A stretch of 64,000 nt of DNA from a virus. The notes under the pieces are model-generated. The model was not told where the DNA came from and did not search any database. It saw only the letters and a program-made list of their open reading frames with translations. How positions within the stretch are numbered: position 1 is the stretch's first letter; the number at the start of each line of letters is the position of its first letter. Shown one piece after another: positions 1-64,000 of this stretch. Location of the stretch: IMG/VR virus record IMGVR_UViG_3300035698_012088, positions 64,001 through 128,000 of that record. One strand, 5' to 3'. A program made the translations under genes and the position numbers.

Positions 1-6
1 ACAGTT

Positions 7-576
7 ATGTATCTAGATGCAGATGTTCTCTGTGTTAATCCAGTACAGCCTATTTTTGATCATTATGCTAAAAGATTCTATACTTCCCAAAAGTTTGCCT
101 ATGTGAGAGATCAATTACCTATGGACTGCAAATACTATAATGTATGTCTAAAGGATCAAGAGATTCCCAAAGGTACTCTTGGTATTAGTTCAGCTATGTT
201 CATTGTCCACGGAACCAAGTTCAAGGAATACTTAAATATATGGAACCATGCTCATCAAGGCCTAGAGGGTAAGTTTAGGTGGATGCACGACCAGCATACT
301 TTAAACTATGTTCTATGGCATGAACTTATTCCTGCAGAGGAGTTACCTGGTAAGTGGTTTGAGATACCTTATTACTATAAGAAACATGGTCAAGAAGATC
401 AGTTTGAGGACAGAATAGGACCTAAAAACATATTCTGGCATTTTGTAGCATTCAACGGTGACCATAAAGCAGACTACTGCATGAAGCACCATTTCAACAA
501 GTTATTAGATAGAGAAAGGTTCCCAGACATTGTTCTAGATAAACCCTGGGTCATTGATGAAGGAGTAGTTAGATGA
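7..576 (+). CDS. glycosyltransferase (GT-A fold, GT8-like), probably 5'-truncated by the window edge
   Basis: YLDADV DxD motif, DQ..LN motif and WHF near the C-terminus. Confidence 0.7.
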   Translation: MYLDADVLCVNPVQPIFDHYAKRFYTSQKFAYVRDQLPMDCKYYNVCLKDQEIPKGTLGISSAMFIVHGTKFKEYLNIWNHAHQGLEGKFRWMHDQHTLNYVLWHELIPAEELPGKWFEIPYYYKKHGQEDQFEDRIGPKNIFWHFVAFNGDHKADYCMKHHFNKLLDRERFPDIVLDKPWVIDEGVVR

Positions 577-1247
577 TTAGCAATAAAAAGAAACACGGGT
601 TCTCAGATATCAAAGTTGTATTACATAGAGACGGATATGGAATTAGAGACTATCCAAAAGACCACTTTGATTTTATCTTTGACATTGGGGGCAATATTGG
701 CCTCTTCAGTATCTATGCCAGGATGTTAAACCCTGAGACTAAGATCGTGGCCTTAGAGCCCTGTAAGGAGACTTATGGGTATATGTGTAAGAACCTGGAT
801 GGATTGGACGTAGAGACACTCCAAGAGGCCTTAGGCAACGGGGATCCCCTTTACTTTAAGGACATTAAACATTTAACAGGTAACATGTTTTTAGAAGATG
901 AGGATACTGCTGGAGGGTATGAAGTAACCAGTATGACTTTGAAGCAACTATTTACTAAGTACAGAGTAGATCTCAAGAAACATAAGGTCTATCTTAAATT
1001 AGACTGTGAGGGCGGGGAGGTTCATCTTATGGATACAGAGTCCACTACTATAATGAAGCAATTAGACCATGTAGGTATGGAGATTCACTTTGCATATAAG
1101 AATCCTAATTTTATGCATTTACCTAATTGGGAACAGTATGTAGCTTGGGTAGAGAATAACTTTACTAAGACTCATGTGGTCAAGTATGGTAACTCCAATA
1201 GAAGCAAATCTGTGGGGATGTACAATATAGTAAAAAGGATAGGTTAA
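573..1247 (+). CDS. FkbM-family SAM methyltransferase
   Basis: FDIGGNIG, ALEP and LKLDCEGGE motifs. Confidence 0.85.
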   Translation: MISNKKKHGFSDIKVVLHRDGYGIRDYPKDHFDFIFDIGGNIGLFSIYARMLNPETKIVALEPCKETYGYMCKNLDGLDVETLQEALGNGDPLYFKDIKHLTGNMFLEDEDTAGGYEVTSMTLKQLFTKYRVDLKKHKVYLKLDCEGGEVHLMDTESTTIMKQLDHVGMEIHFAYKNPNFMHLPNWEQYVAWVENNFTKTHVVKYGNSNRSKSVGMYNIVKRIG

Positions 1248-2215
1248 TGGGATACTATCAATCAATAGGTACTAATAAAGGTTCCAGGGACTGTGAAGAG
1301 AGGTGGGAAGTTATTAAACCTTATATCCCGGAACACGGAGTTGTATTGGATATTGGGTGTGCAGAGGGATTCTTCTGTAAGAGAATAGCAGAGGAGACCA
1401 AGTGCCTAGTAGTGGGTCTTGAGAAGTCCAAGAACTGCCTCAAGAGACTTAATAACTGGTACACAGACTACTACAAGGGTAAAGTTGTTATCTGTAACAC
1501 GACCATAGATGACATAAAGGCTCAGAGAATGGCCAAAGCCTGTGACTGGGTAAACATGTCCATGCTGCTCAGTGTGTTACATTGGATTCCAAATCCAGGG
1601 GAAGTGCTTAAACATGTATCTTCTTTTTCAGAACAGGTATTAGTAGAACTACCTGATCTAGAAGATACTAGAGCTTGTGGTCAGGCCTATATGAATGAGC
1701 TTAGGGAAATAGGAGATATCAAAACATATCTAGAGAGCTGTACAGGTAGAGATGTTACTTTCATTAAAGCAGTTAAAGCCCACACCAGTGCCACCAGAAA
1801 CATTTGGCTAATTGGGGGAGATGTAGAGAGAACTTGCAGAGTTCCCCATGTAGATATGAAACTTCCTACTGCTAAGGACTGTCACAAATACCCAATTTAC
1901 AAACATACCTATGAGAAGGGGGTCCACACATTTAACCTTAAAGGCCACCACAGGCTCTTTTGGAAATCTGGAATCAACTTAGCAACCTTGAATTATCTCA
2001 ATGTAATCAAACCTACCAAGGAGTGGTTTCTGGATTGTGCCAGAGCAGAACTAGAGATCCACAAAAGAAGCAAACCCTTTAAAGGCGATGCCAGATATCG
2101 TAACATCGTAGTGGAAAGAGATGGAGTATACTGGATTGACTTAACTGATAAAGGCGGGAAGAATAGATATGAAGCAGAGATCCTTGCAATAGGACAACCT
2201 AAGGAGAGAAAGTAA
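1247..2215 (+). CDS. class I SAM methyltransferase, WbdD-like, with C-terminal kinase-like remnant
   Basis: YQSI..SRDC..R, VLDIGCAEGFF, LSVLHW; C-terminal GDARYRNIVV...YWID resembles a kinase catalytic loop and Mg-binding Asp. Confidence 0.65.
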   Translation: MGYYQSIGTNKGSRDCEERWEVIKPYIPEHGVVLDIGCAEGFFCKRIAEETKCLVVGLEKSKNCLKRLNNWYTDYYKGKVVICNTTIDDIKAQRMAKACDWVNMSMLLSVLHWIPNPGEVLKHVSSFSEQVLVELPDLEDTRACGQAYMNELREIGDIKTYLESCTGRDVTFIKAVKAHTSATRNIWLIGGDVERTCRVPHVDMKLPTAKDCHKYPIYKHTYEKGVHTFNLKGHHRLFWKSGINLATLNYLNVIKPTKEWFLDCARAELEIHKRSKPFKGDARYRNIVVERDGVYWIDLTDKGGKNRYEAEILAIGQPKERK

Positions 2216-2217
2216 CT

Positions 2218-2901
2218 ATGATTGGGGACCCAAAAGGAATAGCATTTACAGAGATTAAAACAATACTCTATAAAGATGCATATAAAATAAGAAAGTACCC
2301 TAGGGATTCCTTTGACGTTATAGTGGATGTAGGGGCCAATATAGGTTACTTTTCTATGACAGCTAGAATACTCCAACCTATGGCTAAAATTATTGCTCTT
2401 GAGCCTTGCATAGAAACCTTTGAATACCTAGCCTCTAATATGGCAGGACTTAATGTGGAATGTGTACAGGAGGCTCTAGGAAAAGATAGTCCTTTGTATT
2501 TTAGAGAGATGGTGGACTGTAGAGTTAATAGGTTTATATAGAAGGATGAATTGGGAGAAGAGGGATATGAGGTAAATAGCATTTCATTATCTACCCTTTT
2601 TAAAAGATATGACATTAACCCTAAAGAACAAAAGGTTTATTTAAAACTAGACTGTGAAGGTGGAGAAAGATTTCTGATTAACCCAGAGGATGAGGCACTC
2701 TTAAAAGATATTGAACATATAGGATTTGAACTTCATTTTCAAGGAGAAGATGGTATACACCACCTTACCATGCTTCCTTGGAAAACCTATTTTGAGTGGA
2801 TAAATCGCTTATTTAGTGAAACACATAACATAGAGTATTCTCTATCTAGAAAAAAGAATGGATACGGTACGTTTAATATAATTAAAAAGGAGACGGACTA
2901 A
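2218..2901 (+). pseudogene. second FkbM methyltransferase interrupted by an in-frame TAG at 2539-2541
   Basis: ORFs 2218..2541 (VDVGANIG) and 2551..2901 (LKLDCEGGE) are in the same frame and together align end to end with 573..1247. Confidence 0.75.
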
Positions 2902-3218
2902 TGGCAGAGACAGTAGGAGATTTAGTAGACAGACTTTGTATAGCCAACATTAGACTTTGGCATATAGAAGATGAGAGAAGGGCCTATGCTACAACAGCAA
3001 AAGAGTTCCCTGGAGATGTTACTAAAGAACAGGGCGTAGAACTTCTGGATAAGGTATCTCAGACCAACAAGGAGAGGAATAGTCTTATAGATCAGATCAA
3101 TGCAGCCTTTAGGGTTATAATCGATAAGGCTGTAGCTAAAGACTCTACTTTTGAGTTAACTGCAGAGGAACTCCTTGGTACTGGGAAGAATAAACATTAC
3201 AAAACAGAAGATACGTAG
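2901..3218 (+). CDS. DUF4254-like helical protein
   Basis: ETVGDLVDRLCIANIRLWH.ED...N.ERN.LI..IN pattern, typical of glycosyltransferase neighbourhoods. Confidence 0.55.
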   Translation: MAETVGDLVDRLCIANIRLWHIEDERRAYATTAKEFPGDVTKEQGVELLDKVSQTNKERNSLIDQINAAFRVIIDKAVAKDSTFELTAEELLGTGKNKHYKTEDT

Positions 3219-3416
3219 TATATTAGTGTAAACTCTAAAGGTGTTATATGATGTACTTAGAATATTTAAGAAGGCAAGGACTTATAGCTAGATTGGTTAA
3301 TAGAGCTAAAAGATATGATGTTAAGTTATTAAAGTCCCATAAGCGACCTTCATACAGAGAGGATTACCCAGGGGACGACGATCCCTCAACTAGAGGTATT
3401 ACTCAGGAGAACAACG

Positions 3417-4139
3417 ATGCTTAAAACTAATTTTGGAATACATACTAAGCAGAAGACGACTCCTCTACAGGAATACATAAGCTGGCAAGAGGACCCCTCT
3501 GATGACAATTATGAAAAGCTTTTTGAACAACTTAAGCCTACAGTGAATACTGCCTTAACCTCTTTTGGAGGAGGAGATAAAACTTTAAAAACTAGAGCTA
3601 ATATCCTAACAGCTAAAGCTATAAAGTCCTATGATGCTAATAAAGGAGCTTCTCTAAAAACACATGTATACACTACTCTCCAGAGACTAAAGAGATTTAA
3701 TGCGGAAAGAGGTAGAGTTGTACATATACCTGAAAATGTAAGACTAGACAATAATATGATAGATGGGTTCATGAACGAATATAGAGATAAGAATAGAGGA
3801 GTAGATCCGTCTATTGCAGAGATTTCTGATGGGACAGGCCTATCTAAGATCAAAGTGAAAAGGGCTACTATACAGGCTTCTGAATTACCCACCTCTTTCA
3901 TGGAAACTGAGAAGGGGGATATTCTGAACTTTGAAGATAGATCAGAAGCAGCTATATGGAAAGATTATGTCTACCATGATTTGGACAATATAGGAAAGAA
4001 GATTTTTGAGCACACTACAGGATACATGGGATCCAAAGTCCTACCTAAAAAAGAAATAGCAGCAAAGTTAAAAATCACTCCTGCTGCTGTAAGCAGTAGA
4101 ATTAATACAATTACAAAGAGACTACAACAGGTCCCTTGA
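3417..4139 (+). CDS. phage sigma70-family (FliA-like) sigma factor
   Basis: region 2 YDANKGASLKTHV, region 3 PSIAEISDGTGLS, region 4 HTH KKEIAAKLKITPAAVSSR. Confidence 0.8.
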   Translation: MLKTNFGIHTKQKTTPLQEYISWQEDPSDDNYEKLFEQLKPTVNTALTSFGGGDKTLKTRANILTAKAIKSYDANKGASLKTHVYTTLQRLKRFNAERGRVVHIPENVRLDNNMIDGFMNEYRDKNRGVDPSIAEISDGTGLSKIKVKRATIQASELPTSFMETEKGDILNFEDRSEAAIWKDYVYHDLDNIGKKIFEHTTGYMGSKVLPKKEIAAKLKITPAAVSSRINTITKRLQQVP

Positions 4140-4570
4140 CAAGAAAGAATAAAATGGAAAATTATCTAGACGGCTTTTTAAAAGACAGTAGACTTACCTT
4201 TAAATCAGTTACAGAGGCACTAGTGACTGCTAAGAATGATGATGTAGTTCTTACCCTTAACTCTGAGACAGGTGAGATAGAAGAAGATACTGTGGATGAT
4301 ACCTACTTTGGGTATGTATCCTATATCTATACTGTTAGAGCCGGAGACTATTTCTTAGCTGCAGGGCCAGAACAGGAAGTATATGTGGTAGGGCAAGAGT
4401 ACTACATGATGAACGAACTTGAAGCTGGACATTTCCTTTTTACAGAGTATCTTGAGTCAGTGGAAGTGGAAGAAGTGAAAAGGATATATGTGGCAGCTCC
4501 AGTAGCAACAGTATCCTTAGCAAATAGCGAAGTTATGTTTGTAAACGGTATTCTTGTAAGAACAATGTAA
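4136..4570 (+). CDS. stand-alone degenerate Hint (intein-like) domain
   Basis: GFLKDSRL (block A-like), GPEQEVYV (block B-like), ELEAGHFL, C-terminal VSLANSEVMFVNGILVRTM (block F/G-like); likely start ATG 4154. Confidence 0.55.
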   Translation: MTRKNKMENYLDGFLKDSRLTFKSVTEALVTAKNDDVVLTLNSETGEIEEDTVDDTYFGYVSYIYTVRAGDYFLAAGPEQEVYVVGQEYYMMNELEAGHFLFTEYLESVEVEEVKRIYVAAPVATVSLANSEVMFVNGILVRTM

Positions 4571-4580
4571 AGGAAGTATT

Positions 4581-5090
4581 ATGTCACGGAAAAAGAAAGT
4601 CACTAAGAATCAAAAGACTAGATCAGTTGTAAAAGACAATTTCTCAGTAATTGAAAGAGTATGGGCAGAAGACGGGATTGTAAAGACTCAGCTCAAAGAT
4701 GGTCAGATTAAATCCCTATCCCCAACAGATGCGGCAATGAGAGCAAGGTCAATTAATGAAATGCCTTTACCCCCAAATCTAAAAGGTCCAGCTCTAGAGT
4801 TAGTAGAGAAGATCATAGAAGCAGTTAGGGAAGCTAAGCATCAGGTAGAAGATCCTTTTAAAAACAAAAAAACAGAGATCATTGCCAACATGTATGCAGG
4901 TAAATCCCCTGATGGTAGTGAAATGACTGAAACAGAAGATCAAAAGCTACTAAGATATACTTTTATGTATCCTACTCTGAAAGAACAAGAGATTGAAGTC
5001 ATCCATAAGGATAAAAGGCTAGTAGATAGTCAGAAGGCCGTATTAATGGAAGAGATGCATAAGAGAAGACTAGCCGGCATCCCTACCTAA
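4581..5090 (+). CDS. hypothetical protein
   Basis: 169-aa ORF with AAGGA RBS. Confidence 0.7.
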   Translation: MSRKKKVTKNQKTRSVVKDNFSVIERVWAEDGIVKTQLKDGQIKSLSPTDAAMRARSINEMPLPPNLKGPALELVEKIIEAVREAKHQVEDPFKNKKTEIIANMYAGKSPDGSEMTETEDQKLLRYTFMYPTLKEQEIEVIHKDKRLVDSQKAVLMEEMHKRRLAGIPT

Positions 5091-5744
5091 ACTATCTCTT
5101 ACTTTAGATGTAAATCCCTTATCGATATCCCCTACATCTACTTCATCAAGCTGGGTAAACAAATCTCTCAATCTCTTTTGAGCTAGGATTTCTAACCCGG
5201 CTTTTTTATCTTCTTGTCCTTTCCAGAAGGATTGGAAGAAGATAGGATCATCTGCTATTACATCTTCAACAGACTCCTCATCAGGGAATATAGCAAAACT
5301 TAGAGCACTAGGTGGCTTATAGATCCCCTCATTAGATAAGAGCATCCCTACAAAGGTGGCAATGTCAGGAGTGAAGTCCTGTTTATTATACTCATCCCCC
5401 TCCAAGAGCTTAACTTCTATGCAGCCCCACATGCAATCATCTATGTCAGCAGGGATGAAGATATCAGTACTATACCCTACATTAAAAGATAAGGTGTTAC
5501 ATATAGAAGAGAAGATTTCTATAGAGTTATAAAATGCTGTAGAAGTGAAGATAGAGATTCCAGCTTGGATCTTGTCATTCAAATCAGCAGTAACCTCATC
5601 TATAGCAAAGTCTAATACTATTTGCTGAGCTAAGACTGCAGGATCCCATTCCATGAACTCAGTTCCATATTTATCCATAAGAATAGCTAATACAACTGTG
5701 GTATAGGTTCCTGTGTTATCTAACATTTCAGCTGTATTTTTCAT
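5070..5744 (-). CDS. hypothetical acidic protein in minus-strand (probably structural) operon
   Basis: 224-aa ORF translationally coupled to 5744..7639. Confidence 0.7.
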   Translation of the reverse strand: MKNTAEMLDNTGTYTTVVLAILMDKYGTEFMEWDPAVLAQQIVLDFAIDEVTADLNDKIQAGISIFTSTAFYNSIEIFSSICNTLSFNVGYSTDIFIPADIDDCMWGCIEVKLLEGDEYNKQDFTPDIATFVGMLLSNEGIYKPPSALSFAIFPDEESVEDVIADDPIFFQSFWKGQEDKKAGLEILAQKRLRDLFTQLDEVDVGDIDKGFTSKVRDSLGRDAG

Positions 5745-7639
5745 TATCTACCTACTATGAGGTCCAGAGCCTTTCTTCTGTTTTGGGAACTGTGTTCTTC
5801 AGGAGCCACAATAGGGCCAAAGACATTAGACCAAGAAGAGTTGAAGTCGTTCTTGAGTTCTGGGCTATTAGAAACCTGATGTAACTGCGACATATCTTTT
5901 GCTGTGATATCTCTATCTTTCCCTAGTACCCCAGAGATCCAATCAGAGTATTTACCTTTATCTGCTAAGATGGTATCTTGTAGTCCTCTGATGCCAGATC
6001 TCTTTCCTCTTCTTTCCAAGGCTTTCTCTATTCTAGTCCTTCCTTGGATGTGTTCTCTCATTTGTTTCATCTCAGGAGTTTTTTGGGCTGTAGCAATAAA
6101 GTTGTCCGCCAACCTATTATTTTGGAATCCTGCTTGTACAGAGATATTAGAGAACAATTGGTTTATTTTACTCAACTGTCCTCTCCTAGCAGAAGCATTA
6201 GCAAAAGGCTTAGAGTTAATATATTTCTCTACACCTGTTTGGGTTAACCCTCCCATAGATTTCATCTCTTCTATATCTTGGTAGTTATACCCTAGTTTCT
6301 TTAAAGCCTTTTCTCTTTGGCTAAGAAGCTTAGTAGCCTGGTGGGATAGGATATTCAAAGTCCCAGAACCCATAGCAGTATATTTCTTAGCTACATCAGA
6401 GTCTAAGTAGTTTCTAAGAGTATCTTTAGATAACCAGTCACTAGCAGGGAGTCTTCTATTTATAGCCCCCAAAAATCCCTTTACAGATCTGAAGTTTTTA
6501 CTATTCTTCTTAACATGGTCTACCATACTTTTGGCTCTCTTTTCTCCATATAGATCTGTCAAAGCAGCATAGGAGGTAGCTAAGAGCTGAGACCCTAAAC
6601 TATTACTGGATTGCTTTATCTTAGAGAAGAGAGAAGAATTAACTTGTCCCTTATCTAGGCCCCTCATATCTTGTCCCTTTCCTGCAGCTGCGGCCAAGAT
6701 AAAGTTCTGAGTATTGGCTAAAGCAGACTCCGGAGACCCTGTAGTAGCATAGATTTGCTTTGCTTGCCCCAATAGCTGTCCCATTTGCTCATCACTAATA
6801 CCTGCTATCTCTGCACTACCTCTAAGATTTCTAAACATTTCTACAGTCTTGTCCATACCTAATGTTTTGATAGGGTCAAATCCTAGTTTAGAGATAGCTG
6901 TTGGCATAGCTGCACCAGGAGGTACACCTAAGAAGTCTCCCATCTCTGAAGCTGCTTTAGTATACCCGGACATGCTTTTAAACAGACTCTCTTTTGCCTT
7001 CCTAGAAAAGTTACCTCTCCTATCAAAGCTATAAGGATCGCTAATAATATGATTAAAAGACCCATTCAAAAACTGTTGGAATATAACATTAGCTGCATCA
7101 GGGGCATTAATGGCTCCCATCTTGTTAGTATTCTTTGGGTTCATAAGGACATTAACAGTGTGATCCATAAAAGCTGAGGCTCTTCTGTTTCTAGCCATTG
7201 TAGCTCTTCCCGCTAATCCAGGAGCTACTATTGGAGAATACACCCCAGCCTTCCTCATAGTATCCTCAGCAGACTCTAGCATCTTGTCTACCCCATTAGC
7301 CTTAAGCATTCCCCAAGCTAACATAGACCCCATTGAGGGACCATAGGCTGCTTGTTCAGCTTCTTCAGGAGACATACCAAATCTTTGCTGGTTTATCTTA
7401 GTAGCTAGGTTGACTTGAAACTCTTTCATCTTCCTAGCAATAGGAGTCATGCTTCTTTCTATTTCTTTAGTTCTTAGAAAGTTTAGATACTGCTTCCCCA
7501 CATTTTGGGGTCCATAGAGACCACCCTTTCCAAAAGTGTCAGATCCTTCATCAGATGTTACCTGATTACCAGTTAATTTTGGAAGGAAGGCTCCCATGGC
7601 AGGGAAATATTGTTGAAGTACATCGCCTAATCCGGGCAT
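5744..7639 (-). CDS. probable virion protein (G/A/M-rich, Cys-free, tape-measure/ejection-protein-like composition)
   Basis: 631-aa ORF; function inferred only from composition and context. Confidence 0.45.
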   Translation of the reverse strand: MPGLGDVLQQYFPAMGAFLPKLTGNQVTSDEGSDTFGKGGLYGPQNVGKQYLNFLRTKEIERSMTPIARKMKEFQVNLATKINQQRFGMSPEEAEQAAYGPSMGSMLAWGMLKANGVDKMLESAEDTMRKAGVYSPIVAPGLAGRATMARNRRASAFMDHTVNVLMNPKNTNKMGAINAPDAANVIFQQFLNGSFNHIISDPYSFDRRGNFSRKAKESLFKSMSGYTKAASEMGDFLGVPPGAAMPTAISKLGFDPIKTLGMDKTVEMFRNLRGSAEIAGISDEQMGQLLGQAKQIYATTGSPESALANTQNFILAAAAGKGQDMRGLDKGQVNSSLFSKIKQSSNSLGSQLLATSYAALTDLYGEKRAKSMVDHVKKNSKNFRSVKGFLGAINRRLPASDWLSKDTLRNYLDSDVAKKYTAMGSGTLNILSHQATKLLSQREKALKKLGYNYQDIEEMKSMGGLTQTGVEKYINSKPFANASARRGQLSKINQLFSNISVQAGFQNNRLADNFIATAQKTPEMKQMREHIQGRTRIEKALERRGKRSGIRGLQDTILADKGKYSDWISGVLGKDRDITAKDMSQLHQVSNSPELKNDFNSSWSNVFGPIVAPEEHSSQNRRKALDLIVGR

Positions 7640-7651
7640 AGGGTCTTCTCC

Positions 7652-8677
7652 TTAAACTAGAGAATTGCAGAGAATATCTGCTTGTTTCTTGGATAGAGAA
7701 GCCGTCTTTTCAATGGCATCACTTGTGTTAGCTACATGAGCACCAAAGACGTTTTTGAATATATCTTTTACCAATGTACCTTGTTTTCTCAGAGCTTGTT
7801 TTGAAATCATCTGTCCATTAGCTAATATACAGGCTTCTTTCCTAAGGGTTTGAGAGTCCTGTAGAGTAACTGTGATGAGATCTCTCTCAGGGGCCTGGAA
7901 GCCATCATCATATCTGAGGTTAAGCCCATAGGCTCTATCAATAACATCTAAAGCAGCGGCAACCTTTTGTAAGACATCTGGAGAAATCAGGTCATCTTGA
8001 GCCTTTATAAAGGATCCCATCTTCTCAAATCTCTCTGAAATCTCTGGGTAGTCTCTTTTAAGGGCGAAGTGTCTCATCTGTATCACACCAAGAGCGTTCT
8101 CTTTTGTGGTAGTTCCCCAACCAGCAGTCTTTTGTAGATTTTGTTCTGCTTCTTTGCTAAAGACATTTACTTTACCTAAGAGCTGTTGAGCAACCTTCTG
8201 CCTTGTCTCATAGATATAGTTATCTGGGTGGCATATAATATCCATAGCGATCTTTTGTAAATGAGTAGGTTGGTCAACTTCCACTTCAGTAACCGCATCT
8301 CCATTAACAATATACTGAATAGTCTCAGCTTTTGATGCTTTTTTCTCAAAGGAGTCTTCTAACTGTTTCTGTAACTTTTCTCTTTCACCATCAAGTTCCC
8401 ACAATTTAGCAGCCTTTTCCAGAATCTTATCAATGGTCTTTTGTTGACCAAAGGCAGTACCATACTTAGAGAAGAAGGCCATGCTTAGATAGGTGTCTGC
8501 TTTTGTGTGAATAGGAAATTCTCTATTCTCTTGATCTGCAAAAGATCTAGTAGGTAATTCTTTAACATCCTCTTCACTAGATAGTTCTGCTTTCTTAAGA
8601 AACTCTGGAAACTCAATCTGACTATATAAAGCATATAGTCTCTGGTGGTTCTTGTCGTTGATATGATCTGACATCAT
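7652..8677 (-). CDS. probable head-associated protein with repeated K-x-A motifs
   Basis: 341 aa, AAGGAG RBS, about 12 copies of [EQRSK]-K-x-A. Confidence 0.5.
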   Translation of the reverse strand: MMSDHINDKNHQRLYALYSQIEFPEFLKKAELSSEEDVKELPTRSFADQENREFPIHTKADTYLSMAFFSKYGTAFGQQKTIDKILEKAAKLWELDGEREKLQKQLEDSFEKKASKAETIQYIVNGDAVTEVEVDQPTHLQKIAMDIICHPDNYIYETRQKVAQQLLGKVNVFSKEAEQNLQKTAGWGTTTKENALGVIQMRHFALKRDYPEISERFEKMGSFIKAQDDLISPDVLQKVAAALDVIDRAYGLNLRYDDGFQAPERDLITVTLQDSQTLRKEACILANGQMISKQALRKQGTLVKDIFKNVFGAHVANTSDAIEKTASLSKKQADILCNSLV

Positions 8678-8767
8678 AATCTCCTTATATGGGTGTATTA
8701 TTTAAACTTACAACTACACTTATACAATATACACCTCTTTTAGTACTATTTCTAAAGAGTTATAGTT

Positions 8768-8796
8768 TTGTAAAAGATCTAGGTGGGTTGTATATT
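8768..8796 (+). promoter_or_regulatory. sigma70-type promoter
   Basis: TTGTAA-17nt-TATATT in a divergent intergenic region. Confidence 0.45.
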
Positions 8797-8866
8797 TACT
8801 GTATAATATACATCCTCTTGTCTCAAAAAGAATTAGCGAGTCGATTCATACTCAGGAATTTACCAA

Positions 8867-9634
8867 ATGATAGATAGAATTGTGCAACAGTATTCCTCCA
8901 CTCCCTCTAGTTTAAGAAAGACTGCCCTAGCAGTAATACATAAAGATCTCAGCTGGTTAGAGAAGATATCTAAGCTGTATAAAGATATGAACATTAGTAT
9001 GAAAACCTATACCTCAGATAGTTTGGAGAGGTTTAAAGAGGATGCAATGTATTTTGATGTTGTATTGATAGGAGAAGAAGAGGAGACTACGGGGCAGGAT
9101 ACAATTAAGAGTATTCTATCTAAGCAGTATAGAGGTATGGCCTATCTGATAACAGATATAGATACAGAAACAAAGTACAGTATCAAAAAAGAGTCTTTGT
9201 TAGAGGACCCCTGTCAAATATTATCAACAACTATGAACTTGGAAAAGCTTAGAAGCCTTACAGAGAGATTACCTAAAATAGACACTATGTCTACTGAATT
9301 AGAAGGTAACACAAAGAGATTGATGGAGGGATGGGCTCTACCTTGGGTAGCCCTATTAAATCAACCCTCCTGTGGGATTGTTCACGCACATCACACCAAA
9401 GGAGACACTCAGAAAGGGTACCATGTAGAATCAAAGGTGGCTATTGTTTTAATCCGTGGCCACATAGAGTTTGATACTAGTCAGGATGGTTTTCTAACTC
9501 ATTATTCCTTAATGCCCGGGGATGTAGCAGTTATACCACCTGGCTCTAACCACCATACTATGACATGGTTAGAAAACGGTGAGTCACTCTTTATAAGTTT
9601 GCCTTGCTGGGAAGGAACCCCCAAGGTTAAATAA
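8867..9634 (+). CDS. hypothetical protein with C-terminal cupin-like domain
   Basis: YHVES..IVLIRGHIEF...LMPGDVAVIPPGSNHH cupin motifs. Confidence 0.55.
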   Translation: MIDRIVQQYSSTPSSLRKTALAVIHKDLSWLEKISKLYKDMNISMKTYTSDSLERFKEDAMYFDVVLIGEEEETTGQDTIKSILSKQYRGMAYLITDIDTETKYSIKKESLLEDPCQILSTTMNLEKLRSLTERLPKIDTMSTELEGNTKRLMEGWALPWVALLNQPSCGIVHAHHTKGDTQKGYHVESKVAIVLIRGHIEFDTSQDGFLTHYSLMPGDVAVIPPGSNHHTMTWLENGESLFISLPCWEGTPKVK

Positions 9635-9635
9635 T

Positions 9636-10058
9636 ATGAGCAATGTTGGATGGACTGAATGGTCAAAATATGTACTTATTGAATTGGAGAGACTGAATGT
9701 TGATATGAAGGCTCTGGACAATAGACTAGACCATATTATCTTAGATACAACCAAAACCGAGATTCAAAAAGAAGCAGAGATTACCGAGATAAGAAAAGAT
9801 ATCGATATAGTACAAGACACTATACGCAATATCAAGAAAGAGCTTAAATTAGCCCAAGAGAGTCAAATATCTATAGCTGAGGTTAGAGGGCAATTAAGTG
9901 TTTGGGTAAAGGTTTGGTTAGCTATACTTAGTTTCTTAGTATTAGCAACTATAACTAAGATCTGGTCAACACCTTCTGGGTTAGAGGTTCAACCTAAAGA
10001 TGTACTGGAATTCTTAAGGGGATCTCACCCAGCTTCAAAAGTACCTAATGGTAATTGA
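9636..10058 (+). CDS. coiled-coil protein with one transmembrane helix (holin/hemolysin-like topology)
   Basis: heptad region followed by VWVKVWLAILSFLVLATITKIW. Confidence 0.45.
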   Translation: MSNVGWTEWSKYVLIELERLNVDMKALDNRLDHIILDTTKTEIQKEAEITEIRKDIDIVQDTIRNIKKELKLAQESQISIAEVRGQLSVWVKVWLAILSFLVLATITKIWSTPSGLEVQPKDVLEFLRGSHPASKVPNGN

Positions 10059-10761
10059 TAAATATATAGAAGAATTCAATCTCGAGCCTTTTACATTCCT
10101 TAGAAAGAAGATATACAAAGGCACATGTAAGTTCTGTGCTCAAGATACTCTCCTAGCCTTCCCTAAACTGAACAATGTATGGTCTTTTTGTCCTGAGTGT
10201 TCCTTGGGGTGTAGTTTAGAAAAGATTACAGATAGGAAGACCTATACCTCCTTAAAGGAAAAGCTTTGGTCCCACTATCTAAAGTCTTTAGAACTATTCT
10301 CTATATACACCATACCTCATAACCTCTTGTCTCAACTAGGTCTCTCCTCTGATGTAGAAGATCCCTTTAGACAACACTTAGCTAATGGAGTGGTAGCATA
10401 TGTTCCATCTTTTGCTCAATTCACCAAAGGTCTAAGGGATTACCACATAAATGTGTCATGTAGAGGACTGTCTAAACAGAAAAGACATGAACCTGCCTTA
10501 TTGATACCTAGATGTACCTCTCCTGGTATGATATTTGGGTATGAAGTAGTACACTCAGAGGGTATCTACACCCTATCTCTCCCCCAGTACACTCCATCTG
10601 AACCTATTAAAATATACCTCTCTGTGCACCTTGGGGCTAAGACTCTCTACTTTAACTCAATAGAAGAGGCCTTCCAGGAGATGAGACCTATCATCTTAGG
10701 GGATCCTACAAAGTACACTGTAGTGGTTAGGCCGACCAATCCTCAACAGTCAAAGTCCTAG
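10048..10761 (+). CDS. hypothetical protein with N-terminal zinc ribbon
   Basis: CKFC...CPEC. Confidence 0.55.
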   Translation: MVIDKYIEEFNLEPFTFLRKKIYKGTCKFCAQDTLLAFPKLNNVWSFCPECSLGCSLEKITDRKTYTSLKEKLWSHYLKSLELFSIYTIPHNLLSQLGLSSDVEDPFRQHLANGVVAYVPSFAQFTKGLRDYHINVSCRGLSKQKRHEPALLIPRCTSPGMIFGYEVVHSEGIYTLSLPQYTPSEPIKIYLSVHLGAKTLYFNSIEEAFQEMRPIILGDPTKYTVVVRPTNPQQSKS

Positions 10762-12526
10762 GAGTAATACTCTTCAGGTCTTCAGCTGTTAATCTGATGT
10801 TCTCAGCTTCAGCTAAATTGGGATACTTCTGCATAGTGTGCCAAATGCTACTACACATGTAATTTATAGCATGTGCAAGGTCATCTGACTTCTTAGGTTT
10901 CTTTTGGATGAAGATTATATCAGATCCTCTAGGTCTTTCCTGTCTATCCTCATACAAATGGACCCAATCCAGCAAAAGGGACACTTCTTTGCCCCCTAGA
11001 GACATATATTGCATTGTTTCCCATCTAGGGAACTTGATCTTCCCTGCCTTGATCATTGTGGACGTTACAATGAGGCTTCTAGCCTTATCAAGGGAATAGC
11101 TGTGTCTATACCCGGATTTAGGTGGATTGTAGCTTATAATAGCCTTATTCGCACTGCAAACATAGGTAAACGGCACCATCTTCTCATATGGAACCCCTGC
11201 TTGGAGTAAAAGTGTCTCTCTGAGGGCTCCTGCACCCCCATAATCATGTGCAACGAACTTAGGTTTGAACTTTTTGAACAATTCTAGGATATATTTGGTC
11301 TCTATATGGGGTTCTAGGCTCTTATTAGTCTTAGTTGCATAGATACATTCCACTATATCCTGCCCAGGTCTCACTCCACCTATGGCTACAGCAGTATAAG
11401 AGTCACTTTCTTCTCCTCCTCCTCCCCAGTCAATGCCCATAGTGAGGATTTTGAAGTCTTTTGCGACCTCTAAAGCCTTCTCTATGGTATTATCTTCCCC
11501 ACATGCCGCTTCTTGTAGCTGGGATTGGGTGATTAATTGCTCAGCAGAGTCACATTCTACCCCTAATATCTCATTATAGAACTTAGATTGGCTATAAACA
11601 CGCCTTTTATACAGTAATTCGTCCCATTTAGCCGGGAAATTGTAGTGAAGAGGGTGAGTTATCTGTGAAACATGGTACCCAACAAAGGTAGATCTCTTGT
11701 CTGGGAACTTATGTACATACTGACCGAACTCACAGTTGAGAGGTTTGCCACATTTACAGCAAATACAGGTCTTTTTACCTATCATATTGAGTAAATCGTG
11801 TTCAATATCGGGTATATTGTACTTATTACAGTGTTGACATTGTACAATCCACTCTGCTTGAGAGGAATCATTCCATAATTCAGTCAATGTGTTGTCTAAT
11901 GTCTTAGGTGTGCCTGTGAAATTAAGGAAACCTAGGTCTTCTACAGCTGATGTTACCTCAGTTATAACAGGAATGAAGTCCCAATTGATGTCCTGAGCCT
12001 CATCGAAGTACAAATCTTGTATTGCAGAGATACCACGTACTCTATCTGCATCAAGGAAGGCATAGGAGAAGTACTGAATTGACCTATTTAGGTAGGTTCT
12101 CTGCAAAACTGAGGACTCACAGGTCTTATCATGGAAACAATCTTTGAATTCCGACTCCTCAATGAACTCTTTTACCACGTCATTGCTTAATCTCTTAGAT
12201 TGTTCAAATCTTGGCAGTACAAATAGGCTTCTAAACTTGGGTATTGCCCAAGAGGAGATTATATTCTTACCACATACATTTTGAGTCTTACCAACCTGCC
12301 TAGCACATTTGAGGACCATTCTCTTAGGTCGGACTAGGGAAAAGATAGGCTCAAACTGAAAATGTTTTCTCAAATTGTAGGGTGTACCCCTTAAATTGAG
12401 CAAAATCATTAAAGGAATTAATGTCTTGCAATCTGTGTCTTGATAGATTTTGGCTATTTTACCAAAATATTCATCGGCCTTATTAGTCATGTGTTTACAC
12501 CTTAAATACCCTTGTTTTTGTGGCAT
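10727..12526 (-). CDS. terL: terminase large subunit (lambda gpA-like ATPase plus nuclease)
   Basis: KCARQVGKT Walker A, LYFDEAQD Walker B, GTPKT coupling motif, CxxC zinc finger, GIDWGGG and DDLAHA nuclease motifs; start may be ATG 12490. Confidence 0.9.
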   Translation of the reverse strand: MPQKQGYLRCKHMTNKADEYFGKIAKIYQDTDCKTLIPLMILLNLRGTPYNLRKHFQFEPIFSLVRPKRMVLKCARQVGKTQNVCGKNIISSWAIPKFRSLFVLPRFEQSKRLSNDVVKEFIEESEFKDCFHDKTCESSVLQRTYLNRSIQYFSYAFLDADRVRGISAIQDLYFDEAQDINWDFIPVITEVTSAVEDLGFLNFTGTPKTLDNTLTELWNDSSQAEWIVQCQHCNKYNIPDIEHDLLNMIGKKTCICCKCGKPLNCEFGQYVHKFPDKRSTFVGYHVSQITHPLHYNFPAKWDELLYKRRVYSQSKFYNEILGVECDSAEQLITQSQLQEAACGEDNTIEKALEVAKDFKILTMGIDWGGGGEESDSYTAVAIGGVRPGQDIVECIYATKTNKSLEPHIETKYILELFKKFKPKFVAHDYGGAGALRETLLLQAGVPYEKMVPFTYVCSANKAIISYNPPKSGYRHSYSLDKARSLIVTSTMIKAGKIKFPRWETMQYMSLGGKEVSLLLDWVHLYEDRQERPRGSDIIFIQKKPKKSDDLAHAINYMCSSIWHTMQKYPNLAEAENIRLTAEDLKSITPRTLTVEDWSA

Positions 12527-13082
12527 AATATAATGTACTGCTATGGGATCTACAAAACAAGATCCACTTTTTTGTCAACACTAACCGTGTTTTTTTTGCG
12601 CTATCTGAGATAAAGGATAGCTATATTTACTGTACAACAACAGCAAATGTAGTAAATCTTTTACTTAGATCAAGCTCAGAAAACAAGGTCAGTTGGATAC
12701 TGGTCCCAACTAAACTATTATTTTTCTTAGCTATAACTTGAAAAACAACTAAATACCCCAACAAGCTCCAGCTACCCAAAAACTCTAAACTTATTTGTAA
12801 AAATTTATAAGTAAACAAGTATAAGAGAGTATCGAGATTAAACTGGGAGCCATATAATAAATGGTAGAATTTGAAGACGACACAATAGAAAGGGCTGCTT
12901 TATTAAAGGCAGGATTGAAGGTCTCTAATAAAAAATATAAAAAAAGATATAACAAATATGCAGAGAAAGTCAATAACAGAAAAAGCACCAAAAGACCCAA
13001 ACAAACTAAAAATCCATTCAAAACCGCAATACATAAGATATGCAGAATCCTCGTTAAGTTGAAGTAACAATAGGAGAAAGAT

Positions 13083-14141
13083 ATGATAGCGGTATCAGCC
13101 GACTTGCACCTTGGACACTGTCTGAGAAAGAGTATCAAAGAGCTAAAAAATGATAGTTATGTTTTTTTGCAAATGTTTCTGGACAAGCTACTACAATTGA
13201 GGAGGCAGTACAATATCACCTCACTTGTGTTAGCTGGAGACATTTTCGATAAAAGAACCATTGACGGCAAAGCACTCAAAAACTTCACAAACTTTATAGA
13301 CCAACTACACCAAGTAGGAATCAAGACTTATACCATACAAGGTAATCATGACAAAGGTGAGATATCCATTCCCGATATTGAAGGGGGATATAACCTGCAT
13401 GACACTCTATTGGAAATTGATGGACACACTCTTTTTGGCCTTGACTCTATGTCAGCTGAAGACCTTAAAGAGAAGTTGACCACAGTTCCTAAATGTGACT
13501 TTCTTGTACTCCACGCACCATTTCAACACCTATTGGGGTTTGAAGGTGCCTATGATATATCACTTGAGGATATCCCAAAACAAGCCAAGAATGTACTTGT
13601 AGGGGATGTTCACACAGTTGATATCACTAAATTCAAACACAAAGATGGATACTGTCTCAGCCCAGGAGCACTATTTCCTTGTAACATATCTCAAGGAAAC
13701 AACCACGGTTTCTACCTCATTGGAGGGAAGGAGCCCGAGTTTGTGAGACTGGATGTTAGAAAGGTATTCATACATAAAATATACACTAAAAAAGACATCG
13801 ACCCGATTAGGAAAATATTGAAAGATAATATGAATGAGCAGATGAAACCAGTAGCAGAGCTTCGATACCCAGTAGATATGATGGAGTCAGTCAACAAATT
13901 GAAGACTGATTTCATCTCTAAGTATATCCTTTTAGATAAGGTGTGCTCAAATCTAGATGGAGTTAACTCTCTAGCAGAACTGGATGAAGTATATGATAAA
14001 GCCACTCTATCAGAATTGCTTAAATTTGCAATAGATGGAGAGAAAGAACCCGAAGTATTTACATTTCTAAAAGAACTATTAGACTCAGATAGTCCAGGAG
14101 AGATTATCGAAACAAAACTAGAGGAATACGCAGTGACATGA
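13083..14141 (+). CDS. sbcD: SbcD/Mre11-like metallophosphoesterase nuclease
   Basis: ADLHLG, AGDIFD, GNHD and GDVH motifs. Confidence 0.9.
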   Translation: MIAVSADLHLGHCLRKSIKELKNDSYVFLQMFLDKLLQLRRQYNITSLVLAGDIFDKRTIDGKALKNFTNFIDQLHQVGIKTYTIQGNHDKGEISIPDIEGGYNLHDTLLEIDGHTLFGLDSMSAEDLKEKLTTVPKCDFLVLHAPFQHLLGFEGAYDISLEDIPKQAKNVLVGDVHTVDITKFKHKDGYCLSPGALFPCNISQGNNHGFYLIGGKEPEFVRLDVRKVFIHKIYTKKDIDPIRKILKDNMNEQMKPVAELRYPVDMMESVNKLKTDFISKYILLDKVCSNLDGVNSLAELDEVYDKATLSELLKFAIDGEKEPEVFTFLKELLDSDSPGEIIETKLEEYAVT

Positions 14142-14935
14142 CAGTTAATGAAGTTTTACGTAAAACAAGATATGTGTCAGATACCCCATGCAGAGTATGG
14201 GTACCCGGCTCGATAAATTCAAATGAAGTAGAAGCCCTATCCTATGGGTATTCCAGAAACTACGCCGTTGTAGTATATAGATCAGACCCTTATACCTTAA
14301 AAGCTATAAGAGCAGATATATCAGATTTTATTAATAGAGATCACCCTAGTGTACATGAGATTCCTGTATCCAGGGCAGAAGAAGTACTAGGGTGGCCAGA
14401 TTTCTTTAGAGTACAGGTATTAAATAAAGAGGCACATATAGTAAACCTTAGACCTTCAAAGCAATTACCTGTTGTAGGTAAATATGTAGGCTTTTCCTTC
14501 ACCTATGGGTCAGTCCATGAGGGCCGTCCATTTTTCATGGTATTGAGACAATATAAGAATGGCAAGATAAAAATAGAGACTTACTTACCTAGGCAGAAAA
14601 TGCCTGTGTTGCCAGGGGGCAAGAAATTGTTGGGTTATTCCTATGTTAGTTCCCAGATAGATGAAGAAGTATTTACTCAGGTAGAAGAAGCTATAACAGC
14701 TAAGCTACCAGAGTATGGGCTCTTTATAGACCAAAAGATTAACAAGTTCAAAGGAACTAGAGACAATAAAACATTTTACAACTTTATACATGGCCCAGAT
14801 ATGGTAAGAGCTAAACCCGGTGATCACTATTATGCACGTGGCAACAGATATCCTTATGTGGTGGTTCCTATCTTAGAGGCATCAGAAGAAGTACAAGACA
14901 AATTATCTTTACAGGTAGTATGCGGTGAGATATGA
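14138..14935 (+). CDS. hypothetical protein inserted between sbcD and sbcC; carries C-terminal tag (QVVCGEI)
   Basis: 265-aa ORF overlapping the sbcD stop. Confidence 0.7.
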   Translation: MTVNEVLRKTRYVSDTPCRVWVPGSINSNEVEALSYGYSRNYAVVVYRSDPYTLKAIRADISDFINRDHPSVHEIPVSRAEEVLGWPDFFRVQVLNKEAHIVNLRPSKQLPVVGKYVGFSFTYGSVHEGRPFFMVLRQYKNGKIKIETYLPRQKMPVLPGGKKLLGYSYVSSQIDEEVFTQVEEAITAKLPEYGLFIDQKINKFKGTRDNKTFYNFIHGPDMVRAKPGDHYYARGNRYPYVVVPILEASEEVQDKLSLQVVCGEI

Positions 14936-14958
14936 AGAAATATTCAAGGAGGTAGATT

Positions 14959-17004
14959 TTGATTCCAGTAGAGTTACAGGTGACCAACCTATGTCAGTAT
15001 AAAAAGTATAACCTTAAATATAAACCAGGGATCACCGGCATTGTAGGCAATAATGGAAAAGGCAAATCCAATCTCTTAGACGCAGCTCAGTTCTTTGCTA
15101 TCACGGGGTTAACACCTCCTAAGTACACAAAGTCTGAGTTGTTGAGATGGAAGAGTAACTCCGGACATACAGTGTTTAAGTTCCTACACAACAATATCAA
15201 CTATAGATTATCTAGAAATATCCACGACTCCAAAACAGTCTTATCTTGGAAAGACTCCAAAGGTAACTCCCAAAGTATTAAGAAACTGGCTGAAGTGAAT
15301 GATGAGATGGAAAAGATCTTAGGCATGAACTTCACTATTTTTAGAGAGACTTGTTTTGTAGGTCAGGGGTATCTGTCTAATATTGTAGATATGGCTCATT
15401 CCCCAAGGATGGCCTATTTCCAGAAGATCAGCAATGTAGCTAAAGCAGAGACTATTAGAAGCTCTCTACAAGGCTACTTAAATAAGATGGTAGTGTATCC
15501 AGATAGAACTGCAGATATAGCTGAATTGAGAGACATAGTAGATCAGAGTAAAATTAGACATAGTAGTAATTTATTAGCCATAAAAGAATTAGAGATAGAA
15601 TTAGATAGATTTAATGAGATCCTTCCTATGGCAAAAGATGCTATAAAAGGAACTACAGAGAAAGAATATAAAACTAAGATAAAAGATATAGATAGAAAGA
15701 TAGATGCAGTAGAAAAAGAGATGAAAGGGTTACAGAATAAAATAAGAAGACTTAAGATTTCAGAAGTAACTCCATTGACTGAAGAAGAAATAAAGCTAAA
15801 GCAAAAGTTAATAGAGAAAGAGAGTATAGAAAAAGCACTTAAAAAAGAACAAATAGATTTAGCTAAACATATGACAACAAAACCTGAAGTTAGCGAAGAT
15901 GAAGAAAAGTTAACAACAGATCTTAAAGAGGTAAAAGATCAATTAAGGGTCTTAAACTTAAAAACAAAGGCATCAGAAGATGGCACATGTCCTGTTTGTG
16001 AATCCAATTATAATACACCTACCTCGGCGTTCAGTAAAGATCTCGACTTCTGGGCAACTGCGCTCAGGGAAATGGAAGGGCGTAGGGAACACTTTGACAC
16101 TAGTTCCAAACTATTATCAAAGTGGAGTTATATCAAGGAAGACTTTAATAGACGTTGCGGGGATCTCTTGCAAAGAAGTAGAGAAATCACTCCTAAAGGA
16201 GGAAAAGCTTTTACAAGAGAGGAACTCAATACAAGAGAAGAAGCCTTAAGCAGCTACTTAGATAAACTTAAGCAGAAGCAAGAGATCAACTTAAAAGTAA
16301 ATAAAAAGAGAGTAGCATTAACTACATATAAGACTGAAAAGGTAATGGCTGAAAAGGAAACTTTTTTCCCAGAGGCTTTGAGAAAATCTGCAGAGATACA
16401 AATAGATACACATCAAAAATATGAAGATAGAGTAGCAGCTAAACTATTAGAGCAGCAAGAGCTATTAACAAGAGTAGAGGAATGTGAAAAACAGATCCTC
16501 AAGTATATGACTGAACAGACCTTAGCAGACAACATAAAGAAAGTAGAAGCTCTCTTTGAAAGAAGCAAAGAAGTTCTACATAGAGAAAACCTCCCCAAGC
16601 TGGCCATGAGGAGAATGTTATTAGCCCTAAATACTAAACTGGCCTTCTACCTAGAACAATTTCAAACTGTATTCACAGCACAGATAAATGATCAATTTGA
16701 TTTCATCTGTGATTTTGTAAGTTCCAATGACAACAAGAAATCTGCTAGAGCTTTATCTGGTGGACAAAAAGTAGCATTGGCCTTGGCATTCAGGTTTGCT
16801 TTAACAGATGTGCTGAGTTCTTCAGTACCTATACTCATCCTGGACGAACCAACAGTCCATCTTGATGAGGAAAACATCCAATGTGTCAGGAATGTAATTC
16901 TAGAGGTAAGGAGACATACTGAAAAGGGTATGTATGTTCTCATAGCAACACATGAACCCATTTTGTACTCAGCATTTAGCAGAGTAATTGATGTAGGAGT
17001 ATAA
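14959..17004 (+). CDS. sbcC: SbcC/Rad50-like SMC ATPase
   Basis: GNNGKGKS Walker A, coiled coils, CPVC zinc hook, LSGGQ signature, LDEPT Walker B, H-loop ATHE. Confidence 0.92.
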   Translation: MIPVELQVTNLCQYKKYNLKYKPGITGIVGNNGKGKSNLLDAAQFFAITGLTPPKYTKSELLRWKSNSGHTVFKFLHNNINYRLSRNIHDSKTVLSWKDSKGNSQSIKKLAEVNDEMEKILGMNFTIFRETCFVGQGYLSNIVDMAHSPRMAYFQKISNVAKAETIRSSLQGYLNKMVVYPDRTADIAELRDIVDQSKIRHSSNLLAIKELEIELDRFNEILPMAKDAIKGTTEKEYKTKIKDIDRKIDAVEKEMKGLQNKIRRLKISEVTPLTEEEIKLKQKLIEKESIEKALKKEQIDLAKHMTTKPEVSEDEEKLTTDLKEVKDQLRVLNLKTKASEDGTCPVCESNYNTPTSAFSKDLDFWATALREMEGRREHFDTSSKLLSKWSYIKEDFNRRCGDLLQRSREITPKGGKAFTREELNTREEALSSYLDKLKQKQEINLKVNKKRVALTTYKTEKVMAEKETFFPEALRKSAEIQIDTHQKYEDRVAAKLLEQQELLTRVEECEKQILKYMTEQTLADNIKKVEALFERSKEVLHRENLPKLAMRRMLLALNTKLAFYLEQFQTVFTAQINDQFDFICDFVSSNDNKKSARALSGGQKVALALAFRFALTDVLSSSVPILILDEPTVHLDEENIQCVRNVILEVRRHTEKGMYVLIATHEPILYSAFSRVIDVGV

Positions 17005-17005
17005 T

Positions 17006-17416
17006 ATGTCATTATCCGTAAAAGAGCAAGAGAGAGTTGATGAGTTCCGAGATGAATTCAATATAGAAGATGTGTTCTCAGAGGAAGAGATCTTAGAAGC
17101 AACTGGGGACATGATCAATAAGGCTAACTGGTCAGACAGCATCATAGATGATTTTAAGGAAGTGATTAGAGGTTTCTTTGAGTGTGATGACCTATATGAT
17201 GAAGAGGTATTGGGAGAGTGGGTTGGAGACAACATGTCCATCACAGAGGTCTTCAGAGATAATAATATTGAAGAAGCTGCATTGAACCTTGGGTTAGTAA
17301 ATAAAGAGGATGGTTTAGAAAATATATTTGATGTAGAAGAAATAGAAGAGTTTGCCAGCAGTGTTTTAAACATGGTAAATCCCTCAGATATAGTGGATGA
17401 CCTGGAGGAAGATTAA
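17006..17416 (+). CDS. highly acidic repeat protein, candidate DNA mimic
   Basis: about 43 D/E versus 8 K/R in 136 aa; internal repeats. Confidence 0.5.
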   Translation: MSLSVKEQERVDEFRDEFNIEDVFSEEEILEATGDMINKANWSDSIIDDFKEVIRGFFECDDLYDEEVLGEWVGDNMSITEVFRDNNIEEAALNLGLVNKEDGLENIFDVEEIEEFASSVLNMVNPSDIVDDLEED

Positions 17417-17727
17417 TGAGCTGGAGTAAAGCAGGAGTAGGAGATGAGATACAGAAATCCTATCCTACTATGACATCAGGTATATGGAAGATACGATACT
17501 TTATATATAAACCTTATAATATAGGCACAGTCTGGGTACATGCATTTGAAGTGGAAGCTAATGATAGACATTGGATGACCTTAAAAAAGACTGAAGTGCC
17601 AGGTGGAGACTTAAGGAACTGTGTTCCCTATGTTATAGGTGGCCACCCTGGATTTGAAAGATTTCTAGAAAGAGTAGACAGATATGAAAACTACATGGAT
17701 CTTGAGATTGTTTGTGAAGAACTGTAG
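17416..17727 (+). CDS. paralog family A member 1 (C-terminal tag IVCEEL)
   Basis: PTM..G.W.I.Y...AF...FERFLERVDRYENY.DLEIVC shared with the next gene. Confidence 0.75.
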   Translation: MSWSKAGVGDEIQKSYPTMTSGIWKIRYFIYKPYNIGTVWVHAFEVEANDRHWMTLKKTEVPGGDLRNCVPYVIGGHPGFERFLERVDRYENYMDLEIVCEEL

Positions 17728-18037
17728 AGGAACATAATATGAGTTTTAGTATCCTTGGAGCACAGGATAAAACACAAAAGAAAGATCCTACTATGAAAGT
17801 GGGCCCTTGGAGTATTGTGTATGAGATATATCAACAATATAACCGCCCAACTAAATGGAACAGGGCATTTTATGTCTGTTATAAAGGTAATATAAAAAAT
17901 AGATATGATAGAGAAGATATGACTGACTACGGAGTAGAAATCCTTCCTTATCTTTTTGTATCCCGTAAAAAGCTATTTGAAAGATTTCTAGAAAGAGTGG
18001 ACAGATATGAAAACTACACGGATCTTGAAATTGTTTG
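17652..18037 (+). repeat. 63-bp direct repeat (17652-17714 and 17975-18037, 3 mismatches)
   Basis: atttgaaagatttctagaaagagt(a/g)gacagatatgaaaactaca(t/c)ggatcttga(g/a)attgtttg. Confidence 0.9.
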
Positions 18038-18050
18038 CAGAACATTATAG
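17739..18050 (+). CDS. paralog family A member 2 (IVCRTL)
   Basis: clear similarity to 17416..17727. Confidence 0.75.
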   Translation: MSFSILGAQDKTQKKDPTMKVGPWSIVYEIYQQYNRPTKWNRAFYVCYKGNIKNRYDREDMTDYGVEILPYLFVSRKKLFERFLERVDRYENYTDLEIVCRTL

Positions 18051-18058
18051 GAGTAGGA

Positions 18059-18334
18059 ATGAATAAGAAAGACACACCAAAGCTCAGGCTGACTCCTCCC
18101 ACCTTCAAGGTAGGTAAATGGTCAATTAGGTATTCAGCTAGAAAATATAGACAAAGGGCTTTTAGCCTTAATCACCCAAGTCTTAATCATAGATGGGTAA
18201 TTTCTAGAGGTGAGTATAAAAAAGAGTTGTTCCCTTATGAAGTAATGATGGATGAGGGATTTGCAGAATTTCTAAAAAAAGTCAAAGAGTACAATAGAGG
18301 TATGGACCTTAAAGATATTGTACAGGAACTGTAA
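18059..18334 (+). CDS. paralog family A member 3 (IVQEL)
   Basis: PTFKVGKWSIRY...AF...F.EFLKKV; ATG 18059 with AGGAG RBS. Confidence 0.7.
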   Translation: MNKKDTPKLRLTPPTFKVGKWSIRYSARKYRQRAFSLNHPSLNHRWVISRGEYKKELFPYEVMMDEGFAEFLKKVKEYNRGMDLKDIVQEL

Positions 18335-18418
18335 AGTAGAAGAACGACTTATGACACAAACTAGAGATAATACTACTTAACTTGTCGCACTAGAACAAGT
18401 TAGATACAAAGGACTAAA

Positions 18419-18808
18419 ATGAGTATTACTGTATCAGAAGAGAAACAAAAACTAAGAGAGATGGCAACCAATATGAGGGGTGTAGAACCTGTTCAGCATT
18501 CCCTAGTGACTATGAAAGTAGATTCCCACATATTAACTTATACTCCTTATATAGACTGGACCAAGACACAGTGGGATTCTAAGGCAGGAGAGATGAAATA
18601 CACGTTCTCTACTATATTCACTGTCATATTTTTTAAGAACAAATCTTATGAGTATCGCCCAAAGTGGACCAAAGAGAATTATGAGAAAAGTGAAGGTAAG
18701 TGCCTTCCAGACATCTTTGTAGAACATAAGAGATTCAAATCTTTTATGGAGAGAGTAGATAAGCTCGATAACCTACTGATGTTGCAAGCTACATTCAATG
18801 AAATCTAA
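18419..18808 (+). CDS. paralog family A member 4, divergent (TFNEI)
   Basis: TMKVD...LP....F.SFMERVD pattern. Confidence 0.6.
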   Translation: MSITVSEEKQKLREMATNMRGVEPVQHSLVTMKVDSHILTYTPYIDWTKTQWDSKAGEMKYTFSTIFTVIFFKNKSYEYRPKWTKENYEKSEGKCLPDIFVEHKRFKSFMERVDKLDNLLMLQATFNEI

Positions 18809-19115
18809 GGAGCTAAAATGCTTAAAGTTGGAGAAATCACAGACTTAGAAGGAGGCGGAGCTAAACTTCAAGTAGAGTTAAATGGAAGGGATGAGCAAGT
18901 TATATTGTACCACGGCATGGAATTATTGGTAGAAGACTATAATAAAACTGCGGACCAGAAGGTTAAGGTATTAATGCCAGAAGACATAGATGCTTTATAC
19001 GGAGATACTGAAAAGCCAAAGATGAAAACTTTTGAGATGGATGAAGAGCTGTACACCAGCTTAATTCAAATCTCACTAGTAGACATTATTACTAACTCTA
19101 TTAAGGAAATGGATA

Positions 19116-19583
19116 ATGAATCTGAATTTGGAGAAGAAGCTGGCTGAAGAGTTCTCTTTCATGAGACATTATGACTCTTCGTCAAACCCAATTATCGAGC
19201 ATACTCCTTACCCCGCTGCCTGTAATGATGGGTGGTTTGGCCTCATTCATGAGATATGTGCCTTTTTAGAGAAAGAGGCTAAAGAGGTAGAGGTACTTCA
19301 GATCAAGGAGAAATTTGGATACTTATGCTTTTATTTCAGTGCAGAGTCTAAGAGAGATGATATAGACTTATTTGATGAAATAGGCAAGATAGCCAATAGA
19401 TCATCAAAAACCTGTGAATTCTGTGGAGACACTACTACAGCTAAAATAAGAGGTGGTGGTTGGATACAGTGCAAGTGTAATAAATGTCAACATACCCAGT
19501 TAATGGAGAAAGTTACGGGGAGACTAGAAGGCTGTGCAAGAAGAAAAAGAAACTACGGAACAGTTGTGCCAAGTATGTCATGA
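19116..19583 (+). CDS. conserved phage hypothetical protein with zinc ribbon
   Basis: DGWFGLI..QIKEKFG.L.FY..CEFCG..C..C pattern common in phages. Confidence 0.6.
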   Translation: MNLNLEKKLAEEFSFMRHYDSSSNPIIEHTPYPAACNDGWFGLIHEICAFLEKEAKEVEVLQIKEKFGYLCFYFSAESKRDDIDLFDEIGKIANRSSKTCEFCGDTTTAKIRGGGWIQCKCNKCQHTQLMEKVTGRLEGCARRKRNYGTVVPSMS

Positions 19584-19791
19584 GAACACCGTAGATCTAC
19601 ATGTTCCTATTGGAGGAGATGAGGTCTCTGGTGTTTGTGAAGACTGCTTAGCACAGATGATGAATCCTAAACCCTATAAGAGAGAATTTAAGAAGATAGG
19701 TAGAAACGATCTTTGTCCTTGGTGTGCCCATGAGGGAGAGTCCAAGAAGTGGAAGAAATGTGCTGAACATCAACATCATTTGGAGAGATAG
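19534..19791 (+). CDS. small zinc-finger protein with SEC-C-like motif
   Basis: CQVC..CEDC then KIGRNDLCPWC....SKKWKKC. Confidence 0.6.
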   Translation: MQEEKETTEQLCQVCHENTVDLHVPIGGDEVSGVCEDCLAQMMNPKPYKREFKKIGRNDLCPWCAHEGESKKWKKCAEHQHHLER

Positions 19792-20289
19792 ATGCCAGAG
19801 AAGAATCTGATTGAAGAAAAAGTAAAGATAGACACTGAGACGTTACAACATCTTAACACTATAGTACATAAATGGTTACAGAAGAAGGAATCCAAAGCGT
19901 CCATGAAGAGAGATGTGGATAGTATCTTAGATAAATGGTTTGAGAAGATTGTGTCAAGAGCAATGGGGATAGATGAGTCTTGGTCTAGACCTGAATTAAA
20001 AAAAGATAGCCCTTTGGGGATTCATGTGAATAAACATCTTGATGGACTCATAGATGCCAAACTCACAAAGAAGATGGTTGAAGACGCCATCCCTGATCTT
20101 ACAAAAAACAAAATTAGTAAAGCTATATCTAAATATGTAGGGGATCAGTTTCACTATAAAATAGAACAAAGGGTCAGGGAACGCCTTAATGATAGAATGG
20201 ACGATGAAATAGAGAAAATCTTTGATGAAGTGACAAAAGGTGGAGCCCAGACCTTAGTTGATTTTATAAGTATAAATAAGGAGCTATAG
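19792..20289 (+). CDS. hypothetical protein
   Basis: 165-aa ORF with GGAG RBS. Confidence 0.65.
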   Translation: MPEKNLIEEKVKIDTETLQHLNTIVHKWLQKKESKASMKRDVDSILDKWFEKIVSRAMGIDESWSRPELKKDSPLGIHVNKHLDGLIDAKLTKKMVEDAIPDLTKNKISKAISKYVGDQFHYKIEQRVRERLNDRMDDEIEKIFDEVTKGGAQTLVDFISINKEL

Positions 20290-20619
20290 TACTCCCATGG
20301 AACTAACTCTTCTTGTAGGCCTACCTGGTTCAAAAGGAAAAGTAAAGCAAATAGAGAGGTTCAAAGAAAATGGTTTTACAGTTCTTAAAGAGGGTGATGT
20401 TTTATCTCCGTCAAACAAAACCAAGATATTGGATATAAACCCTTGGTTATGCCTTAAAAGCATATTGAAGAAGAACCTTCATCTATATAATCTCCAGTTC
20501 CCCGGAGTTAGAGTTCATGTTGTATACTGCAAAGATGATACCCCAGATGAAGTACCTTACTTCACTAGACAATTAAAAGAAAGGTATGAGATACCCCAAT
20601 CTCTTATGATTAGAAAAAA

Positions 20620-22065
20620 ATGATAACAATAGGTAAGTTTGGACATGTAGTTTCTGTGAATCCTTGGGTTCCTCAATTGGCAGAAGAATTGACCTGCTAT
20701 AGGCAGATCACTACTCCTAATTGGAGATCAAAGTCTGGCTTGGATTTTAGTTATCAAGCAGAACCTTTGTACTCTTTAGAAAAGAGACCTGATGGGGGAA
20801 CCCAAGGATTAGTGTTTGGGGGCCTCTTTGTGAGGCTTGTTAAAAAACTTAAAGAGTTAAATATAAAATATACAGTGAAGGACTACCAAGCACCCCTTCC
20901 AGATCCTGACTTTGATAGGCTAGCTAATATGCTAAGACCTAAGCAGAATAAGATCCTGGCTGCAATATGTTCCTCACATAGAGGCGTCATTGTAGCTCCT
21001 CCTGCTATAGGGAAGACATATGTACTAGAGCAACTATGTAGAGTATATAAGAATACTAAGATTCTAATAACCACTCCTAAAAAGGAGGTACTTAGAGATA
21101 TCTATGATAGAGTCACTATTTCAAATCCAAGGAAAAAAGTTATACAAGTACATGCTACTGCGTCTTTTGATCCCGATGCTGATGTTGTAATATGCTCATC
21201 TAAATCGCTTCACAAAGTGCCCCCAGACTGGGCCTCCCTACTTCTATTTGATGAAGTCCATGGAGCAGCAGCACCAAAGATTTCTAAGGTTCTATCTCAG
21301 TTCACAGGCTGTAGGCGATTTGGTTTCACAGCCTCCCCAAGTGGAAGATCAGATGCATCTGAGATATACATTGAGGCCCTATTTGGACCTGTTATATGTG
21401 AGGTTCATTATACCGAGGCTGAGGGCGATAAAACAGTAGCCCCAATAGAAGTAGTTATGCTTGACATGGATAACATAGCAGAGATACAGAAGAAGAACCC
21501 TATAGCTAAAGAGAGGCACAATATCTGGAGAAATAGGACAAGGAATACTTTAATAGCTGATGCTGCACACACCTTTGACAAAGAGGAACAGATTCTCATT
21601 CTGGTGAAGACAATTGAACATGCTTTACATTTGAGATTGATGCTTCCCAACTACACCTTAGTACATGCTGGGATGACACAGGATAGATATGATCAATTCA
21701 ATAAGATGAACCTACTTGAGGTAGATGATCTTCTGAAACCTGACATAGAGCAGTTCAAGAAAGATTTCAGAGATGGGGATCTAAGACATGTAATAGCCAC
21801 TATGTGCTGGAGAGAAGGGATTGATTTCCCAGACCTTAGTATTCTGATTAGAGCAGATGGATTAGCAGGAGCTATCCCCGCTATTCAGATAGGTGGAAGA
21901 CTATCTAGAGTGTCTAATGGTAAAAAAGAAAAGGGACTTATAATTGACTTCAATGATAAATTTAGTGAGACCTTCCTAGCAAGAAGTAAAAAAAGAATGG
22001 CACATTATAAAAAACAAGGGTGGTCAATTAGAAGAACCACAAATATTAAAGGACTAAGTCTCTAA
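20620..22065 (+). CDS. superfamily 2 DNA helicase (UvsW-like)
   Basis: APPAIGKT, FDEVH, FTASP, EGIDFP and QIGGRLSR motifs. Confidence 0.9.
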   Translation: MITIGKFGHVVSVNPWVPQLAEELTCYRQITTPNWRSKSGLDFSYQAEPLYSLEKRPDGGTQGLVFGGLFVRLVKKLKELNIKYTVKDYQAPLPDPDFDRLANMLRPKQNKILAAICSSHRGVIVAPPAIGKTYVLEQLCRVYKNTKILITTPKKEVLRDIYDRVTISNPRKKVIQVHATASFDPDADVVICSSKSLHKVPPDWASLLLFDEVHGAAAPKISKVLSQFTGCRRFGFTASPSGRSDASEIYIEALFGPVICEVHYTEAEGDKTVAPIEVVMLDMDNIAEIQKKNPIAKERHNIWRNRTRNTLIADAAHTFDKEEQILILVKTIEHALHLRLMLPNYTLVHAGMTQDRYDQFNKMNLLEVDDLLKPDIEQFKKDFRDGDLRHVIATMCWREGIDFPDLSILIRADGLAGAIPAIQIGGRLSRVSNGKKEKGLIIDFNDKFSETFLARSKKRMAHYKKQGWSIRRTTNIKGLSL

Positions 22066-22583
22066 TGAATAAACTTGATGAAATCTTTGAAGCTATCTGT
22101 ATGTACACAGAGAGTGGTTTTATACCTAATAGAAAATATATGGGTAAGAATTATGGGAAATTAGCCAAGAACCTAGAGACTTGGGACTGTTGTGCCTTTG
22201 AGTTCTGTTTCTTCATCTCCTTTTTCAAGAGAGGTGTGGCTCACCAAGGACCGTATAGGCTGAAGTTCACAAACATGTTGAATGCTGAGTCTACTTGGAA
22301 AGAGTACATTAAGTTCTCTAAAACAAGATCTACTCAGATCAAGACCCTAGCTAAGTTAGCAGAAGAGACTTTTGAAAATAATGTAAAGGTATACAATGAT
22401 GTGTCCTTTGTGTTGCATAGCATAGCAGTTCCCTTGAACTCTGTGTTTAGGGTAGAGTATGCCTTGAAGCATAAGCTACAGGATATTGTAGATGAGTATA
22501 TCCATACAGTGGAATACATTGTAATGGGATGCCCCGAGTATCTAAAATATTGTCCTTTAGTAAAGGAGTATTTAATTGATTAG
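22065..22583 (+). CDS. hypothetical protein between the two helicases
   Basis: 172-aa coupled ORF. Confidence 0.65.
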   Translation: MNKLDEIFEAICMYTESGFIPNRKYMGKNYGKLAKNLETWDCCAFEFCFFISFFKRGVAHQGPYRLKFTNMLNAESTWKEYIKFSKTRSTQIKTLAKLAEETFENNVKVYNDVSFVLHSIAVPLNSVFRVEYALKHKLQDIVDEYIHTVEYIVMGCPEYLKYCPLVKEYLID

Positions 22584-22591
22584 GAGTCTAT

Positions 22592-24088
22592 ATGACAGAA
22601 ATTACAAGAGACCTTCCTGTACTTGAGGAGGGTGTGGAAACACAAGCAGATTATATAAAGAAAAGTACTATACTAAAACATTTATTGAGACTCCCTGGTA
22701 CAGTAGAGGCAGTCCACCCAAGAATAAAGAAATACAAGATATTTGAGGATCACCTTGACCTAGAGCTTATCTGGGGAAGCATGTCTGACTTCTATGAAAC
22801 AGCAAAGGTGAGGGTATTTAAGCCCCAAGCCTTGAAGACTGATCTAGACCTGAAGCTACTGGTAGAAGATAAAGAAACAGGAGTGCATACCCGTGCACTT
22901 TTAGATTCGTGGTTCAAGATTCCAGTAGAAGAGTTCTCAGAAGATCTGTTGCAGATACTTTTGAAACAAGTCTTTGAAGAATACATCTCTGTAGATATAC
23001 AAGAGAAATTAGCTGAAGGAACCTGTGATGTCAATGAACTCCTAGAGTCATCCAGGATGTCTTTGATGGATCCTTTACAGCTTCCTCCAGATGAAAACCC
23101 TTTTGATGGAGAACCCTTAGAATCCCTACAGGCAGCTGAGAGACAACCTCTTGGAATGCCTTTTATAGACCAAGCTCTTGATGGTGGATACATACCTGGG
23201 GAGCTAATAGGCTTTGTGATGCCTACAGGGGGTGGTAAGACCACTATAGTGTGGCAAGGCGTACATGAGTGCATAAAGAAGGGTAAAGACGTTGTAGTGG
23301 CCTCTTTTGAGCAACCACTGAAGGGTGATCTTGCTTTAAGAGCCCATGTCTTGGCTTCAGCCTCTACAAGAGGAGACTGGAATGAGACAAACCTGAGGAA
23401 CATTAAACCTGATGTATTACAGAGATATAGGGACTCTAGAGCAGCATGGAAGAAGCATTTACATTTCTTTTCATGGGTAGATGCTAGACAGCCCTTCAAC
23501 TCCCCTTATGACATTTTTAGAGCAATAGATGGACTAATCTCTAAAGGTAAGAAGCCTGAGGTATTGTTCATAGACTGGTGGGGAGCAATGAAACTTAAGC
23601 TATTTGCCTACAATCCTACAGCATCAGATTTCATGAGAAGAGCGCAACAACAGATGTGGTTACTTGAGCTTAAGGGCTTGGCTACTGCATATAACCTACC
23701 TATATTTGTGTTCCATCAATTAGCTGGAGCTGTAGCTGGAGTAGATAAAATAGCTAGTGCTCATGACGCCCAAGAAGACAAAAACTTTGCGAACATGTTG
23801 GATTTCTGCTTTGTTTCCACTAGGAAGGATAGTGAAGGCACTGTGACTTTTAGACTAGATAAAGCTAGAGCAGCAGATAATACAACTGTTGAGGTCATCC
23901 TTGATGGGGCTAGATGTATGTTCAGAGGTGCTGGACCAGACCATAACACAATCTTACTGAGGGAAGAGATTCCAGAAGAAGTAAATGAAGAAATCCCTGA
24001 TACGCCTCTTGATCTACCTCCTATTGCAGAAGCAGGGTTTTTATTTGATGAAGGTGTTGGGGGAGCATATGACATAGAAGAAGAATGA
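22592..24088 (+). CDS. DnaB-like (SF4) replicative helicase
   Basis: GGYIPGELI..MPTGGGKT, SFEQ, LFIDW, FHQL and DKAR arginine-finger motifs. Confidence 0.85.
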   Translation: MTEITRDLPVLEEGVETQADYIKKSTILKHLLRLPGTVEAVHPRIKKYKIFEDHLDLELIWGSMSDFYETAKVRVFKPQALKTDLDLKLLVEDKETGVHTRALLDSWFKIPVEEFSEDLLQILLKQVFEEYISVDIQEKLAEGTCDVNELLESSRMSLMDPLQLPPDENPFDGEPLESLQAAERQPLGMPFIDQALDGGYIPGELIGFVMPTGGGKTTIVWQGVHECIKKGKDVVVASFEQPLKGDLALRAHVLASASTRGDWNETNLRNIKPDVLQRYRDSRAAWKKHLHFFSWVDARQPFNSPYDIFRAIDGLISKGKKPEVLFIDWWGAMKLKLFAYNPTASDFMRRAQQQMWLLELKGLATAYNLPIFVFHQLAGAVAGVDKIASAHDAQEDKNFANMLDFCFVSTRKDSEGTVTFRLDKARAADNTTVEVILDGARCMFRGAGPDHNTILLREEIPEEVNEEIPDTPLDLPPIAEAGFLFDEGVGGAYDIEEE

Positions 24089-24240
24089 GACTCAAACACT
24101 GGAATGAACGAAGTGAATGGAATGGAGCTGCTGAAAGCGGCGACTCTTCTCTTCTCCCTAACGACTAAAATGATGAAGCGATCCCAAGAGAGCTGAAGAA
24201 CCTTTTTAGGAGTTAATAGCTTATTAGCTCTTTAACTCTA

Positions 24241-24347
24241 GGATACCCGCAAATCCAGGGTATCTTAACATACCCCGGAATCCAGGGTATGGGAACCGCA
24301 AATCCAGGGTATGACATTCTACCATACCTACAAATCCAGGGTATGGG
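24241..24347. repeat. four iteron-like direct repeats, candidate replication origin
   Basis: AATCCAGGGTAT at 24252, 24279, 24301 and 24333, three with internal ATACC/GGTAT inverted arms; followed by AT-rich DNA; non-coding gap downstream of the helicase. Confidence 0.7.
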
Positions 24348-24432
24348 ATTCTTTAACATTTTCTAATTCCTATCTACCAACCCCTTATGACTATTCCTGT
24401 GATTATTTTAGGATAATTGTGTTTAAAAGGTG

Positions 24433-24461
24433 TTGTGTTTAGATATCTACCCCTGTATATT
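24433..24461 (+). promoter_or_regulatory. sigma70-type promoter
   Basis: TTGTGT-17nt-TATATT upstream of the AAGGAG RBS of 24492. Confidence 0.45.
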
Positions 24462-24491
24462 GATTAGTAGAACAACATAAGGAGACAAGAG

Positions 24492-24656
24492 ATGAAACAA
24501 AGAGTAAACTGGCTGAAACCCCAAGAAGTCGCAGATGCTTTAGGAGTAACTAAGAGAACAGTGTATGCCTGGATAGCAGAAGGGAAGATCAGGTACAAGA
24601 CTATTGGGAAGACATACCGGCTCCCTGATACTGTTTTGATGGACGATGTGGAATAG
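24492..24656 (+). CDS. 54-aa excisionase-like (HTH_17) DNA-binding protein, missing from the ORF track
   Basis: MKQRVNWLKPQEVADALGVTKRTVYAWIAEGKIRYKTIGKTYRLP..., AAGGAG RBS. Confidence 0.85.
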   Translation: MKQRVNWLKPQEVADALGVTKRTVYAWIAEGKIRYKTIGKTYRLPDTVLMDDVE

Positions 24657-24708
24657 ATATAACAAAATAAAACCCCCTGGGCTAGAGGGGGCTTAAAGGA
24701 ACTGAACA

Positions 24709-25371
24709 ATGAATAATATACAACATCTACGGGTAAAAATCTACCCTCAGAGACATTATGATACGTGGAAGTTTTTTAATTCGCCCACTGTCCAAATGAT
24801 ATTAGATGTAATGCTGTACAGCCTTCAGAGCTGCAAAGACTTTGATCAATTTTTGGAAGGGACTTCTGAAGGTAAGTTCAGATTTCAAAGGAGCCAAGTT
24901 CTAGCATTATCTGGAATGTGTGAAGATAGTTATGATAGAGCTCTAGCTAAGCTTCAACCTTATATCAAATCTAAAGAGCACGTGAACAAGTTTGAATGGT
25001 TATACCAGATAGACCTAAAAAAACTAGTTACTGTTATGCATGAAGCAGACCTGGAACTTAACTCTTTAAAATTAGCTCCTACAGTTAAAACTAAATTTAA
25101 GAATAGAGTGGTTACTTGGGAAGATCTATTAGAAGCCTATAACCTTATTACAGAAGAGAATATAGAGGTTAAAAAGGAAGAGCCCAAAGCTATAACTGTT
25201 AAAAAGGAAGCTCTTAAAGTTATATACACTACTCCTGAAGAAGTTAAGTTGGTTAAGTTATGGAAGACCATTAATAGAATTGATGTGAAGCCAGAAGAAT
25301 ATGACGTTGCAATGAGAGCGTATATTTCACTAAAAAACAACATCAAAGAGAAGCAGTATGTCGACAATTAA
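24709..25371 (+). CDS. putative winged-HTH protein, possible replication initiator
   Basis: FQRSQVLALSGMCEDSYDRALAKL HTH-like segment; lies next to the iteron-like repeats. Confidence 0.4.
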   Translation: MNNIQHLRVKIYPQRHYDTWKFFNSPTVQMILDVMLYSLQSCKDFDQFLEGTSEGKFRFQRSQVLALSGMCEDSYDRALAKLQPYIKSKEHVNKFEWLYQIDLKKLVTVMHEADLELNSLKLAPTVKTKFKNRVVTWEDLLEAYNLITEENIEVKKEEPKAITVKKEALKVIYTTPEEVKLVKLWKTINRIDVKPEEYDVAMRAYISLKNNIKEKQYVDN

Positions 25372-25466
25372 ATGAGAACAAACTAATGTTAATTCTACCA
25401 CACCCCCTGGATTAGGTTTTCTACTAGATGATAAAAAGGGCGGAACTTTTGGGATAGGAGAGTAAA

Positions 25467-25622
25467 ATGAGATGCTCTATACAGGCAGAGAAATATAATC
25501 AGGAAAAAAGAAAAAGAGATAAGATACATAAGGCCAGCAAAAAGAATCTTAAGAAGTTAGGCTGCAAAAAGAAAAAGAAAGCCAAGAACCAGTACGGTTT
25601 GGTAGAGGAGATAATAAAATGA
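25467..25622 (+). CDS. small basic protein (51 aa), not in the ORF track
   Basis: AGGAG RBS; Lys-rich; stop overlaps the next ATG. Confidence 0.5.
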   Translation: MRCSIQAEKYNQEKRKRDKIHKASKKNLKKLGCKKKKKAKNQYGLVEEIIK

Positions 25623-26035
25623 GACAAGTGCAATTACTAGAGTTGACCGGCCTCAGGACTGACTGAGGGGATGATGATATTAAGATGTCAGATCCTAGAG
25701 AGAAGGCCTGGGTAGAAGTTGATGACGCTGAATATAAGACTCTTAAAGAGTACTTTAGAGACTATTCCCACAGAGTGAATGATAGAGAATATTATGTCCT
25801 GGCCACTAGAATGGACGGAGTAACTGCAAAAGAAAAAATAGCTGAAGTCCTAGAGCTTGCTAAGATAGTTATAGAGCAACAGAGAATCACTGATGAGAAA
25901 GCTGTAAGAGCTATTGAAAAGAGAAAGAAAGCTGCAGAAAAGAAGAAGAAAGAAAAAGAAGCTCTAAAGGCAAAGACTGATAGAGAAAAGTTGGATGTCC
26001 TTGCTGCCAAATTAGGATTGAAGATAGGAGATTGA
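25619..26035 (+). pseudogene. paralog of 26037..26465 with in-frame TGA at 25664-25666
   Basis: GAGGAG RBS plus ATG 25619 gives MRQVQLLELTGLRTD*GDDDIKMSDP..., in frame with ORF 25685..26035 and aligned with the paralog's VQVQIVDI N-terminus. Confidence 0.65.
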
Positions 26036-26036
26036 G

Positions 26037-26465
26037 ATGAAAAAAGAAAAGAAGGTACAGGTCCAGATAGTGGATATTTATACTTATAATGGATGCTATG
26101 AATGTGGAGAGGAGATACATCTGAACTCTTTGGAGGATGCAGATTGGATAGAGGTTTCCCAAGAAGAGTATGAAATTTTAAAGAGATATTTTCTAGAATA
26201 TGATATAAAAAGAAGACAACCTAAGGGATTTGCAGATACAGAAAGATCCATTCTTGTAGAGAAAATTCCTAAAGAATCTGCTTTAGAGAAAATCAAAGCG
26301 ACTATAGCATATGCCGATGATATAATAAAAGACAGAGAAAAAGCTAAGATTAAAAGAGCAGAAGCTAAGGAAAGAAAAGCTAAAAAAGCAGAAGCAGAAA
26401 AATCAAAGAATATGGAAGTTGAGTTTAAAAGACTAGCTAAGAAATTAGGGAAGACTATAACATGA
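26037..26465 (+). CDS. hypothetical protein with basic coiled-coil C-terminus
   Basis: W.EV...EY..LK.YF and LA.KLG shared with the upstream paralog. Confidence 0.7.
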   Translation: MKKEKKVQVQIVDIYTYNGCYECGEEIHLNSLEDADWIEVSQEEYEILKRYFLEYDIKRRQPKGFADTERSILVEKIPKESALEKIKATIAYADDIIKDREKAKIKRAEAKERKAKKAEAEKSKNMEVEFKRLAKKLGKTIT

Positions 26466-26732
26466 AGCCAGAGATAAATAAATGGTATAAAATAAAGTAC
26501 CTGAAGTCCTCTAGCAAAAGGGGGTTCCATGGTAAAGCTAAATGTATAAAGTATGAAAAATCTGAAAAGGCTTGGCACTTTAGAAAAGCAGATGAACCCG
26601 ATGTAATGAACTACTTTAACTACATGCTCTTTAGGGAAGAAGAGATCAAAGAGGAATGTAGTTCTGAGCCTACCTATGCCGAATTGCTTGATAAAGTAAA
26701 GGAACTGGAGACTCAATTAGAAGGAGATTAAC

Positions 26733-27812
26733 ATGCTTAATCCTAAACTGTATAATGCACTGAACAAGATGTTTGGTGATGTTAGAATATCCAGAGAAGA
26801 TGATGAAGCAGAGTATAGTATCCCAGCAGGGAGGTACTCTTGTTTTACCCCTAAGCAGAATAAGTATGCTGATCTAGAAGATTGGGGTGAGTCTTATGAA
26901 GTGTCTTGTCCAGTTTGTGGAGATACAAGACATAGACTAAGATTCTGTCATCTCTGGGGAGAGAAAGTAATACCTAAAGGCACAAAGAAACCTGTGTACT
27001 TTGGTAAATATTGTATGCATTGCTATAATGAGGAATGCCATAAGACTGAAAAGATATGGACACATTTAAACAAATTAGACTTTACCTCTACAGAGGTTGA
27101 AGTTGCCGCATCCTATACTGCTAAGAATGTACCTTTTAAGAAGATGCTGGATATAGAAATTCCAGTAGTGAAGGGGGCCTTGCCTCTTATTGATTCAGCC
27201 CTTCCTGGATATGTAAGGGATTATCTCCAAGAGAGACATTTCTATATCCAAGAGCTTAATGACCACTATATGTGTAAGTATATACCTGCTGGACTTGATT
27301 GGCATAATGAGGACAAATCAAAAACTGTATCATTCTATGAGGACAGGCTCTTCATTCCTATTATCCAAAGGCAAGTCCAAGTATCTTGGCAGGCTAGGAG
27401 AATAGTAGAGAACGGGATGCCTTTGAAATATCTCTTCCCTCCTGGATGCAGGAAGAGTACCTATGTATATAATATGGATAATGCCCTATTACATAATGAG
27501 ATTGTTATATGTGAAGGAGTTACAGATGTGTGGAGAATTGGTCCCCATGCTGTAGCTATATTTGGTAAGAGTTTAAGTCTTGCCCAATTAGAGATAATGA
27601 GAGTGCTGTGGGGATTTGATGGTAAAGCTGTAATTGCTTTAGACCCAGATGCCAAAAAAGCTGCACACAATATTGCAAAGATGCTTAGGTTTAAAGAGAT
27701 ATTCCCAGGAGGAGTGTCTGTACTAGACTTAGAAAAAGGCGATCCGGATAATTACTCTAGAGAGGAGATAAACTCTCTTATTTCTGAAAAAATGAAGGAA
27801 ACACATAACTGA
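26733..27812 (+). CDS. DNA primase (zinc finger plus TOPRIM)
   Basis: CPVCGD..H..C..C, RLFIPI, WQAR, KY, ICEGVTD, LDPDA and GDPD motifs. Confidence 0.88.
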   Translation: MLNPKLYNALNKMFGDVRISREDDEAEYSIPAGRYSCFTPKQNKYADLEDWGESYEVSCPVCGDTRHRLRFCHLWGEKVIPKGTKKPVYFGKYCMHCYNEECHKTEKIWTHLNKLDFTSTEVEVAASYTAKNVPFKKMLDIEIPVVKGALPLIDSALPGYVRDYLQERHFYIQELNDHYMCKYIPAGLDWHNEDKSKTVSFYEDRLFIPIIQRQVQVSWQARRIVENGMPLKYLFPPGCRKSTYVYNMDNALLHNEIVICEGVTDVWRIGPHAVAIFGKSLSLAQLEIMRVLWGFDGKAVIALDPDAKKAAHNIAKMLRFKEIFPGGVSVLDLEKGDPDNYSREEINSLISEKMKETHN

Positions 27813-28708
27813 TGGATATTGAACTAACAGGTAAATACAAAAAACATTCCTTAGCTTGGTTACTGCAAAGAACCTACACTAAGACCCTTAAACCAAAAGA
27901 GGGTGTAACAAAGTTGCACATAGATATCCCAACACACTTGGATGCTAGAGCAAACCAACCCCTATTAGGATATACCTTTGAGTATACCACATCTTTAGAA
28001 CAAGTACCCCAGGAGTTTAAATATAATAATGTCTGTACCTATCTGTCTAAAGAGATAGAGGGGACACAGGCCTTTAAGGCTCTCAATGGGTTTATACAAA
28101 TCAGACCTGGAAGAGTTATTGGGTTTGATATTAGAGAAGGGTACAACTACAACAGACAGGATGATATACAATATATGCAAGGATATGGACATGAAGATTA
28201 TTCTAATTTCTATAATGACCTCTTAGATGCAAAAATAGACCAGGAGATAAAGGAACATCAAAGCAGGCCAAGGGTAGGGTACAGCAGCTCCACTAGGAAA
28301 CAGCTTTTCTTTGATGAGGAAAGGTACACCCAAGCTTTAGTAGTACCTGATATTATATATGAATATGCAGTTCCCTCTAGTTCTAGTAGTGACTGCACTG
28401 ACTTTTTTCATGCCTTTATCACCAAACCTAAAAGAGGTAAATACCATGCCTATAGAGAAAAGAGCACAACCAGTTATTATGGAAAAAGAATAAAACAATT
28501 CCAAGAGACCTCATTGGCAGCTTTCTATAGTATCCATGAAAAAGATAAAAAAAGAGCAGGAGAATATAGAACTTATGATTTGAAAACAGATCCCGTGACA
28601 TTTCAGAGAGAACATATAGACGTTGTATGGGATCTATTTGAAGAACCTGAGATGGATGGAAATCTACAAGAGATTTTAGAGACAGCTATGGTAGTAGAGG
28701 AATTATAA
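27812..28708 (+). CDS. hypothetical protein between primase and polymerase; C-terminal tag (MVVEEL)
   Basis: 298-aa coupled ORF. Confidence 0.7.
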   Translation: MDIELTGKYKKHSLAWLLQRTYTKTLKPKEGVTKLHIDIPTHLDARANQPLLGYTFEYTTSLEQVPQEFKYNNVCTYLSKEIEGTQAFKALNGFIQIRPGRVIGFDIREGYNYNRQDDIQYMQGYGHEDYSNFYNDLLDAKIDQEIKEHQSRPRVGYSSSTRKQLFFDEERYTQALVVPDIIYEYAVPSSSSSDCTDFFHAFITKPKRGKYHAYREKSTTSYYGKRIKQFQETSLAAFYSIHEKDKKRAGEYRTYDLKTDPVTFQREHIDVVWDLFEEPEMDGNLQEILETAMVVEEL

Positions 28709-28717
28709 GGAGAATAG

Positions 28718-30401
28718 ATGCAACCATTTAAGATAACAGTAGCACATAGAACATGGACCATCAAATCTTGGGATGGTATTTCTGATCCAGTAGAGGCAGC
28801 AGATGAGGAGTTCGCAGCACTAGATACTGAGACAGAAATGATCAAAGAGGGATCCCCCATAGTGCCTGTAATCCTACAGGTGTGTTTCCCCAGATCTAGC
28901 ACTGTATATGTTACTACTGCAAAACAAATGCCTGACTTCATTAGGAGAATGGATACACTAAATCCTGAATTGGAATATGTGTTTCACACCGCCCCCTTTG
29001 ACCTCAATGTATTAGACTTTAGAAATAACACACTATTCGCTGCCCTTAGAGAGGGTAGGGTTACAGATGTGTACTTGAGATATATGATGGAGAGCCTTGA
29101 TAGAGGCAGATTCAATTCCAATGCTTCTCTAAAGGCAATGGCGAAACAGCTGTTGAAAATAGAGTTAGATAAGAATTCAGATATCAGATGCACCTTTACA
29201 CTAGACGCTCCCTTAACAAAGGAACATATAGAGTATGCTGCAATTGATAGTATCGTAACAGCCCTAATCAGAGACATTCTAGTATCTAAATATGAGACTG
29301 AGCAGCTACAGCTACTCGGATATATAGCCTTGAACTCCATAGGGAGAAATGGCTTCCTAATAGACAGAGAGTATCTAGATAAGGTTAGGAAAGATGTAAA
29401 AGACGACATAGAATCCAAACTATATGTATTGAATACCTTTGGCTTTTGGCCAGGGAAAAAGAACAACACCCATGTGCTACAGAAGCTATTGGCTAGTTTT
29501 GAGACAAGATATAATCTGACATTCCCTAAGACGCCAACAGGGAAGATATCAACTACAGATGCCTTATTGGAGAAGCTGGGAGATAATTGCCCACCTTTCC
29601 TACACTGCTATAAAGAATATGTTCACTTGAACAAGATGATGAAAAACTTTTTAAGTGATAAATATATTTATGCAGATGGAAGAGCTCATCCACATTTTAG
29701 GCCACTTGTGGCTACAGGTAGAACAAGCTGCAGTAAAGTTAATATTCAGCAAGTGCCTAGAAAAGAGGGAATGAGGGGAATATATGTAGCTCCAGAAGGC
29801 AAGGTTCTATTAGCAGTAGACTATTGTCAAGCGGAGCTATGTGCTTTAGCTGAACACTGTTTACTAAATTATGGTGAGTCAAGAATGGCTGAGATTATTA
29901 ACTCAGGGACCGATCTTCATAGTTGGTTTGGTAAAGTATTGATGAAAGAGTCTGGATTAAATCCTGAAAATGAGTCCAAAGAGGTATTAAAAGAGTTCAG
30001 GCAGATGTCAAAATCTGCAAGCTTCGGATATCCTGGAGGCCTTGGGCCACAGACATTTATGGAATATGCAAAAGGATATGGGTTAGATATAGATTTAGAT
30101 GGAGCAAGGAAATTAAAAGAGGTTTGGCTAAATACCTTTCCTGAGATGAAGTATCATCTGAAACCCACAGAAGATACAATTAGCACAAGTAAAGAAGTAA
30201 AGAAGTATTGTAAAGAGCATTTAGATAGAATGTATTGGGACACAGAAACAATACAGGACTTATCTGGAGTTTTAAAGCAAACTGGTAAAACAGAAAAAGA
30301 GATAAGAGACATCACATTTAAGATGAATAGATATATGTCAACGACCTTAACAGGAAGAGTTAAAAGAAACTCAACTTATTCAGCAGCGTTGAACTATGTG
30401 T
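28718..30401 (+). CDS. polA: family A DNA polymerase, exon 1 (3'-5' exonuclease plus motifs A and B)
   Basis: ALDTET, HTAPFD, YAAID exonuclease motifs; TGRTS, DYCQAEL, RQMSK..FG; ends AALNYV at the intron. Confidence 0.92.
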
Positions 30402-30447
30402 AAACTTGTTGCACATATAAAATTGGGTGAATTCGGTGGAAGCCAAC

Positions 30448-30476
30448 TTGACAATCTGCTTAGTAACTTGTATGTT
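30448..30476 (+). promoter_or_regulatory. sigma70 promoter inside intron 1, likely driving the HNH gene
   Basis: TTGACA-17nt-TATGTT. Confidence 0.55.
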
Positions 30477-30645
30477 ATTAAAGGCAGATGGTAATACCGA
30501 GCCAAGCTTAAGCAGCAATGCTTTTGAAGGTGTAGAGACTAACTCCCGACTCCCTAGAGGAGAGTAATGGAGACAAGAGCGCCCAGCCCCTAGAAATAGG
30601 GTGATGATATAGTCCAGACTTACACAATGTCAAGGAGATAATATA

Positions 30646-31428
30646 ATGTCAGGTTCTAAAAAGAAAGAGACTCAAGAAGAGTATCTAAGTAAACGTAGAG
30701 ACAGATATAGAGAGAAGAGAGCTTCCCTTACACTTGAAGATACTGAAAAGGAGAGGGTGAAAAATAGGAAGAGAAATAGAAAGTATAGATCACACCTCTC
30801 TCCAGAGAAAAAGAAAGAAAAGTATTTAAGAGACTGTGAGGCATCTAAGAATAAGAAGTTGGGTAATTTAACTAGCATTAATCTTATTTTAGAGACAGCG
30901 GGCAAACGGATTTGTTCTGTTTGCTCGAGCAAGAAAAAACTTTCAGAATTTTCTAAAAAAACCAAAGGTACGTGGAAGAAGATTTGTGATCTATGTTTGG
31001 TACAGAATTATAAAAATTCCTGCAGAAGGGAGTTTAAAGATATAAGTTCTCCTGTATTTTGGAGAACAAAAGCCTACTCAGTTAATTCAGGAGCCTTAAT
31101 TCGACTCAGGAAGAGACATGACCCGGCACTTACAATTCAAACATTAGATTACAAGACCTCTGGCGAAGATCTAATAAATCTTTTTTATAGGCAAGATAGT
31201 AAATGCCTTTACTGTGATATAGAATTAACTGAAGAGAATTTACATATAGATCATAAAGAGGCTCTTTTGGGACCTGACACCCATGCTTTAGATAATTTGG
31301 CTATGTCCTGTAATATATGTAACAGGGCCAAATCTAATCTAAACGAGGAAGAGTTTGTAGAATTATTAAAGGAATTATCTAAGAGAGTATGTGAAAAACA
31401 CTCTCTATCTCCAAGTGTAAGAGCGTAG
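30646..31428 (+). CDS. intron-encoded HNH homing endonuclease
   Basis: CLYC...HIDH...DNLAMSCNICN; N-terminal CxxC pair; AAGGAG RBS. Confidence 0.88.
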   Translation: MSGSKKKETQEEYLSKRRDRYREKRASLTLEDTEKERVKNRKRNRKYRSHLSPEKKKEKYLRDCEASKNKKLGNLTSINLILETAGKRICSVCSSKKKLSEFSKKTKGTWKKICDLCLVQNYKNSCRREFKDISSPVFWRTKAYSVNSGALIRLRKRHDPALTIQTLDYKTSGEDLINLFYRQDSKCLYCDIELTEENLHIDHKEALLGPDTHALDNLAMSCNICNRAKSNLNEEEFVELLKELSKRVCEKHSLSPSVRA

Positions 31429-31459
31429 TATAAAGAGACTACGGAGAATACGATTTTCG

Positions 31460-31542
31460 TTCAAGGCTTAGCAGCTGATGGAGCAAAATACGCCCTATGG
31501 TATTTATACTTAGCTGATTATAAGATGGTTAACTTTATCCAT
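31460..31542 (+). CDS. polA: polA exon 2 (83 nt), not in the ORF track
   Basis: encodes (F)QGLAADGAKYALWYLYLADYKMVNFIH, the conserved QG.AAD region up to the His of motif C. Confidence 0.9.
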
Positions 31543-31591
31543 AATAGACACGTCTCTTTCTAATGCTATATTAGTATAGGAAGGAGACATC

Positions 31592-32227
31592 ATGTATTCT
31601 GTATATATGTACACGCACACAAAAAGTAATAAAAAGTATATAGGTCTTACAAAATATACTTTAGAAAAGAGAGCCGGTAAAGAAGGCTGCAACTATAAAG
31701 GTTGTCCTAGATTTTACGATGCCATCCAACAATTTGGCATGTCTGCATTTAAAGCAGAAGTGGTAAAATCAGAACTAACTAGAAAAGAAGCAGCTGATTT
31801 AGAGAAAAAGATGATAAGGAAACTTAAAACCAGAGACCGATCTCTAGGCTATAATCTTCAACCAGGTGGATTTTGTTATCGTAGAACCAAAAGCTCTGAA
31901 AGGAGAAGGCGGCAACGAATAAAAACCACCTTGAGGAAACAAAGGTCTAGTTCTAAAGTAAGAAAGACAATGAGTAATAGAATGAAGGATGTATGGAGCG
32001 ATCCTATTTTTAGAGAAAAACAACTAAATATCCTTCAAACCTCTCCCACAGGAAAACCTAAAAAGAGACTTCAATGCCGCGAAACTGGAGAGGTGTATTC
32101 TTCTCAAGCCGAAGCAGCTAAAGTTTGGGGGCTTAGCAAGAGCTATATAAGCCGTTCTTTAAAGGAAAAGGATTTTGTTAGAGTTAACAAGTCCTGTGGA
32201 GATTATGTGCATTTATATAGATACTAA
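31592..32227 (+). CDS. GIY-YIG homing endonuclease in loop L1 of intron 2
   Basis: SVYMY...KKYIGLT..R, E..., GYNL..GG; C-terminal NUMOD1-like ETGEVYSSQAEAAK; own TAGACA-16-TATATT promoter at 31545-31572. Confidence 0.88.
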   Translation: MYSVYMYTHTKSNKKYIGLTKYTLEKRAGKEGCNYKGCPRFYDAIQQFGMSAFKAEVVKSELTRKEAADLEKKMIRKLKTRDRSLGYNLQPGGFCYRRTKSSERRRRQRIKTTLRKQRSSSKVRKTMSNRMKDVWSDPIFREKQLNILQTSPTGKPKKRLQCRETGEVYSSQAEAAKVWGLSKSYISRSLKEKDFVRVNKSCGDYVHLYRY

Positions 32228-32350
32228 ACATTGTGGATGTAAAACAGGGTGAATTGCTGGAAAATCCTAAAGCCTTTTGTACTATAGTGGTTGCACTTTC
32301 AAATAGGGTGCAGTACATTATCACTAAGTAACAATCAAAAGGATATTAAA

Positions 32351-32767
32351 ATGGACAATCAGCAGGCAAGCTCGAACCTAATACCTCTCCCAGGCCTATC
32401 TCACTATTATACAGATGGAGTCGGGAATATTTACAGTACAAAGAGAGGAGACACCAAAAAATTGAAGACTAGACTACACTATGGAAGAAGTGCTTCGCCC
32501 TACATAAGAGTGAAGGCAGCAGCGAAGAATTATTTACTGCATAGGTTAGTAGCATCTGTCCATCTTAAAAGGCCCCTTGCCAAAGAGGAGAGGGTAAACC
32601 ACAAAGATGGCGATACTGTAAACAACAGTCTGAACAATTTAGAGGTATTGTCTCACAGGGAGAATGTTGCTCATGCCGTGAGAAACAATCTCTACTGCTC
32701 CGGTAAAGAATGGTATAAGGCCAGAGAAGCTTCAACGACTATTCCGCGAGGAAGTACACTCAAGTGA
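32351..32767 (+). CDS. HNH (NUMOD4/HNH_3-like) homing endonuclease in loop L6 of intron 2
   Basis: LHRLVA...VNHKDG...NNSLNNLE...EN..H; start MDNQQAS overlaps the Q element. Confidence 0.85.
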   Translation: MDNQQASSNLIPLPGLSHYYTDGVGNIYSTKRGDTKKLKTRLHYGRSASPYIRVKAAAKNYLLHRLVASVHLKRPLAKEERVNHKDGDTVNNSLNNLEVLSHRENVAHAVRNNLYCSGKEWYKAREASTTIPRGSTLK

Positions 32768-32880
32768 GTGGAAGCGCCCTGCCCCTAGTAACTTAGGGTG
32801 ATGATATAGTCTGATCTGAATGGAAACATTCAGCAGCTGTAAAGCGAGCAAAGAGCAACGACCTTTGCTGAACATGAATG

Positions 32881-33096
32881 GATGAGATAATAGTAGAGTT
32901 GCCTCTAGGAGACGAGCTTCAAGCCAATGTCAAAAAAGTGGAAAAATATATGATTCTAGGTATGGAAAAAGTGATTAAACACGTTACAATAAAGGTAGAA
33001 CCCACACTAATGACTAGATGGTACAAAGAAGCTGAACCCGTGTATGATGAGGAGGATAATCTTCTCCTCTGGACACCTAAGATGAAAGAAATGTGA
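32881..33096 (+). CDS. polA: polA exon 3
   Basis: DEIIVE completes motif C (HDE); predicted spliced protein 660 aa. Confidence 0.9.
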   Translation, partial: DEIIVELPLGDELQANVKKVEKYMILGMEKVIKHVTIKVEPTLMTRWYKEAEPVYDEEDNLLLWTPKMKEM

Positions 33097-33282
33097 TTAT
33101 GAAACAGACTTGTCATTTCTGCCAGAAGACTAAAGCAGCAGCATCAATGTTCCCTCTGAAGAAAGGAGAGAATATCATAGTATGGGGCTGTAAACATCAC
33201 CCTGGAATACCAGAACAATTTGCATTAGATAAAGAATATCTAAAAGAACTCATAAAAAAACCTACAAGGAATATTTTACCAA

Positions 33283-34467
33283 ATGGCATTCAGAAAAATG
33301 TCCGACACCGGACAAAGTACAAACACTAATAGTTTTTCTAATTTAAACTTAATAGTAAAACCCGACTCAGGATTTGAGATCCTTATCCCCTATTTGAAAG
33401 AAGATGACCTGGAAACAGAAATCAGAGTTTTCAATTCATTTGATGAAGATGGAGATGAGGACTTGGTCCTTAACCCAGATGGAAACGTCGAAGACCCTTT
33501 CAATAGCCTTGGCTGTGCATTCTACTATGCAGAAGTATGTACAATCTGGAAGAATGGTAGGACCATGTTGGTCTCATCAGTCCAACCAGAAGATGAAGCA
33601 GGAAATCCAGTTCCTGGGAGTAACTACAGCCCAGCTGCCCATTTCATGAGGAGACTCAGCTACAAGATCTTTGTAGAGAATGAAAAGCAGCAGCGCGGTA
33701 TGGAGACAAACATTCCTAAGCATTGGATGCCCTGGACATCTAAAGGTACTATTGTAAGACCCCAGCCCATGTTTATGGTTCAGTGCATGGCTTCAAAAGT
33801 AAATGGAGAAGTCAAAAGGGATATGAAAAAGAAGATGCAATGGCAAGGTCCATATGTCTTCCTCATTCCCAAAAGTGCTGAAGGCGTTTTCCTGAACAAC
33901 GTACTAAAGAAAGAGGATGAAGATGAGATGCTCAGTCTTGGCAATAATCGTTTAGGCGATTTCTGCTCCTGTGCTGAAGGTCACCTCTTAAGACTCTCAA
34001 GATTTACTCAAAAATCAGGTGGTGGAAAAAGAGGCAAGATCAGTTATTCTCTGTCTCTAGGTAAGAAAACACCATTTAGAGAAGATCAAGTCAAAGGTAT
34101 TGTGAGACCCTGGGATGAACTTATTCATCTCCCCACAGTTGATGAAACTGTTAGGGTCTTGTCAAAACTCTTTGAGCCTGCTGTGATAGACTTCGGTTTT
34201 AGAAACACAGCATATACTTCTTATGTCCCTGAAGAGTTCCTCGGAGCTGCAGATGACATTCCAGAAGCAGAAGATATTAGAGAGATTAGAGCCAAGAACG
34301 GGCCAATCCAAGAGGAGCGTACCGCCCCAAGACTCAAAGCTCCTTCTATTGCTGATGGAGATGATATTGACTTACCCAAAGTCTCAGATGATAGTGAACT
34401 AAGCCCAGAAGCGTTCAAGAAGAACTTGGATAAGCTCCAGGGTCACACTATGCCTATGGCAGACTAA
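33283..34467 (+). CDS. probable single-stranded DNA-binding protein
   Basis: located between polA and recA, acidic flexible C-terminal region, followed by a terminator; no diagnostic motif. Confidence 0.4.
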   Translation: MAFRKMSDTGQSTNTNSFSNLNLIVKPDSGFEILIPYLKEDDLETEIRVFNSFDEDGDEDLVLNPDGNVEDPFNSLGCAFYYAEVCTIWKNGRTMLVSSVQPEDEAGNPVPGSNYSPAAHFMRRLSYKIFVENEKQQRGMETNIPKHWMPWTSKGTIVRPQPMFMVQCMASKVNGEVKRDMKKKMQWQGPYVFLIPKSAEGVFLNNVLKKEDEDEMLSLGNNRLGDFCSCAEGHLLRLSRFTQKSGGGKRGKISYSLSLGKKTPFREDQVKGIVRPWDELIHLPTVDETVRVLSKLFEPAVIDFGFRNTAYTSYVPEEFLGAADDIPEAEDIREIRAKNGPIQEERTAPRLKAPSIADGDDIDLPKVSDDSELSPEAFKKNLDKLQGHTMPMAD

Positions 34468-34480
34468 CAAGTCTATATGT

Positions 34481-34511
34481 GCCGGGGCAAATGTCCCGGC
34501 TTTTCCTCTTT
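34481..34511 (+). terminator. intrinsic terminator
   Basis: GCCGGGGC-AAAT-GTCCCGGC hairpin followed by TTTTCCTCTTT. Confidence 0.75.
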
Positions 34512-34530
34512 CTACATATAGGAGATTACT

Positions 34531-35727
34531 ATGGCCAGAGGTCGTAAAGCAGCAACAGCATTAACCAATGCTACACCTACAGGATTCGCCAATGCACTCA
34601 GAGACAATGCTATCAAAGAGTGGGGCACAACCAATGTAGCAGATGCAGATACCTTCTTGGATTCTGTATATGGCATACCAGTAGGGAATGATAAACTCCC
34701 TCTTCAATACCTTTTAGGCATTGACGTCTTAGCTTTAGAGAGATGTATTACCTTAGTAGGGTCTTGGGGAACAACCAAGTCTTCCCTAGGATGGTACTTT
34801 GCTAAGCTATTTTTAGAACATAACAGTCAAGTAGTATTTATTGATACTGAACATAAAACTAATCCTGATCAGGTCAGGGCTATTATTAACAACGATGAAC
34901 TCTTAAAGAATATCCTGTTTACAGAAGTGGACTCTTTAGATAAGATGCTCCATGCCTTATTCTATTATACAGAAGAATACAACAAACTGATTCCAGACAA
35001 AAGCATCCCTATGTTGCTTTTTGTAGATTCCTTAAATGCTGTCACATCAGAAGATGTAGCATCTAAGATCATGGCACAGGAAGATGTAGCCGGTTTTAGT
35101 GGAGCCAGGAATGCAGGACAGATACAAGAACATATGCAGACATTTGTTCCTAAGTGCCTAAAAGGTAACCCAATATCCCTGGTGGTAGTAAACCATCAGA
35201 AGTTAGATATTGGCGCCACAGCACGATCCCCCTTTATGCCAGCAATCAAAAAGGAAGCTGGAGGAGGACACAAAGATTTCGCCTACACTTGGAAATTTGA
35301 GTTGATGAAGGCTGGTTCTAAGAAATCAGTCCATGGGAATATTCCCTGCTACAAGATGAAAATAGGTAAGAGTTCTCTAGGTTCAGGTGAGAGATTGCCT
35401 ATCCTAGTTCCATATACCAGCACCTTCAAAGAAGATGGTGTTGAGATAATTGAATATGACTGGGACTCTGCTTTGGTAGACCTATTGACTGATAATAAGA
35501 TATCAGCCACTGCGGTCAAAGAAGTAATACAGTTTACTAGAAGTGGATCTAAGTGCTCAAGCAAGCAACTTGGGCTAACAGATGTTTCTGCAAAAGAGAT
35601 GGGAAAAGCCATACATGCAGATGCAGATATAGTTAAAGCACTACAAGACAATGTCTTACACATTAGGAGAAAAAGGGTATTTGGATGTCAATCTTTGGAA
35701 ATAGCGAAAAGCGATTCAAAAAGCTAG
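34531..35727 (+). CDS. recA: RecA/UvsX-like recombinase
   Basis: variant Walker A GSWGTTKS, VFIDTEH, LFVDSL, VVVNHQ and GGG motifs. Confidence 0.8.
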   Translation: MARGRKAATALTNATPTGFANALRDNAIKEWGTTNVADADTFLDSVYGIPVGNDKLPLQYLLGIDVLALERCITLVGSWGTTKSSLGWYFAKLFLEHNSQVVFIDTEHKTNPDQVRAIINNDELLKNILFTEVDSLDKMLHALFYYTEEYNKLIPDKSIPMLLFVDSLNAVTSEDVASKIMAQEDVAGFSGARNAGQIQEHMQTFVPKCLKGNPISLVVVNHQKLDIGATARSPFMPAIKKEAGGGHKDFAYTWKFELMKAGSKKSVHGNIPCYKMKIGKSSLGSGERLPILVPYTSTFKEDGVEIIEYDWDSALVDLLTDNKISATAVKEVIQFTRSGSKCSSKQLGLTDVSAKEMGKAIHADADIVKALQDNVLHIRRKRVFGCQSLEIAKSDSKS

Positions 35728-36076
35728 AGAAGCAGAGAGCTATAGATAAGTTCACTGCAAAAGTAAAGAAGATCATAGAGAAGGAAGTAATAGTTGATTT
35801 AGATATGGAGATCATGGACACTGTCCTCACCATGTCAGAGATCTTTTCAGGAAAGTATCAAGAGACGAAGATGTGGGGTAAGTTCAAGAAAGCTTTGGCT
35901 GTCACGCCTTACCCCATAATGATCTTTAAGATAAAGAGAAGTGGTCCTTGGGTCTTAACCAACGCCACTGTGCCCAATCAGCAGTCTGGAAGGGCCAGGA
36001 TAGAGATACCTGCAAAGGGAACAGCCCAGAATGCATATGTCTATCCCCTAGAGTTATTTTGTAAGGAGTATAAAGT

Positions 36077-36364
36077 ATGAGTAATCTAAGAGATAAGACC
36101 TACAGAGAGAAGATGAAAACCTGTAGTCACTTGTTACCCGATCCAGGAGGAGAGGTAGTGAGGGAGTGTCTTGAGTACATAGAGGAGTTAGTCGAAAAGC
36201 TTGCAATTCCTCAGTATAGATCCATTGAGGACAAAATTGCTACTGTCCGGGTAGCTCTCTCTCAAACGGCGATCTCGGCCCTGAGCGATAGAGAAATCGG
36301 TAGACAGTGTGCAGTTAGCCATACCTTTGTGGGTAAGGTTCGTAGAAGTATGGAAAAGGAATAG
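36077..36364 (+). CDS. HTH DNA-binding protein
   Basis: LSDREIGRQCAVSHTFVGKVRR. Confidence 0.7.
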   Translation: MSNLRDKTYREKMKTCSHLLPDPGGEVVRECLEYIEELVEKLAIPQYRSIEDKIATVRVALSQTAISALSDREIGRQCAVSHTFVGKVRRSMEKE

Positions 36365-36367
36365 AAA

Positions 36368-37153
36368 ATGGGTGCAGTTAAAATAGTAGAAGCTGAATTG
36401 ATTGGGGACCTCCCAGCAGTAGTTCCTAAGCAGTTCCAGATCTTTGTGGATGAAGTCCCAAAGAAGAAAGAAGACTGCTTTACTCTGATCAAGAGTAATC
36501 TGATCGATGCAGCCAGGTATGCCACACTAAGGCATTGGAATGTAGGAAGGGTCATCGATACCCTAAAGGATAGAGGTGAAAAGGATGTACTCACTCAGGT
36601 CATGGAGAAGACCCAGTATGAGAAGAGACATCTTCAGTACACCCTATCTGTCTTCAGGAAGTTTCCCTCCTTTGAGGAAGTACACGATCTCTGTGTAAAA
36701 GGCCTTGAATGGACACAGTTCAAAATGTTGACTGCTGTCAAAGAAGATGGGGATAGAGAAGAGATTGTAGAGAAGATCATGGAAGACAGGATTGATAAGT
36801 ATGATCTTGGAGATGAGATCAAGAAGGCTAACAGCAGCGGACTACCTGCCCTCCCCGCTCTCCCAGAAGTCCCTGAGACTGATGGCACAATAGAAACTGC
36901 AGAGCCTCTTAAGTTCTTCCAGAAGATGCATGATGCCCTGGAGAAGACCTATCACCACTTCACGGACAAGCTCATGGAAAGTAAAGACTACTTGGATGTA
37001 GCCACTGATGACATGAGAACAACAGATGAAGTGTACAACAAAGTAATTGAACAGATTGCAGTGATCAGAAATGACACAGCAGACTGCCAGGATACTTTGA
37101 TGAGTCTTCTAGAGTTTTGTGATACCACGGCCAAGGATCATGCAGAAGAATAA
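36368..37153 (+). CDS. hypothetical protein
   Basis: 261-aa ORF with AAGGA RBS. Confidence 0.7.
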   Translation: MGAVKIVEAELIGDLPAVVPKQFQIFVDEVPKKKEDCFTLIKSNLIDAARYATLRHWNVGRVIDTLKDRGEKDVLTQVMEKTQYEKRHLQYTLSVFRKFPSFEEVHDLCVKGLEWTQFKMLTAVKEDGDREEIVEKIMEDRIDKYDLGDEIKKANSSGLPALPALPEVPETDGTIETAEPLKFFQKMHDALEKTYHHFTDKLMESKDYLDVATDDMRTTDEVYNKVIEQIAVIRNDTADCQDTLMSLLEFCDTTAKDHAEE

Positions 37154-38003
37154 TCTACCCAGCTTTAGTGTACCTAGATTCAACAAGCTCTCCGCTAAGA
37201 TTAAAAGTGCTCTTATCGAAGATGGTCTACAGGATGCAACCATCCAACAGGCTAACATGAAAAGAGTGCTAGATGCTATAGTTTCTAATCTCCCAAAGAG
37301 AAAAGGGCTATCTAAAGATGACAAGTATATGAGGAGGAAGTCTGTAACAAGCATTCTCTCCCATTACATTGGAACACCTTTAGATGTATTAACTATAGAT
37401 GTCCTATGCAAACACATTGCTGGATGCGTAGATACCATCTTAGACGGTGAACTATATTGCCAATGGTCACCTAAGAGTCCAGCTAACTGGGCCTTCATAA
37501 AGGTAATAAGTATAGAGAGGGACTTTACAGAGAGAAAGACATATAAATGTAGACTAGAGTCCTGTGGTGGAAACACTTATGGAACTACATGGATTGTGAA
37601 CTTCTCTTCTAAATTTGTATATAGAATCCTAAAGGCTTGTGGAACTAGATGGAAAGATGAGCATATTCCAGAAGATCTATTTGATCTATGGCTAACTGCT
37701 AAGATAGGATATAAGAGCTATAAAACCACATTTACAGACATATATGCTTCCAACAGTCAACAGGTTTATAATAAGAATATACTAAAAAAAAGAATAGGTC
37801 CCTGCATTCAGGGCTTGACAAATAAGTGTATGAACTGTCAATTACCTAAGAAGCTGTGTGCTTTATCTAGACACACTGCAGAATACCCTAAAGAGGTATG
37901 TAAAAACACTAAACCAACTAAACATTATGGATACATTGTAAGGGATAAAATATGCCTTGGGTGTATTAATGTTGGTAGATTTCCACATAAGGAGAAAAGA
38001 TGA
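37119..38003 (+). CDS. hypothetical protein with Cys-rich C-terminus
   Basis: 294-aa ORF with several Cys clusters. Confidence 0.65.
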   Translation: MIPRPRIMQKNNLPSFSVPRFNKLSAKIKSALIEDGLQDATIQQANMKRVLDAIVSNLPKRKGLSKDDKYMRRKSVTSILSHYIGTPLDVLTIDVLCKHIAGCVDTILDGELYCQWSPKSPANWAFIKVISIERDFTERKTYKCRLESCGGNTYGTTWIVNFSSKFVYRILKACGTRWKDEHIPEDLFDLWLTAKIGYKSYKTTFTDIYASNSQQVYNKNILKKRIGPCIQGLTNKCMNCQLPKKLCALSRHTAEYPKEVCKNTKPTKHYGYIVRDKICLGCINVGRFPHKEKR

Positions 38004-38632
38004 AACCAAATACATTTACCAAAGGAGGATCTACAATGGGAATGAGAATTCCAGGAGCAGGGCCCCCAATGGTTTTCCAGAGAGACCTGGCACTATGCCT
38101 ACCTTTTTTGATGAAGAATGCTACGATTATGTGCCAAGGCATATATGAGGGCCAAAAAGCAGAATTGGAGATTTTAGACACTATAATCCAGTTCTTCCAT
38201 AGAACCTATGAGGATTCTAGAGCAGATAGAATGAAAGGCCTCAATCAGCTTAGACACTTGTTTGAGTATATTGAGACTAAGGGAGCTATGGGCACAGAGC
38301 TGTTAGCTACCTTTTCTACACTGTTCATGACATCCATTTTTACTTACATATATGGTAGTAAGCAAATGGCCATTGCATCCCCAGACAGTCTAGACACAGA
38401 AGAGTGTTACGATTTTCAACAAGTAACCTCTATGCTATCTTTGATGGGTAAAGAAACAGCCAACTCTTTTATTGATGAAGTGAAAAGCTGTGGGGCTCTC
38501 CCTACAGGATATGACCTCAATCCATTAAAGAAATCAGTAGATAACTATCTAATTGATATACAGAAAAATCAGGAAGAAAGATATGCCGCAAACACTACAG
38601 ACTCTGACAAAGAAGCTCCAGCAGAGTCCTGA
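38000..38632 (+). CDS. hypothetical protein
   Basis: 210-aa ORF with AAGGAG RBS. Confidence 0.7.
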   Translation: MKPNTFTKGGSTMGMRIPGAGPPMVFQRDLALCLPFLMKNATIMCQGIYEGQKAELEILDTIIQFFHRTYEDSRADRMKGLNQLRHLFEYIETKGAMGTELLATFSTLFMTSIFTYIYGSKQMAIASPDSLDTEECYDFQQVTSMLSLMGKETANSFIDEVKSCGALPTGYDLNPLKKSVDNYLIDIQKNQEERYAANTTDSDKEAPAES

Positions 38633-39320
38633 TACAATATACTACAGATGGTATGGTACTATCTTCTCTGAGCAGGATGTCTTCACTAGATTGGATAAAA
38701 CATATCTCTATGTAGTTAAAGATAACATTATCCAAAGAGTGATAGGATATTCTAGTAAGACAGAAGATCAAGAGCCAATCCTCAAGTATTCAACAGAGAC
38801 TTGTTATAGAATCATGTCTGGAAACAGGAAGGGAAGAGTACTCCCCTCTAGTAGAATATTTCAGAATGAGACTTGTGAGATAGCTGGAATAAAAAAAGAC
38901 CTAGAGGAAGGAACCTCAAAGAACCAAATTAATGAAGATAAGCCTTCAGATTCATACCTATTAGAGATACTCGGGGAATTAGAAGTTCCTCCTCATACAA
39001 TACCTAAGATGGTACATCCTCAGTTCTACTTGAGCTGCCCCTCTAATAATAAGATTCTATATCCTAGAAAGGGAGAGGCAACCTTAGAGGCTATCAAGGC
39101 TACAGGTGCCTACAATGAGAGCCTACCTTTGGAGACATGCCTTAGGAGATGCTTACCTGACTTTGCAGAAGATGCAGGGAAAGGAAGAAGTGCTTACCCT
39201 TTTGAGCACATTTATGGAAAAGGGATAGTGGTTGCAGATCCTTCAATCTATGGCACATGGTTTGCAGTAGATAAGAAAGATGTAGCTAATACAAAAACAG
39301 TGGAGTTTACATTTACATGA
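38553..39320 (+). CDS. hypothetical protein
   Basis: 255-aa ORF in operon. Confidence 0.65.
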   Translation: MIYRKIRKKDMPQTLQTLTKKLQQSPDTIYYRWYGTIFSEQDVFTRLDKTYLYVVKDNIIQRVIGYSSKTEDQEPILKYSTETCYRIMSGNRKGRVLPSSRIFQNETCEIAGIKKDLEEGTSKNQINEDKPSDSYLLEILGELEVPPHTIPKMVHPQFYLSCPSNNKILYPRKGEATLEAIKATGAYNESLPLETCLRRCLPDFAEDAGKGRSAYPFEHIYGKGIVVADPSIYGTWFAVDKKDVANTKTVEFTFT

Positions 39321-39913
39321 GATTAGGAGAGTGGTTAGCAAGTAGAGAGTATATAACAAATAAAGCATGTGTTTTAACTGTAGGCTCAGATGGTCTCAAA
39401 CCGTCCCAGAATAATCTAATGTCAATTGGATTGCATACAGGTAAAGAACACTCTATAACATACATAACCGGAGCAGACCCTAGTGCTGTTGTACAGTACA
39501 CAGGAGTATCTCCGTCTTCCTATACGGAAAGAGCAGTGGGGGCAGACAGAGCAAAGGAACTTATTCTTCCTATTCTGTACAGTATGGATTTCTATGTGGT
39601 ATTTAACAAAGCCTTTGTAGAAGGATGGCTTGATGATTTTGATCCTAAGATGTTTGAGGATAAAGAGGTCTTGGACTTGTCCAGCTTCTTTAAGCTAAAG
39701 GATATGGGAGAAGATATCCCACCAGATGTGGAAAACCTTACAGACTTAAATGAAAGAATAAGTGCCTGCCTTGTAGGTACTAAGTACAGGAAGGGTTATA
39801 AGTTAGAAGACTTACAAGCCCGGTATTTAGGAGATATGGAAGACTATCTCCCTGCTTTAGAGATGAAGCCCCTAAAGCTATATAAATTATATGAAACTGC
39901 ATTAATGCTATAA
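39317..39913 (+). CDS. DnaQ/DEDD exonuclease-fold protein with degenerate active site
   Basis: VLTVGSDGLKP...LMSIG, YTGVS, VVFNKAF, VLDL, YKLEDL follow the DnaQ pattern but the ExoI D and E are replaced. Confidence 0.55.
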   Translation: MRLGEWLASREYITNKACVLTVGSDGLKPSQNNLMSIGLHTGKEHSITYITGADPSAVVQYTGVSPSSYTERAVGADRAKELILPILYSMDFYVVFNKAFVEGWLDDFDPKMFEDKEVLDLSSFFKLKDMGEDIPPDVENLTDLNERISACLVGTKYRKGYKLEDLQARYLGDMEDYLPALEMKPLKLYKLYETALML

Positions 39914-40081
39914 GGTGTATTCAGAGTTTAAAGCTTTATGTACTCTTTCATCAGATAATTCTGCAAAACCCCCAGATAGGGATTTGATAATCTTCTTACA
40001 TTTAGTACATATATAAAGTCCTTCAGGGGCTTTGTTCTGCTTACATCTCATGCACGTTCTACGTGGTCTACGCTTTGCCAT
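39908..40081 (-). CDS. small basic zinc-finger protein, lone minus-strand gene
   Basis: MAKRRPRRTCMRC...ICTKC with GGAAAGG RBS. Confidence 0.6.
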   Translation of the reverse strand: MAKRRPRRTCMRCKQNKAPEGLYICTKCKKIIKSLSGGFAELSDERVHKALNSEYTL

Positions 40082-40145
40082 GATGTAATCCTTTCCGTAA
40101 AAATTCAATATATTGGCGATCCAGGATATTACAACAGGAGACTCC

Positions 40146-41237
40146 ATGAGGATAGATATCGAAACTAAACCTTTCAAAGAGTTTATTAAGACTTTTGAAA
40201 AGCATCCAAAGCATAAAAATATGCAAGCTTATTTAACAGCTACAGAGGACTCTACTATCAATGTAGCAGTACCAACTGAAGACAATATACAAGATAAACA
40301 ATATGACCCTATTTATATAATGACTGAAATATCAGGTATGTCAGATACCACGGACAAAGATATGTCCTTTGACTTACAAGTTTTAAATGATGCACTTAAG
40401 AATACAGATGCAAAGATTATAACCCTAAAGCAAAATAACACAAAAATTGATATAGGTGTAGAGAGTTCAGCTCCATCAGGAGGTGTAATCTTTGAAGCCG
40501 TAGATACCGTTGAGGGGACTGTTTTAGAAACAGTCATGCCTAAGGGATTGGCAGGATTTGATTACGACAAAAAGTTTGACTTCTATTCCAATAAGGAATC
40601 AGAACAATTTGGGGTGAAGCTTATAAATAGGAATGTTGTTCTCATAGCAGACTGGTACACTCCAGGAGACATCAGTGAGATTGATGCAGTGATGAGCGTT
40701 TTTGTAAAAGATTACGAACCTAGAGCTATTAAAAAGGATAAGAAAAAGATGCCCGCAGCAAGAAGAGCAAAAAAAGCAGCAGAAGCTACCTTAGATTTAC
40801 CGGAGATTACAGATGAAGAAAATATTAAAAGTGGAGATGAGGATTCCGGTCCTAGTGGTGATAAAGTACTGGGAGAAGGAGCTGAGCAGGTGGATGAGGA
40901 TACCGAGACAGTACCTGGGAATGAATCTGAAAGGGACACTGACAGGAAGGACACAGTCAAAGATCCCAAACCTGACAAGCCTGCCAAAAGGAAGCCCAGG
41001 AGAACTGCAGAAGAAATACTTAAAACAGATATCGCAAAGGCGATCACGAAGTTAGAGGAAAACGGGTATACAGTGTCCTTGGAAGATGAACAAGAGTATC
41101 CCCCAACTGTTCTTGGAAAGGTCGGTTCTGCTATGTCTTTAATGGCAGCAGCAACAGTGGCACTAAAAGATGTTGCAGCAATGACAGAGAATCTCGTTGA
41201 CAAAGACGAATTCATTGCTAAACTAAGAGATCTCTAA
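40146..41237 (+). CDS. hypothetical protein; N-terminus weakly resembles a sliding-clamp domain, C-terminal half low complexity
   Basis: AGGAG RBS; alpha/beta pattern MRIDIETKPFKEFIK...FDLQVLNDALK..IITL. Confidence 0.35.
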   Translation: MRIDIETKPFKEFIKTFEKHPKHKNMQAYLTATEDSTINVAVPTEDNIQDKQYDPIYIMTEISGMSDTTDKDMSFDLQVLNDALKNTDAKIITLKQNNTKIDIGVESSAPSGGVIFEAVDTVEGTVLETVMPKGLAGFDYDKKFDFYSNKESEQFGVKLINRNVVLIADWYTPGDISEIDAVMSVFVKDYEPRAIKKDKKKMPAARRAKKAAEATLDLPEITDEENIKSGDEDSGPSGDKVLGEGAEQVDEDTETVPGNESERDTDRKDTVKDPKPDKPAKRKPRRTAEEILKTDIAKAITKLEENGYTVSLEDEQEYPPTVLGKVGSAMSLMAAATVALKDVAAMTENLVDKDEFIAKLRDL

Positions 41238-41461
41238 AATGAGTTCCATTGACAAGTTTCTAAGAGACTGGTGGAGACAAACTGAGCAGATCCTCAGGGC
41301 TAGGTATAAATACAGCCTAAAGGATGTGAACAAGCAGTACTTAGATGACTGCTTTGAGGTCAGCCTGAGACCGGATCAGGCAGTAAATTATATGGCAGAA
41401 TTTTATCAGTTCCATAAACTTAGAGGGAAAAAACCACCCCGGTACTAAAAGAAAAATATGT

Positions 41462-41536
41462 GCGCCATTGGTGTTAGAGATAGCATAGGGCCCCTCCAAG
41501 GCTCGGGCATCGGTTTGAATCCGATATGGCGCTCCA
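41462..41536 (+). tRNA. tRNA-Gly(TCC) with atypical C33, A19 and U56
   Basis: GCGCCAT/ATGGCGC acceptor, U discriminator, CCA; anticodon arm GGGCC-CCTCCAA-GGCTC; T arm ATCGG-TTTGAAT-CCGAT. Confidence 0.85.
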
Positions 41537-41773
41537 CAACCTATAAGGAAATGTAAGAAATAATATGTATGGAGATTATGATTTTTGGATAGTCTCAAAT
41601 AGCAAAGAGACCTTATTGTTTTATGGACCCAAGCCTGAAAAAGTAAATGGAAAGTGGTCCTCAGTATATGGCCCAGTAGGGCAGTTACCTAATAAGAAGT
41701 TTAAACCTAACCAGTTCAAAGAACCGGTACACCTCACCTTATACGAAGAAGATATGTGTAAGTTAGAGGACTC

Positions 41774-41802
41774 TTGATAATGATGAGATACTGTGGTATA
41801 TT
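41774..41802 (+). promoter_or_regulatory. sigma70 promoter with extended -10 for the HNH gene
   Basis: TTGATA-17nt-TATATT, with TGn immediately before the -10. Confidence 0.6.
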
Positions 41803-41830
41803 TATAGTAAACCCACAATAGGAGATCATT

Positions 41831-42481
41831 ATGAGAACAATTAAGAAAAACTGCATAAATGGACATGAGGTACATATAAGTAGGATGAAATGTCCAGAGT
41901 GCGGAATAGGTAAATTTGAAAAAGTATATAATACCTGTGAAAACTGCAAAGAGTCTTTTCCTGTTAGACAAAAAATAGGAGGTAAGGCTCTTACAGCATA
42001 TAATAGAAAATACTGCTACACCTGTTCCCCACCTCGCTCTATGAAGTATTGGGATTATATGTCCCCTGCTAAGGAAAAGGTCTGCTCTTGCTGTAAAGAA
42101 AAGAAACCTTTAGAAGAATATGTTAAAGAGAGAATAAGCGTTACAGGTAGACAGCTATACAGTGTTTGGTGTAAAAGATGTAAAAGCTCCTATAGTGTAC
42201 ATTTAAGACGTAGATATAAGCAGGATATGGTAGACTATAAAGGAGGAGAGTGCTCCCACTGCGGCTATGCTAAATGTTTAAGTGCCTTGGACTTCCATCA
42301 CGTCGATCCTTCAAAAAAGGAATTCTCGCTAAAAGAGTACACCACAAGAAAATTATCAGCAGTCTGTAAAAAAGAATTAGATAAGTGTATACTATTATGC
42401 GCCACATGCCATAGAGCAGAACATGATAGGCTTTTCTTAAAAGATAGGGACTTTTCTAGATTTAAAAAGGAGAATAAATGA
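41831..42481 (+). CDS. free-standing HNH endonuclease with zinc fingers
   Basis: CSHCGY...LDFHHVDP.KK...CILLCATCH. Confidence 0.85.
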   Translation: MRTIKKNCINGHEVHISRMKCPECGIGKFEKVYNTCENCKESFPVRQKIGGKALTAYNRKYCYTCSPPRSMKYWDYMSPAKEKVCSCCKEKKPLEEYVKERISVTGRQLYSVWCKRCKSSYSVHLRRRYKQDMVDYKGGECSHCGYAKCLSALDFHHVDPSKKEFSLKEYTTRKLSAVCKKELDKCILLCATCHRAEHDRLFLKDRDFSRFKKENK

Positions 42482-43221
42482 AGATATTTGGAGTGGATCC
42501 AGGAACATCAGAATCTGGATATGTAGTATATGATACAGAGACAGAAGATATAATATCGTTTGGTAAAATAGACAACGATGCCTTGCTAAAGATTATTGTT
42601 GAAAATCCTGACGAAGCAGATGTGATGGCCATAGAAATTATTACATCATATGGCCAGAGAGTTGGAAAAGAGACATTCCAAACCTGTTTCTTCATTGGAA
42701 AATGTATGCAAGGGTTTAGGAAAAAGCATTATAGAATTAAGAGAGTAGATGAAAAGAAGTACATATGTGGCACAGGTGCTGCCAAAGATAGTGGAATAAG
42801 ACAAGAATTGCTTGATAGATTTGAGCCAGACTTGATTGCAGGGAAGAGACCCAAAGGTAAACTCAAAGGATTCAAGGCTGATATCTATTCAGCCCTTGCA
42901 GTGGCCATAACCTGTGAAGAACAGTATTTGAAAACACAAAGAATGAAAACACCCATACAGACAGAGGATGAATTAGTAGAGAATTTAATGAAATTGTGGA
43001 ACGAGCTTTGTGGGCCTCCCCCCAGTGGATCATCACCTCCAGCTGGAGAGTTTTTTAGATCAGAAAAGAAGTTAACCAATATAGAGATAGGAGACCTAGG
43101 GACTGCCCTGGAGAAATTCAACGGAGAGACAGGTGTATTCTTTAGTGATGGGCTACTAAATATCTACTACTCTCTACATCCTGTAACCAAATCAGATAGA
43201 ATTGAAGGAAGAGTAATGTGA
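42478..43221 (+). CDS. ruvC: RuvC-like Holliday junction resolvase
   Basis: IFGVDPGTSESGY, MAIE, KK.ICG.G.AKD and DIYSALAVA motifs. Confidence 0.8.
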   Translation: MKIFGVDPGTSESGYVVYDTETEDIISFGKIDNDALLKIIVENPDEADVMAIEIITSYGQRVGKETFQTCFFIGKCMQGFRKKHYRIKRVDEKKYICGTGAAKDSGIRQELLDRFEPDLIAGKRPKGKLKGFKADIYSALAVAITCEEQYLKTQRMKTPIQTEDELVENLMKLWNELCGPPPSGSSPPAGEFFRSEKKLTNIEIGDLGTALEKFNGETGVFFSDGLLNIYYSLHPVTKSDRIEGRVM

Positions 43222-43264
43222 CTTCTAAGAAACTAACTTCTCTAGAGGTCTCGGACAAAAAGCA

Positions 43265-43573
43265 TTGGAAAAAGTACAAGGAGAGCAATCTATGACAAGA
43301 GAAACTATATTAGAGGACAGCAGGAATATGATTAATACTGGTGCAGCAAGAGCAACAGCTCTGATAAAGGCTAATCCAGCAGTGATCGGTTTAGGTCTTG
43401 TGATTATAGCAGGTATCATACAGCCTATTGCAGCAGTTCTAGGCGCAGCAGGTTTAGCAGCATTATCCTCTAATACCCCAGAGGCAAAAGTAGAAGCAGA
43501 AGAAGACGCTGTGGTCGTGCCTGATCAGGATACAGTGACTCCAGTTGAAGGAGCCCCAGATAGAGAGGAATAA
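43265..43573 (+). CDS. small membrane protein
   Basis: hydrophobic VIGLGLVIIAGIIQPIAAVLGAAGLAAL and acidic tail. Confidence 0.6.
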   Translation: MEKVQGEQSMTRETILEDSRNMINTGAARATALIKANPAVIGLGLVIIAGIIQPIAAVLGAAGLAALSSNTPEAKVEAEEDAVVVPDQDTVTPVEGAPDREE

Positions 43574-44064
43574 GAACATTAATGGTAATACACAAGTTAG
43601 GCTGGAAAAGGTAATACCTCATTTCAGTGAACTGTTTTCTAATTTTATTCTTATAGGGGTCCTCTTCAAAAGGGAGGACCCCTATGGGGGATCCAGTAAT
43701 CAAATAGGCTATTCTTCTTTGACCTATGGTACAAAGAAGGCACTATATGCTTTGTGTAAGAGTCTAATGTTAGTGTCTTTTCAAGAGGAAGTTCAAAAGA
43801 CTACTATGGAAGATACTAAATTAGAAGTTATCAAGAAATGTACACCTATAATAGAAACGGAATTTAAAGATTATATCTTAGCAGGAATAAAATTAGAGAA
43901 CCCTAAGACCTGGGGGTATTATGTGAATTTTAGACACAAAGGCCTGGACAGATTTGATTTAGGAAGAGCTGTTCTCTGGGCCATGGAACAAATATCCAAT
44001 AACAACTATGAAGATGAAGACGATAAAGATAAACCAGAAGAACTACTAAACTAAACTATATACC

Positions 44065-44074
44065 TATTCGTAAA
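44065..44074 (+). promoter_or_regulatory. recurrent intergenic motif TATTCGTAAA (copy 1; others at 44846 and 60562)
   Basis: three exact copies noticed, all intergenic on the + strand. Confidence 0.55.
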
Positions 44075-44081
44075 GAGGAGA

Positions 44082-44825
44082 GTGCTCCCATTATCTGTAA
44101 ATAATAAGTATTGTAAAATGATAAGAATGACGATTAAAGAAGCCACTAAATTAACAGGTGGTTTATCCAATCCCTCCAAGATGCCAGGATATGGTTACTC
44201 TGTATCTAAAGATACATGTCCGGTTATAGCTAAACATAGTGACTGTGACTCTATATGCTCCAAATGCTATGCTAAGAAAGGGAGATATAATTTCCCCAAG
44301 GTACAAGCAGCTATGAAGCTCAGAGCCCAAAAGAGAATGTTTTCTTTGGAATGGCAGAAAGGTATGGAACACCTTATATCCAAGAGATGTACAGGCTGGT
44401 ATGGTAATGTCCCTTATTTCAGATGGCATGACTGTGGAGATATAGAATATGTAGAGGATCTTTTGTCTATCATGAGTATAGCAAAGAATTTACCTAAAGT
44501 ACACTTTTGGTTACCCACCAAGAGATATGAATTAGTAGAAATGATAGATAAAAAAGATGTACCAAAGAACTTAACTATAAGACTCTCTGCACATTATATA
44601 GATAGAAAGCCAATGTATGACTGTGCTATTGGTTCCCAGGATGGCACATCATTTAAAGTAGAAGACCCTGGTAAACTGAAGAAGTACCCCTTCTCAACAG
44701 TTATCAAAGAAATATCATATAAAGATGCTAGAATATGTCCCGCCACAAATGGGCAAAAGGGATGTCAAGAGTGTAGAAAATGCTGGGATTCCAAGGTAAA
44801 ACATATTTCTTACAAGATTCACTAA
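44082..44825 (+). CDS. GP88-family (radical-SAM-like fold) phage protein
   Basis: SKMPG, CP....C..CYA.KG.Y, FRWHDCGD, WLPTK, NL.IRLS, CPA...C..C..CW. Confidence 0.7.
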   Translation: MLPLSVNNKYCKMIRMTIKEATKLTGGLSNPSKMPGYGYSVSKDTCPVIAKHSDCDSICSKCYAKKGRYNFPKVQAAMKLRAQKRMFSLEWQKGMEHLISKRCTGWYGNVPYFRWHDCGDIEYVEDLLSIMSIAKNLPKVHFWLPTKRYELVEMIDKKDVPKNLTIRLSAHYIDRKPMYDCAIGSQDGTSFKVEDPGKLKKYPFSTVIKEISYKDARICPATNGQKGCQECRKCWDSKVKHISYKIH

Positions 44826-44994
44826 AAAAGATTTAGAGCTTAACCTATTCGTAAAAAAGCAGTTCCAGATGTTATGAAATTTTGATCAATTTTTCCCCTA
44901 TTGATAGATGCGAAATTGACTAGTAGAGTAAGGACATACAGCGGGCCACACTGGGTCCGTATTTTTATTCAAAAGAGAAGGATAGGAGAAAATA

Positions 44995-47900
44995 ATGATA
45001 GAAGAAATGACATTCCAGAAGTTCCAGAAGAGAGACGGCAAGATAGTAAACTTTGATGAAGCTAAGATTGAGGCAGCAGTGCACAAAGCATATATAGCAG
45101 CCAGAGGGTCTAATCACTCCTTAGTTCCTAGTATAGTATCAGAAAAAGTGGCAGAAAAAGTATATGGTGAGGACGAAGCAATATGGCACATCAATCAGGT
45201 TCATGATCTAGTTGCTATGTACTTAAAGGAAGTGGGATGTGACGATGTAGGAGTAGCTTATACAGAGTATAGACTTAAGAGGGATAAAGCTAGGAAAGAG
45301 ATAAAGGTAAAGAATACAACCAAGTCCAAGAAGAGTATCACAGATGCATCTTTACTATTAGTAGAGGCCTCTGATTGTTATACCACTACTTGGGATAGAA
45401 ATGAGATAGAGAAGACCTTAGAGACCCAGACAGAACTAGACTCTGATACTAGAGAAGCAATAGCAAAATTAGTAGAGAACAAGGTAATAGACTCAGGACT
45501 AAAAACTATAACTACAGCTTTTGTAAGAGAGCTAATTAACACTGTACTACATGAGGGCAACTATGGGTGTGAGGTACAGGACTTAACAGTATATAGAATT
45601 TCAAGAGATTTTGTAGACAATTTGATGTATGACAAGGTAGATGAAAACAGTAACATCTCCAACAACAACCCAGAGGCAGTCTCTATGGCTATCTCTGAAG
45701 TAGTGCTCAAGGAATGGGCTTTAGATACAGTGTTTTCAGATGAATTGAAGAGAGCCCACTTAACAGGGGCAATCCATTTACATGACTTAGGTTATCCTCA
45801 TAGAGTATACTGCTCATCCCACAGTATTGAGTATTTGAAGAAATACGGCCTTGTAGGGCATGACAACCTTAATACGGAGTCAGCCCCGGCTAAGAGTGCT
45901 AGTGTCCTTACAGGGCATCTAAACACGTATCTAGCTAGTATGCAGGCTAACTATGCCGGTGCACTAGGTCTCGGCTATGTTAACATCTTCTATGCACCCT
46001 ACTTAGTGGGCAAAACAGACAAGGAAATGAAACAGGTTGCACAAGAGTTAATCTTTAATGGTTCTCAGAATGCATTCAGCAGAGGAGGACAGACCCTTTT
46101 CTTAGATTTCAATATCCATAGTGGAGTACCAAGTTACCTCAGAGATGTTCCTGTAATAGGACCAGGAGGTAAGTATAAAGCAACCATGAATGGTCACGAT
46201 GCCCTCTTAGAGGATAGATATGAAAAAGAGGAAGATCCTAATGGAAATAAGCTAATGAGCTTATGGCATGGCGATCTTTGTGTATATAAAGAAGTGTACA
46301 CTAAACACGGATATAAAGTTGAATATCCCTATACTGATATTAAACTAATGACATATAAAGATTACGAAGTAGAGTCTCGGAGATTCTGCTCAGCCCTACT
46401 TAAAGTATGGGAAGAAGGAGATAAGAATGGCAATATATTTCCGTTTCCAAAATGCGATTTTCACGTTGATGCGGACACCTTCCTTAAGGAAGAAAATCAC
46501 AAACTGTTTTCTAAAGCCTGTGAACTATCTTCTGTTAATGGCTCCACGTATTTTGTGTTTGACAGAGATGCTGTTACCTTGTCTGCCTGTTGTTTTTCAG
46601 GTGACCAAGATATACTAATAAAAGGCAGTGCTAAAGTAACCAAAACAAAGTTTAAAGACTTTAAAGATTTAGACTACGAAGCATATAAAAGAAATTTGAC
46701 TATTTTTCATAATGGTGCTTGGTGTAAGGGTAAATATATAGAGACAGATTCTACAGATGTAGATTTCTATAAAATTAAGACAACAAATAACAAAGAGATG
46801 GTAGTAACAGCGGACCATATATTCCCCACCTGGGGGGGAGATACAGTGGCGTGTCAGTTAGATGTAGAAGACTATCTGCAGTTTAACACACTAGAGTTAG
46901 ATAAACTAGCCACACAGGATCTAGGCCTAACTTTTGAACAAGGGTTCTTGATAGGTCTATATTTAGGCGATGGGAGTTTAGATAAATCAGGTAGAAAACA
47001 TGATGTATGTTTTTCACTTAATGAGCGAGATTATAATATAGCTCTACCTTATCTGACTAAAGCTCTAGAAGACTGGAATATTTCTGCAAACATATGCCTC
47101 AACACCCCCTATAATAATGTTCATCCTGTAAGGATATCCTCTGCAGAACTTATAGACTTTATTAGAGTATGGATAGCCGGGAACCATTGTTATGAAAAAG
47201 AATTGGACTTAAACGCTCTTGTGCAGTCAACGGAGTTTAGAGAAGGCATAGTGCACGGGTATTACACCTCTGATGGAGGAAACTCCAATAGGATCTACTC
47301 AACATCTAAAAAGTTGATTGATCAGATGGAGTGTGTTTTTACTAGCTTAGGGATGCAGACAACTATAGACGTATCAGATAGGACAGACGAACCTGTAATT
47401 ATAAGGGGAGAGCAGTTCAAGAGAAACCACCCCCTATACTGCATAAGATGGTTTAACCTAAAGAATAGAAGAGCATATCCAGAGCATTATAAAGTACATA
47501 ATAATAGCGTATATTTCAAAATTGAATCTATAGAAAACCTTGGAACTATTTCCGACAAAGCGTATTGTTTTGAAATGGACAATACAGAAGAGCCATATTT
47601 TACCCTACCTAGTGGAGTAATCACACACAACTGTAGACTGCGCACTACACTGGACGATAAGTATGCTTTAATGCATCCTGAATTAGTGTCTTTTTGTGGG
47701 TTTCAGAATGTAACTGTAAATCTACCCCAAGCTGCATATAGAGCAGCAAGGAAAGGTAATAAGTCCATAGAGGGATTCCTAGAAGAGATAGATAATACAA
47801 TGAGTCTGTGTGTACAGGCCCATCTACAGAAGAAAGATAAGATAGCACAGCTTCTAGACAAACCAGGGAAGCCTTTATACCAAATAGGTAAAATAGCTGC

Positions 47901-48606
47901 CCATGGTAAACCTTTTGTTGAGTTAGACAAATGTACATATATCATAGGTATCATAGGACTTAACGATGCACTCAACTATATGTATGGTAAAGAGATGCAC
48001 GATGACCCAGAGATTATGGACAAGGCACTCAAAGTAGTAGCCCATATGTACCATAAGACTCAGAACTACACAAAGAAACATGGACTCAAGTTTACTCTTG
48101 AAGAGACTCCAGCTGAATCCGCTGCAAGAAGATTAGCCAAAACTGATCTTAAGTTCTACCCAGAATCTGCAGGAGTGATCAAAGGTGGAGAGGACACAGA
48201 GTATTATACCAATAGCATCCATCTCAGTGCAGATGCAGATGTATCTCTCATAGAGAGGATTAGAGAACAAGCCAAGTTTCACTCCCTAATTGAATCTGGG
48301 GCCATAACCCATGCTTTTGTGGGCGAGGAAAATCCAGATCCCAAGACAATAGAGACATTAGTAGAGAGGGTGTTCTTAGATACCCAATCTGCACAGATCA
48401 CAATATCCCCTGAGTTTACAATCTGTGACCGCTGTAAAAAGCAAAGTAGAGGACTGGAAGACACATGTGTTCATTGTGGAAGCCCAGAGGTGAAACACTT
48501 AACACGAGTTGTGGGTTATTTCTCTCTGATAGAAAACTGGAATAAGTCTAAGAGAGAAGGAGAACTCAATGCAAGACATACAGGAGAATATAGAGTCGGA
48601 ACCTGA
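44995..48606 (+). CDS. nrdD: anaerobic (class III) ribonucleoside-triphosphate reductase with intein
   Basis: ATP cone KRDG, IHLHDL, SRGGQT, FPFPK, TPAES, YYTNS, CxxC..CxxC and glycyl-radical loop TRVVGYFS. Confidence 0.93.
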   Translation: MIEEMTFQKFQKRDGKIVNFDEAKIEAAVHKAYIAARGSNHSLVPSIVSEKVAEKVYGEDEAIWHINQVHDLVAMYLKEVGCDDVGVAYTEYRLKRDKARKEIKVKNTTKSKKSITDASLLLVEASDCYTTTWDRNEIEKTLETQTELDSDTREAIAKLVENKVIDSGLKTITTAFVRELINTVLHEGNYGCEVQDLTVYRISRDFVDNLMYDKVDENSNISNNNPEAVSMAISEVVLKEWALDTVFSDELKRAHLTGAIHLHDLGYPHRVYCSSHSIEYLKKYGLVGHDNLNTESAPAKSASVLTGHLNTYLASMQANYAGALGLGYVNIFYAPYLVGKTDKEMKQVAQELIFNGSQNAFSRGGQTLFLDFNIHSGVPSYLRDVPVIGPGGKYKATMNGHDALLEDRYEKEEDPNGNKLMSLWHGDLCVYKEVYTKHGYKVEYPYTDIKLMTYKDYEVESRRFCSALLKVWEEGDKNGNIFPFPKCDFHVDADTFLKEENHKLFSKACELSSVNGSTYFVFDRDAVTLSACCFSGDQDILIKGSAKVTKTKFKDFKDLDYEAYKRNLTIFHNGAWCKGKYIETDSTDVDFYKIKTTNNKEMVVTADHIFPTWGGDTVACQLDVEDYLQFNTLELDKLATQDLGLTFEQGFLIGLYLGDGSLDKSGRKHDVCFSLNERDYNIALPYLTKALEDWNISANICLNTPYNNVHPVRISSAELIDFIRVWIAGNHCYEKELDLNALVQSTEFREGIVHGYYTSDGGNSNRIYSTSKKLIDQMECVFTSLGMQTTIDVSDRTDEPVIIRGEQFKRNHPLYCIRWFNLKNRRAYPEHYKVHNNSVYFKIESIENLGTISDKAYCFEMDNTEEPYFTLPSGVITHNCRLRTTLDDKYALMHPELVSFCGFQNVTVNLPQAAYRAARKGNKSIEGFLEEIDNTMSLCVQAHLQKKDKIAQLLDKPGKPLYQIGKIAAHGKPFVELDKCTYIIGIIGLNDALNYMYGKEMHDDPEIMDKALKVVAHMYHKTQNYTKKHGLKFTLEETPAESAARRLAKTDLKFYPESAGVIKGGEDTEYYTNSIHLSADADVSLIERIREQAKFHSLIESGAITHAFVGEENPDPKTIETLVERVFLDTQSAQITISPEFTICDRCKKQSRGLEDTCVHCGSPEVKHLTRVVGYFSLIENWNKSKREGELNARHTGEYRVGT
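46591..47631 (+). mobile_element. 347-aa intein with LAGLIDADG endonuclease
   Basis: starts CFSGDQ, block B TADH, LIGLYLGDG and HGYYTSDG, ends THN before Cys; removal restores SACCRL. Confidence 0.92.
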
Positions 48607-48776
48607 ATGGGATGTTCCCCCAAAGGAATTTCAGGAAGTGATATTAACAATTTTAAAACAGGGACATAAGAATAGAGATCAGGGGTTTAGAGACGAGTTC
48701 CCTGAGGAAGTTAAAGAAGGTTTACGTAGAATGGAGGACCCAGATGATGATTGGGTTCCCCCAGGGTGGGAGAAAG

Positions 48777-49157
48777 ATGTATAACATAGTAATATTTGGT
48801 AAGAAGGGTTGCGCTAAATGTAAAATCCTGAAGAAGAGAATAGCTAAAGTCTTAGAAGATGAAAAATACAGTGCATACCTGTGCACTGAAAAAGATATAA
48901 CACTAGATAATGACTTAGTAGACTTATGTAATGCTGAGTGTATTAACCCCCAACAGATACCTGCATTTTATGTAGAGACAGAGGGGAAACCTATTGTTAG
49001 GACAAGCCACTTTTCACAGATAGAATTATCTTGTTTATATGGAGTGTATACTAATTACAGTACTACAGGTACAATATTAGAGGAAGACATAAGAAATATA
49101 CTTGATCAAGTTCTAGCCCTAAAACTAGGAAATGAAAAAATGAAGAAAGATCCCTAA
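48777..49157 (+). CDS. thioredoxin/glutaredoxin-like protein, likely NrdD reductant
   Basis: IVIFGKKGCAKC and cis-Pro-like QIPAF; just downstream of nrdD. Confidence 0.7.
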   Translation: MYNIVIFGKKGCAKCKILKKRIAKVLEDEKYSAYLCTEKDITLDNDLVDLCNAECINPQQIPAFYVETEGKPIVRTSHFSQIELSCLYGVYTNYSTTGTILEEDIRNILDQVLALKLGNEKMKKDP

Positions 49158-49178
49158 CACAAACTATCAGGAAATAGA

Positions 49179-49907
49179 ATGACATTCAACACTTATTTGC
49201 AAAAAGTAACAGGGTTAACCAAAGAGGAAATCCCTAAGAGATTAAATGGAAAATACTTAACCAATAAGAATACCTTTAAGGAAGGACTGGACACAACTCT
49301 CTTGGCTTATGGTATATATGGAGAAGAGGGACTACTAGGGATATACAAAGGACCTCGATCTCTGCAATGTTGGTTGGTGACACTTCCACACAACGTAGAG
49401 CTGAGAGCAACCTTGGGCCTAATTGAAGCTCCCAGTGAAAAGCATGAAATAAATGTAGAGAAGTTTAACGCAGATAAAGTACTTGCTACTCTCCTTACAA
49501 AAAAGGACATGTTTAGTAAGGTATATTTAACTGAAAAGAACTTAGACATCCTAGAAGCAGCAATAGTTAAATATACAGTGGATGTTTTAGCAGAGTTTAC
49601 TATAACAAGCGACGCGACCAACTGGAAACCCACTAAGCTGTATGCCTTAGGAAAGAAACCTGGCCACAGTACATTAGGACTATACGAGAAGACCACTGTT
49701 TATGAAAGAGATAGGTATACTTCGGTGTATAAACCTAGTCAGAAAAACTTACTCTTAGCTTTTATTCACAATGTACATACATATAATTATTATGGTAGAG
49801 ATCAAACCTACAAAATGCATAAACAGAGTATAGAGCTTAAAACCGACAAAACCCTAAAAGAACTCAAAGAACAGGTCAGCGTAGAGCTGGCCATAATGGA
49901 GCTGTAA
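49179..49907 (+). CDS. hypothetical protein with C-terminal tag (LAIMEL)
   Basis: 242-aa ORF directly upstream of the AAA+ ATPase. Confidence 0.7.
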   Translation: MTFNTYLQKVTGLTKEEIPKRLNGKYLTNKNTFKEGLDTTLLAYGIYGEEGLLGIYKGPRSLQCWLVTLPHNVELRATLGLIEAPSEKHEINVEKFNADKVLATLLTKKDMFSKVYLTEKNLDILEAAIVKYTVDVLAEFTITSDATNWKPTKLYALGKKPGHSTLGLYEKTTVYERDRYTSVYKPSQKNLLLAFIHNVHTYNYYGRDQTYKMHKQSIELKTDKTLKELKEQVSVELAIMEL

Positions 49908-49915
49908 AGAAAACA

Positions 49916-51088
49916 ATGGACGTTAATCACAACACCCTAGCAAAGCTTATTCACAAGTCATATTACACCACAATCCCTCTCTTTGTTAAAGGGACTACTG
50001 GTATCGGAAAATCCCATACTATCAGAGAACAGGCAAAGATCATTGCTGCAAAGGAAGATCGGGAACTGGTAGACTGGAATTACCTTAGCAAAGAAGAGCA
50101 TATCGCTTTGGCCACTGAGCCTGATAAGCTGAAGAAGCTTTTTATCCTTGCTGATGTAAGAATCAGTCAGATGGATCCCGGTGATCTCCGTGGTCTGCCA
50201 TTCATGGTAACACATGACATGGACGTAGCCAACAACTCAAAAATCTCTGACAAGAGGTTTGCCCGGTATGTAGAGTGGAGTCCTATGGCTTTGTTCCAGT
50301 GCATGTCACAGCATGAGTGCAAAGGTCTTCTCTTCTTTGATGAGATGAACTTGGCCTCCCCCGCTGTACAGGCTGCTGCATATCAGATCATCTTGGATAG
50401 GTGCATTGGTGAGATTTCCCTCTCCCCTGGTGTTTCCGTCCTTGCTGCAGGTAATAGGGTTGAAGATAGAGCTAATGTATTCGAGATGGCAGCGCCCCTC
50501 AAGAATAGGTTCTCCCATATTAACTTAACACCCCCCACCATCAAAGAGTGGACTGATTTTGCCATTAAGGCAGATGTGGACTCTAGGATCATTACGTTCC
50601 TGCAGTTCAAGCCCAGCCTCTTGATGGCAGATCTGAGTAAGTTGGCTAAGTCCAAGACTGATGCCTTCCCTACTCCCAGATCTTGGGTATACTGCTCAAA
50701 ACTTATCAGGGACGAGAAGGGCATGGACTTTGTCCACACTCTTGCAGCCACGGCCATTGGAGATGGACCTGCCCTAGAATTTAAAGCATATGTCAAGCTG
50801 AATGATACCTTGGACATTAACGATCTCCTGAATCATCCAGAGAAGGTGAAGAAGATCGGGGCTTTGGACCTTAAGTGGTCCTTTGTGTCCGCAGTGTCTG
50901 AGATGTACAGAGCTGACAAGAAGCTCCTTACAAAGGTTATTGAAGTGTGTCCTCACATGGACCCAGACTTCAGCGTTAACTTACTTAGAATGATGAAAGC
51001 ACATAACAAGACATCCTTTGTCACAGCCCTGACAAAGTCTCCTGAGTGCATTAAGATCGTAAAGCGGTACGCCAAGTACTTGGTGTAA
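49916..51088 (+). CDS. MoxR-like AAA+ ATPase
   Basis: GTTGIGKS, DLRGLP, LFFDEMN, AAGN, PLKNRF and PTPRSW motifs. Confidence 0.9.
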   Translation: MDVNHNTLAKLIHKSYYTTIPLFVKGTTGIGKSHTIREQAKIIAAKEDRELVDWNYLSKEEHIALATEPDKLKKLFILADVRISQMDPGDLRGLPFMVTHDMDVANNSKISDKRFARYVEWSPMALFQCMSQHECKGLLFFDEMNLASPAVQAAAYQIILDRCIGEISLSPGVSVLAAGNRVEDRANVFEMAAPLKNRFSHINLTPPTIKEWTDFAIKADVDSRIITFLQFKPSLLMADLSKLAKSKTDAFPTPRSWVYCSKLIRDEKGMDFVHTLAATAIGDGPALEFKAYVKLNDTLDINDLLNHPEKVKKIGALDLKWSFVSAVSEMYRADKKLLTKVIEVCPHMDPDFSVNLLRMMKAHNKTSFVTALTKSPECIKIVKRYAKYLV

Positions 51089-51102
51089 TCCTAGTAGTTT
51101 GT

Positions 51103-51134
51103 GGGGAGTGGTGTAAAAACCCTCCCCTTTTTAT
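51103..51134 (+). terminator. intrinsic terminator
   Basis: GGGGAG...CTCCCC followed by TTTTTATT. Confidence 0.7.
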
Positions 51135-51148
51135 TCAAGGAGAGTAGC

Positions 51149-51274
51149 ATGTTAAGATTTTTCATGTGGACAATATTGTGGATTATCTGTTTAGGGTTTC
51201 CCACAATAAAAGTAAGCTATACTGATGGGTTGAATATACATCTTCATGGCTGGCAAGAATTAATTTTTAAGTAG
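51149..51274 (+). CDS. 41-aa hydrophobic peptide, not in the ORF track
   Basis: AAGGAG RBS; MLRFFMWTILWIICLGFP... Confidence 0.5.
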   Translation: MLRFFMWTILWIICLGFPTIKVSYTDGLNIHLHGWQELIFK

Positions 51275-51289
51275 TAGGAAGGAAAAACA

Positions 51290-52534
51290 GTGGAAAGTAA
51301 ATTGTCCCCAATTGATAAGATTATGAGGGCTAAGATTAAGCTTCAAGATGAGAAGCCGTTCTTCAGCTTTCTGATTATGCATCTCAATATTAAGAGAGAT
51401 GATGTGAAGGTACCCACAATGGGAGTGGATGCCAGAGGAAACCTATTTTATAATGAGTCTTTTATCGAGACCCTCTCAGAATCCCAACTCAAAGCAGTCT
51501 TGTGTCACGAAGTAGGTCACATTGTCTTTGAGCACTTAATGAGATATCAGGGCTTTGATCCTAAGGTTAAGAACATAGCAGATGACATAAAAGTTAATGA
51601 TGTACTGGTAGATGATGGAATCACTGATCTCCCCCAAGGAGGTCTGATCCCCAATAGACACCAGATCAATATTGGCGGGGTTAGTGTGGACAATATCCAT
51701 GAAAAGACCTCAGAAGAGATCTATACAGAAATCTTTAAGATCAATAAGTCAAAGCTTCCAAAGGGCTTTGATATCCATTTTCCAGGCACTGGGGATGAAG
51801 ACGGAGAAGGAGATGGAGAAGGAGAGGGTGATGGAGAAGGCAATGACGGCCATACCCCAGGCATGAAGGGTCTCTCTGAACAAGAGGTCAAGAATAAATG
51901 GAAAGAAGTTATCACCCAAGCCGCGACAATTGCTAGACAGAGAGGTACTCTCCCTGCTGGTATTGCCATTGCTATGGATGACTTACTTGAACCTAAGATG
52001 GACTGGAAGTCGATGTTGTACAATTTCATCACCCAGGATATCATCTATGACTTCAATTATATGAGACCACATAAGAAATCTCACTCCACGGGTTTCTACT
52101 TCCCTCAAATTTACAAAGAGAATATTGATCTAGTAGTACACTGGGATACTTCAGGCTCCATGCAGGGAGATACTCAGGAATGCCTAGATCAAATGTATGG
52201 GCTACTTAATGCCTTTAACAATATCAGAATTGACTGGGTCATCTGCGATGCAGCTATCCAGGGACATTTTGAACTGAATAGAGAAGATAGACTTGATCTC
52301 ACAAGCTTTGATATCAGAGGTTGGGGTGGAACATCCCATATCCCTGTGGTGGACTGGATCAATGAAAATAGACCAAGCTGTAGACTTTTCATCTCCATGA
52401 CAGATGGGTATTCCGATATCCAAAATTGTTATGATGAGCTACCTCCTTGTCACAAGATTATCTTGCTGCCTAAGGACTATGCTGGGATGAGAGAGCAACT
52501 AGAGGACTATGGTACCTGCATAGTTATGGAATAA
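51290..52534 (+). CDS. DUF2201-type metallopeptidase-like plus VWA domain protein (MoxR partner)
   Basis: HEVGH zinc motif, G/E/D linker, MIDAS DTSGS, GGT and TDG. Confidence 0.88.
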   Translation: MESKLSPIDKIMRAKIKLQDEKPFFSFLIMHLNIKRDDVKVPTMGVDARGNLFYNESFIETLSESQLKAVLCHEVGHIVFEHLMRYQGFDPKVKNIADDIKVNDVLVDDGITDLPQGGLIPNRHQINIGGVSVDNIHEKTSEEIYTEIFKINKSKLPKGFDIHFPGTGDEDGEGDGEGEGDGEGNDGHTPGMKGLSEQEVKNKWKEVITQAATIARQRGTLPAGIAIAMDDLLEPKMDWKSMLYNFITQDIIYDFNYMRPHKKSHSTGFYFPQIYKENIDLVVHWDTSGSMQGDTQECLDQMYGLLNAFNNIRIDWVICDAAIQGHFELNREDRLDLTSFDIRGWGGTSHIPVVDWINENRPSCRLFISMTDGYSDIQNCYDELPPCHKIILLPKDYAGMREQLEDYGTCIVME

Positions 52535-52561
52535 TGAAAAAGATATTAGAGATACATACAA

Positions 52562-52605
52562 GGGCTCCTCCTTCCTACCATTATGGAGGGAGGAGTTCCT
52601 TTTCT
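52562..52605 (+). terminator. intrinsic terminator after the VWA gene
   Basis: GGGCTCCTCCTTCC...GGAGGGAGGAGTTCC followed by TTTT. Confidence 0.65.
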
Positions 52606-53089
52606 GATAGTTCAACCTCCACTACCCCAGTATTCAATTCACTAAGGAATAGAAAGCCAGGACTATGCGTGAAATCTGCACAGAATGCGGTGAAATTAAA
52701 GAAGTTGAGGAAGTACTCTTCCAAAGCTACTTTGCTCCCCCAGAACACCCAAAAGGCACAAAAATGTCAGACATCACTGACCAAGAAGCCTTTGAATTAG
52801 TAAGAGGAGAGGGAGCAGTATCTAGACTTTTATGCGAAGCATGTAAAACCTTACTCATAGATGTTTTTGAATTCCCTCTATATGAAGAGGTGCTAATGGA
52901 AGAAGTCACAGAGGAACATACCCCAACACCATTTACTGGAGAGCAGATGGAAGAAGCTAAGGCACAGCTGAAAACTATCTTCGGAGAAGGTGATGAATTA
53001 GACAAAGCTATGGAAGCATTAGAGAAACAACAGAAGGACCTCTTAGAGGCTAATGAAAAAGCTGAAGAAACAACAGTGGAGGAAGACAC

Positions 53090-53413
53090 ATGACAGATAT
53101 CGTAGCCCAATATTCCATTACAGATACAACTAGGAACCAAAAGGTTGTCTTCACATTAAAAGATGTGACAGAAGACACAACCCTAACAATGCATATAGAT
53201 ATCACCAAAGCGTCAACCGGTGTCTCTATAATGGATAGAACGTGTAAGAACTGGCCGCTCAAGAAAGCGCTTAAAACAATAGATACCTTAAGGGGCGTAA
53301 ATAAAAAGATGTACTCCCCTCAGCTAAATATGAGAGGCCAGGTAGAAGTTCTTAAGGATATATCTGAAGAAGATAGAGTAGAGATGGTAGCAATGATAGC
53401 GAGCAAGGAGTAA
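53090..53413 (+). CDS. paralog family B member 1 (tag lacks terminal Leu)
   Basis: A.YSI.D...K.VFT..YSPQL..RG..E..KD.S shared with the next gene. Confidence 0.75.
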   Translation: MTDIVAQYSITDTTRNQKVVFTLKDVTEDTTLTMHIDITKASTGVSIMDRTCKNWPLKKALKTIDTLRGVNKKMYSPQLNMRGQVEVLKDISEEDRVEMVAMIASKE

Positions 53414-53415
53414 CA

Positions 53416-53745
53416 ATGGGCAAAAAGAACGTGACAGCAAAGTATTCTATATCAGATAAGAATAAGAATAAGAAAGCGGTATTTACTTTCTCATATGTTC
53501 CCGGGGAAACTAAGGTTTCTGTAGGGATTGAGATCTCCAGCCTGGACGATGATAAGACCCTGCTGGACAGAGAAGTATCTGGATATCCTATCTCCAGAGT
53601 ACTTAAACTGGTAGATAAGTTCAATAATTCAGAAGTAGTGTATTCTCCTCAGCTCCACCTTAGAGGCGAATCAGAAATTATTAAAGACCTTAGTCAAGCA
53701 GACAAAGACCTAATGGCAGCCAGTGTGGTATGTGAGGAGCTATAA
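53416..53745 (+). CDS. paralog family B member 2 (VVCEEL)
   Basis: paralog of 53090..53413. Confidence 0.75.
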   Translation: MGKKNVTAKYSISDKNKNKKAVFTFSYVPGETKVSVGIEISSLDDDKTLLDREVSGYPISRVLKLVDKFNNSEVVYSPQLHLRGESEIIKDLSQADKDLMAASVVCEEL

Positions 53746-54518
53746 TGTGTTTTGGACGAGGCATCTTGGGAACAGTGTTCTCTAAGTTTGGAACAGGTAC
53801 AGGTGATGTAAAAGCCACCTTGCCTGACCCTGAGTTCTTTTCCCATTCTGAGTACTATATGGATAACCTAGAAGCCGTAGAGAGCACTAAAAATACTATA
53901 AAGAATACACAGAGATATACAGGAATATTCAATGATATGGTCCTGGGCATGGGCATATTCACAACAAAGAAGACTGTGGATAGTGTAGGTGTAACATCTG
54001 CTAAGTATATGCATCACCAGCGCACATTTGACACCGGCTTCAACCAAGGTACCTTCTCAAGTGCCCCAGACCATGAGAAGTTAGTTAGAGCAATGGCCCA
54101 TAAGCCTGACTCTAAAGGCGCCCAGATGGAGTACTATAAGGTTAAGAAGAAATCTAAACCTTTAGGACATGTGCATTTAGAATGTAAGACATGGGTCTAC
54201 CAGGATAGTGACTTTAAGGAACACACCCTTAAGCTTAACCTGGTGAAGTCCAAGAATAGCCCTGATCTTGAAGAGGGTACACGAGATGCATTACTCATGC
54301 TTCTACAGTACTCTTCTGAAGACACAAAACATTATGGGATATTTAGAGACCCTTTGGGCTATTACTTTAGAGGCCTCTATTACTTACTTTACTCCCAGGC
54401 AATGCACTCTATGGCGTATATGAATAGCCTAAGAGTGTTCCCTACTAAGCTAGACTTGAGCTTACCTAATAAGTCTAATGACTACCTAACAGTATTACAA
54501 AGCGTAGAACAGCTATAG
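53745..54518 (+). CDS. hypothetical protein with C-terminal tag (SVEQL)
   Basis: 257-aa coupled ORF. Confidence 0.7.
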   Translation: MCFGRGILGTVFSKFGTGTGDVKATLPDPEFFSHSEYYMDNLEAVESTKNTIKNTQRYTGIFNDMVLGMGIFTTKKTVDSVGVTSAKYMHHQRTFDTGFNQGTFSSAPDHEKLVRAMAHKPDSKGAQMEYYKVKKKSKPLGHVHLECKTWVYQDSDFKEHTLKLNLVKSKNSPDLEEGTRDALLMLLQYSSEDTKHYGIFRDPLGYYFRGLYYLLYSQAMHSMAYMNSLRVFPTKLDLSLPNKSNDYLTVLQSVEQL

Positions 54519-54530
54519 AAAGAGAGGATT

Positions 54531-55571
54531 ATGTATTTTTCTGAACGCGGCCTAGAAGCCGTAGCATGTGATGATAACAGTTTCTTATATCTTGTAAAAG
54601 ATTTATTCTTGGATGAGGAGGACGCTATAGAAGAAAGACACTCTGTATCTGGCTCCGGTGAGACCAAGGGTACAAACTATACAGGATATATATCTAACAT
54701 ATATAAAAGGGATATGGAGACTGTATGTAATAGTAAACTGATAGCCTATGCAGTATTCTTCAATAAAACCTTAACTGGAATGAAGTTTGGATTATCTGAA
54801 GAGAAGTGTCTTTTCTTAACTACTGAGGGAGAGGGTGGAAAAGAGGAGACCCTAGGCATCTCCTCCGTAGTTTGTGAGCATAAGGAAACATATGAATCTC
54901 CCTCAATATATGCAGTAGTCCAAACACCTAAAGGTAAATATAAGGGGATCATGGTACATAAATCCCAGACCCCTAAAGATAAAACATCTGCGCAGTTGTA
55001 TGCGGTTTTGAAGGGAGATTATGGTATAACTAGTAATCAGGGCTTCAATATCTCAGATAATACCAAATCCAATAAGGTAATTATGTTTAGAGAGACAAAG
55101 GATATCTGGACAGCAGTATATCAGATAAAAAGAGCATATGAAACCTCTCCTAAAAATCTCTTAAGTGTAAAATGTAGTAAAGGTCTAGTACCTAGAATAA
55201 GGAGAGCTATGGAAAAGGAAACTCCAGTCAACGGAGATGTCATTTGGACAGGAGTATTTGATATTCCTGAGAAGAAAGATGCACTAACAAGTCACCGATT
55301 TATATTTAGCATTGCAGAAAAAGATAATAACTTTAGCTATTATGAAGTATCCCATAGAACTAAAGGTAAACATAAGAAAATACAGACTAATACCTTTATG
55401 AAGGTATATAAGGGGATGAGAGTTATGGATAAACAAACTGAGAATTTAACAGACTCACCGGAGAACAAAGTACTCCTGGCCTTAGGGGTAAGACTTGTAG
55501 CAGAGTCTAATGACATGCCTGAAAACCTTAAGGATATTCTAAAGACAAAGCTGGTAGTAGAGGAGCTGTAA
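54531..55571 (+). CDS. hypothetical protein with C-terminal tag (LVVEEL)
   Basis: 346-aa ORF with GAGG RBS. Confidence 0.7.
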   Translation: MYFSERGLEAVACDDNSFLYLVKDLFLDEEDAIEERHSVSGSGETKGTNYTGYISNIYKRDMETVCNSKLIAYAVFFNKTLTGMKFGLSEEKCLFLTTEGEGGKEETLGISSVVCEHKETYESPSIYAVVQTPKGKYKGIMVHKSQTPKDKTSAQLYAVLKGDYGITSNQGFNISDNTKSNKVIMFRETKDIWTAVYQIKRAYETSPKNLLSVKCSKGLVPRIRRAMEKETPVNGDVIWTGVFDIPEKKDALTSHRFIFSIAEKDNNFSYYEVSHRTKGKHKKIQTNTFMKVYKGMRVMDKQTENLTDSPENKVLLALGVRLVAESNDMPENLKDILKTKLVVEEL

Positions 55572-56437
55572 TGAAAAAAGGTATAGGTGTAGGCGTAATA
55601 ACTTGTGAAAGCCCTAAATTCTTATCTGGATGTATGTTTACTCTTCCCGATTCAGAGTATTTAACTTTAGTGAATGACGGAACAGAAGAGAGCCTAGCCC
55701 CTGCCTTAATAGATATCCCCTCTGCAGCCCATATAATGACTACACCTAAACCTAGAAGTGGGGTAGCCATAGCAAAGAACATGGCTATAAAAGATCTTCT
55801 TGATAAAGGATGTGATCATATCTTTATAGTAGAAGATGACATGGTATTCCTAAGACACTATACTTGGGAAAAATATATAGAACTATCTAAGATAACAGGT
55901 ATACAGCATTTCAACTTTGGGTTCCACGGTAAAGGGAACATGGATATGGAGTATAAACCTGCTCCTAAGTATGTACTAGAGTACCCCGGAGCAACTCTGT
56001 GTATAAATAGTGTTGTAACAGGTGCGTGTTCATACTATAGTAGAGTTTCTTTAGAAGAGATTGGATATATGGATACTAAGTTCTATAATGCTTGGGAACA
56101 CATAGAACATACTTACAGAATGTCTCTGGCAGGGTTCACTACACCCTTTTGGAACTTCGCAGACTTAGGAAGGAGTTATCAGTATATAGAGGAGCAGGAG
56201 ACATCTGGGTTTGTAGTAAAGAATGAAGAACATGTTATGTCAGGTTTACATTGGTTTAAATATAAGCACAACTTAGCACATGGCCCCAATAAGAATTCAG
56301 GACTTCCTATAGAATACGCGTCAACAGATGAGGTATATAAGTCTTTAAGAGCTATACATAGTAAGTACAGTGAAGTCGAGATGCAGGAGGACCAATGGTT
56401 GACTATAAAACACACCTTAGATGAAAAAGATGGATAA
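55571..56437 (+). CDS. GT2-family glycosyltransferase
   Basis: GVGVIT, LVNDG, SGVAIAKN, IVEDD, IGYMD..F..AWEH. Confidence 0.8.
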   Translation: MKKGIGVGVITCESPKFLSGCMFTLPDSEYLTLVNDGTEESLAPALIDIPSAAHIMTTPKPRSGVAIAKNMAIKDLLDKGCDHIFIVEDDMVFLRHYTWEKYIELSKITGIQHFNFGFHGKGNMDMEYKPAPKYVLEYPGATLCINSVVTGACSYYSRVSLEEIGYMDTKFYNAWEHIEHTYRMSLAGFTTPFWNFADLGRSYQYIEEQETSGFVVKNEEHVMSGLHWFKYKHNLAHGPNKNSGLPIEYASTDEVYKSLRAIHSKYSEVEMQEDQWLTIKHTLDEKDG

Positions 56438-56601
56438 AGAGGATAAAGAAAACCTAATATCTATATTAGAGTTCTGTACAGAAACTGTAGAAGCCTTAAA
56501 AAGAATGGACGCAGAAACAAAAAGGTTACAAACAGAAGTAGCCAAGTGCAGAAGAGAACTACATGACATTAAAACCAAAAATCCATACTTAGAACTATAG
56601 A

Positions 56602-56678
56602 TTCCCTGTAGTGTAATGGTTTTAGCACAGAATCCTTTGGAGATTTTAGTCTTGGTTCGAGTCCAGGCAGGGAAGCCA
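56602..56678 (+). tRNA. tRNA-Gln(TTG)
   Basis: TTCCCTG/CAGGGAA acceptor (U1-A72), anticodon loop CTTTGGA, GGTTCGAGTCC, CCA. Confidence 0.92.
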
Positions 56679-56740
56679 GCTTTTCATAACACTTGTATTG
56701 TGAAAACCCTTCATGTATAGTATATGTGAAGGAGACACCA

Positions 56741-57142
56741 ATGCAGAAAATATGTTGTACATGTGAGGAGAGCTTGCCTCTTGAAGCATTTAGTGTGAAT
56801 AAGTCAAAGAAAGACGGCTTAAACCTGAAGTGCAAAGAGTGTAATAAAGCTTACCAAAAAGAACACTATAAGAAGAACCCTAAATACTATAAAGAGAAGA
56901 ACACGATTAGGCGTATAGCGACACAGAAGTGGTGGCAGAAACATAAGTCATCCTTAGAATGTGAGATTTGTGGAGAAAAGTATTCTTACTGTCTCCAGTT
57001 CCACCACAAAGACCCCTCTAAGAAAGAGGGAACCATATCTAATATGATAAGGCACTGTTCTAAACAGAAGTTACTTGATGAGATAGATAAGTGTATCGTA
57101 CTTTGTGCAAACTGTCACATAAAAACCCATCACCCAGAATGA
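56741..57142 (+). CDS. free-standing HNH endonuclease between two tRNAs
   Basis: CEICGE...LQFHHKDP.KK...CIVLCANCH; AAGGAG RBS; promoter TTGTAT-17-TATAGT at 56693-56721. Confidence 0.85.
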   Translation: MQKICCTCEESLPLEAFSVNKSKKDGLNLKCKECNKAYQKEHYKKNPKYYKEKNTIRRIATQKWWQKHKSSLECEICGEKYSYCLQFHHKDPSKKEGTISNMIRHCSKQKLLDEIDKCIVLCANCHIKTHHPE

Positions 57143-57148
57143 ACTAAT

Positions 57149-57221
57149 GGCTCCATCATCTAGAGGCCTAGGATGCGAGATTTTCAGTCTCGTCACGCCG
57201 ATTCGAATTCGGCTGGAGCTA
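57149..57221 (+). tRNA. tRNA-Glu(TTC), CCA not encoded
   Basis: GGCTCCA/TGGAGCT acceptor, CGAGA-TTTTCAG-TCTCG anticodon arm, GCCGA-TTCGAAT-TCGGC T arm. Confidence 0.85.
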
Positions 57222-57254
57222 AAGACCAACCTGTAAGAAAGAAAAGAAAAGAAA

Positions 57255-57809
57255 ATGCAAACAGTAAAAGACGTAGCAGAAACATTTAAGTTCAACACCA
57301 TTGATGTTGACTTTAAAGCAGCTCCCTGCATAGTTGAGTATGTGAAGGAAAGGACCTATAAAAGGGTCTTCTGCCAGGCATGTTCCACAGCACGACCAGT
57401 AGAGGCCACTTGCCCAGATTGTGGTGCCAAGCTCCTTGATCCCGAATCTGATGCCCTCCCTCTCCCAGTCTTCCTTCAGAAGGCCGGCAACAAGAGGGGG
57501 GCCATGGCAGCAGTCTATGACGAGCAAGCTGGCAAGGTATTTGTAGGGTGGAGCCTGTACAACGATAAGATGGAGGAATTCTCCTTCCAGAACTCCGAGG
57601 CTATGAAGATTGCTCTCCAGAGGGCTTGTTCTGCAGCCAAGGGAAAGACTTTTAAGACTCTCCCCCAAACAGTTCATACCCAGATGGAATTCTTTAAACA
57701 TAAGGTTGCCAGGCAGTTCGAAGTGGATGATGACAAAGTAGTGAGTATTTCAGAATATGAACCCAACCAAAAAGTCGAGAAAATCGAAAACGACGATCCC
57801 GTTGAATGA
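57255..57809 (+). CDS. hypothetical protein with zinc ribbon
   Basis: CQAC...CPDCG. Confidence 0.65.
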   Translation: MQTVKDVAETFKFNTIDVDFKAAPCIVEYVKERTYKRVFCQACSTARPVEATCPDCGAKLLDPESDALPLPVFLQKAGNKRGAMAAVYDEQAGKVFVGWSLYNDKMEEFSFQNSEAMKIALQRACSAAKGKTFKTLPQTVHTQMEFFKHKVARQFEVDDDKVVSISEYEPNQKVEKIENDDPVE

Positions 57810-58064
57810 AATAGATATAAATAAGCCGGGGATCTGGATAGTTCAACACACTAAGCATTCAAAGGAAAGTAACTATGTGTGCAGAATTGGAGAGCTTCCA
57901 GATCCCCTTAGCCGATTAAAGATAGAGATGCATAAGAAAGACTTCTTAGAGGCTATGACAGAGATACATGAGGAATGGGAGGGCAAACCTATGTCTATAA
58001 ATGAATATGCAAACAGTGTATTCAACCTGTTCCTAGAGAAATTGAATGAAAAGGAGATAGATTT

Positions 58065-59156
58065 GTGAGTCAAATGAGAAAGGTACTCTCCTATGGGGAT
58101 GTACTTTTAGCCCCCAGATACTCTAAATGTAAGCACAAATCAGATGCAAATCTGGGATATCAGTATGATGCAAATATTGAATTCTGTGCAGTACCTTTGA
58201 TAAATGCCCCTATGGATACAGCAGGACATAGTGGATTAGTAGATTACTTATATCATAAATGTGATATGCCTGCAACAGTACATAGATTCTTTCCCAATGT
58301 CTCAGAGCAGATACACTTCTTAGAGGAGACCTTTGATCCAGTAGAACTAGTACATGGTTCTAAGATCTTTGTTGCTGTAGGGTCTGTATACAAATGGAAA
58401 GACTGGATTGATTCCTTATTGGAATATAGAGAAAGCAAAGACCTTAATTTTGGTATCTTAGTAGACATGGCCAATGGAGATACAGCAGCTTGTGTAGATA
58501 CAGTAAAATACCTGACAGATGTTAAGTGTTTTACAGGCAACTTAATGGCAGGTAATGTAGCCACCAAGTCTGGACTAGAGAGACTCTGGGAAGCCGGAGC
58601 TAACTTTATAAGAGTTGGAATAGGTAGTGGAAGTATCTGCAGCACAAGGATTAACACAGGGTTTGGAATTCCTGTATTTTCTTCTTTGCTAGACTGTGCT
58701 TCTATTAAACCAGATGCCTGTTACATAGTTGCTTGTGGAGGATGTGAAGAACCCGGAGATATTCTAAAAGCTATAGCTGCAGGAGCAGATATGGTTATGT
58801 GTGGTAAACTTTTTGCAGCTACAAGTTTAGCTGGAGGAGCTACCTATACTAAAGATTTAAAGGAAACATTAAAAGAAGATGAGAAATACTACAAAGCTTA
58901 TCATGGAATGGCCTCAGCAAAGGCCCAGGAGTTAATAGGAAGTGAAGAACATAAAGCAAGTATTGAAGGAGTCTCAGGTCTTATCAGATATTCTGGAAGA
59001 ACTGAAGATGTGGTACAAGGGATATTGCAAAATCTTAGATCAGCGATGACCTACTATGCCGGAGTCACCAATTGGAATGAGTTTCAAAGGAAAACCAAAT
59101 TCCTTGAGATCACCCCAGCTGGAAGAAAAGAGTCAGAAACAAGGGTGTTTGATTAA
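58065..59156 (+). CDS. IMPDH/GMP reductase family enzyme (no CBS domain; GMPR-like flap)
   Basis: DVLLAP, NAPMDT, VDMANG, AGNVAT, catalytic GIGSGSICSTR, YHGMAS and EGVSG. Confidence 0.88.
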   Translation: MSQMRKVLSYGDVLLAPRYSKCKHKSDANLGYQYDANIEFCAVPLINAPMDTAGHSGLVDYLYHKCDMPATVHRFFPNVSEQIHFLEETFDPVELVHGSKIFVAVGSVYKWKDWIDSLLEYRESKDLNFGILVDMANGDTAACVDTVKYLTDVKCFTGNLMAGNVATKSGLERLWEAGANFIRVGIGSGSICSTRINTGFGIPVFSSLLDCASIKPDACYIVACGGCEEPGDILKAIAAGADMVMCGKLFAATSLAGGATYTKDLKETLKEDEKYYKAYHGMASAKAQELIGSEEHKASIEGVSGLIRYSGRTEDVVQGILQNLRSAMTYYAGVTNWNEFQRKTKFLEITPAGRKESETRVFD

Positions 59157-60106
59157 TGAAAGAACAGTTCAGGATTGTAAGTGACAGACATATCTTAACC
59201 TATGTGATATTCTTGGGAAGCATAACAGGTGTAGCGACCTATTGTGGTTTAGGTACATTCACAAGTTTCATAGAATACATGGTATATACCATTATCATAG
59301 CTGCATGTATTTGGCACCATGGGCATGACTGTACTGATCTAGCCCTTGCAGCTAAGAAATGTAAAGGTCCACAAGATGTCCAACCATTTCTGGAAGCTGC
59401 TGTTAAGTTCTCTGGAGTACTAGATAATAACACAGGTATTGTAATAAAGAATGTTGAGGTGAAAGACCCTAAGATCGAGGAGGATTCCCCAGATGAAGGT
59501 CTTTGAAGCTACGGTATCTGTAGAATATACTTTACACATAATGGCTGAGAACGAGGCCGAGGTAGAAGAAATATCTTCTGGTATAGACCCAGGTGATTGT
59601 GGTGACGTTGAGAACAGTGTGTGGTGCAGGGAGATACTAAATCCAGAAGGTTGGGAACATAACTATCCAGACAATGGCAACGGGAAACTTACTATAGCAG
59701 ATATTATTCTTAGTCAACAAGAAGATGAAGAAGCAACTTTAGAAGAAATAGAGAAGAAGAAGTTTGATGTAGAACACCAGATGAAGTTCCCTTTTTGGGA
59801 AAACATGGGAGATGAAGATGAAAATAGTAGAGATGCCAGTATTTGAAGATCCTGAAGAAGTACCTGATGAACCAGTGGCCCCAGCTCTTATGTCCTCTTT
59901 GAGTAACTGTCCAGCCTGTGGTGTAAGAATAGCTCTCTGTGGATGGAAACAACATACCATTAAGGCTAAGTGGGATTCTGTCACCAGTTCAGATGGAAAC
60001 ATAAGAATCTCTGGGTTTGACATTACCTGTGATAATTGTGAGTTTACTTGGCATGAGCCACTGCCTAAATTCATAAATATCCCTGAACTCTTAGAGGCAG
60101 CAGAAA

Positions 60107-60547
60107 ATGAAACTAAACAGGATAAGTAAGACAGGTTTTACAGATCATTTACATGTGTCTGGCCTAAAGAAGTCTCTCCTAGGAGAGACTTCTGAAGGTC
60201 AGTACTATATAGCCCTATGTATAAGAGAGATGAGAAAGACAATGTCATGGAGCAGTAAGCTAAGGAGAGAGAGCTTATACTTTGACGGCTATTGTCTAAT
60301 GATAAAGAAGGAATCCCACCGGATCTTTTGCTGTAGTATAGATGTAGAAGCAGACATACTTGCAGGGCCTCCTAATGAGATGGATTTACTTTGTACTTCA
60401 GTGCAGGGCCATGACAGAGAAGGACAAGTAGGAGATATAGAGAATATAGGAGAAGTCCTTGATAAATATGGGATCCCCGAAATGGGAGTATATTCAGATA
60501 TAGACAGAGAAGAATTCGCATTAGATCTTATTTTGTACAACCTATAG
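60107..60547 (+). CDS. hypothetical protein with tag-like C-terminus (LILYNL)
   Basis: 146-aa ORF. Confidence 0.6.
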   Translation: MKLNRISKTGFTDHLHVSGLKKSLLGETSEGQYYIALCIREMRKTMSWSSKLRRESLYFDGYCLMIKKESHRIFCCSIDVEADILAGPPNEMDLLCTSVQGHDREGQVGDIENIGEVLDKYGIPEMGVYSDIDREEFALDLILYNL

Positions 60548-60595
60548 GATCTAGCAACACTTATTCGTAAAAGGAGATAAAAATGGAAATGAATT

Positions 60596-61153
60596 ATGGT
60601 ATGGTTAGAGGATTGGATAAAGAAAGAAGTGACCCCTAAAATAAGAGAGCAAGCTAGAAAACTATCTCTTATTAGAAATGGCCCTAAGGATGGGGCTACG
60701 CAGCAATCAGGAAGAAACCACTGGCAAGGAGGCCTAGGGGAATATGAGGTTGCGGACTGGTGGGATGATCCTAATGTGAAGGTAGATGAGGACAGTTATG
60801 GCAAAGAAGGCGATGAAGGTTTTGATTTTGATATCCCAGGGGTTGGTACAGTAGATGTAAAAACTCCAGAGTATCACAAGGGAGATCCTCTCCTAAAGGT
60901 GTCCCCTGAGAAGATAGAGGAGGGTAAAGCAGATTACTATCTCCTTGCCACAGTGGACTTACAAAACTATACCTTAGAAACCGTCCCCAAGGTTGCCCTT
61001 ATAGGCATTGCCAGTAGAGAAGATATTCTGGAGAACACAAAGCCTAAAATGATAGGTGGAGTTTTAAGCCATGTTACTTCAATACATGACCCCTGGCTCA
61101 AACCCCTTAAGGAATTTAAAGCAAATGTACAAAATTATGGAAAAGAAAAATGA
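60596..61153 (+). CDS. putative PD-(D/E)XK nuclease
   Basis: G.LGE helix, DEGFDF...TVDVKT. Confidence 0.55.
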   Translation: MVWLEDWIKKEVTPKIREQARKLSLIRNGPKDGATQQSGRNHWQGGLGEYEVADWWDDPNVKVDEDSYGKEGDEGFDFDIPGVGTVDVKTPEYHKGDPLLKVSPEKIEEGKADYYLLATVDLQNYTLETVPKVALIGIASREDILENTKPKMIGGVLSHVTSIHDPWLKPLKEFKANVQNYGKEK

Positions 61154-61448
61154 CAGTGTGAAAACACTGTTTCACGGGATAAATAGATCCAGAACTGTAT
61201 CTCTTGGAAAGTGGCTACAAGCCGATGTAAAAGAGGTAACAGATGGGTCTAAGAACTCTACTTATATTTCTGGATGGCACATGCTCCCTACTCATAAGGA
61301 GTGTGTTGCCTACCTGGAGAAGTTCAGACATAAAGACAATAAAGTAATTGTAAAGTGTAGGACCAAGGGAAAGACTTGGCCTAAGACACAAAGCAGAGCT
61401 AATGTGATCCTAAGTGAATGGATCTATTTGGAGGCAATTGTATAGCTC

Positions 61449-61750
61449 ATGAGTAACGTTCAGTTGGGAACCGCTGTAATAGCGGGAATAGTATATATAT
61501 ATTGGGAGTAATAGGACACACAATTCAATTTATGCATGAACAAGAACCTATACATGGATATTTCAAAAGAAAGATAAAATCTAAATTAGATGTTATATAC
61601 AGATTACTCTCTTCTATACTGTGGCCTTTATTCCAACTGTTCTGCCTCCTCATGTGGATGACTTCTAGAGCTAGAAAGTTATTTTCTAGTTTCTGGAAGT
61701 TACCTTTGACTCATGATCACGACCTATCAGATGTAACGGAGGAACTATGA
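61449..61750 (+). pseudogene. paralog family C membrane protein frameshifted in a (TA)5 run
   Basis: ATG 61449 frame stops after 20 codons; deleting one TA from 61492-61502 fuses it to ORF 61502..61750 (ends VTEEL), giving a two-TM protein like its neighbours. Confidence 0.6.
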
Positions 61751-62073
61751 AACCAGAAGCAACAGAAGTCTTAAGGGCAATTTTCATAGCAGCAGGAGGT
61801 ATAGCATATATCCCCATACTTTATGCTACATACATTTATCACAGAGATGAATCCCATATCTTTAATCTCTTTGAAGAAGATGAAAACTTTCCCTATCCTT
61901 GTAGCAGGGTAGAACTTCTACTTCTCTATATAGGAATAGGTTTCTGGCCTATAACTTATATTGTAGGATTATCTATAATGGGAACTGAGGTACTTAAAAA
62001 GAAACTTAAATCTTTTAGAAAACTCCCTATGCATAGAGACAGAGATCTAGAGAAAATTGCAAAGGCCTTATAA
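61747..62073 (+). CDS. paralog family C two-TM membrane protein (IAKAL)
   Basis: two hydrophobic helices, FWP, SFRKLP..RDRDL. Confidence 0.7.
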   Translation: MKPEATEVLRAIFIAAGGIAYIPILYATYIYHRDESHIFNLFEEDENFPYPCSRVELLLLYIGIGFWPITYIVGLSIMGTEVLKKKLKSFRKLPMHRDRDLEKIAKAL

Positions 62074-62117
62074 CGAAACTATTTATAAAGTTAATGTAAA
62101 ATGTAAAAGGAAGAAAA

Positions 62118-62405
62118 ATGATTTGGATTATGGCTACCATGGATATCTTTTGGCCAGTTTGTTTAGCAATATATGCAATTGGAGAATTCCTTCTCCTTTG
62201 GCATTTTCTAGGAGATAAAAACTTATCCTGGGATACTAAAGAAGAGATGATGTGGGATTTAGCTACAAGAATAATTTGGCCTATCACCTTAGGAGGGTGG
62301 GCAATACATGACTGGACAGCCTCATTACACAAGAGAGTATGGGAGTTTAAGCAGACACCTTGGAAGAGTATGAGAGATGCAAAAATCGTAGCAGAAAACC
62401 TGTAG
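62118..62405 (+). CDS. paralog family C two-TM membrane protein (VAENL)
   Basis: IWPIT, EFKQTP...RD pattern. Confidence 0.65.
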   Translation: MIWIMATMDIFWPVCLAIYAIGEFLLLWHFLGDKNLSWDTKEEMMWDLATRIIWPITLGGWAIHDWTASLHKRVWEFKQTPWKSMRDAKIVAENL

Positions 62406-62577
62406 GAAATAACATGACTAAAGAAGAAGCAGAGAAGAACCTTAGATCTCAGTTGAATATGGGATCCTATACAGTGGAAGACGCCTCTGTCTTTACAGAG
62501 GGATACATAGCAGCACTATATGATGCAGAGACTATCACTTGGGAAATACAACAGTATCTCTTGGATACCTTTGGGAT

Positions 62578-62970
62578 ATGACTCCAGAAGAAGAATCCCC
62601 CTTCCCTTACTCTGATGACCCTAGCAGAGATTCTTATAAGGGTAAGAAGAAGATAAAAATTACTTCTTACCTAAACCCTAAAGACGATATGGGAGTAGAA
62701 GAATACTTAAATATGCTTAACAAAGCCATTGCCTTGGCAGAAGAATCCGGTCTTACAGAGTTAACAATGAGCTGGTGCGGTGAAGATTACAATATAGAAC
62801 ACTCTATAGTTGGAGTTAGAGAAGAGACTGATGAAGAACAAGCTAAGAGACTTGAGCACACTAAGAGGTATTGGAAGAACAAGTATAAAGGCTATGTGAG
62901 AGACACTGCTTTTTTTGAATCACCTAGAGGGCAGCAGACCATAGCAGCAGTAGTAGCAGAGGAGCTTTAA
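62578..62970 (+). CDS. hypothetical protein with C-terminal tag (VVAEEL)
   Basis: ATG overlaps the upstream stop; REETDEEQAKRL motif. Confidence 0.65.
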   Translation: MTPEEESPFPYSDDPSRDSYKGKKKIKITSYLNPKDDMGVEEYLNMLNKAIALAEESGLTELTMSWCGEDYNIEHSIVGVREETDEEQAKRLEHTKRYWKNKYKGYVRDTAFFESPRGQQTIAAVVAEEL

Positions 62971-63349
62971 TGGTAACACAAGAAGAGTTGATGGAAATTC
63001 TTAAGAAGAGTATGAATAAGGAAATAACTAAATTACTTAAAGATACGGATAAGTATATGAGGAAACATGCTAAACAGGGATGCAATTGTACTACCTGGAC
63101 TTTGGCAAGGGATAATATTGTTATGCCTTTTGTAGAGGCCCTTAGACAGACTTACCCAGATCTTGATATTACTATTGGTAAAACACGCCACACATCTGAC
63201 TGGACAAGACCACCCCAATATACTGTAACAATAAGGTGGGCCGAAAAATCTCACATTCTCACCACTGCACAAGCGATGAGGTATGCTGAGAAGGCCACAG
63301 CAGCAGCTTTAGCAGAAGCAGAAGAAGACAAAAAGAAAGAGGACAAGAC

Positions 63350-63715
63350 ATGAAAATAGCAGTTGACATGGATGGCACTTGTGTTAACCATATATTTCCT
63401 GAAATGGGGGAGGATGTACCTCATGCAGCGGAAGTTATGAAGGAATTAGTAGAGGCAGGACATAAGCTTATCTTATATACAATGAGGTCTGGAAAGGAAC
63501 TAGATGCAGCGGTGCAGTGGTTCGCAGATAAAGACATTCCTCTATATTCAGTGCAAAAGGACAAGGGCCAGCTTGCCTGGACTAAGAGTAACAAATGCTA
63601 TGCTAATAAATACGTAGATGATAGCGGAATCGGTTGCCCCCTCATAAAAGTAGAAGGATGGGATAGACCCTGTGTAGATTGGGAGGCAGTAAGAGCTGTT
63701 CTTCTCAATGAATGA
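63350..63715 (+). CDS. HAD-superfamily hydrolase (capless, BT0820-like)
   Basis: IAVDMDGT, LYTMR, K.YA..YVDD. Confidence 0.85.
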   Translation: MKIAVDMDGTCVNHIFPEMGEDVPHAAEVMKELVEAGHKLILYTMRSGKELDAAVQWFADKDIPLYSVQKDKGQLAWTKSNKCYANKYVDDSGIGCPLIKVEGWDRPCVDWEAVRAVLLNE

Positions 63716-64000
63716 GGGAGAGGAAAGGGTTTACTCTGAAATAATACAGGCAGTGGACGACATGGTCGCCTTGGTCGAGCCAGAGGACTATGTAAACATG
63801 AAGGAAATACAGAATAAGATCTATTATCTAGTAGGTTGCAGCCTGGGGACTACGGCAAACCTTGATATTAAAATAGACGAGCTTAGAGAGAAGTTAAATG
63901 CATTTCTAGAGATAACTGTAGAGAAGGGAATATCAGATGATGACGAATAAGGGATATGCTTTGTTAACTCTTAAAGAGGCATCAGATATACTACATGCTA

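Follow-up and report, generated by a model that had tools for sequence, protein, structure and literature searches.

A short acidic-hydrophobic C-terminus, …ΦΦΦ-E-x-L-stop, is present on about one-ninth (11%) of the proteins of an uncultured phage, nearly all of which are fast-evolving proteins of unknown function. The tail is real and end-anchored, occurs on unrelated proteins, varies by genome and is found only in the phages of one clade of MoxR-type AAA+ ATPases. Since related uncultured phages carry versions of their own on up to 44% of their small proteins, the tail behaves like an address label. We infer that this label is read, and that its reader is the MoxR ATPase together with a neighbouring VWA-zincin protein. 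A protein-level address read by one partner, most probably this phage-encoded pair, is the explanation tentatively preferred here, at a little below an even chance. No published description of the tail was found in literature searches, and the first-pass annotation that drew attention to it had likewise not recognised it as a described signal.

Tail-bearing proteins and their kinship

The window analysed here is a stretch of 64,000 nucleotides (positions 64,001 to 128,000 of IMG/VR record IMGVR_UViG_3300035698_012088) from a 159,412-bp genome (159 kb in round figures) that is ~82% complete; genome-wide counts were made over 210 ORFs. The consensus of the tail in this genome is [D/E]-x-Φ-Φ-[V/C/A]-E-[E/N]-[L/I]-COOH, with a heptad-like spacing (-1/-5/-8/-12) of the hydrophobic positions. 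It is degenerate and of low penetrance (11% of proteins), and the genes carrying it are scattered over ~55 kb with no clustering on the MoxR/VWA-zincin pair. The endings and coordinates reported in the first-pass annotation were correct for 15 of 15 ORFs. Further members include 19792-20289 (…SINKEL) inside the window and several outside it, e.g. …IMMGEL and …TVEEL. The carriers in the window are as follows.

14138..14935, + strand: ORFan of 265 aa, …LQVVCGEI, inserted between SbcD-like and SbcC-like genes
17416..17727, + strand: family A member of 103 aa, …DLEIVCEEL
17739..18050, + strand: family A member, …DLEIVCRTL, terminal Leu retained and E-E lost
18059..18334, + strand: family A member, …DLKDIVQEL, alternative start at 18035
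18419..18808, + strand: family A member of 129 aa, …LQATFNEI
19792..20289, + strand: tail-like ORFan of 165 aa, …DFISINKEL, absent from the first-pass list
27812..28708, + strand: ORFan of 298 aa, …NLQEILETAMVVEEL, between the primase and PolA genes
49179..49907, + strand: ORFan of 242 aa, …VELAIMEL, immediately upstream of the MoxR gene
53416..53745, + strand: ORFan of 109 aa, …ASVVCEEL, GAGGAG serving also as the Shine-Dalgarno sequence (SD) of the next gene
53745..54518, + strand: ORFan of 257 aa, …VLQSVEQL, SD of the next gene separate and downstream
54531..55571, + strand: ORFan of 346 aa, …NLKDILKTKLVVEEL, SD of the next gene within the tail codons
60107..60547, + strand: ORFan of 146 aa, …LDLILYNL, weak tail without Glu, next gene 48 nt away
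61502..61750, + strand: small membrane protein, …KLPLTHDHDLSDVTEEL, start probably at 61532
61747..62073, + strand: membrane protein, paralogue of 61502, …RDLEKIAKAL, basic variant of the tail
62118..62405, + strand: small membrane protein, …DAKIVAENL
62578..62970, + strand: ORFan of 130-143 aa, …SPRGQQTIAAVVAEEL, SD of the next gene within the tail codons

The start is ambiguous in two of the ORFs listed in the first pass (18035/18059 and 62539/62578), and the ends are unaffected.

The ORFan at 14138 separates two genes that adjoin directly in relatives L001 and L003, and it has a possible paralogue just past the window end (genome 130330-131166, Z=3.2). For the ORFan at 27812, no homologue was found among 5.8 billion proteins. 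A paralogue of the 53416 ORFan, encoded at 53090-53413, ends one residue shorter in …MIASKE, without the terminal Leu. In the membrane protein at 61502 the tail comes after a basic juxtamembrane stretch and, by the positive-inside rule, should therefore be cytoplasmic.

The first-pass annotation regarded the carriers as members of several unrelated families. The lack of relationship holds in part, with the 15 proteins collapsing to ~9-10 families. The proteins at 17416, 17739, 18059 and 18419 are paralogues (family A), BLAST identifies the membrane proteins at 61502 and 61747 as paralogues, with 62118 grouped with them by eye, and the proteins at 49179 and 54531 are homologous (Z=6.4). The proteins at 27812 and 54531 have only their last 16-22 residues in common, their bodies being dissimilar. 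In hhalign comparisons of the carriers with the last 20 residues trimmed, nothing exceeded 20% probability and no hidden paralogy was seen; only small sub-families were detected, so that descent of all carriers from one family that has kept its C-terminal helix is not supported. None of the carriers matched a Pfam or PHROG family. A family A profile searched against 1.8 billion representatives retrieved the four proteins of the phage itself and five weak multi-stretch matches, all to much longer proteins, which were taken as spurious. As the tagged proteins have no orthologues anywhere, conservation within families was judged among paralogues only; these keep the terminal L/I and do not keep E-E. 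The recognisable core enzymes (SbcC-like, helicase, DnaB-like, primase, PolA, NrdD and UvsX-like) end otherwise, in agreement with the first-pass observation that the tail is absent from them.

Enrichment at C-termini and overlap with ribosome-binding sites

The C-termini of this genome are enriched in terminal Leu, in Glu at -2/-3 and in hydrophobic residues at -4 to -6. Over the 210 ORFs, terminal Leu occurs 44 times against 17.6 expected (p=1e-8), with Glu at -2 and -3, Val at -5 and Leu at -8 also enriched genome-wide; when paralogues were weighted as one, terminal Leu stood at 28.5 against 14.5 (p=3e-4). The enrichment is located in the non-virion part of the genome, and the virion module showed no significant tail enrichment. 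Among genes whose ends do not contain the SD of the next gene, the family-weighted counts were 13.4 against 3.8 for [DENQ][LI]-stop (p=1e-4) and 7.7 against 0.7 for Φ..[IV]...[LI]-stop (p=6e-6); neither pattern was enriched at the C-termini of T4. The excess over composition, on which the first-pass annotation had made the tail depend, thus survives both the collapse of paralogues and the removal of ends overlapping a ribosome-binding site (RBS). The pattern ends exactly at the last residue (offset 0) in 20 proteins of this genome, compared with 3-10 at offsets 1-8.

A rival explanation is that the motif is only apparent, a by-product of gene packing without function in the protein, generated by the RBS of the next gene (GAGGAG encoding E-E), by ATGA/TAATG overlaps, by hidden paralogy and by selection by eye. 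The SD does lie inside the tail in 4 of the 15 listed genes, namely 53416, 54531, 61502 and 62578, the count of four RBS overlaps given in the first pass being correct. In this genome, an SD-like word falls within the last 15 nt of 13 of 20 tail genes (and of 46 of 164 others), and Glu at -3 is encoded by GAG in 9 of 11 codons, the genome fraction being 0.44. Some of the E-E signal here thus reflects dual coding. The similarity of C-terminal 8-mers, family-weighted and restricted to genes whose end lacks an SD, showed no excess (2.5 against 2.7), which, like the reduction of 15 proteins to ~9-10 families, is in keeping with packing. However, other RBS-overlapping ends here read K-E-T-x, K-E-K-R and L-E-E-D and lack both the hydrophobic triplet and the terminal Leu, and the enrichment holds where the next SD is separate and downstream or where the gaps are long. 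Amino-acid classes kept constant while the codons vary are not what an RNA signal would produce, and the comparison of tail-trimmed profiles argues against hidden paralogy. Several relatives keep the tail with Glu at -3 encoded by GAA as often as by GAG, or with GAT and GAC at that position, and SD-like words are no commoner in their tail genes (L018, 5 of 22 against 9 of 32 others; L024, 2 of 9; L031, 0 of 6). An artefact of RBS overlap alone was accordingly rejected, and gene packing as a whole, already largely refuted by the relatives, is very improbable. The selection at the protein level that had been read from the varied codons is upheld, the tail occurring on proteins without detectable relationship and being absent from the core enzymes, and is qualified in so far as E-E is partly shared with the RBS.

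Genome-specific tails and the MoxR/VWA-zincin pair

Two adjacent genes of the window are of particular relevance to the reading of the tail.

49916..51088, + strand: MoxR-type AAA+ ATPase of 390 aa, candidate reader of the tail
51290..52534, + strand: zincin metallopeptidase (DUF2201_N) fused to a VWA domain (DUF2201), partner of MoxR and second candidate reader or processor

The first of these is a phrog_1297 ATPase with homologues in 694 phage records. Residues G26, G29, G31, K32, S33, D142, E143, N180 and R198 are invariant in 45 homologues and cover Walker A (GxxGxGK[ST]), Walker B (hhhhDE), the sensor-1 Asn and the Arg finger. Its AF2 model (pLDDT 91) best matched NorQ (9qh4, 9qh6, 9qhd) and CbbQ (6l1q, 5c3c) among PDB structures in Foldseek, with TM by target of 0.60-0.67. 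Pfam AAA_5 was not reached by sequence for this protein, though many homologues do carry PF07728. By its core motifs, its fold and the adjacent VWA partner with a MIDAS, the protein is a MoxR-type AAA+ ATPase of the NorQ/CbbQ-like kind. The partner matches PF13203 (E=7e-31) and the VWA-like PF09967. Both its HExxH motif (H73, E74, H77) and its MIDAS (D286-x-S288-G-S290, T371, D372) are invariant in six orthologues, and in L006-L010 its gene adjoins that of MoxR or is found no more than about 1.5 kb away. To our knowledge, no role has been assigned to this gene pair. Of the hubs suggested in the first pass, the first-named type, a phage AAA+ protein, is encoded in the window, whereas the capsid loading also suggested is unlikely given the lack of significant enrichment in the virion module.

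A MoxR profile retrieved 80 IMG/VR loci, which were sampled ±10 kb around each MoxR gene. In the loci with the closest MoxR, 20-44% of the small proteins carry a genome-specific version of the tail (KDEVMVELL, ELFLEIL, KDEIIMExL, LLLEKL, QKIVDNL, xHΦΦMEII); LLVEDI and MIMAEEV are other versions. Dozens of small proteins without mutual relationship are tailed in this way on the contigs that carry the closest relatives of the ATPase and of its zincin-VWA partner. The pattern Φ-Φ/small-x-[DE]-Φ-stop, defined on the present genome, recurred on independent contigs and was found 7 times in L009 (0.3 expected, p=4e-8) and 9 times in L010 (0.3 expected, p=6e-11). Pooled over MoxR clade A, tail-like ends account for 17.0% of proteins against an internal-window rate of 3.4%, as compared with 2.0% in clade B and 3.0% in T4. 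After trimming of the tail, the carriers still fall into nearly as many families as there are proteins (L012, 18 families per 20 carriers; L018, 21/22; L014, 14/14; L026, 11/11; L024, 9/9; L038, 8/8; L009, 7/7; L010, 10/10), the exception being L036/L037, where 17 of 22 carriers belong to one family. Genome-specific tails on unrelated small proteins of other phages are what a common address with one partner predicts. In the clade-A proteins the pattern stands exactly at the C-terminus in 184 cases and at offsets 2-8 in 22-49, and such strict anchoring at the last residue points to recognition of a free end.

These observations also bear on a purely structural explanation without a common reader, in which an acidic amphipathic C-terminal helix, acquired by convergence, would pack on its own fold, oligomerise or pair with basic helices, for instance those of the ~24 zinc-finger mini-proteins of the phage that end in CxxC-basic helix-L. 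The AF2 model of the family A protein at 17416 (four strands and a C-terminal helix, mean pLDDT 66) places the tail at the end of one long helix over residues 78-102, the heptad-like spacing is of the kind expected, and the zinc-finger family also closes with a helix of equal spacing that ends in Leu, though a basic one. Against this, the tail is uniform within a genome and differs between genomes, on unrelated folds that include membrane proteins; T4 and clade-B phages with equally many small helical proteins show nothing similar; and the anchoring is strict. Acidic residues and a free carboxylate at the C-terminus of a helix oppose the helix dipole, so that stability alone would not select E-E-L. 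We consider the structural explanation quite unlikely.

The association with the MoxR/VWA-zincin pair is one of co-occurrence, and the pair is the leading candidate for the reader. MoxR and VWA-zincin are the only families common to all 15 tail-positive loci (±10 kb). The MoxR tree splits into two clades with 100% support and 13 of 13 tail-positive rows fall in one of them, the clade to which the window ATPase belongs; resting on one deep split of the tree, this link is confounded by phage phylogeny. No column of the MoxR alignment clearly separates tail-positive from tail-negative loci. By the criterion used, no tail was seen in 18 of the 31 clade-A rows, including L008 and L007, the latter being the nearest MoxR relative on the tree. 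The endings in L007 are …LL/…AL only, those of three genes upstream of its MoxR being …AIDLL, …AVEAL and …SVKAL. In the N4-like phage PEV2 a homologous MoxR/VWA pair is present and a shared tail was not found.

The address label might instead be real and be read by a host component, the phage pair being a bystander. Possible host readers are a PDZ protease, some other hub, or an AAA+ protease or adaptor for which the tail would be a C-degron keeping early proteins short-lived; the tail versions would then track the hosts. Variation of the tails between genomes is expected with differing hosts, many phages with the MoxR pair show no tail, and in L006 tails of the form …[MF][DE]Y sit beside the phage's own ClpP and Clp ATPase genes. 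C-terminal degrons with hydrophobic ends are well known (ssrA …LAA for ClpXP/ClpAP, MuA, and the non-polar ends recognised by Tsp/Prc); in these, otherwise unrelated proteins are directed to a single AAA+ or PDZ machine by a few terminal residues and the free carboxylate, as would be the case here. Known bacterial C-degrons, however, are non-polar or basic, neither acidic at -2/-3 nor of the form E-x-L, and are added or exposed conditionally, whereas the present tail is encoded on a tenth of the proteome. Moreover, the tail is found in one MoxR clade only, and no ClpP gene is present in this ~82% complete genome. A host reader is regarded as unlikely, if less so than the structural helix.

Known terminal signals and the proposed role of the tail

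Terminal peptides that bring several phage proteins to one hub are established in T4, where the tails of gp43, gp33 and gp55 bind the gp45 clamp, and in T7, where the acidic Phe-ending tails of gp2.5 and gp4 bind gp5. The present tail resembles these in placing one short terminal peptide on several proteins, and the T7 tails also in having acidic residues together with a hydrophobic last residue whose carboxylate is free. The T4/T7 tails, however, are confined to two or three core proteins of replication or transcription, whereas the tail described here occurs on at least 20 ORFans, the core enzymes lacking it, and is a helical, amphipathic segment and not a disordered acidic run. Microcompartment encapsulation peptides and encapsulin cargo-loading peptides are short terminal amphipathic helices on a linker, borne by unrelated cargo and recognised, as would be the case here, by pattern more than exact sequence. 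The strict anchoring at the last residue has no counterpart in microcompartment peptides, and, among the window proteins scanned against Pfam or PHROGs, none gave a match to a shell or encapsulin family.

A precedent for the preferred reader is NorQ-NorD, in which the extreme C-terminus of NorD docks on NorQ's post-sensor-1 loop; this hydrophobic free C-terminus (…L-V-A) is the main anchor to the ring, and co-purification is lost once its last two residues are deleted (Kahle et al. 2026, PMC13036017). An ATPase of the NorQ kind can thus read a free hydrophobic C-terminus. The window ATPase, whose model is closest to NorQ/CbbQ, similarly has a VWA partner with an intact MIDAS alongside. The systems differ in that the docking tail of NorQ-NorD is on the single VWA partner and the candidate tail here on tens of unrelated proteins; the VWA-zincin proteins themselves end in …YGTCIVME and …YGEVINIV, unlike NorD, and the tail here is acidic at -2/-3.

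The ternary vWA-MoxR systems with a zincin and small proteins of the 'FxSxx-COOH' type offer a further likeness, and peptide capture by vWA with zincin action on small diverging proteins that share a conserved C-terminal peptide has been proposed for them (Kaur, Burroughs, Iyer, Aravind 2020, PMC7159879). Both have MoxR, vWA, the zincin HExxH and a large set of quickly diverging small proteins in which a C-terminal peptide alone is conserved; among the types described for that peptide, one is acidic. Those are, however, bacterial conflict systems with one or few precursors and a separate peptidase gene, whereas the peptidase here is fused to the VWA domain and the carriers, in a phage, include proteins of 250-350 aa and membrane proteins; ΦΦΦ-E-x-[LI] matches none of the four peptide types described there (FxSxx, RxD, acidic run of >=4, FtsH-associated). 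The tail system would therefore resemble the zincin/FxSxx-COOH module in its working, yet is not a member of it, and clipping is a candidate role.

Under the preferred reading, the tail would form the final two turns of an amphipathic, acidic helix that needs a free Leu or Ile carboxylate at its end. The phage would place it on accessory proteins that evolve fast and are specific to the lineage, whether these are cytoplasmic or are small membrane proteins with the tail at their cytoplasmic end, and a single common partner would then handle the tagged proteins as a group. By analogy with NorQ-NorD, the hydrophobic extreme C-terminus may dock on the ATPase ring or, alternatively, the acidic tail may dock on the VWA MIDAS site, after which the zincin domain could clip the tagged protein, or the latter could be remodelled or released. 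In its fullest form, which is possible and rather doubtful, the proposal is a tag-and-reader system of a phage clade, in which the MoxR ring and zincin-VWA would read a genome-specific C-terminal code on 10-44% of the small accessory proteins and remodel, activate or clip them as a group, as a private proteostasis or timing channel co-evolving with its tags.

No other reservoir of functionally unknown proteins is as large as that of phage accessory genes. If, across a whole group of phages, between a tenth and nearly half of the accessory proteins share one label, they become experimentally tractable as a class, and the label could be used to fish out the reader or, by its removal, to probe all the tagged proteins. 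If true, the proposal would provide the first function for the MoxR/VWA-metallopeptidase gene pair, and a tag of this kind, short, portable, specific to one genome and supplied with its own reader, could serve as an orthogonal tool for protein targeting or degradation.

Genome setting and counts of the C-terminal tail

The record, 159,412 bp long and estimated by CheckV to be about 82% complete, lacks close relatives among sequenced phages: a megablast search of 16 kb against known phages gave no match, PolA shares about 25% identity with the nearest known phage polymerases, a search of viral contigs with PolA peptide patterns returned nothing, and the relatives of the large terminase (40-62% identical) lie on metagenomic contigs that reach about 200 kb. 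The window, bases 64,001-128,000 of the record, contains the genes for replication and nucleotide metabolism, and many ORFs without a Pfam or PHROG family are interspersed among these core genes.

Genes assigned in the window
13083-20289: SbcD-like and SbcC-like genes and small tail-bearing ORFs
28718-34467: PolA gene and the ORFs that follow it
44995-48606: NrdD (anaerobic ribonucleotide reductase) with LAGLIDADG domain
49916-51088: MoxR-type AAA+ ATPase, 390 aa
51290-52534: VWA-zincin
Elsewhere in the window: helicase, DnaB-like helicase, primase, UvsX-like recombinase, GMP-reductase/IMPDH-like enzyme

The LAGLIDADG segment of NrdD (residues 647-710 of 1203 aa; the orthologue in the related contig L007 has 868 aa) is probably an intein. 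In the 561-aa PolA ORF, the match to the Pfam polymerase model breaks off at position 271 of the model's 381. Downstream come an HNH (30646-31428) and a GIY-YIG (31592-32227) endonuclease gene and an unassigned 394-aa ORF (33283-34467); the polymerase gene may be split by homing-endonuclease insertions.

A shared C-terminal tail, written here as ...ΦΦΦ-E-x-L-stop, had been reported in the first-pass annotation for 15 proteins, named here by ORF start, and all 15 C-termini read as quoted. Gene calls for the whole genome followed a greedy longest-ORF rule (210 ORFs); start-codon errors are immaterial, since C-termini are set by stop codons alone. Of these ORFs, 44 end in Leu where 17.6 would be expected (p=1e-8); Glu stands at -2 in 32 and at -3 in 34 (15.5 expected at either position), and Val at -5 and Leu at -8 are enriched less strongly. 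When BLAST-defined paralogues are weighted as one, terminal Leu stands at 28.5 against 14.5 (p=3e-4), and the excess is located in the non-virion two-thirds of the genome. The raw genome-wide Leu count is inflated by a zinc-finger family, all of whose members end in Leu. About 24 such mini-genes (56-158 aa) form an array outside the window, at genome positions 135,123-143,821 (window +71,123 to +79,821), and all end in VTCxxC, a 10-residue basic amphipathic helix and Leu-stop (e.g. CKKLLLNHILEKL), the helix having the heptad spacing of the acidic tail and the opposite charge; a similar family in contig L008 ends in SWRRKxLL.... A DNA-level cause of terminal Leu was judged minor, Leu before a stop reaching only about 1.3 times its overall frequency in six frames, and an apparent Leu excess in shadow ORFs was traced to unselected zinc-finger genes and poly-Ser alternative frames.

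The identical pipeline was applied to the first 100 kb of T4 as an outside control, where none of the tail patterns was enriched. The regular expression Φ-Φ/small-x-[DE]-Φ-stop, defined on this genome alone, matched 9 ends against 1.1 expected here and 1 against 0.9 in T4. A C-terminus-anchored two-component EM motif model, an insensitive method, recovered only a broad 'charged helix' class that scarcely exceeded the null (141.5 against 121±8.5). The tail of this genome is a weaker, more degenerate version of those found in its relatives.

Frequency of tail-like ends (set: ends; internal-window rate)
This genome: 20/184, 10.9%; 3.2%
This genome, non-virion part: 12.7%; 3.3%
T4, first 100 kb: 3.0%; 3.3%
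Loci of MoxR tree clade A: 184/1084, 17.0%; 3.4%
Loci of MoxR tree clade B: 21/1040, 2.0%; 3.1%

The motif could be a by-product of the Shine-Dalgarno (SD) sequence of the next gene, and this confound is real but partial. The four overlaps noted at first pass were confirmed: in 53416, 54531, 61502 and 62578, GAGGAG or GGAGGA within the last codons is the SD of an overlapping gene. GAG supplies 9 of the 11 Glu codons at -3 (0.44 genome-wide), an SD-like word lies in the last 15 nt of 13/20 tail genes and 46/164 others, and a family-weighted threshold test of 8-mer similarity gives an excess only for pairs in which one or both ends contain an SD. However, other ends that overlap a ribosome-binding site here (...KETL, ...KEKR, ...LEED) lack the hydrophobic triplet, and tails are also present ahead of gaps of 44-84 nt and longer. 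The comparison with such overlapping genes, proposed at first pass, left the patterns enriched among SD-free ends, with family-weighted counts of 13.4 against 3.8 for [DENQ][LI]-stop and 7.7 against 0.7 for Φ..[IV]...[LI]-stop. In four related loci (L018, L014, L024 and L031), GAA and GAG are used about equally for Glu at -3, and tail genes have no excess of SD-like words over the other genes; the tail is therefore a protein-level feature, and the relatives largely refute an artefact of SD overlap.

Carriers and shape of the tail

Unrelated families do exist among the carriers, as the first-pass annotation had claimed, but its 15 proteins collapse to about 9-10 independent families. Family A comprises four paralogues (17416, 17739, 18059 and 18419); BLAST identifies the small membrane proteins 61502 and 61747 as paralogues, and 62118, a membrane protein too, was grouped with them by eye; 49179 is homologous to 54531 (Z=6.4); and 14138 is perhaps paralogous to a gene just past the window end. 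A search for hidden paralogy among the large tagged proteins yielded nothing firm beyond 49179 and 54531, hhalign being negative after tail trimming. The last 16-22 residues of 27812 and 54531 are held in common (NLxxILxTxxVVEEL), on bodies without similarity. The tandem paralogues 53090-53413 and 53416-53745 are 33% identical over 105 residues; the latter ends in ...VVCEEL, while the former stops one residue earlier in ...MIASKE, its AAGGAG being the SD of the next gene. The two are a natural control pair with one tail-less or degenerate member.

No orthologues of the tagged proteins were found in the databases searched. Ten of them matched nothing in Pfam or PHROGs, a search of 5.8 billion proteins found no homologue of 27812, 54531 has no usable neighbour in the ESM Atlas (own model pLDDT 0.37), and the family A profile retrieved only the four proteins of this phage and five weak multi-stretch matches to far longer proteins, judged spurious. 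The tagged genes are absent from the relatives fetched by TerL (L001-L003) and are thus insertions in this genome. L001 and L003 have the SbcD-like, SbcC-like and helicase genes side by side or almost so; in this genome the tail-bearing 14138 separates SbcD from SbcC, and SbcC is separated from the helicase by nine small ORFs (17006-20623), of which five carry the tail.

The AF2 model of family A shows a long C-terminal helix over residues 78-102 (pLDDT 64-81), whose end is the tail. Many carriers have a polar linker with Pro or Gly ahead of the last 9-16 residues, and the small membrane proteins have a basic juxtamembrane stretch followed by the tail, which by the positive-inside rule should be cytoplasmic. 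Acidic residues and a free carboxylate at a helix end oppose the helix dipole, which argues against selection for stability alone.

Tails in related phages

As orthologues of the carriers were lacking, the neighbourhood of the tagged genes was examined instead. The carrier 49179 lies directly upstream of the ATPase (phrog_1297), which is followed by the VWA-zincin, a protein with DUF2201_N zincin and DUF2201 VWA domains, and 53416-54531 lie just downstream of this pair. The pair is kept in all contigs with the closest ATPase homologues, adjacent or at most about 1.5 kb apart. Nine of the about 41 proteins of L009 end in ...[LV][LV]x[DE]I (e.g. QLLVEDI, QVLVNDI, EMVMEI), about a dozen of L010 in ...MIMAEEV, ...VVAEEV, ...MLMLNDL or ...RVLEEL, and 8-9 of 29 of L006 in ...[MFL][DE]Y; their carriers are BLAST singletons throughout. 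The regular expression taken from this genome gave 7 matches against 0.3 expected in L009 (p=4e-8) and 9 against 0.3 in L010 (p=6e-11).

An IMG/VR profile scan with the ATPase alignment added 80 loci. Terminal Leu or Ile ends 34/47, 30/56 and 21/39 proteins in L012, L018 and L024, which are among the loci with the closest ATPases, and terminal Lys dominates, as usual, in loci with distant ones. Every tail-positive locus has its own logo.

Tail versions in related loci
L012: ExELFLEIL
L018: KDEVMVELL
L014: KDxxMVEx[IL]
L026: KDEIIMExL
L024: LLLEKL
L031: QKIVDNL
L038: xHΦΦMEII

After tail trimming, the carriers fall into 18 families for 20 proteins in L012, 21/22 in L018, 14/14 in L014, 11/11 in L026, 9/9 in L024 and 8/8 in L038, with the exception of L036/L037, where 17/22 are one paralogous family. 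In clade A, 184 proteins have the pattern flush with their final residue, and at offsets 2-8 the count is 22-49. In the pooled logo, E/D stands at -3 (78%) and L/I at -1 (86%), both partly enforced by the filter, and K stands at -9 and E at -7, neither selected by it.

The contigs L001-L003 have no E-x-L tail; L001 has a small set ending in ...LL. L001 (12484-13973) and L007 (8218-9984) come from one relative phage, in which four small proteins of L001 end in ...YLL, ...CLL, ...RLL and ...DLL and three genes upstream of MoxR in L007 in ...AIDLL, ...AVEAL and ...SVKAL; these may be a non-acidic version missed by the criterion. L002 (2178-10161) carries some 20 small genes in one orientation, most overlapping the next by TGA/ATG, with basic Tyr/Lys/Arg-rich ends (...GRYKR, ...RRRYKS, ...YKKNYKH) that look like a different family or tail type.

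Candidate reader and relation to known systems

The ATPase and the VWA-zincin are the only families common to all 15 tail-positive loci, sampled at ±10 kb per locus; any other family occurs in at most four. A maximum-likelihood tree of 65 ATPases (quick search, midpoint root) has two clades with 100% support, tail-positive rows being 13/31 in clade A and 0/34 in clade B. Walker A, Walker B, sensor-1 and Arg residues are conserved in the ATPase, whose AF2 model (pLDDT 91) best matches the MoxR-family NorQ and CbbQ, and the HExxH and MIDAS DxSGS motifs of the VWA-zincin are invariant; neither profile retrieved a close match by sequence search of the PDB. Co-folding of the two with family A scored 0.00, without controls, and does not bear on binding either way.

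The association depends on a single deep split of the tree and is confounded by phage ancestry. Eighteen clade A rows are tail-less by the criterion used, including L008 and L007, the latter with the ATPase nearest in the tree to that of this phage; a shared tail was not seen in PEV2, an N4-like phage in which the ATPase and metallopeptidase both have homologues that form a pair; and a search for MoxR columns specific to the tail clade or the post-sensor-1 loop gave only two weak, uninformative ones, no column clearly separating the groups. On these grounds, and given the ±10 kb sampling, a protein-level address with a common reader is considered likely, and the MoxR/VWA-zincin pair a tentative and somewhat doubtful choice for that reader. 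In L006 (9372-13965), the relative with ...[MF][DE]Y tails, genes for ClpP (195 aa) and an 809-aa Clp/ClpB-like double-AAA+ ATPase lie a few kb from the pair and are an alternative candidate reader in that phage; ClpP was not found in the present genome, about 82% complete.

A search of the literature found no description of the tail. The tail system works like the degrons and C-terminal docking tails that AAA+ machines recognise, the tail here being a candidate address. It may also be likened to the NorD-NorQ contact, in which deletion of the last two residues of NorD abolishes co-purification (PMC13036017), although the tail here is borne by many accessory proteins and not by one partner. 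Kaur et al. proposed that the vWA domains of vWA-MoxR systems capture peptides, and described associated zincin peptidases whose targets are small, fast-diverging proteins with a C-terminal peptide as their sole conserved part (PMC7159879). The zincin/FxSxx-COOH module is alike in its workings, but the motif here is none of the described types and the peptidase is fused to a VWA domain. The tail system is a member of none of these three; its carriers are tens of unrelated accessory proteins, whereas known systems involve one partner or a few replisome proteins. The observation is confirmed, and the common docking address envisaged at first pass is partly supported: the tail is protein-level, sits on unrelated carriers, if fewer families than were counted, and is genome-specific in relatives, and the mechanism is a proposal.
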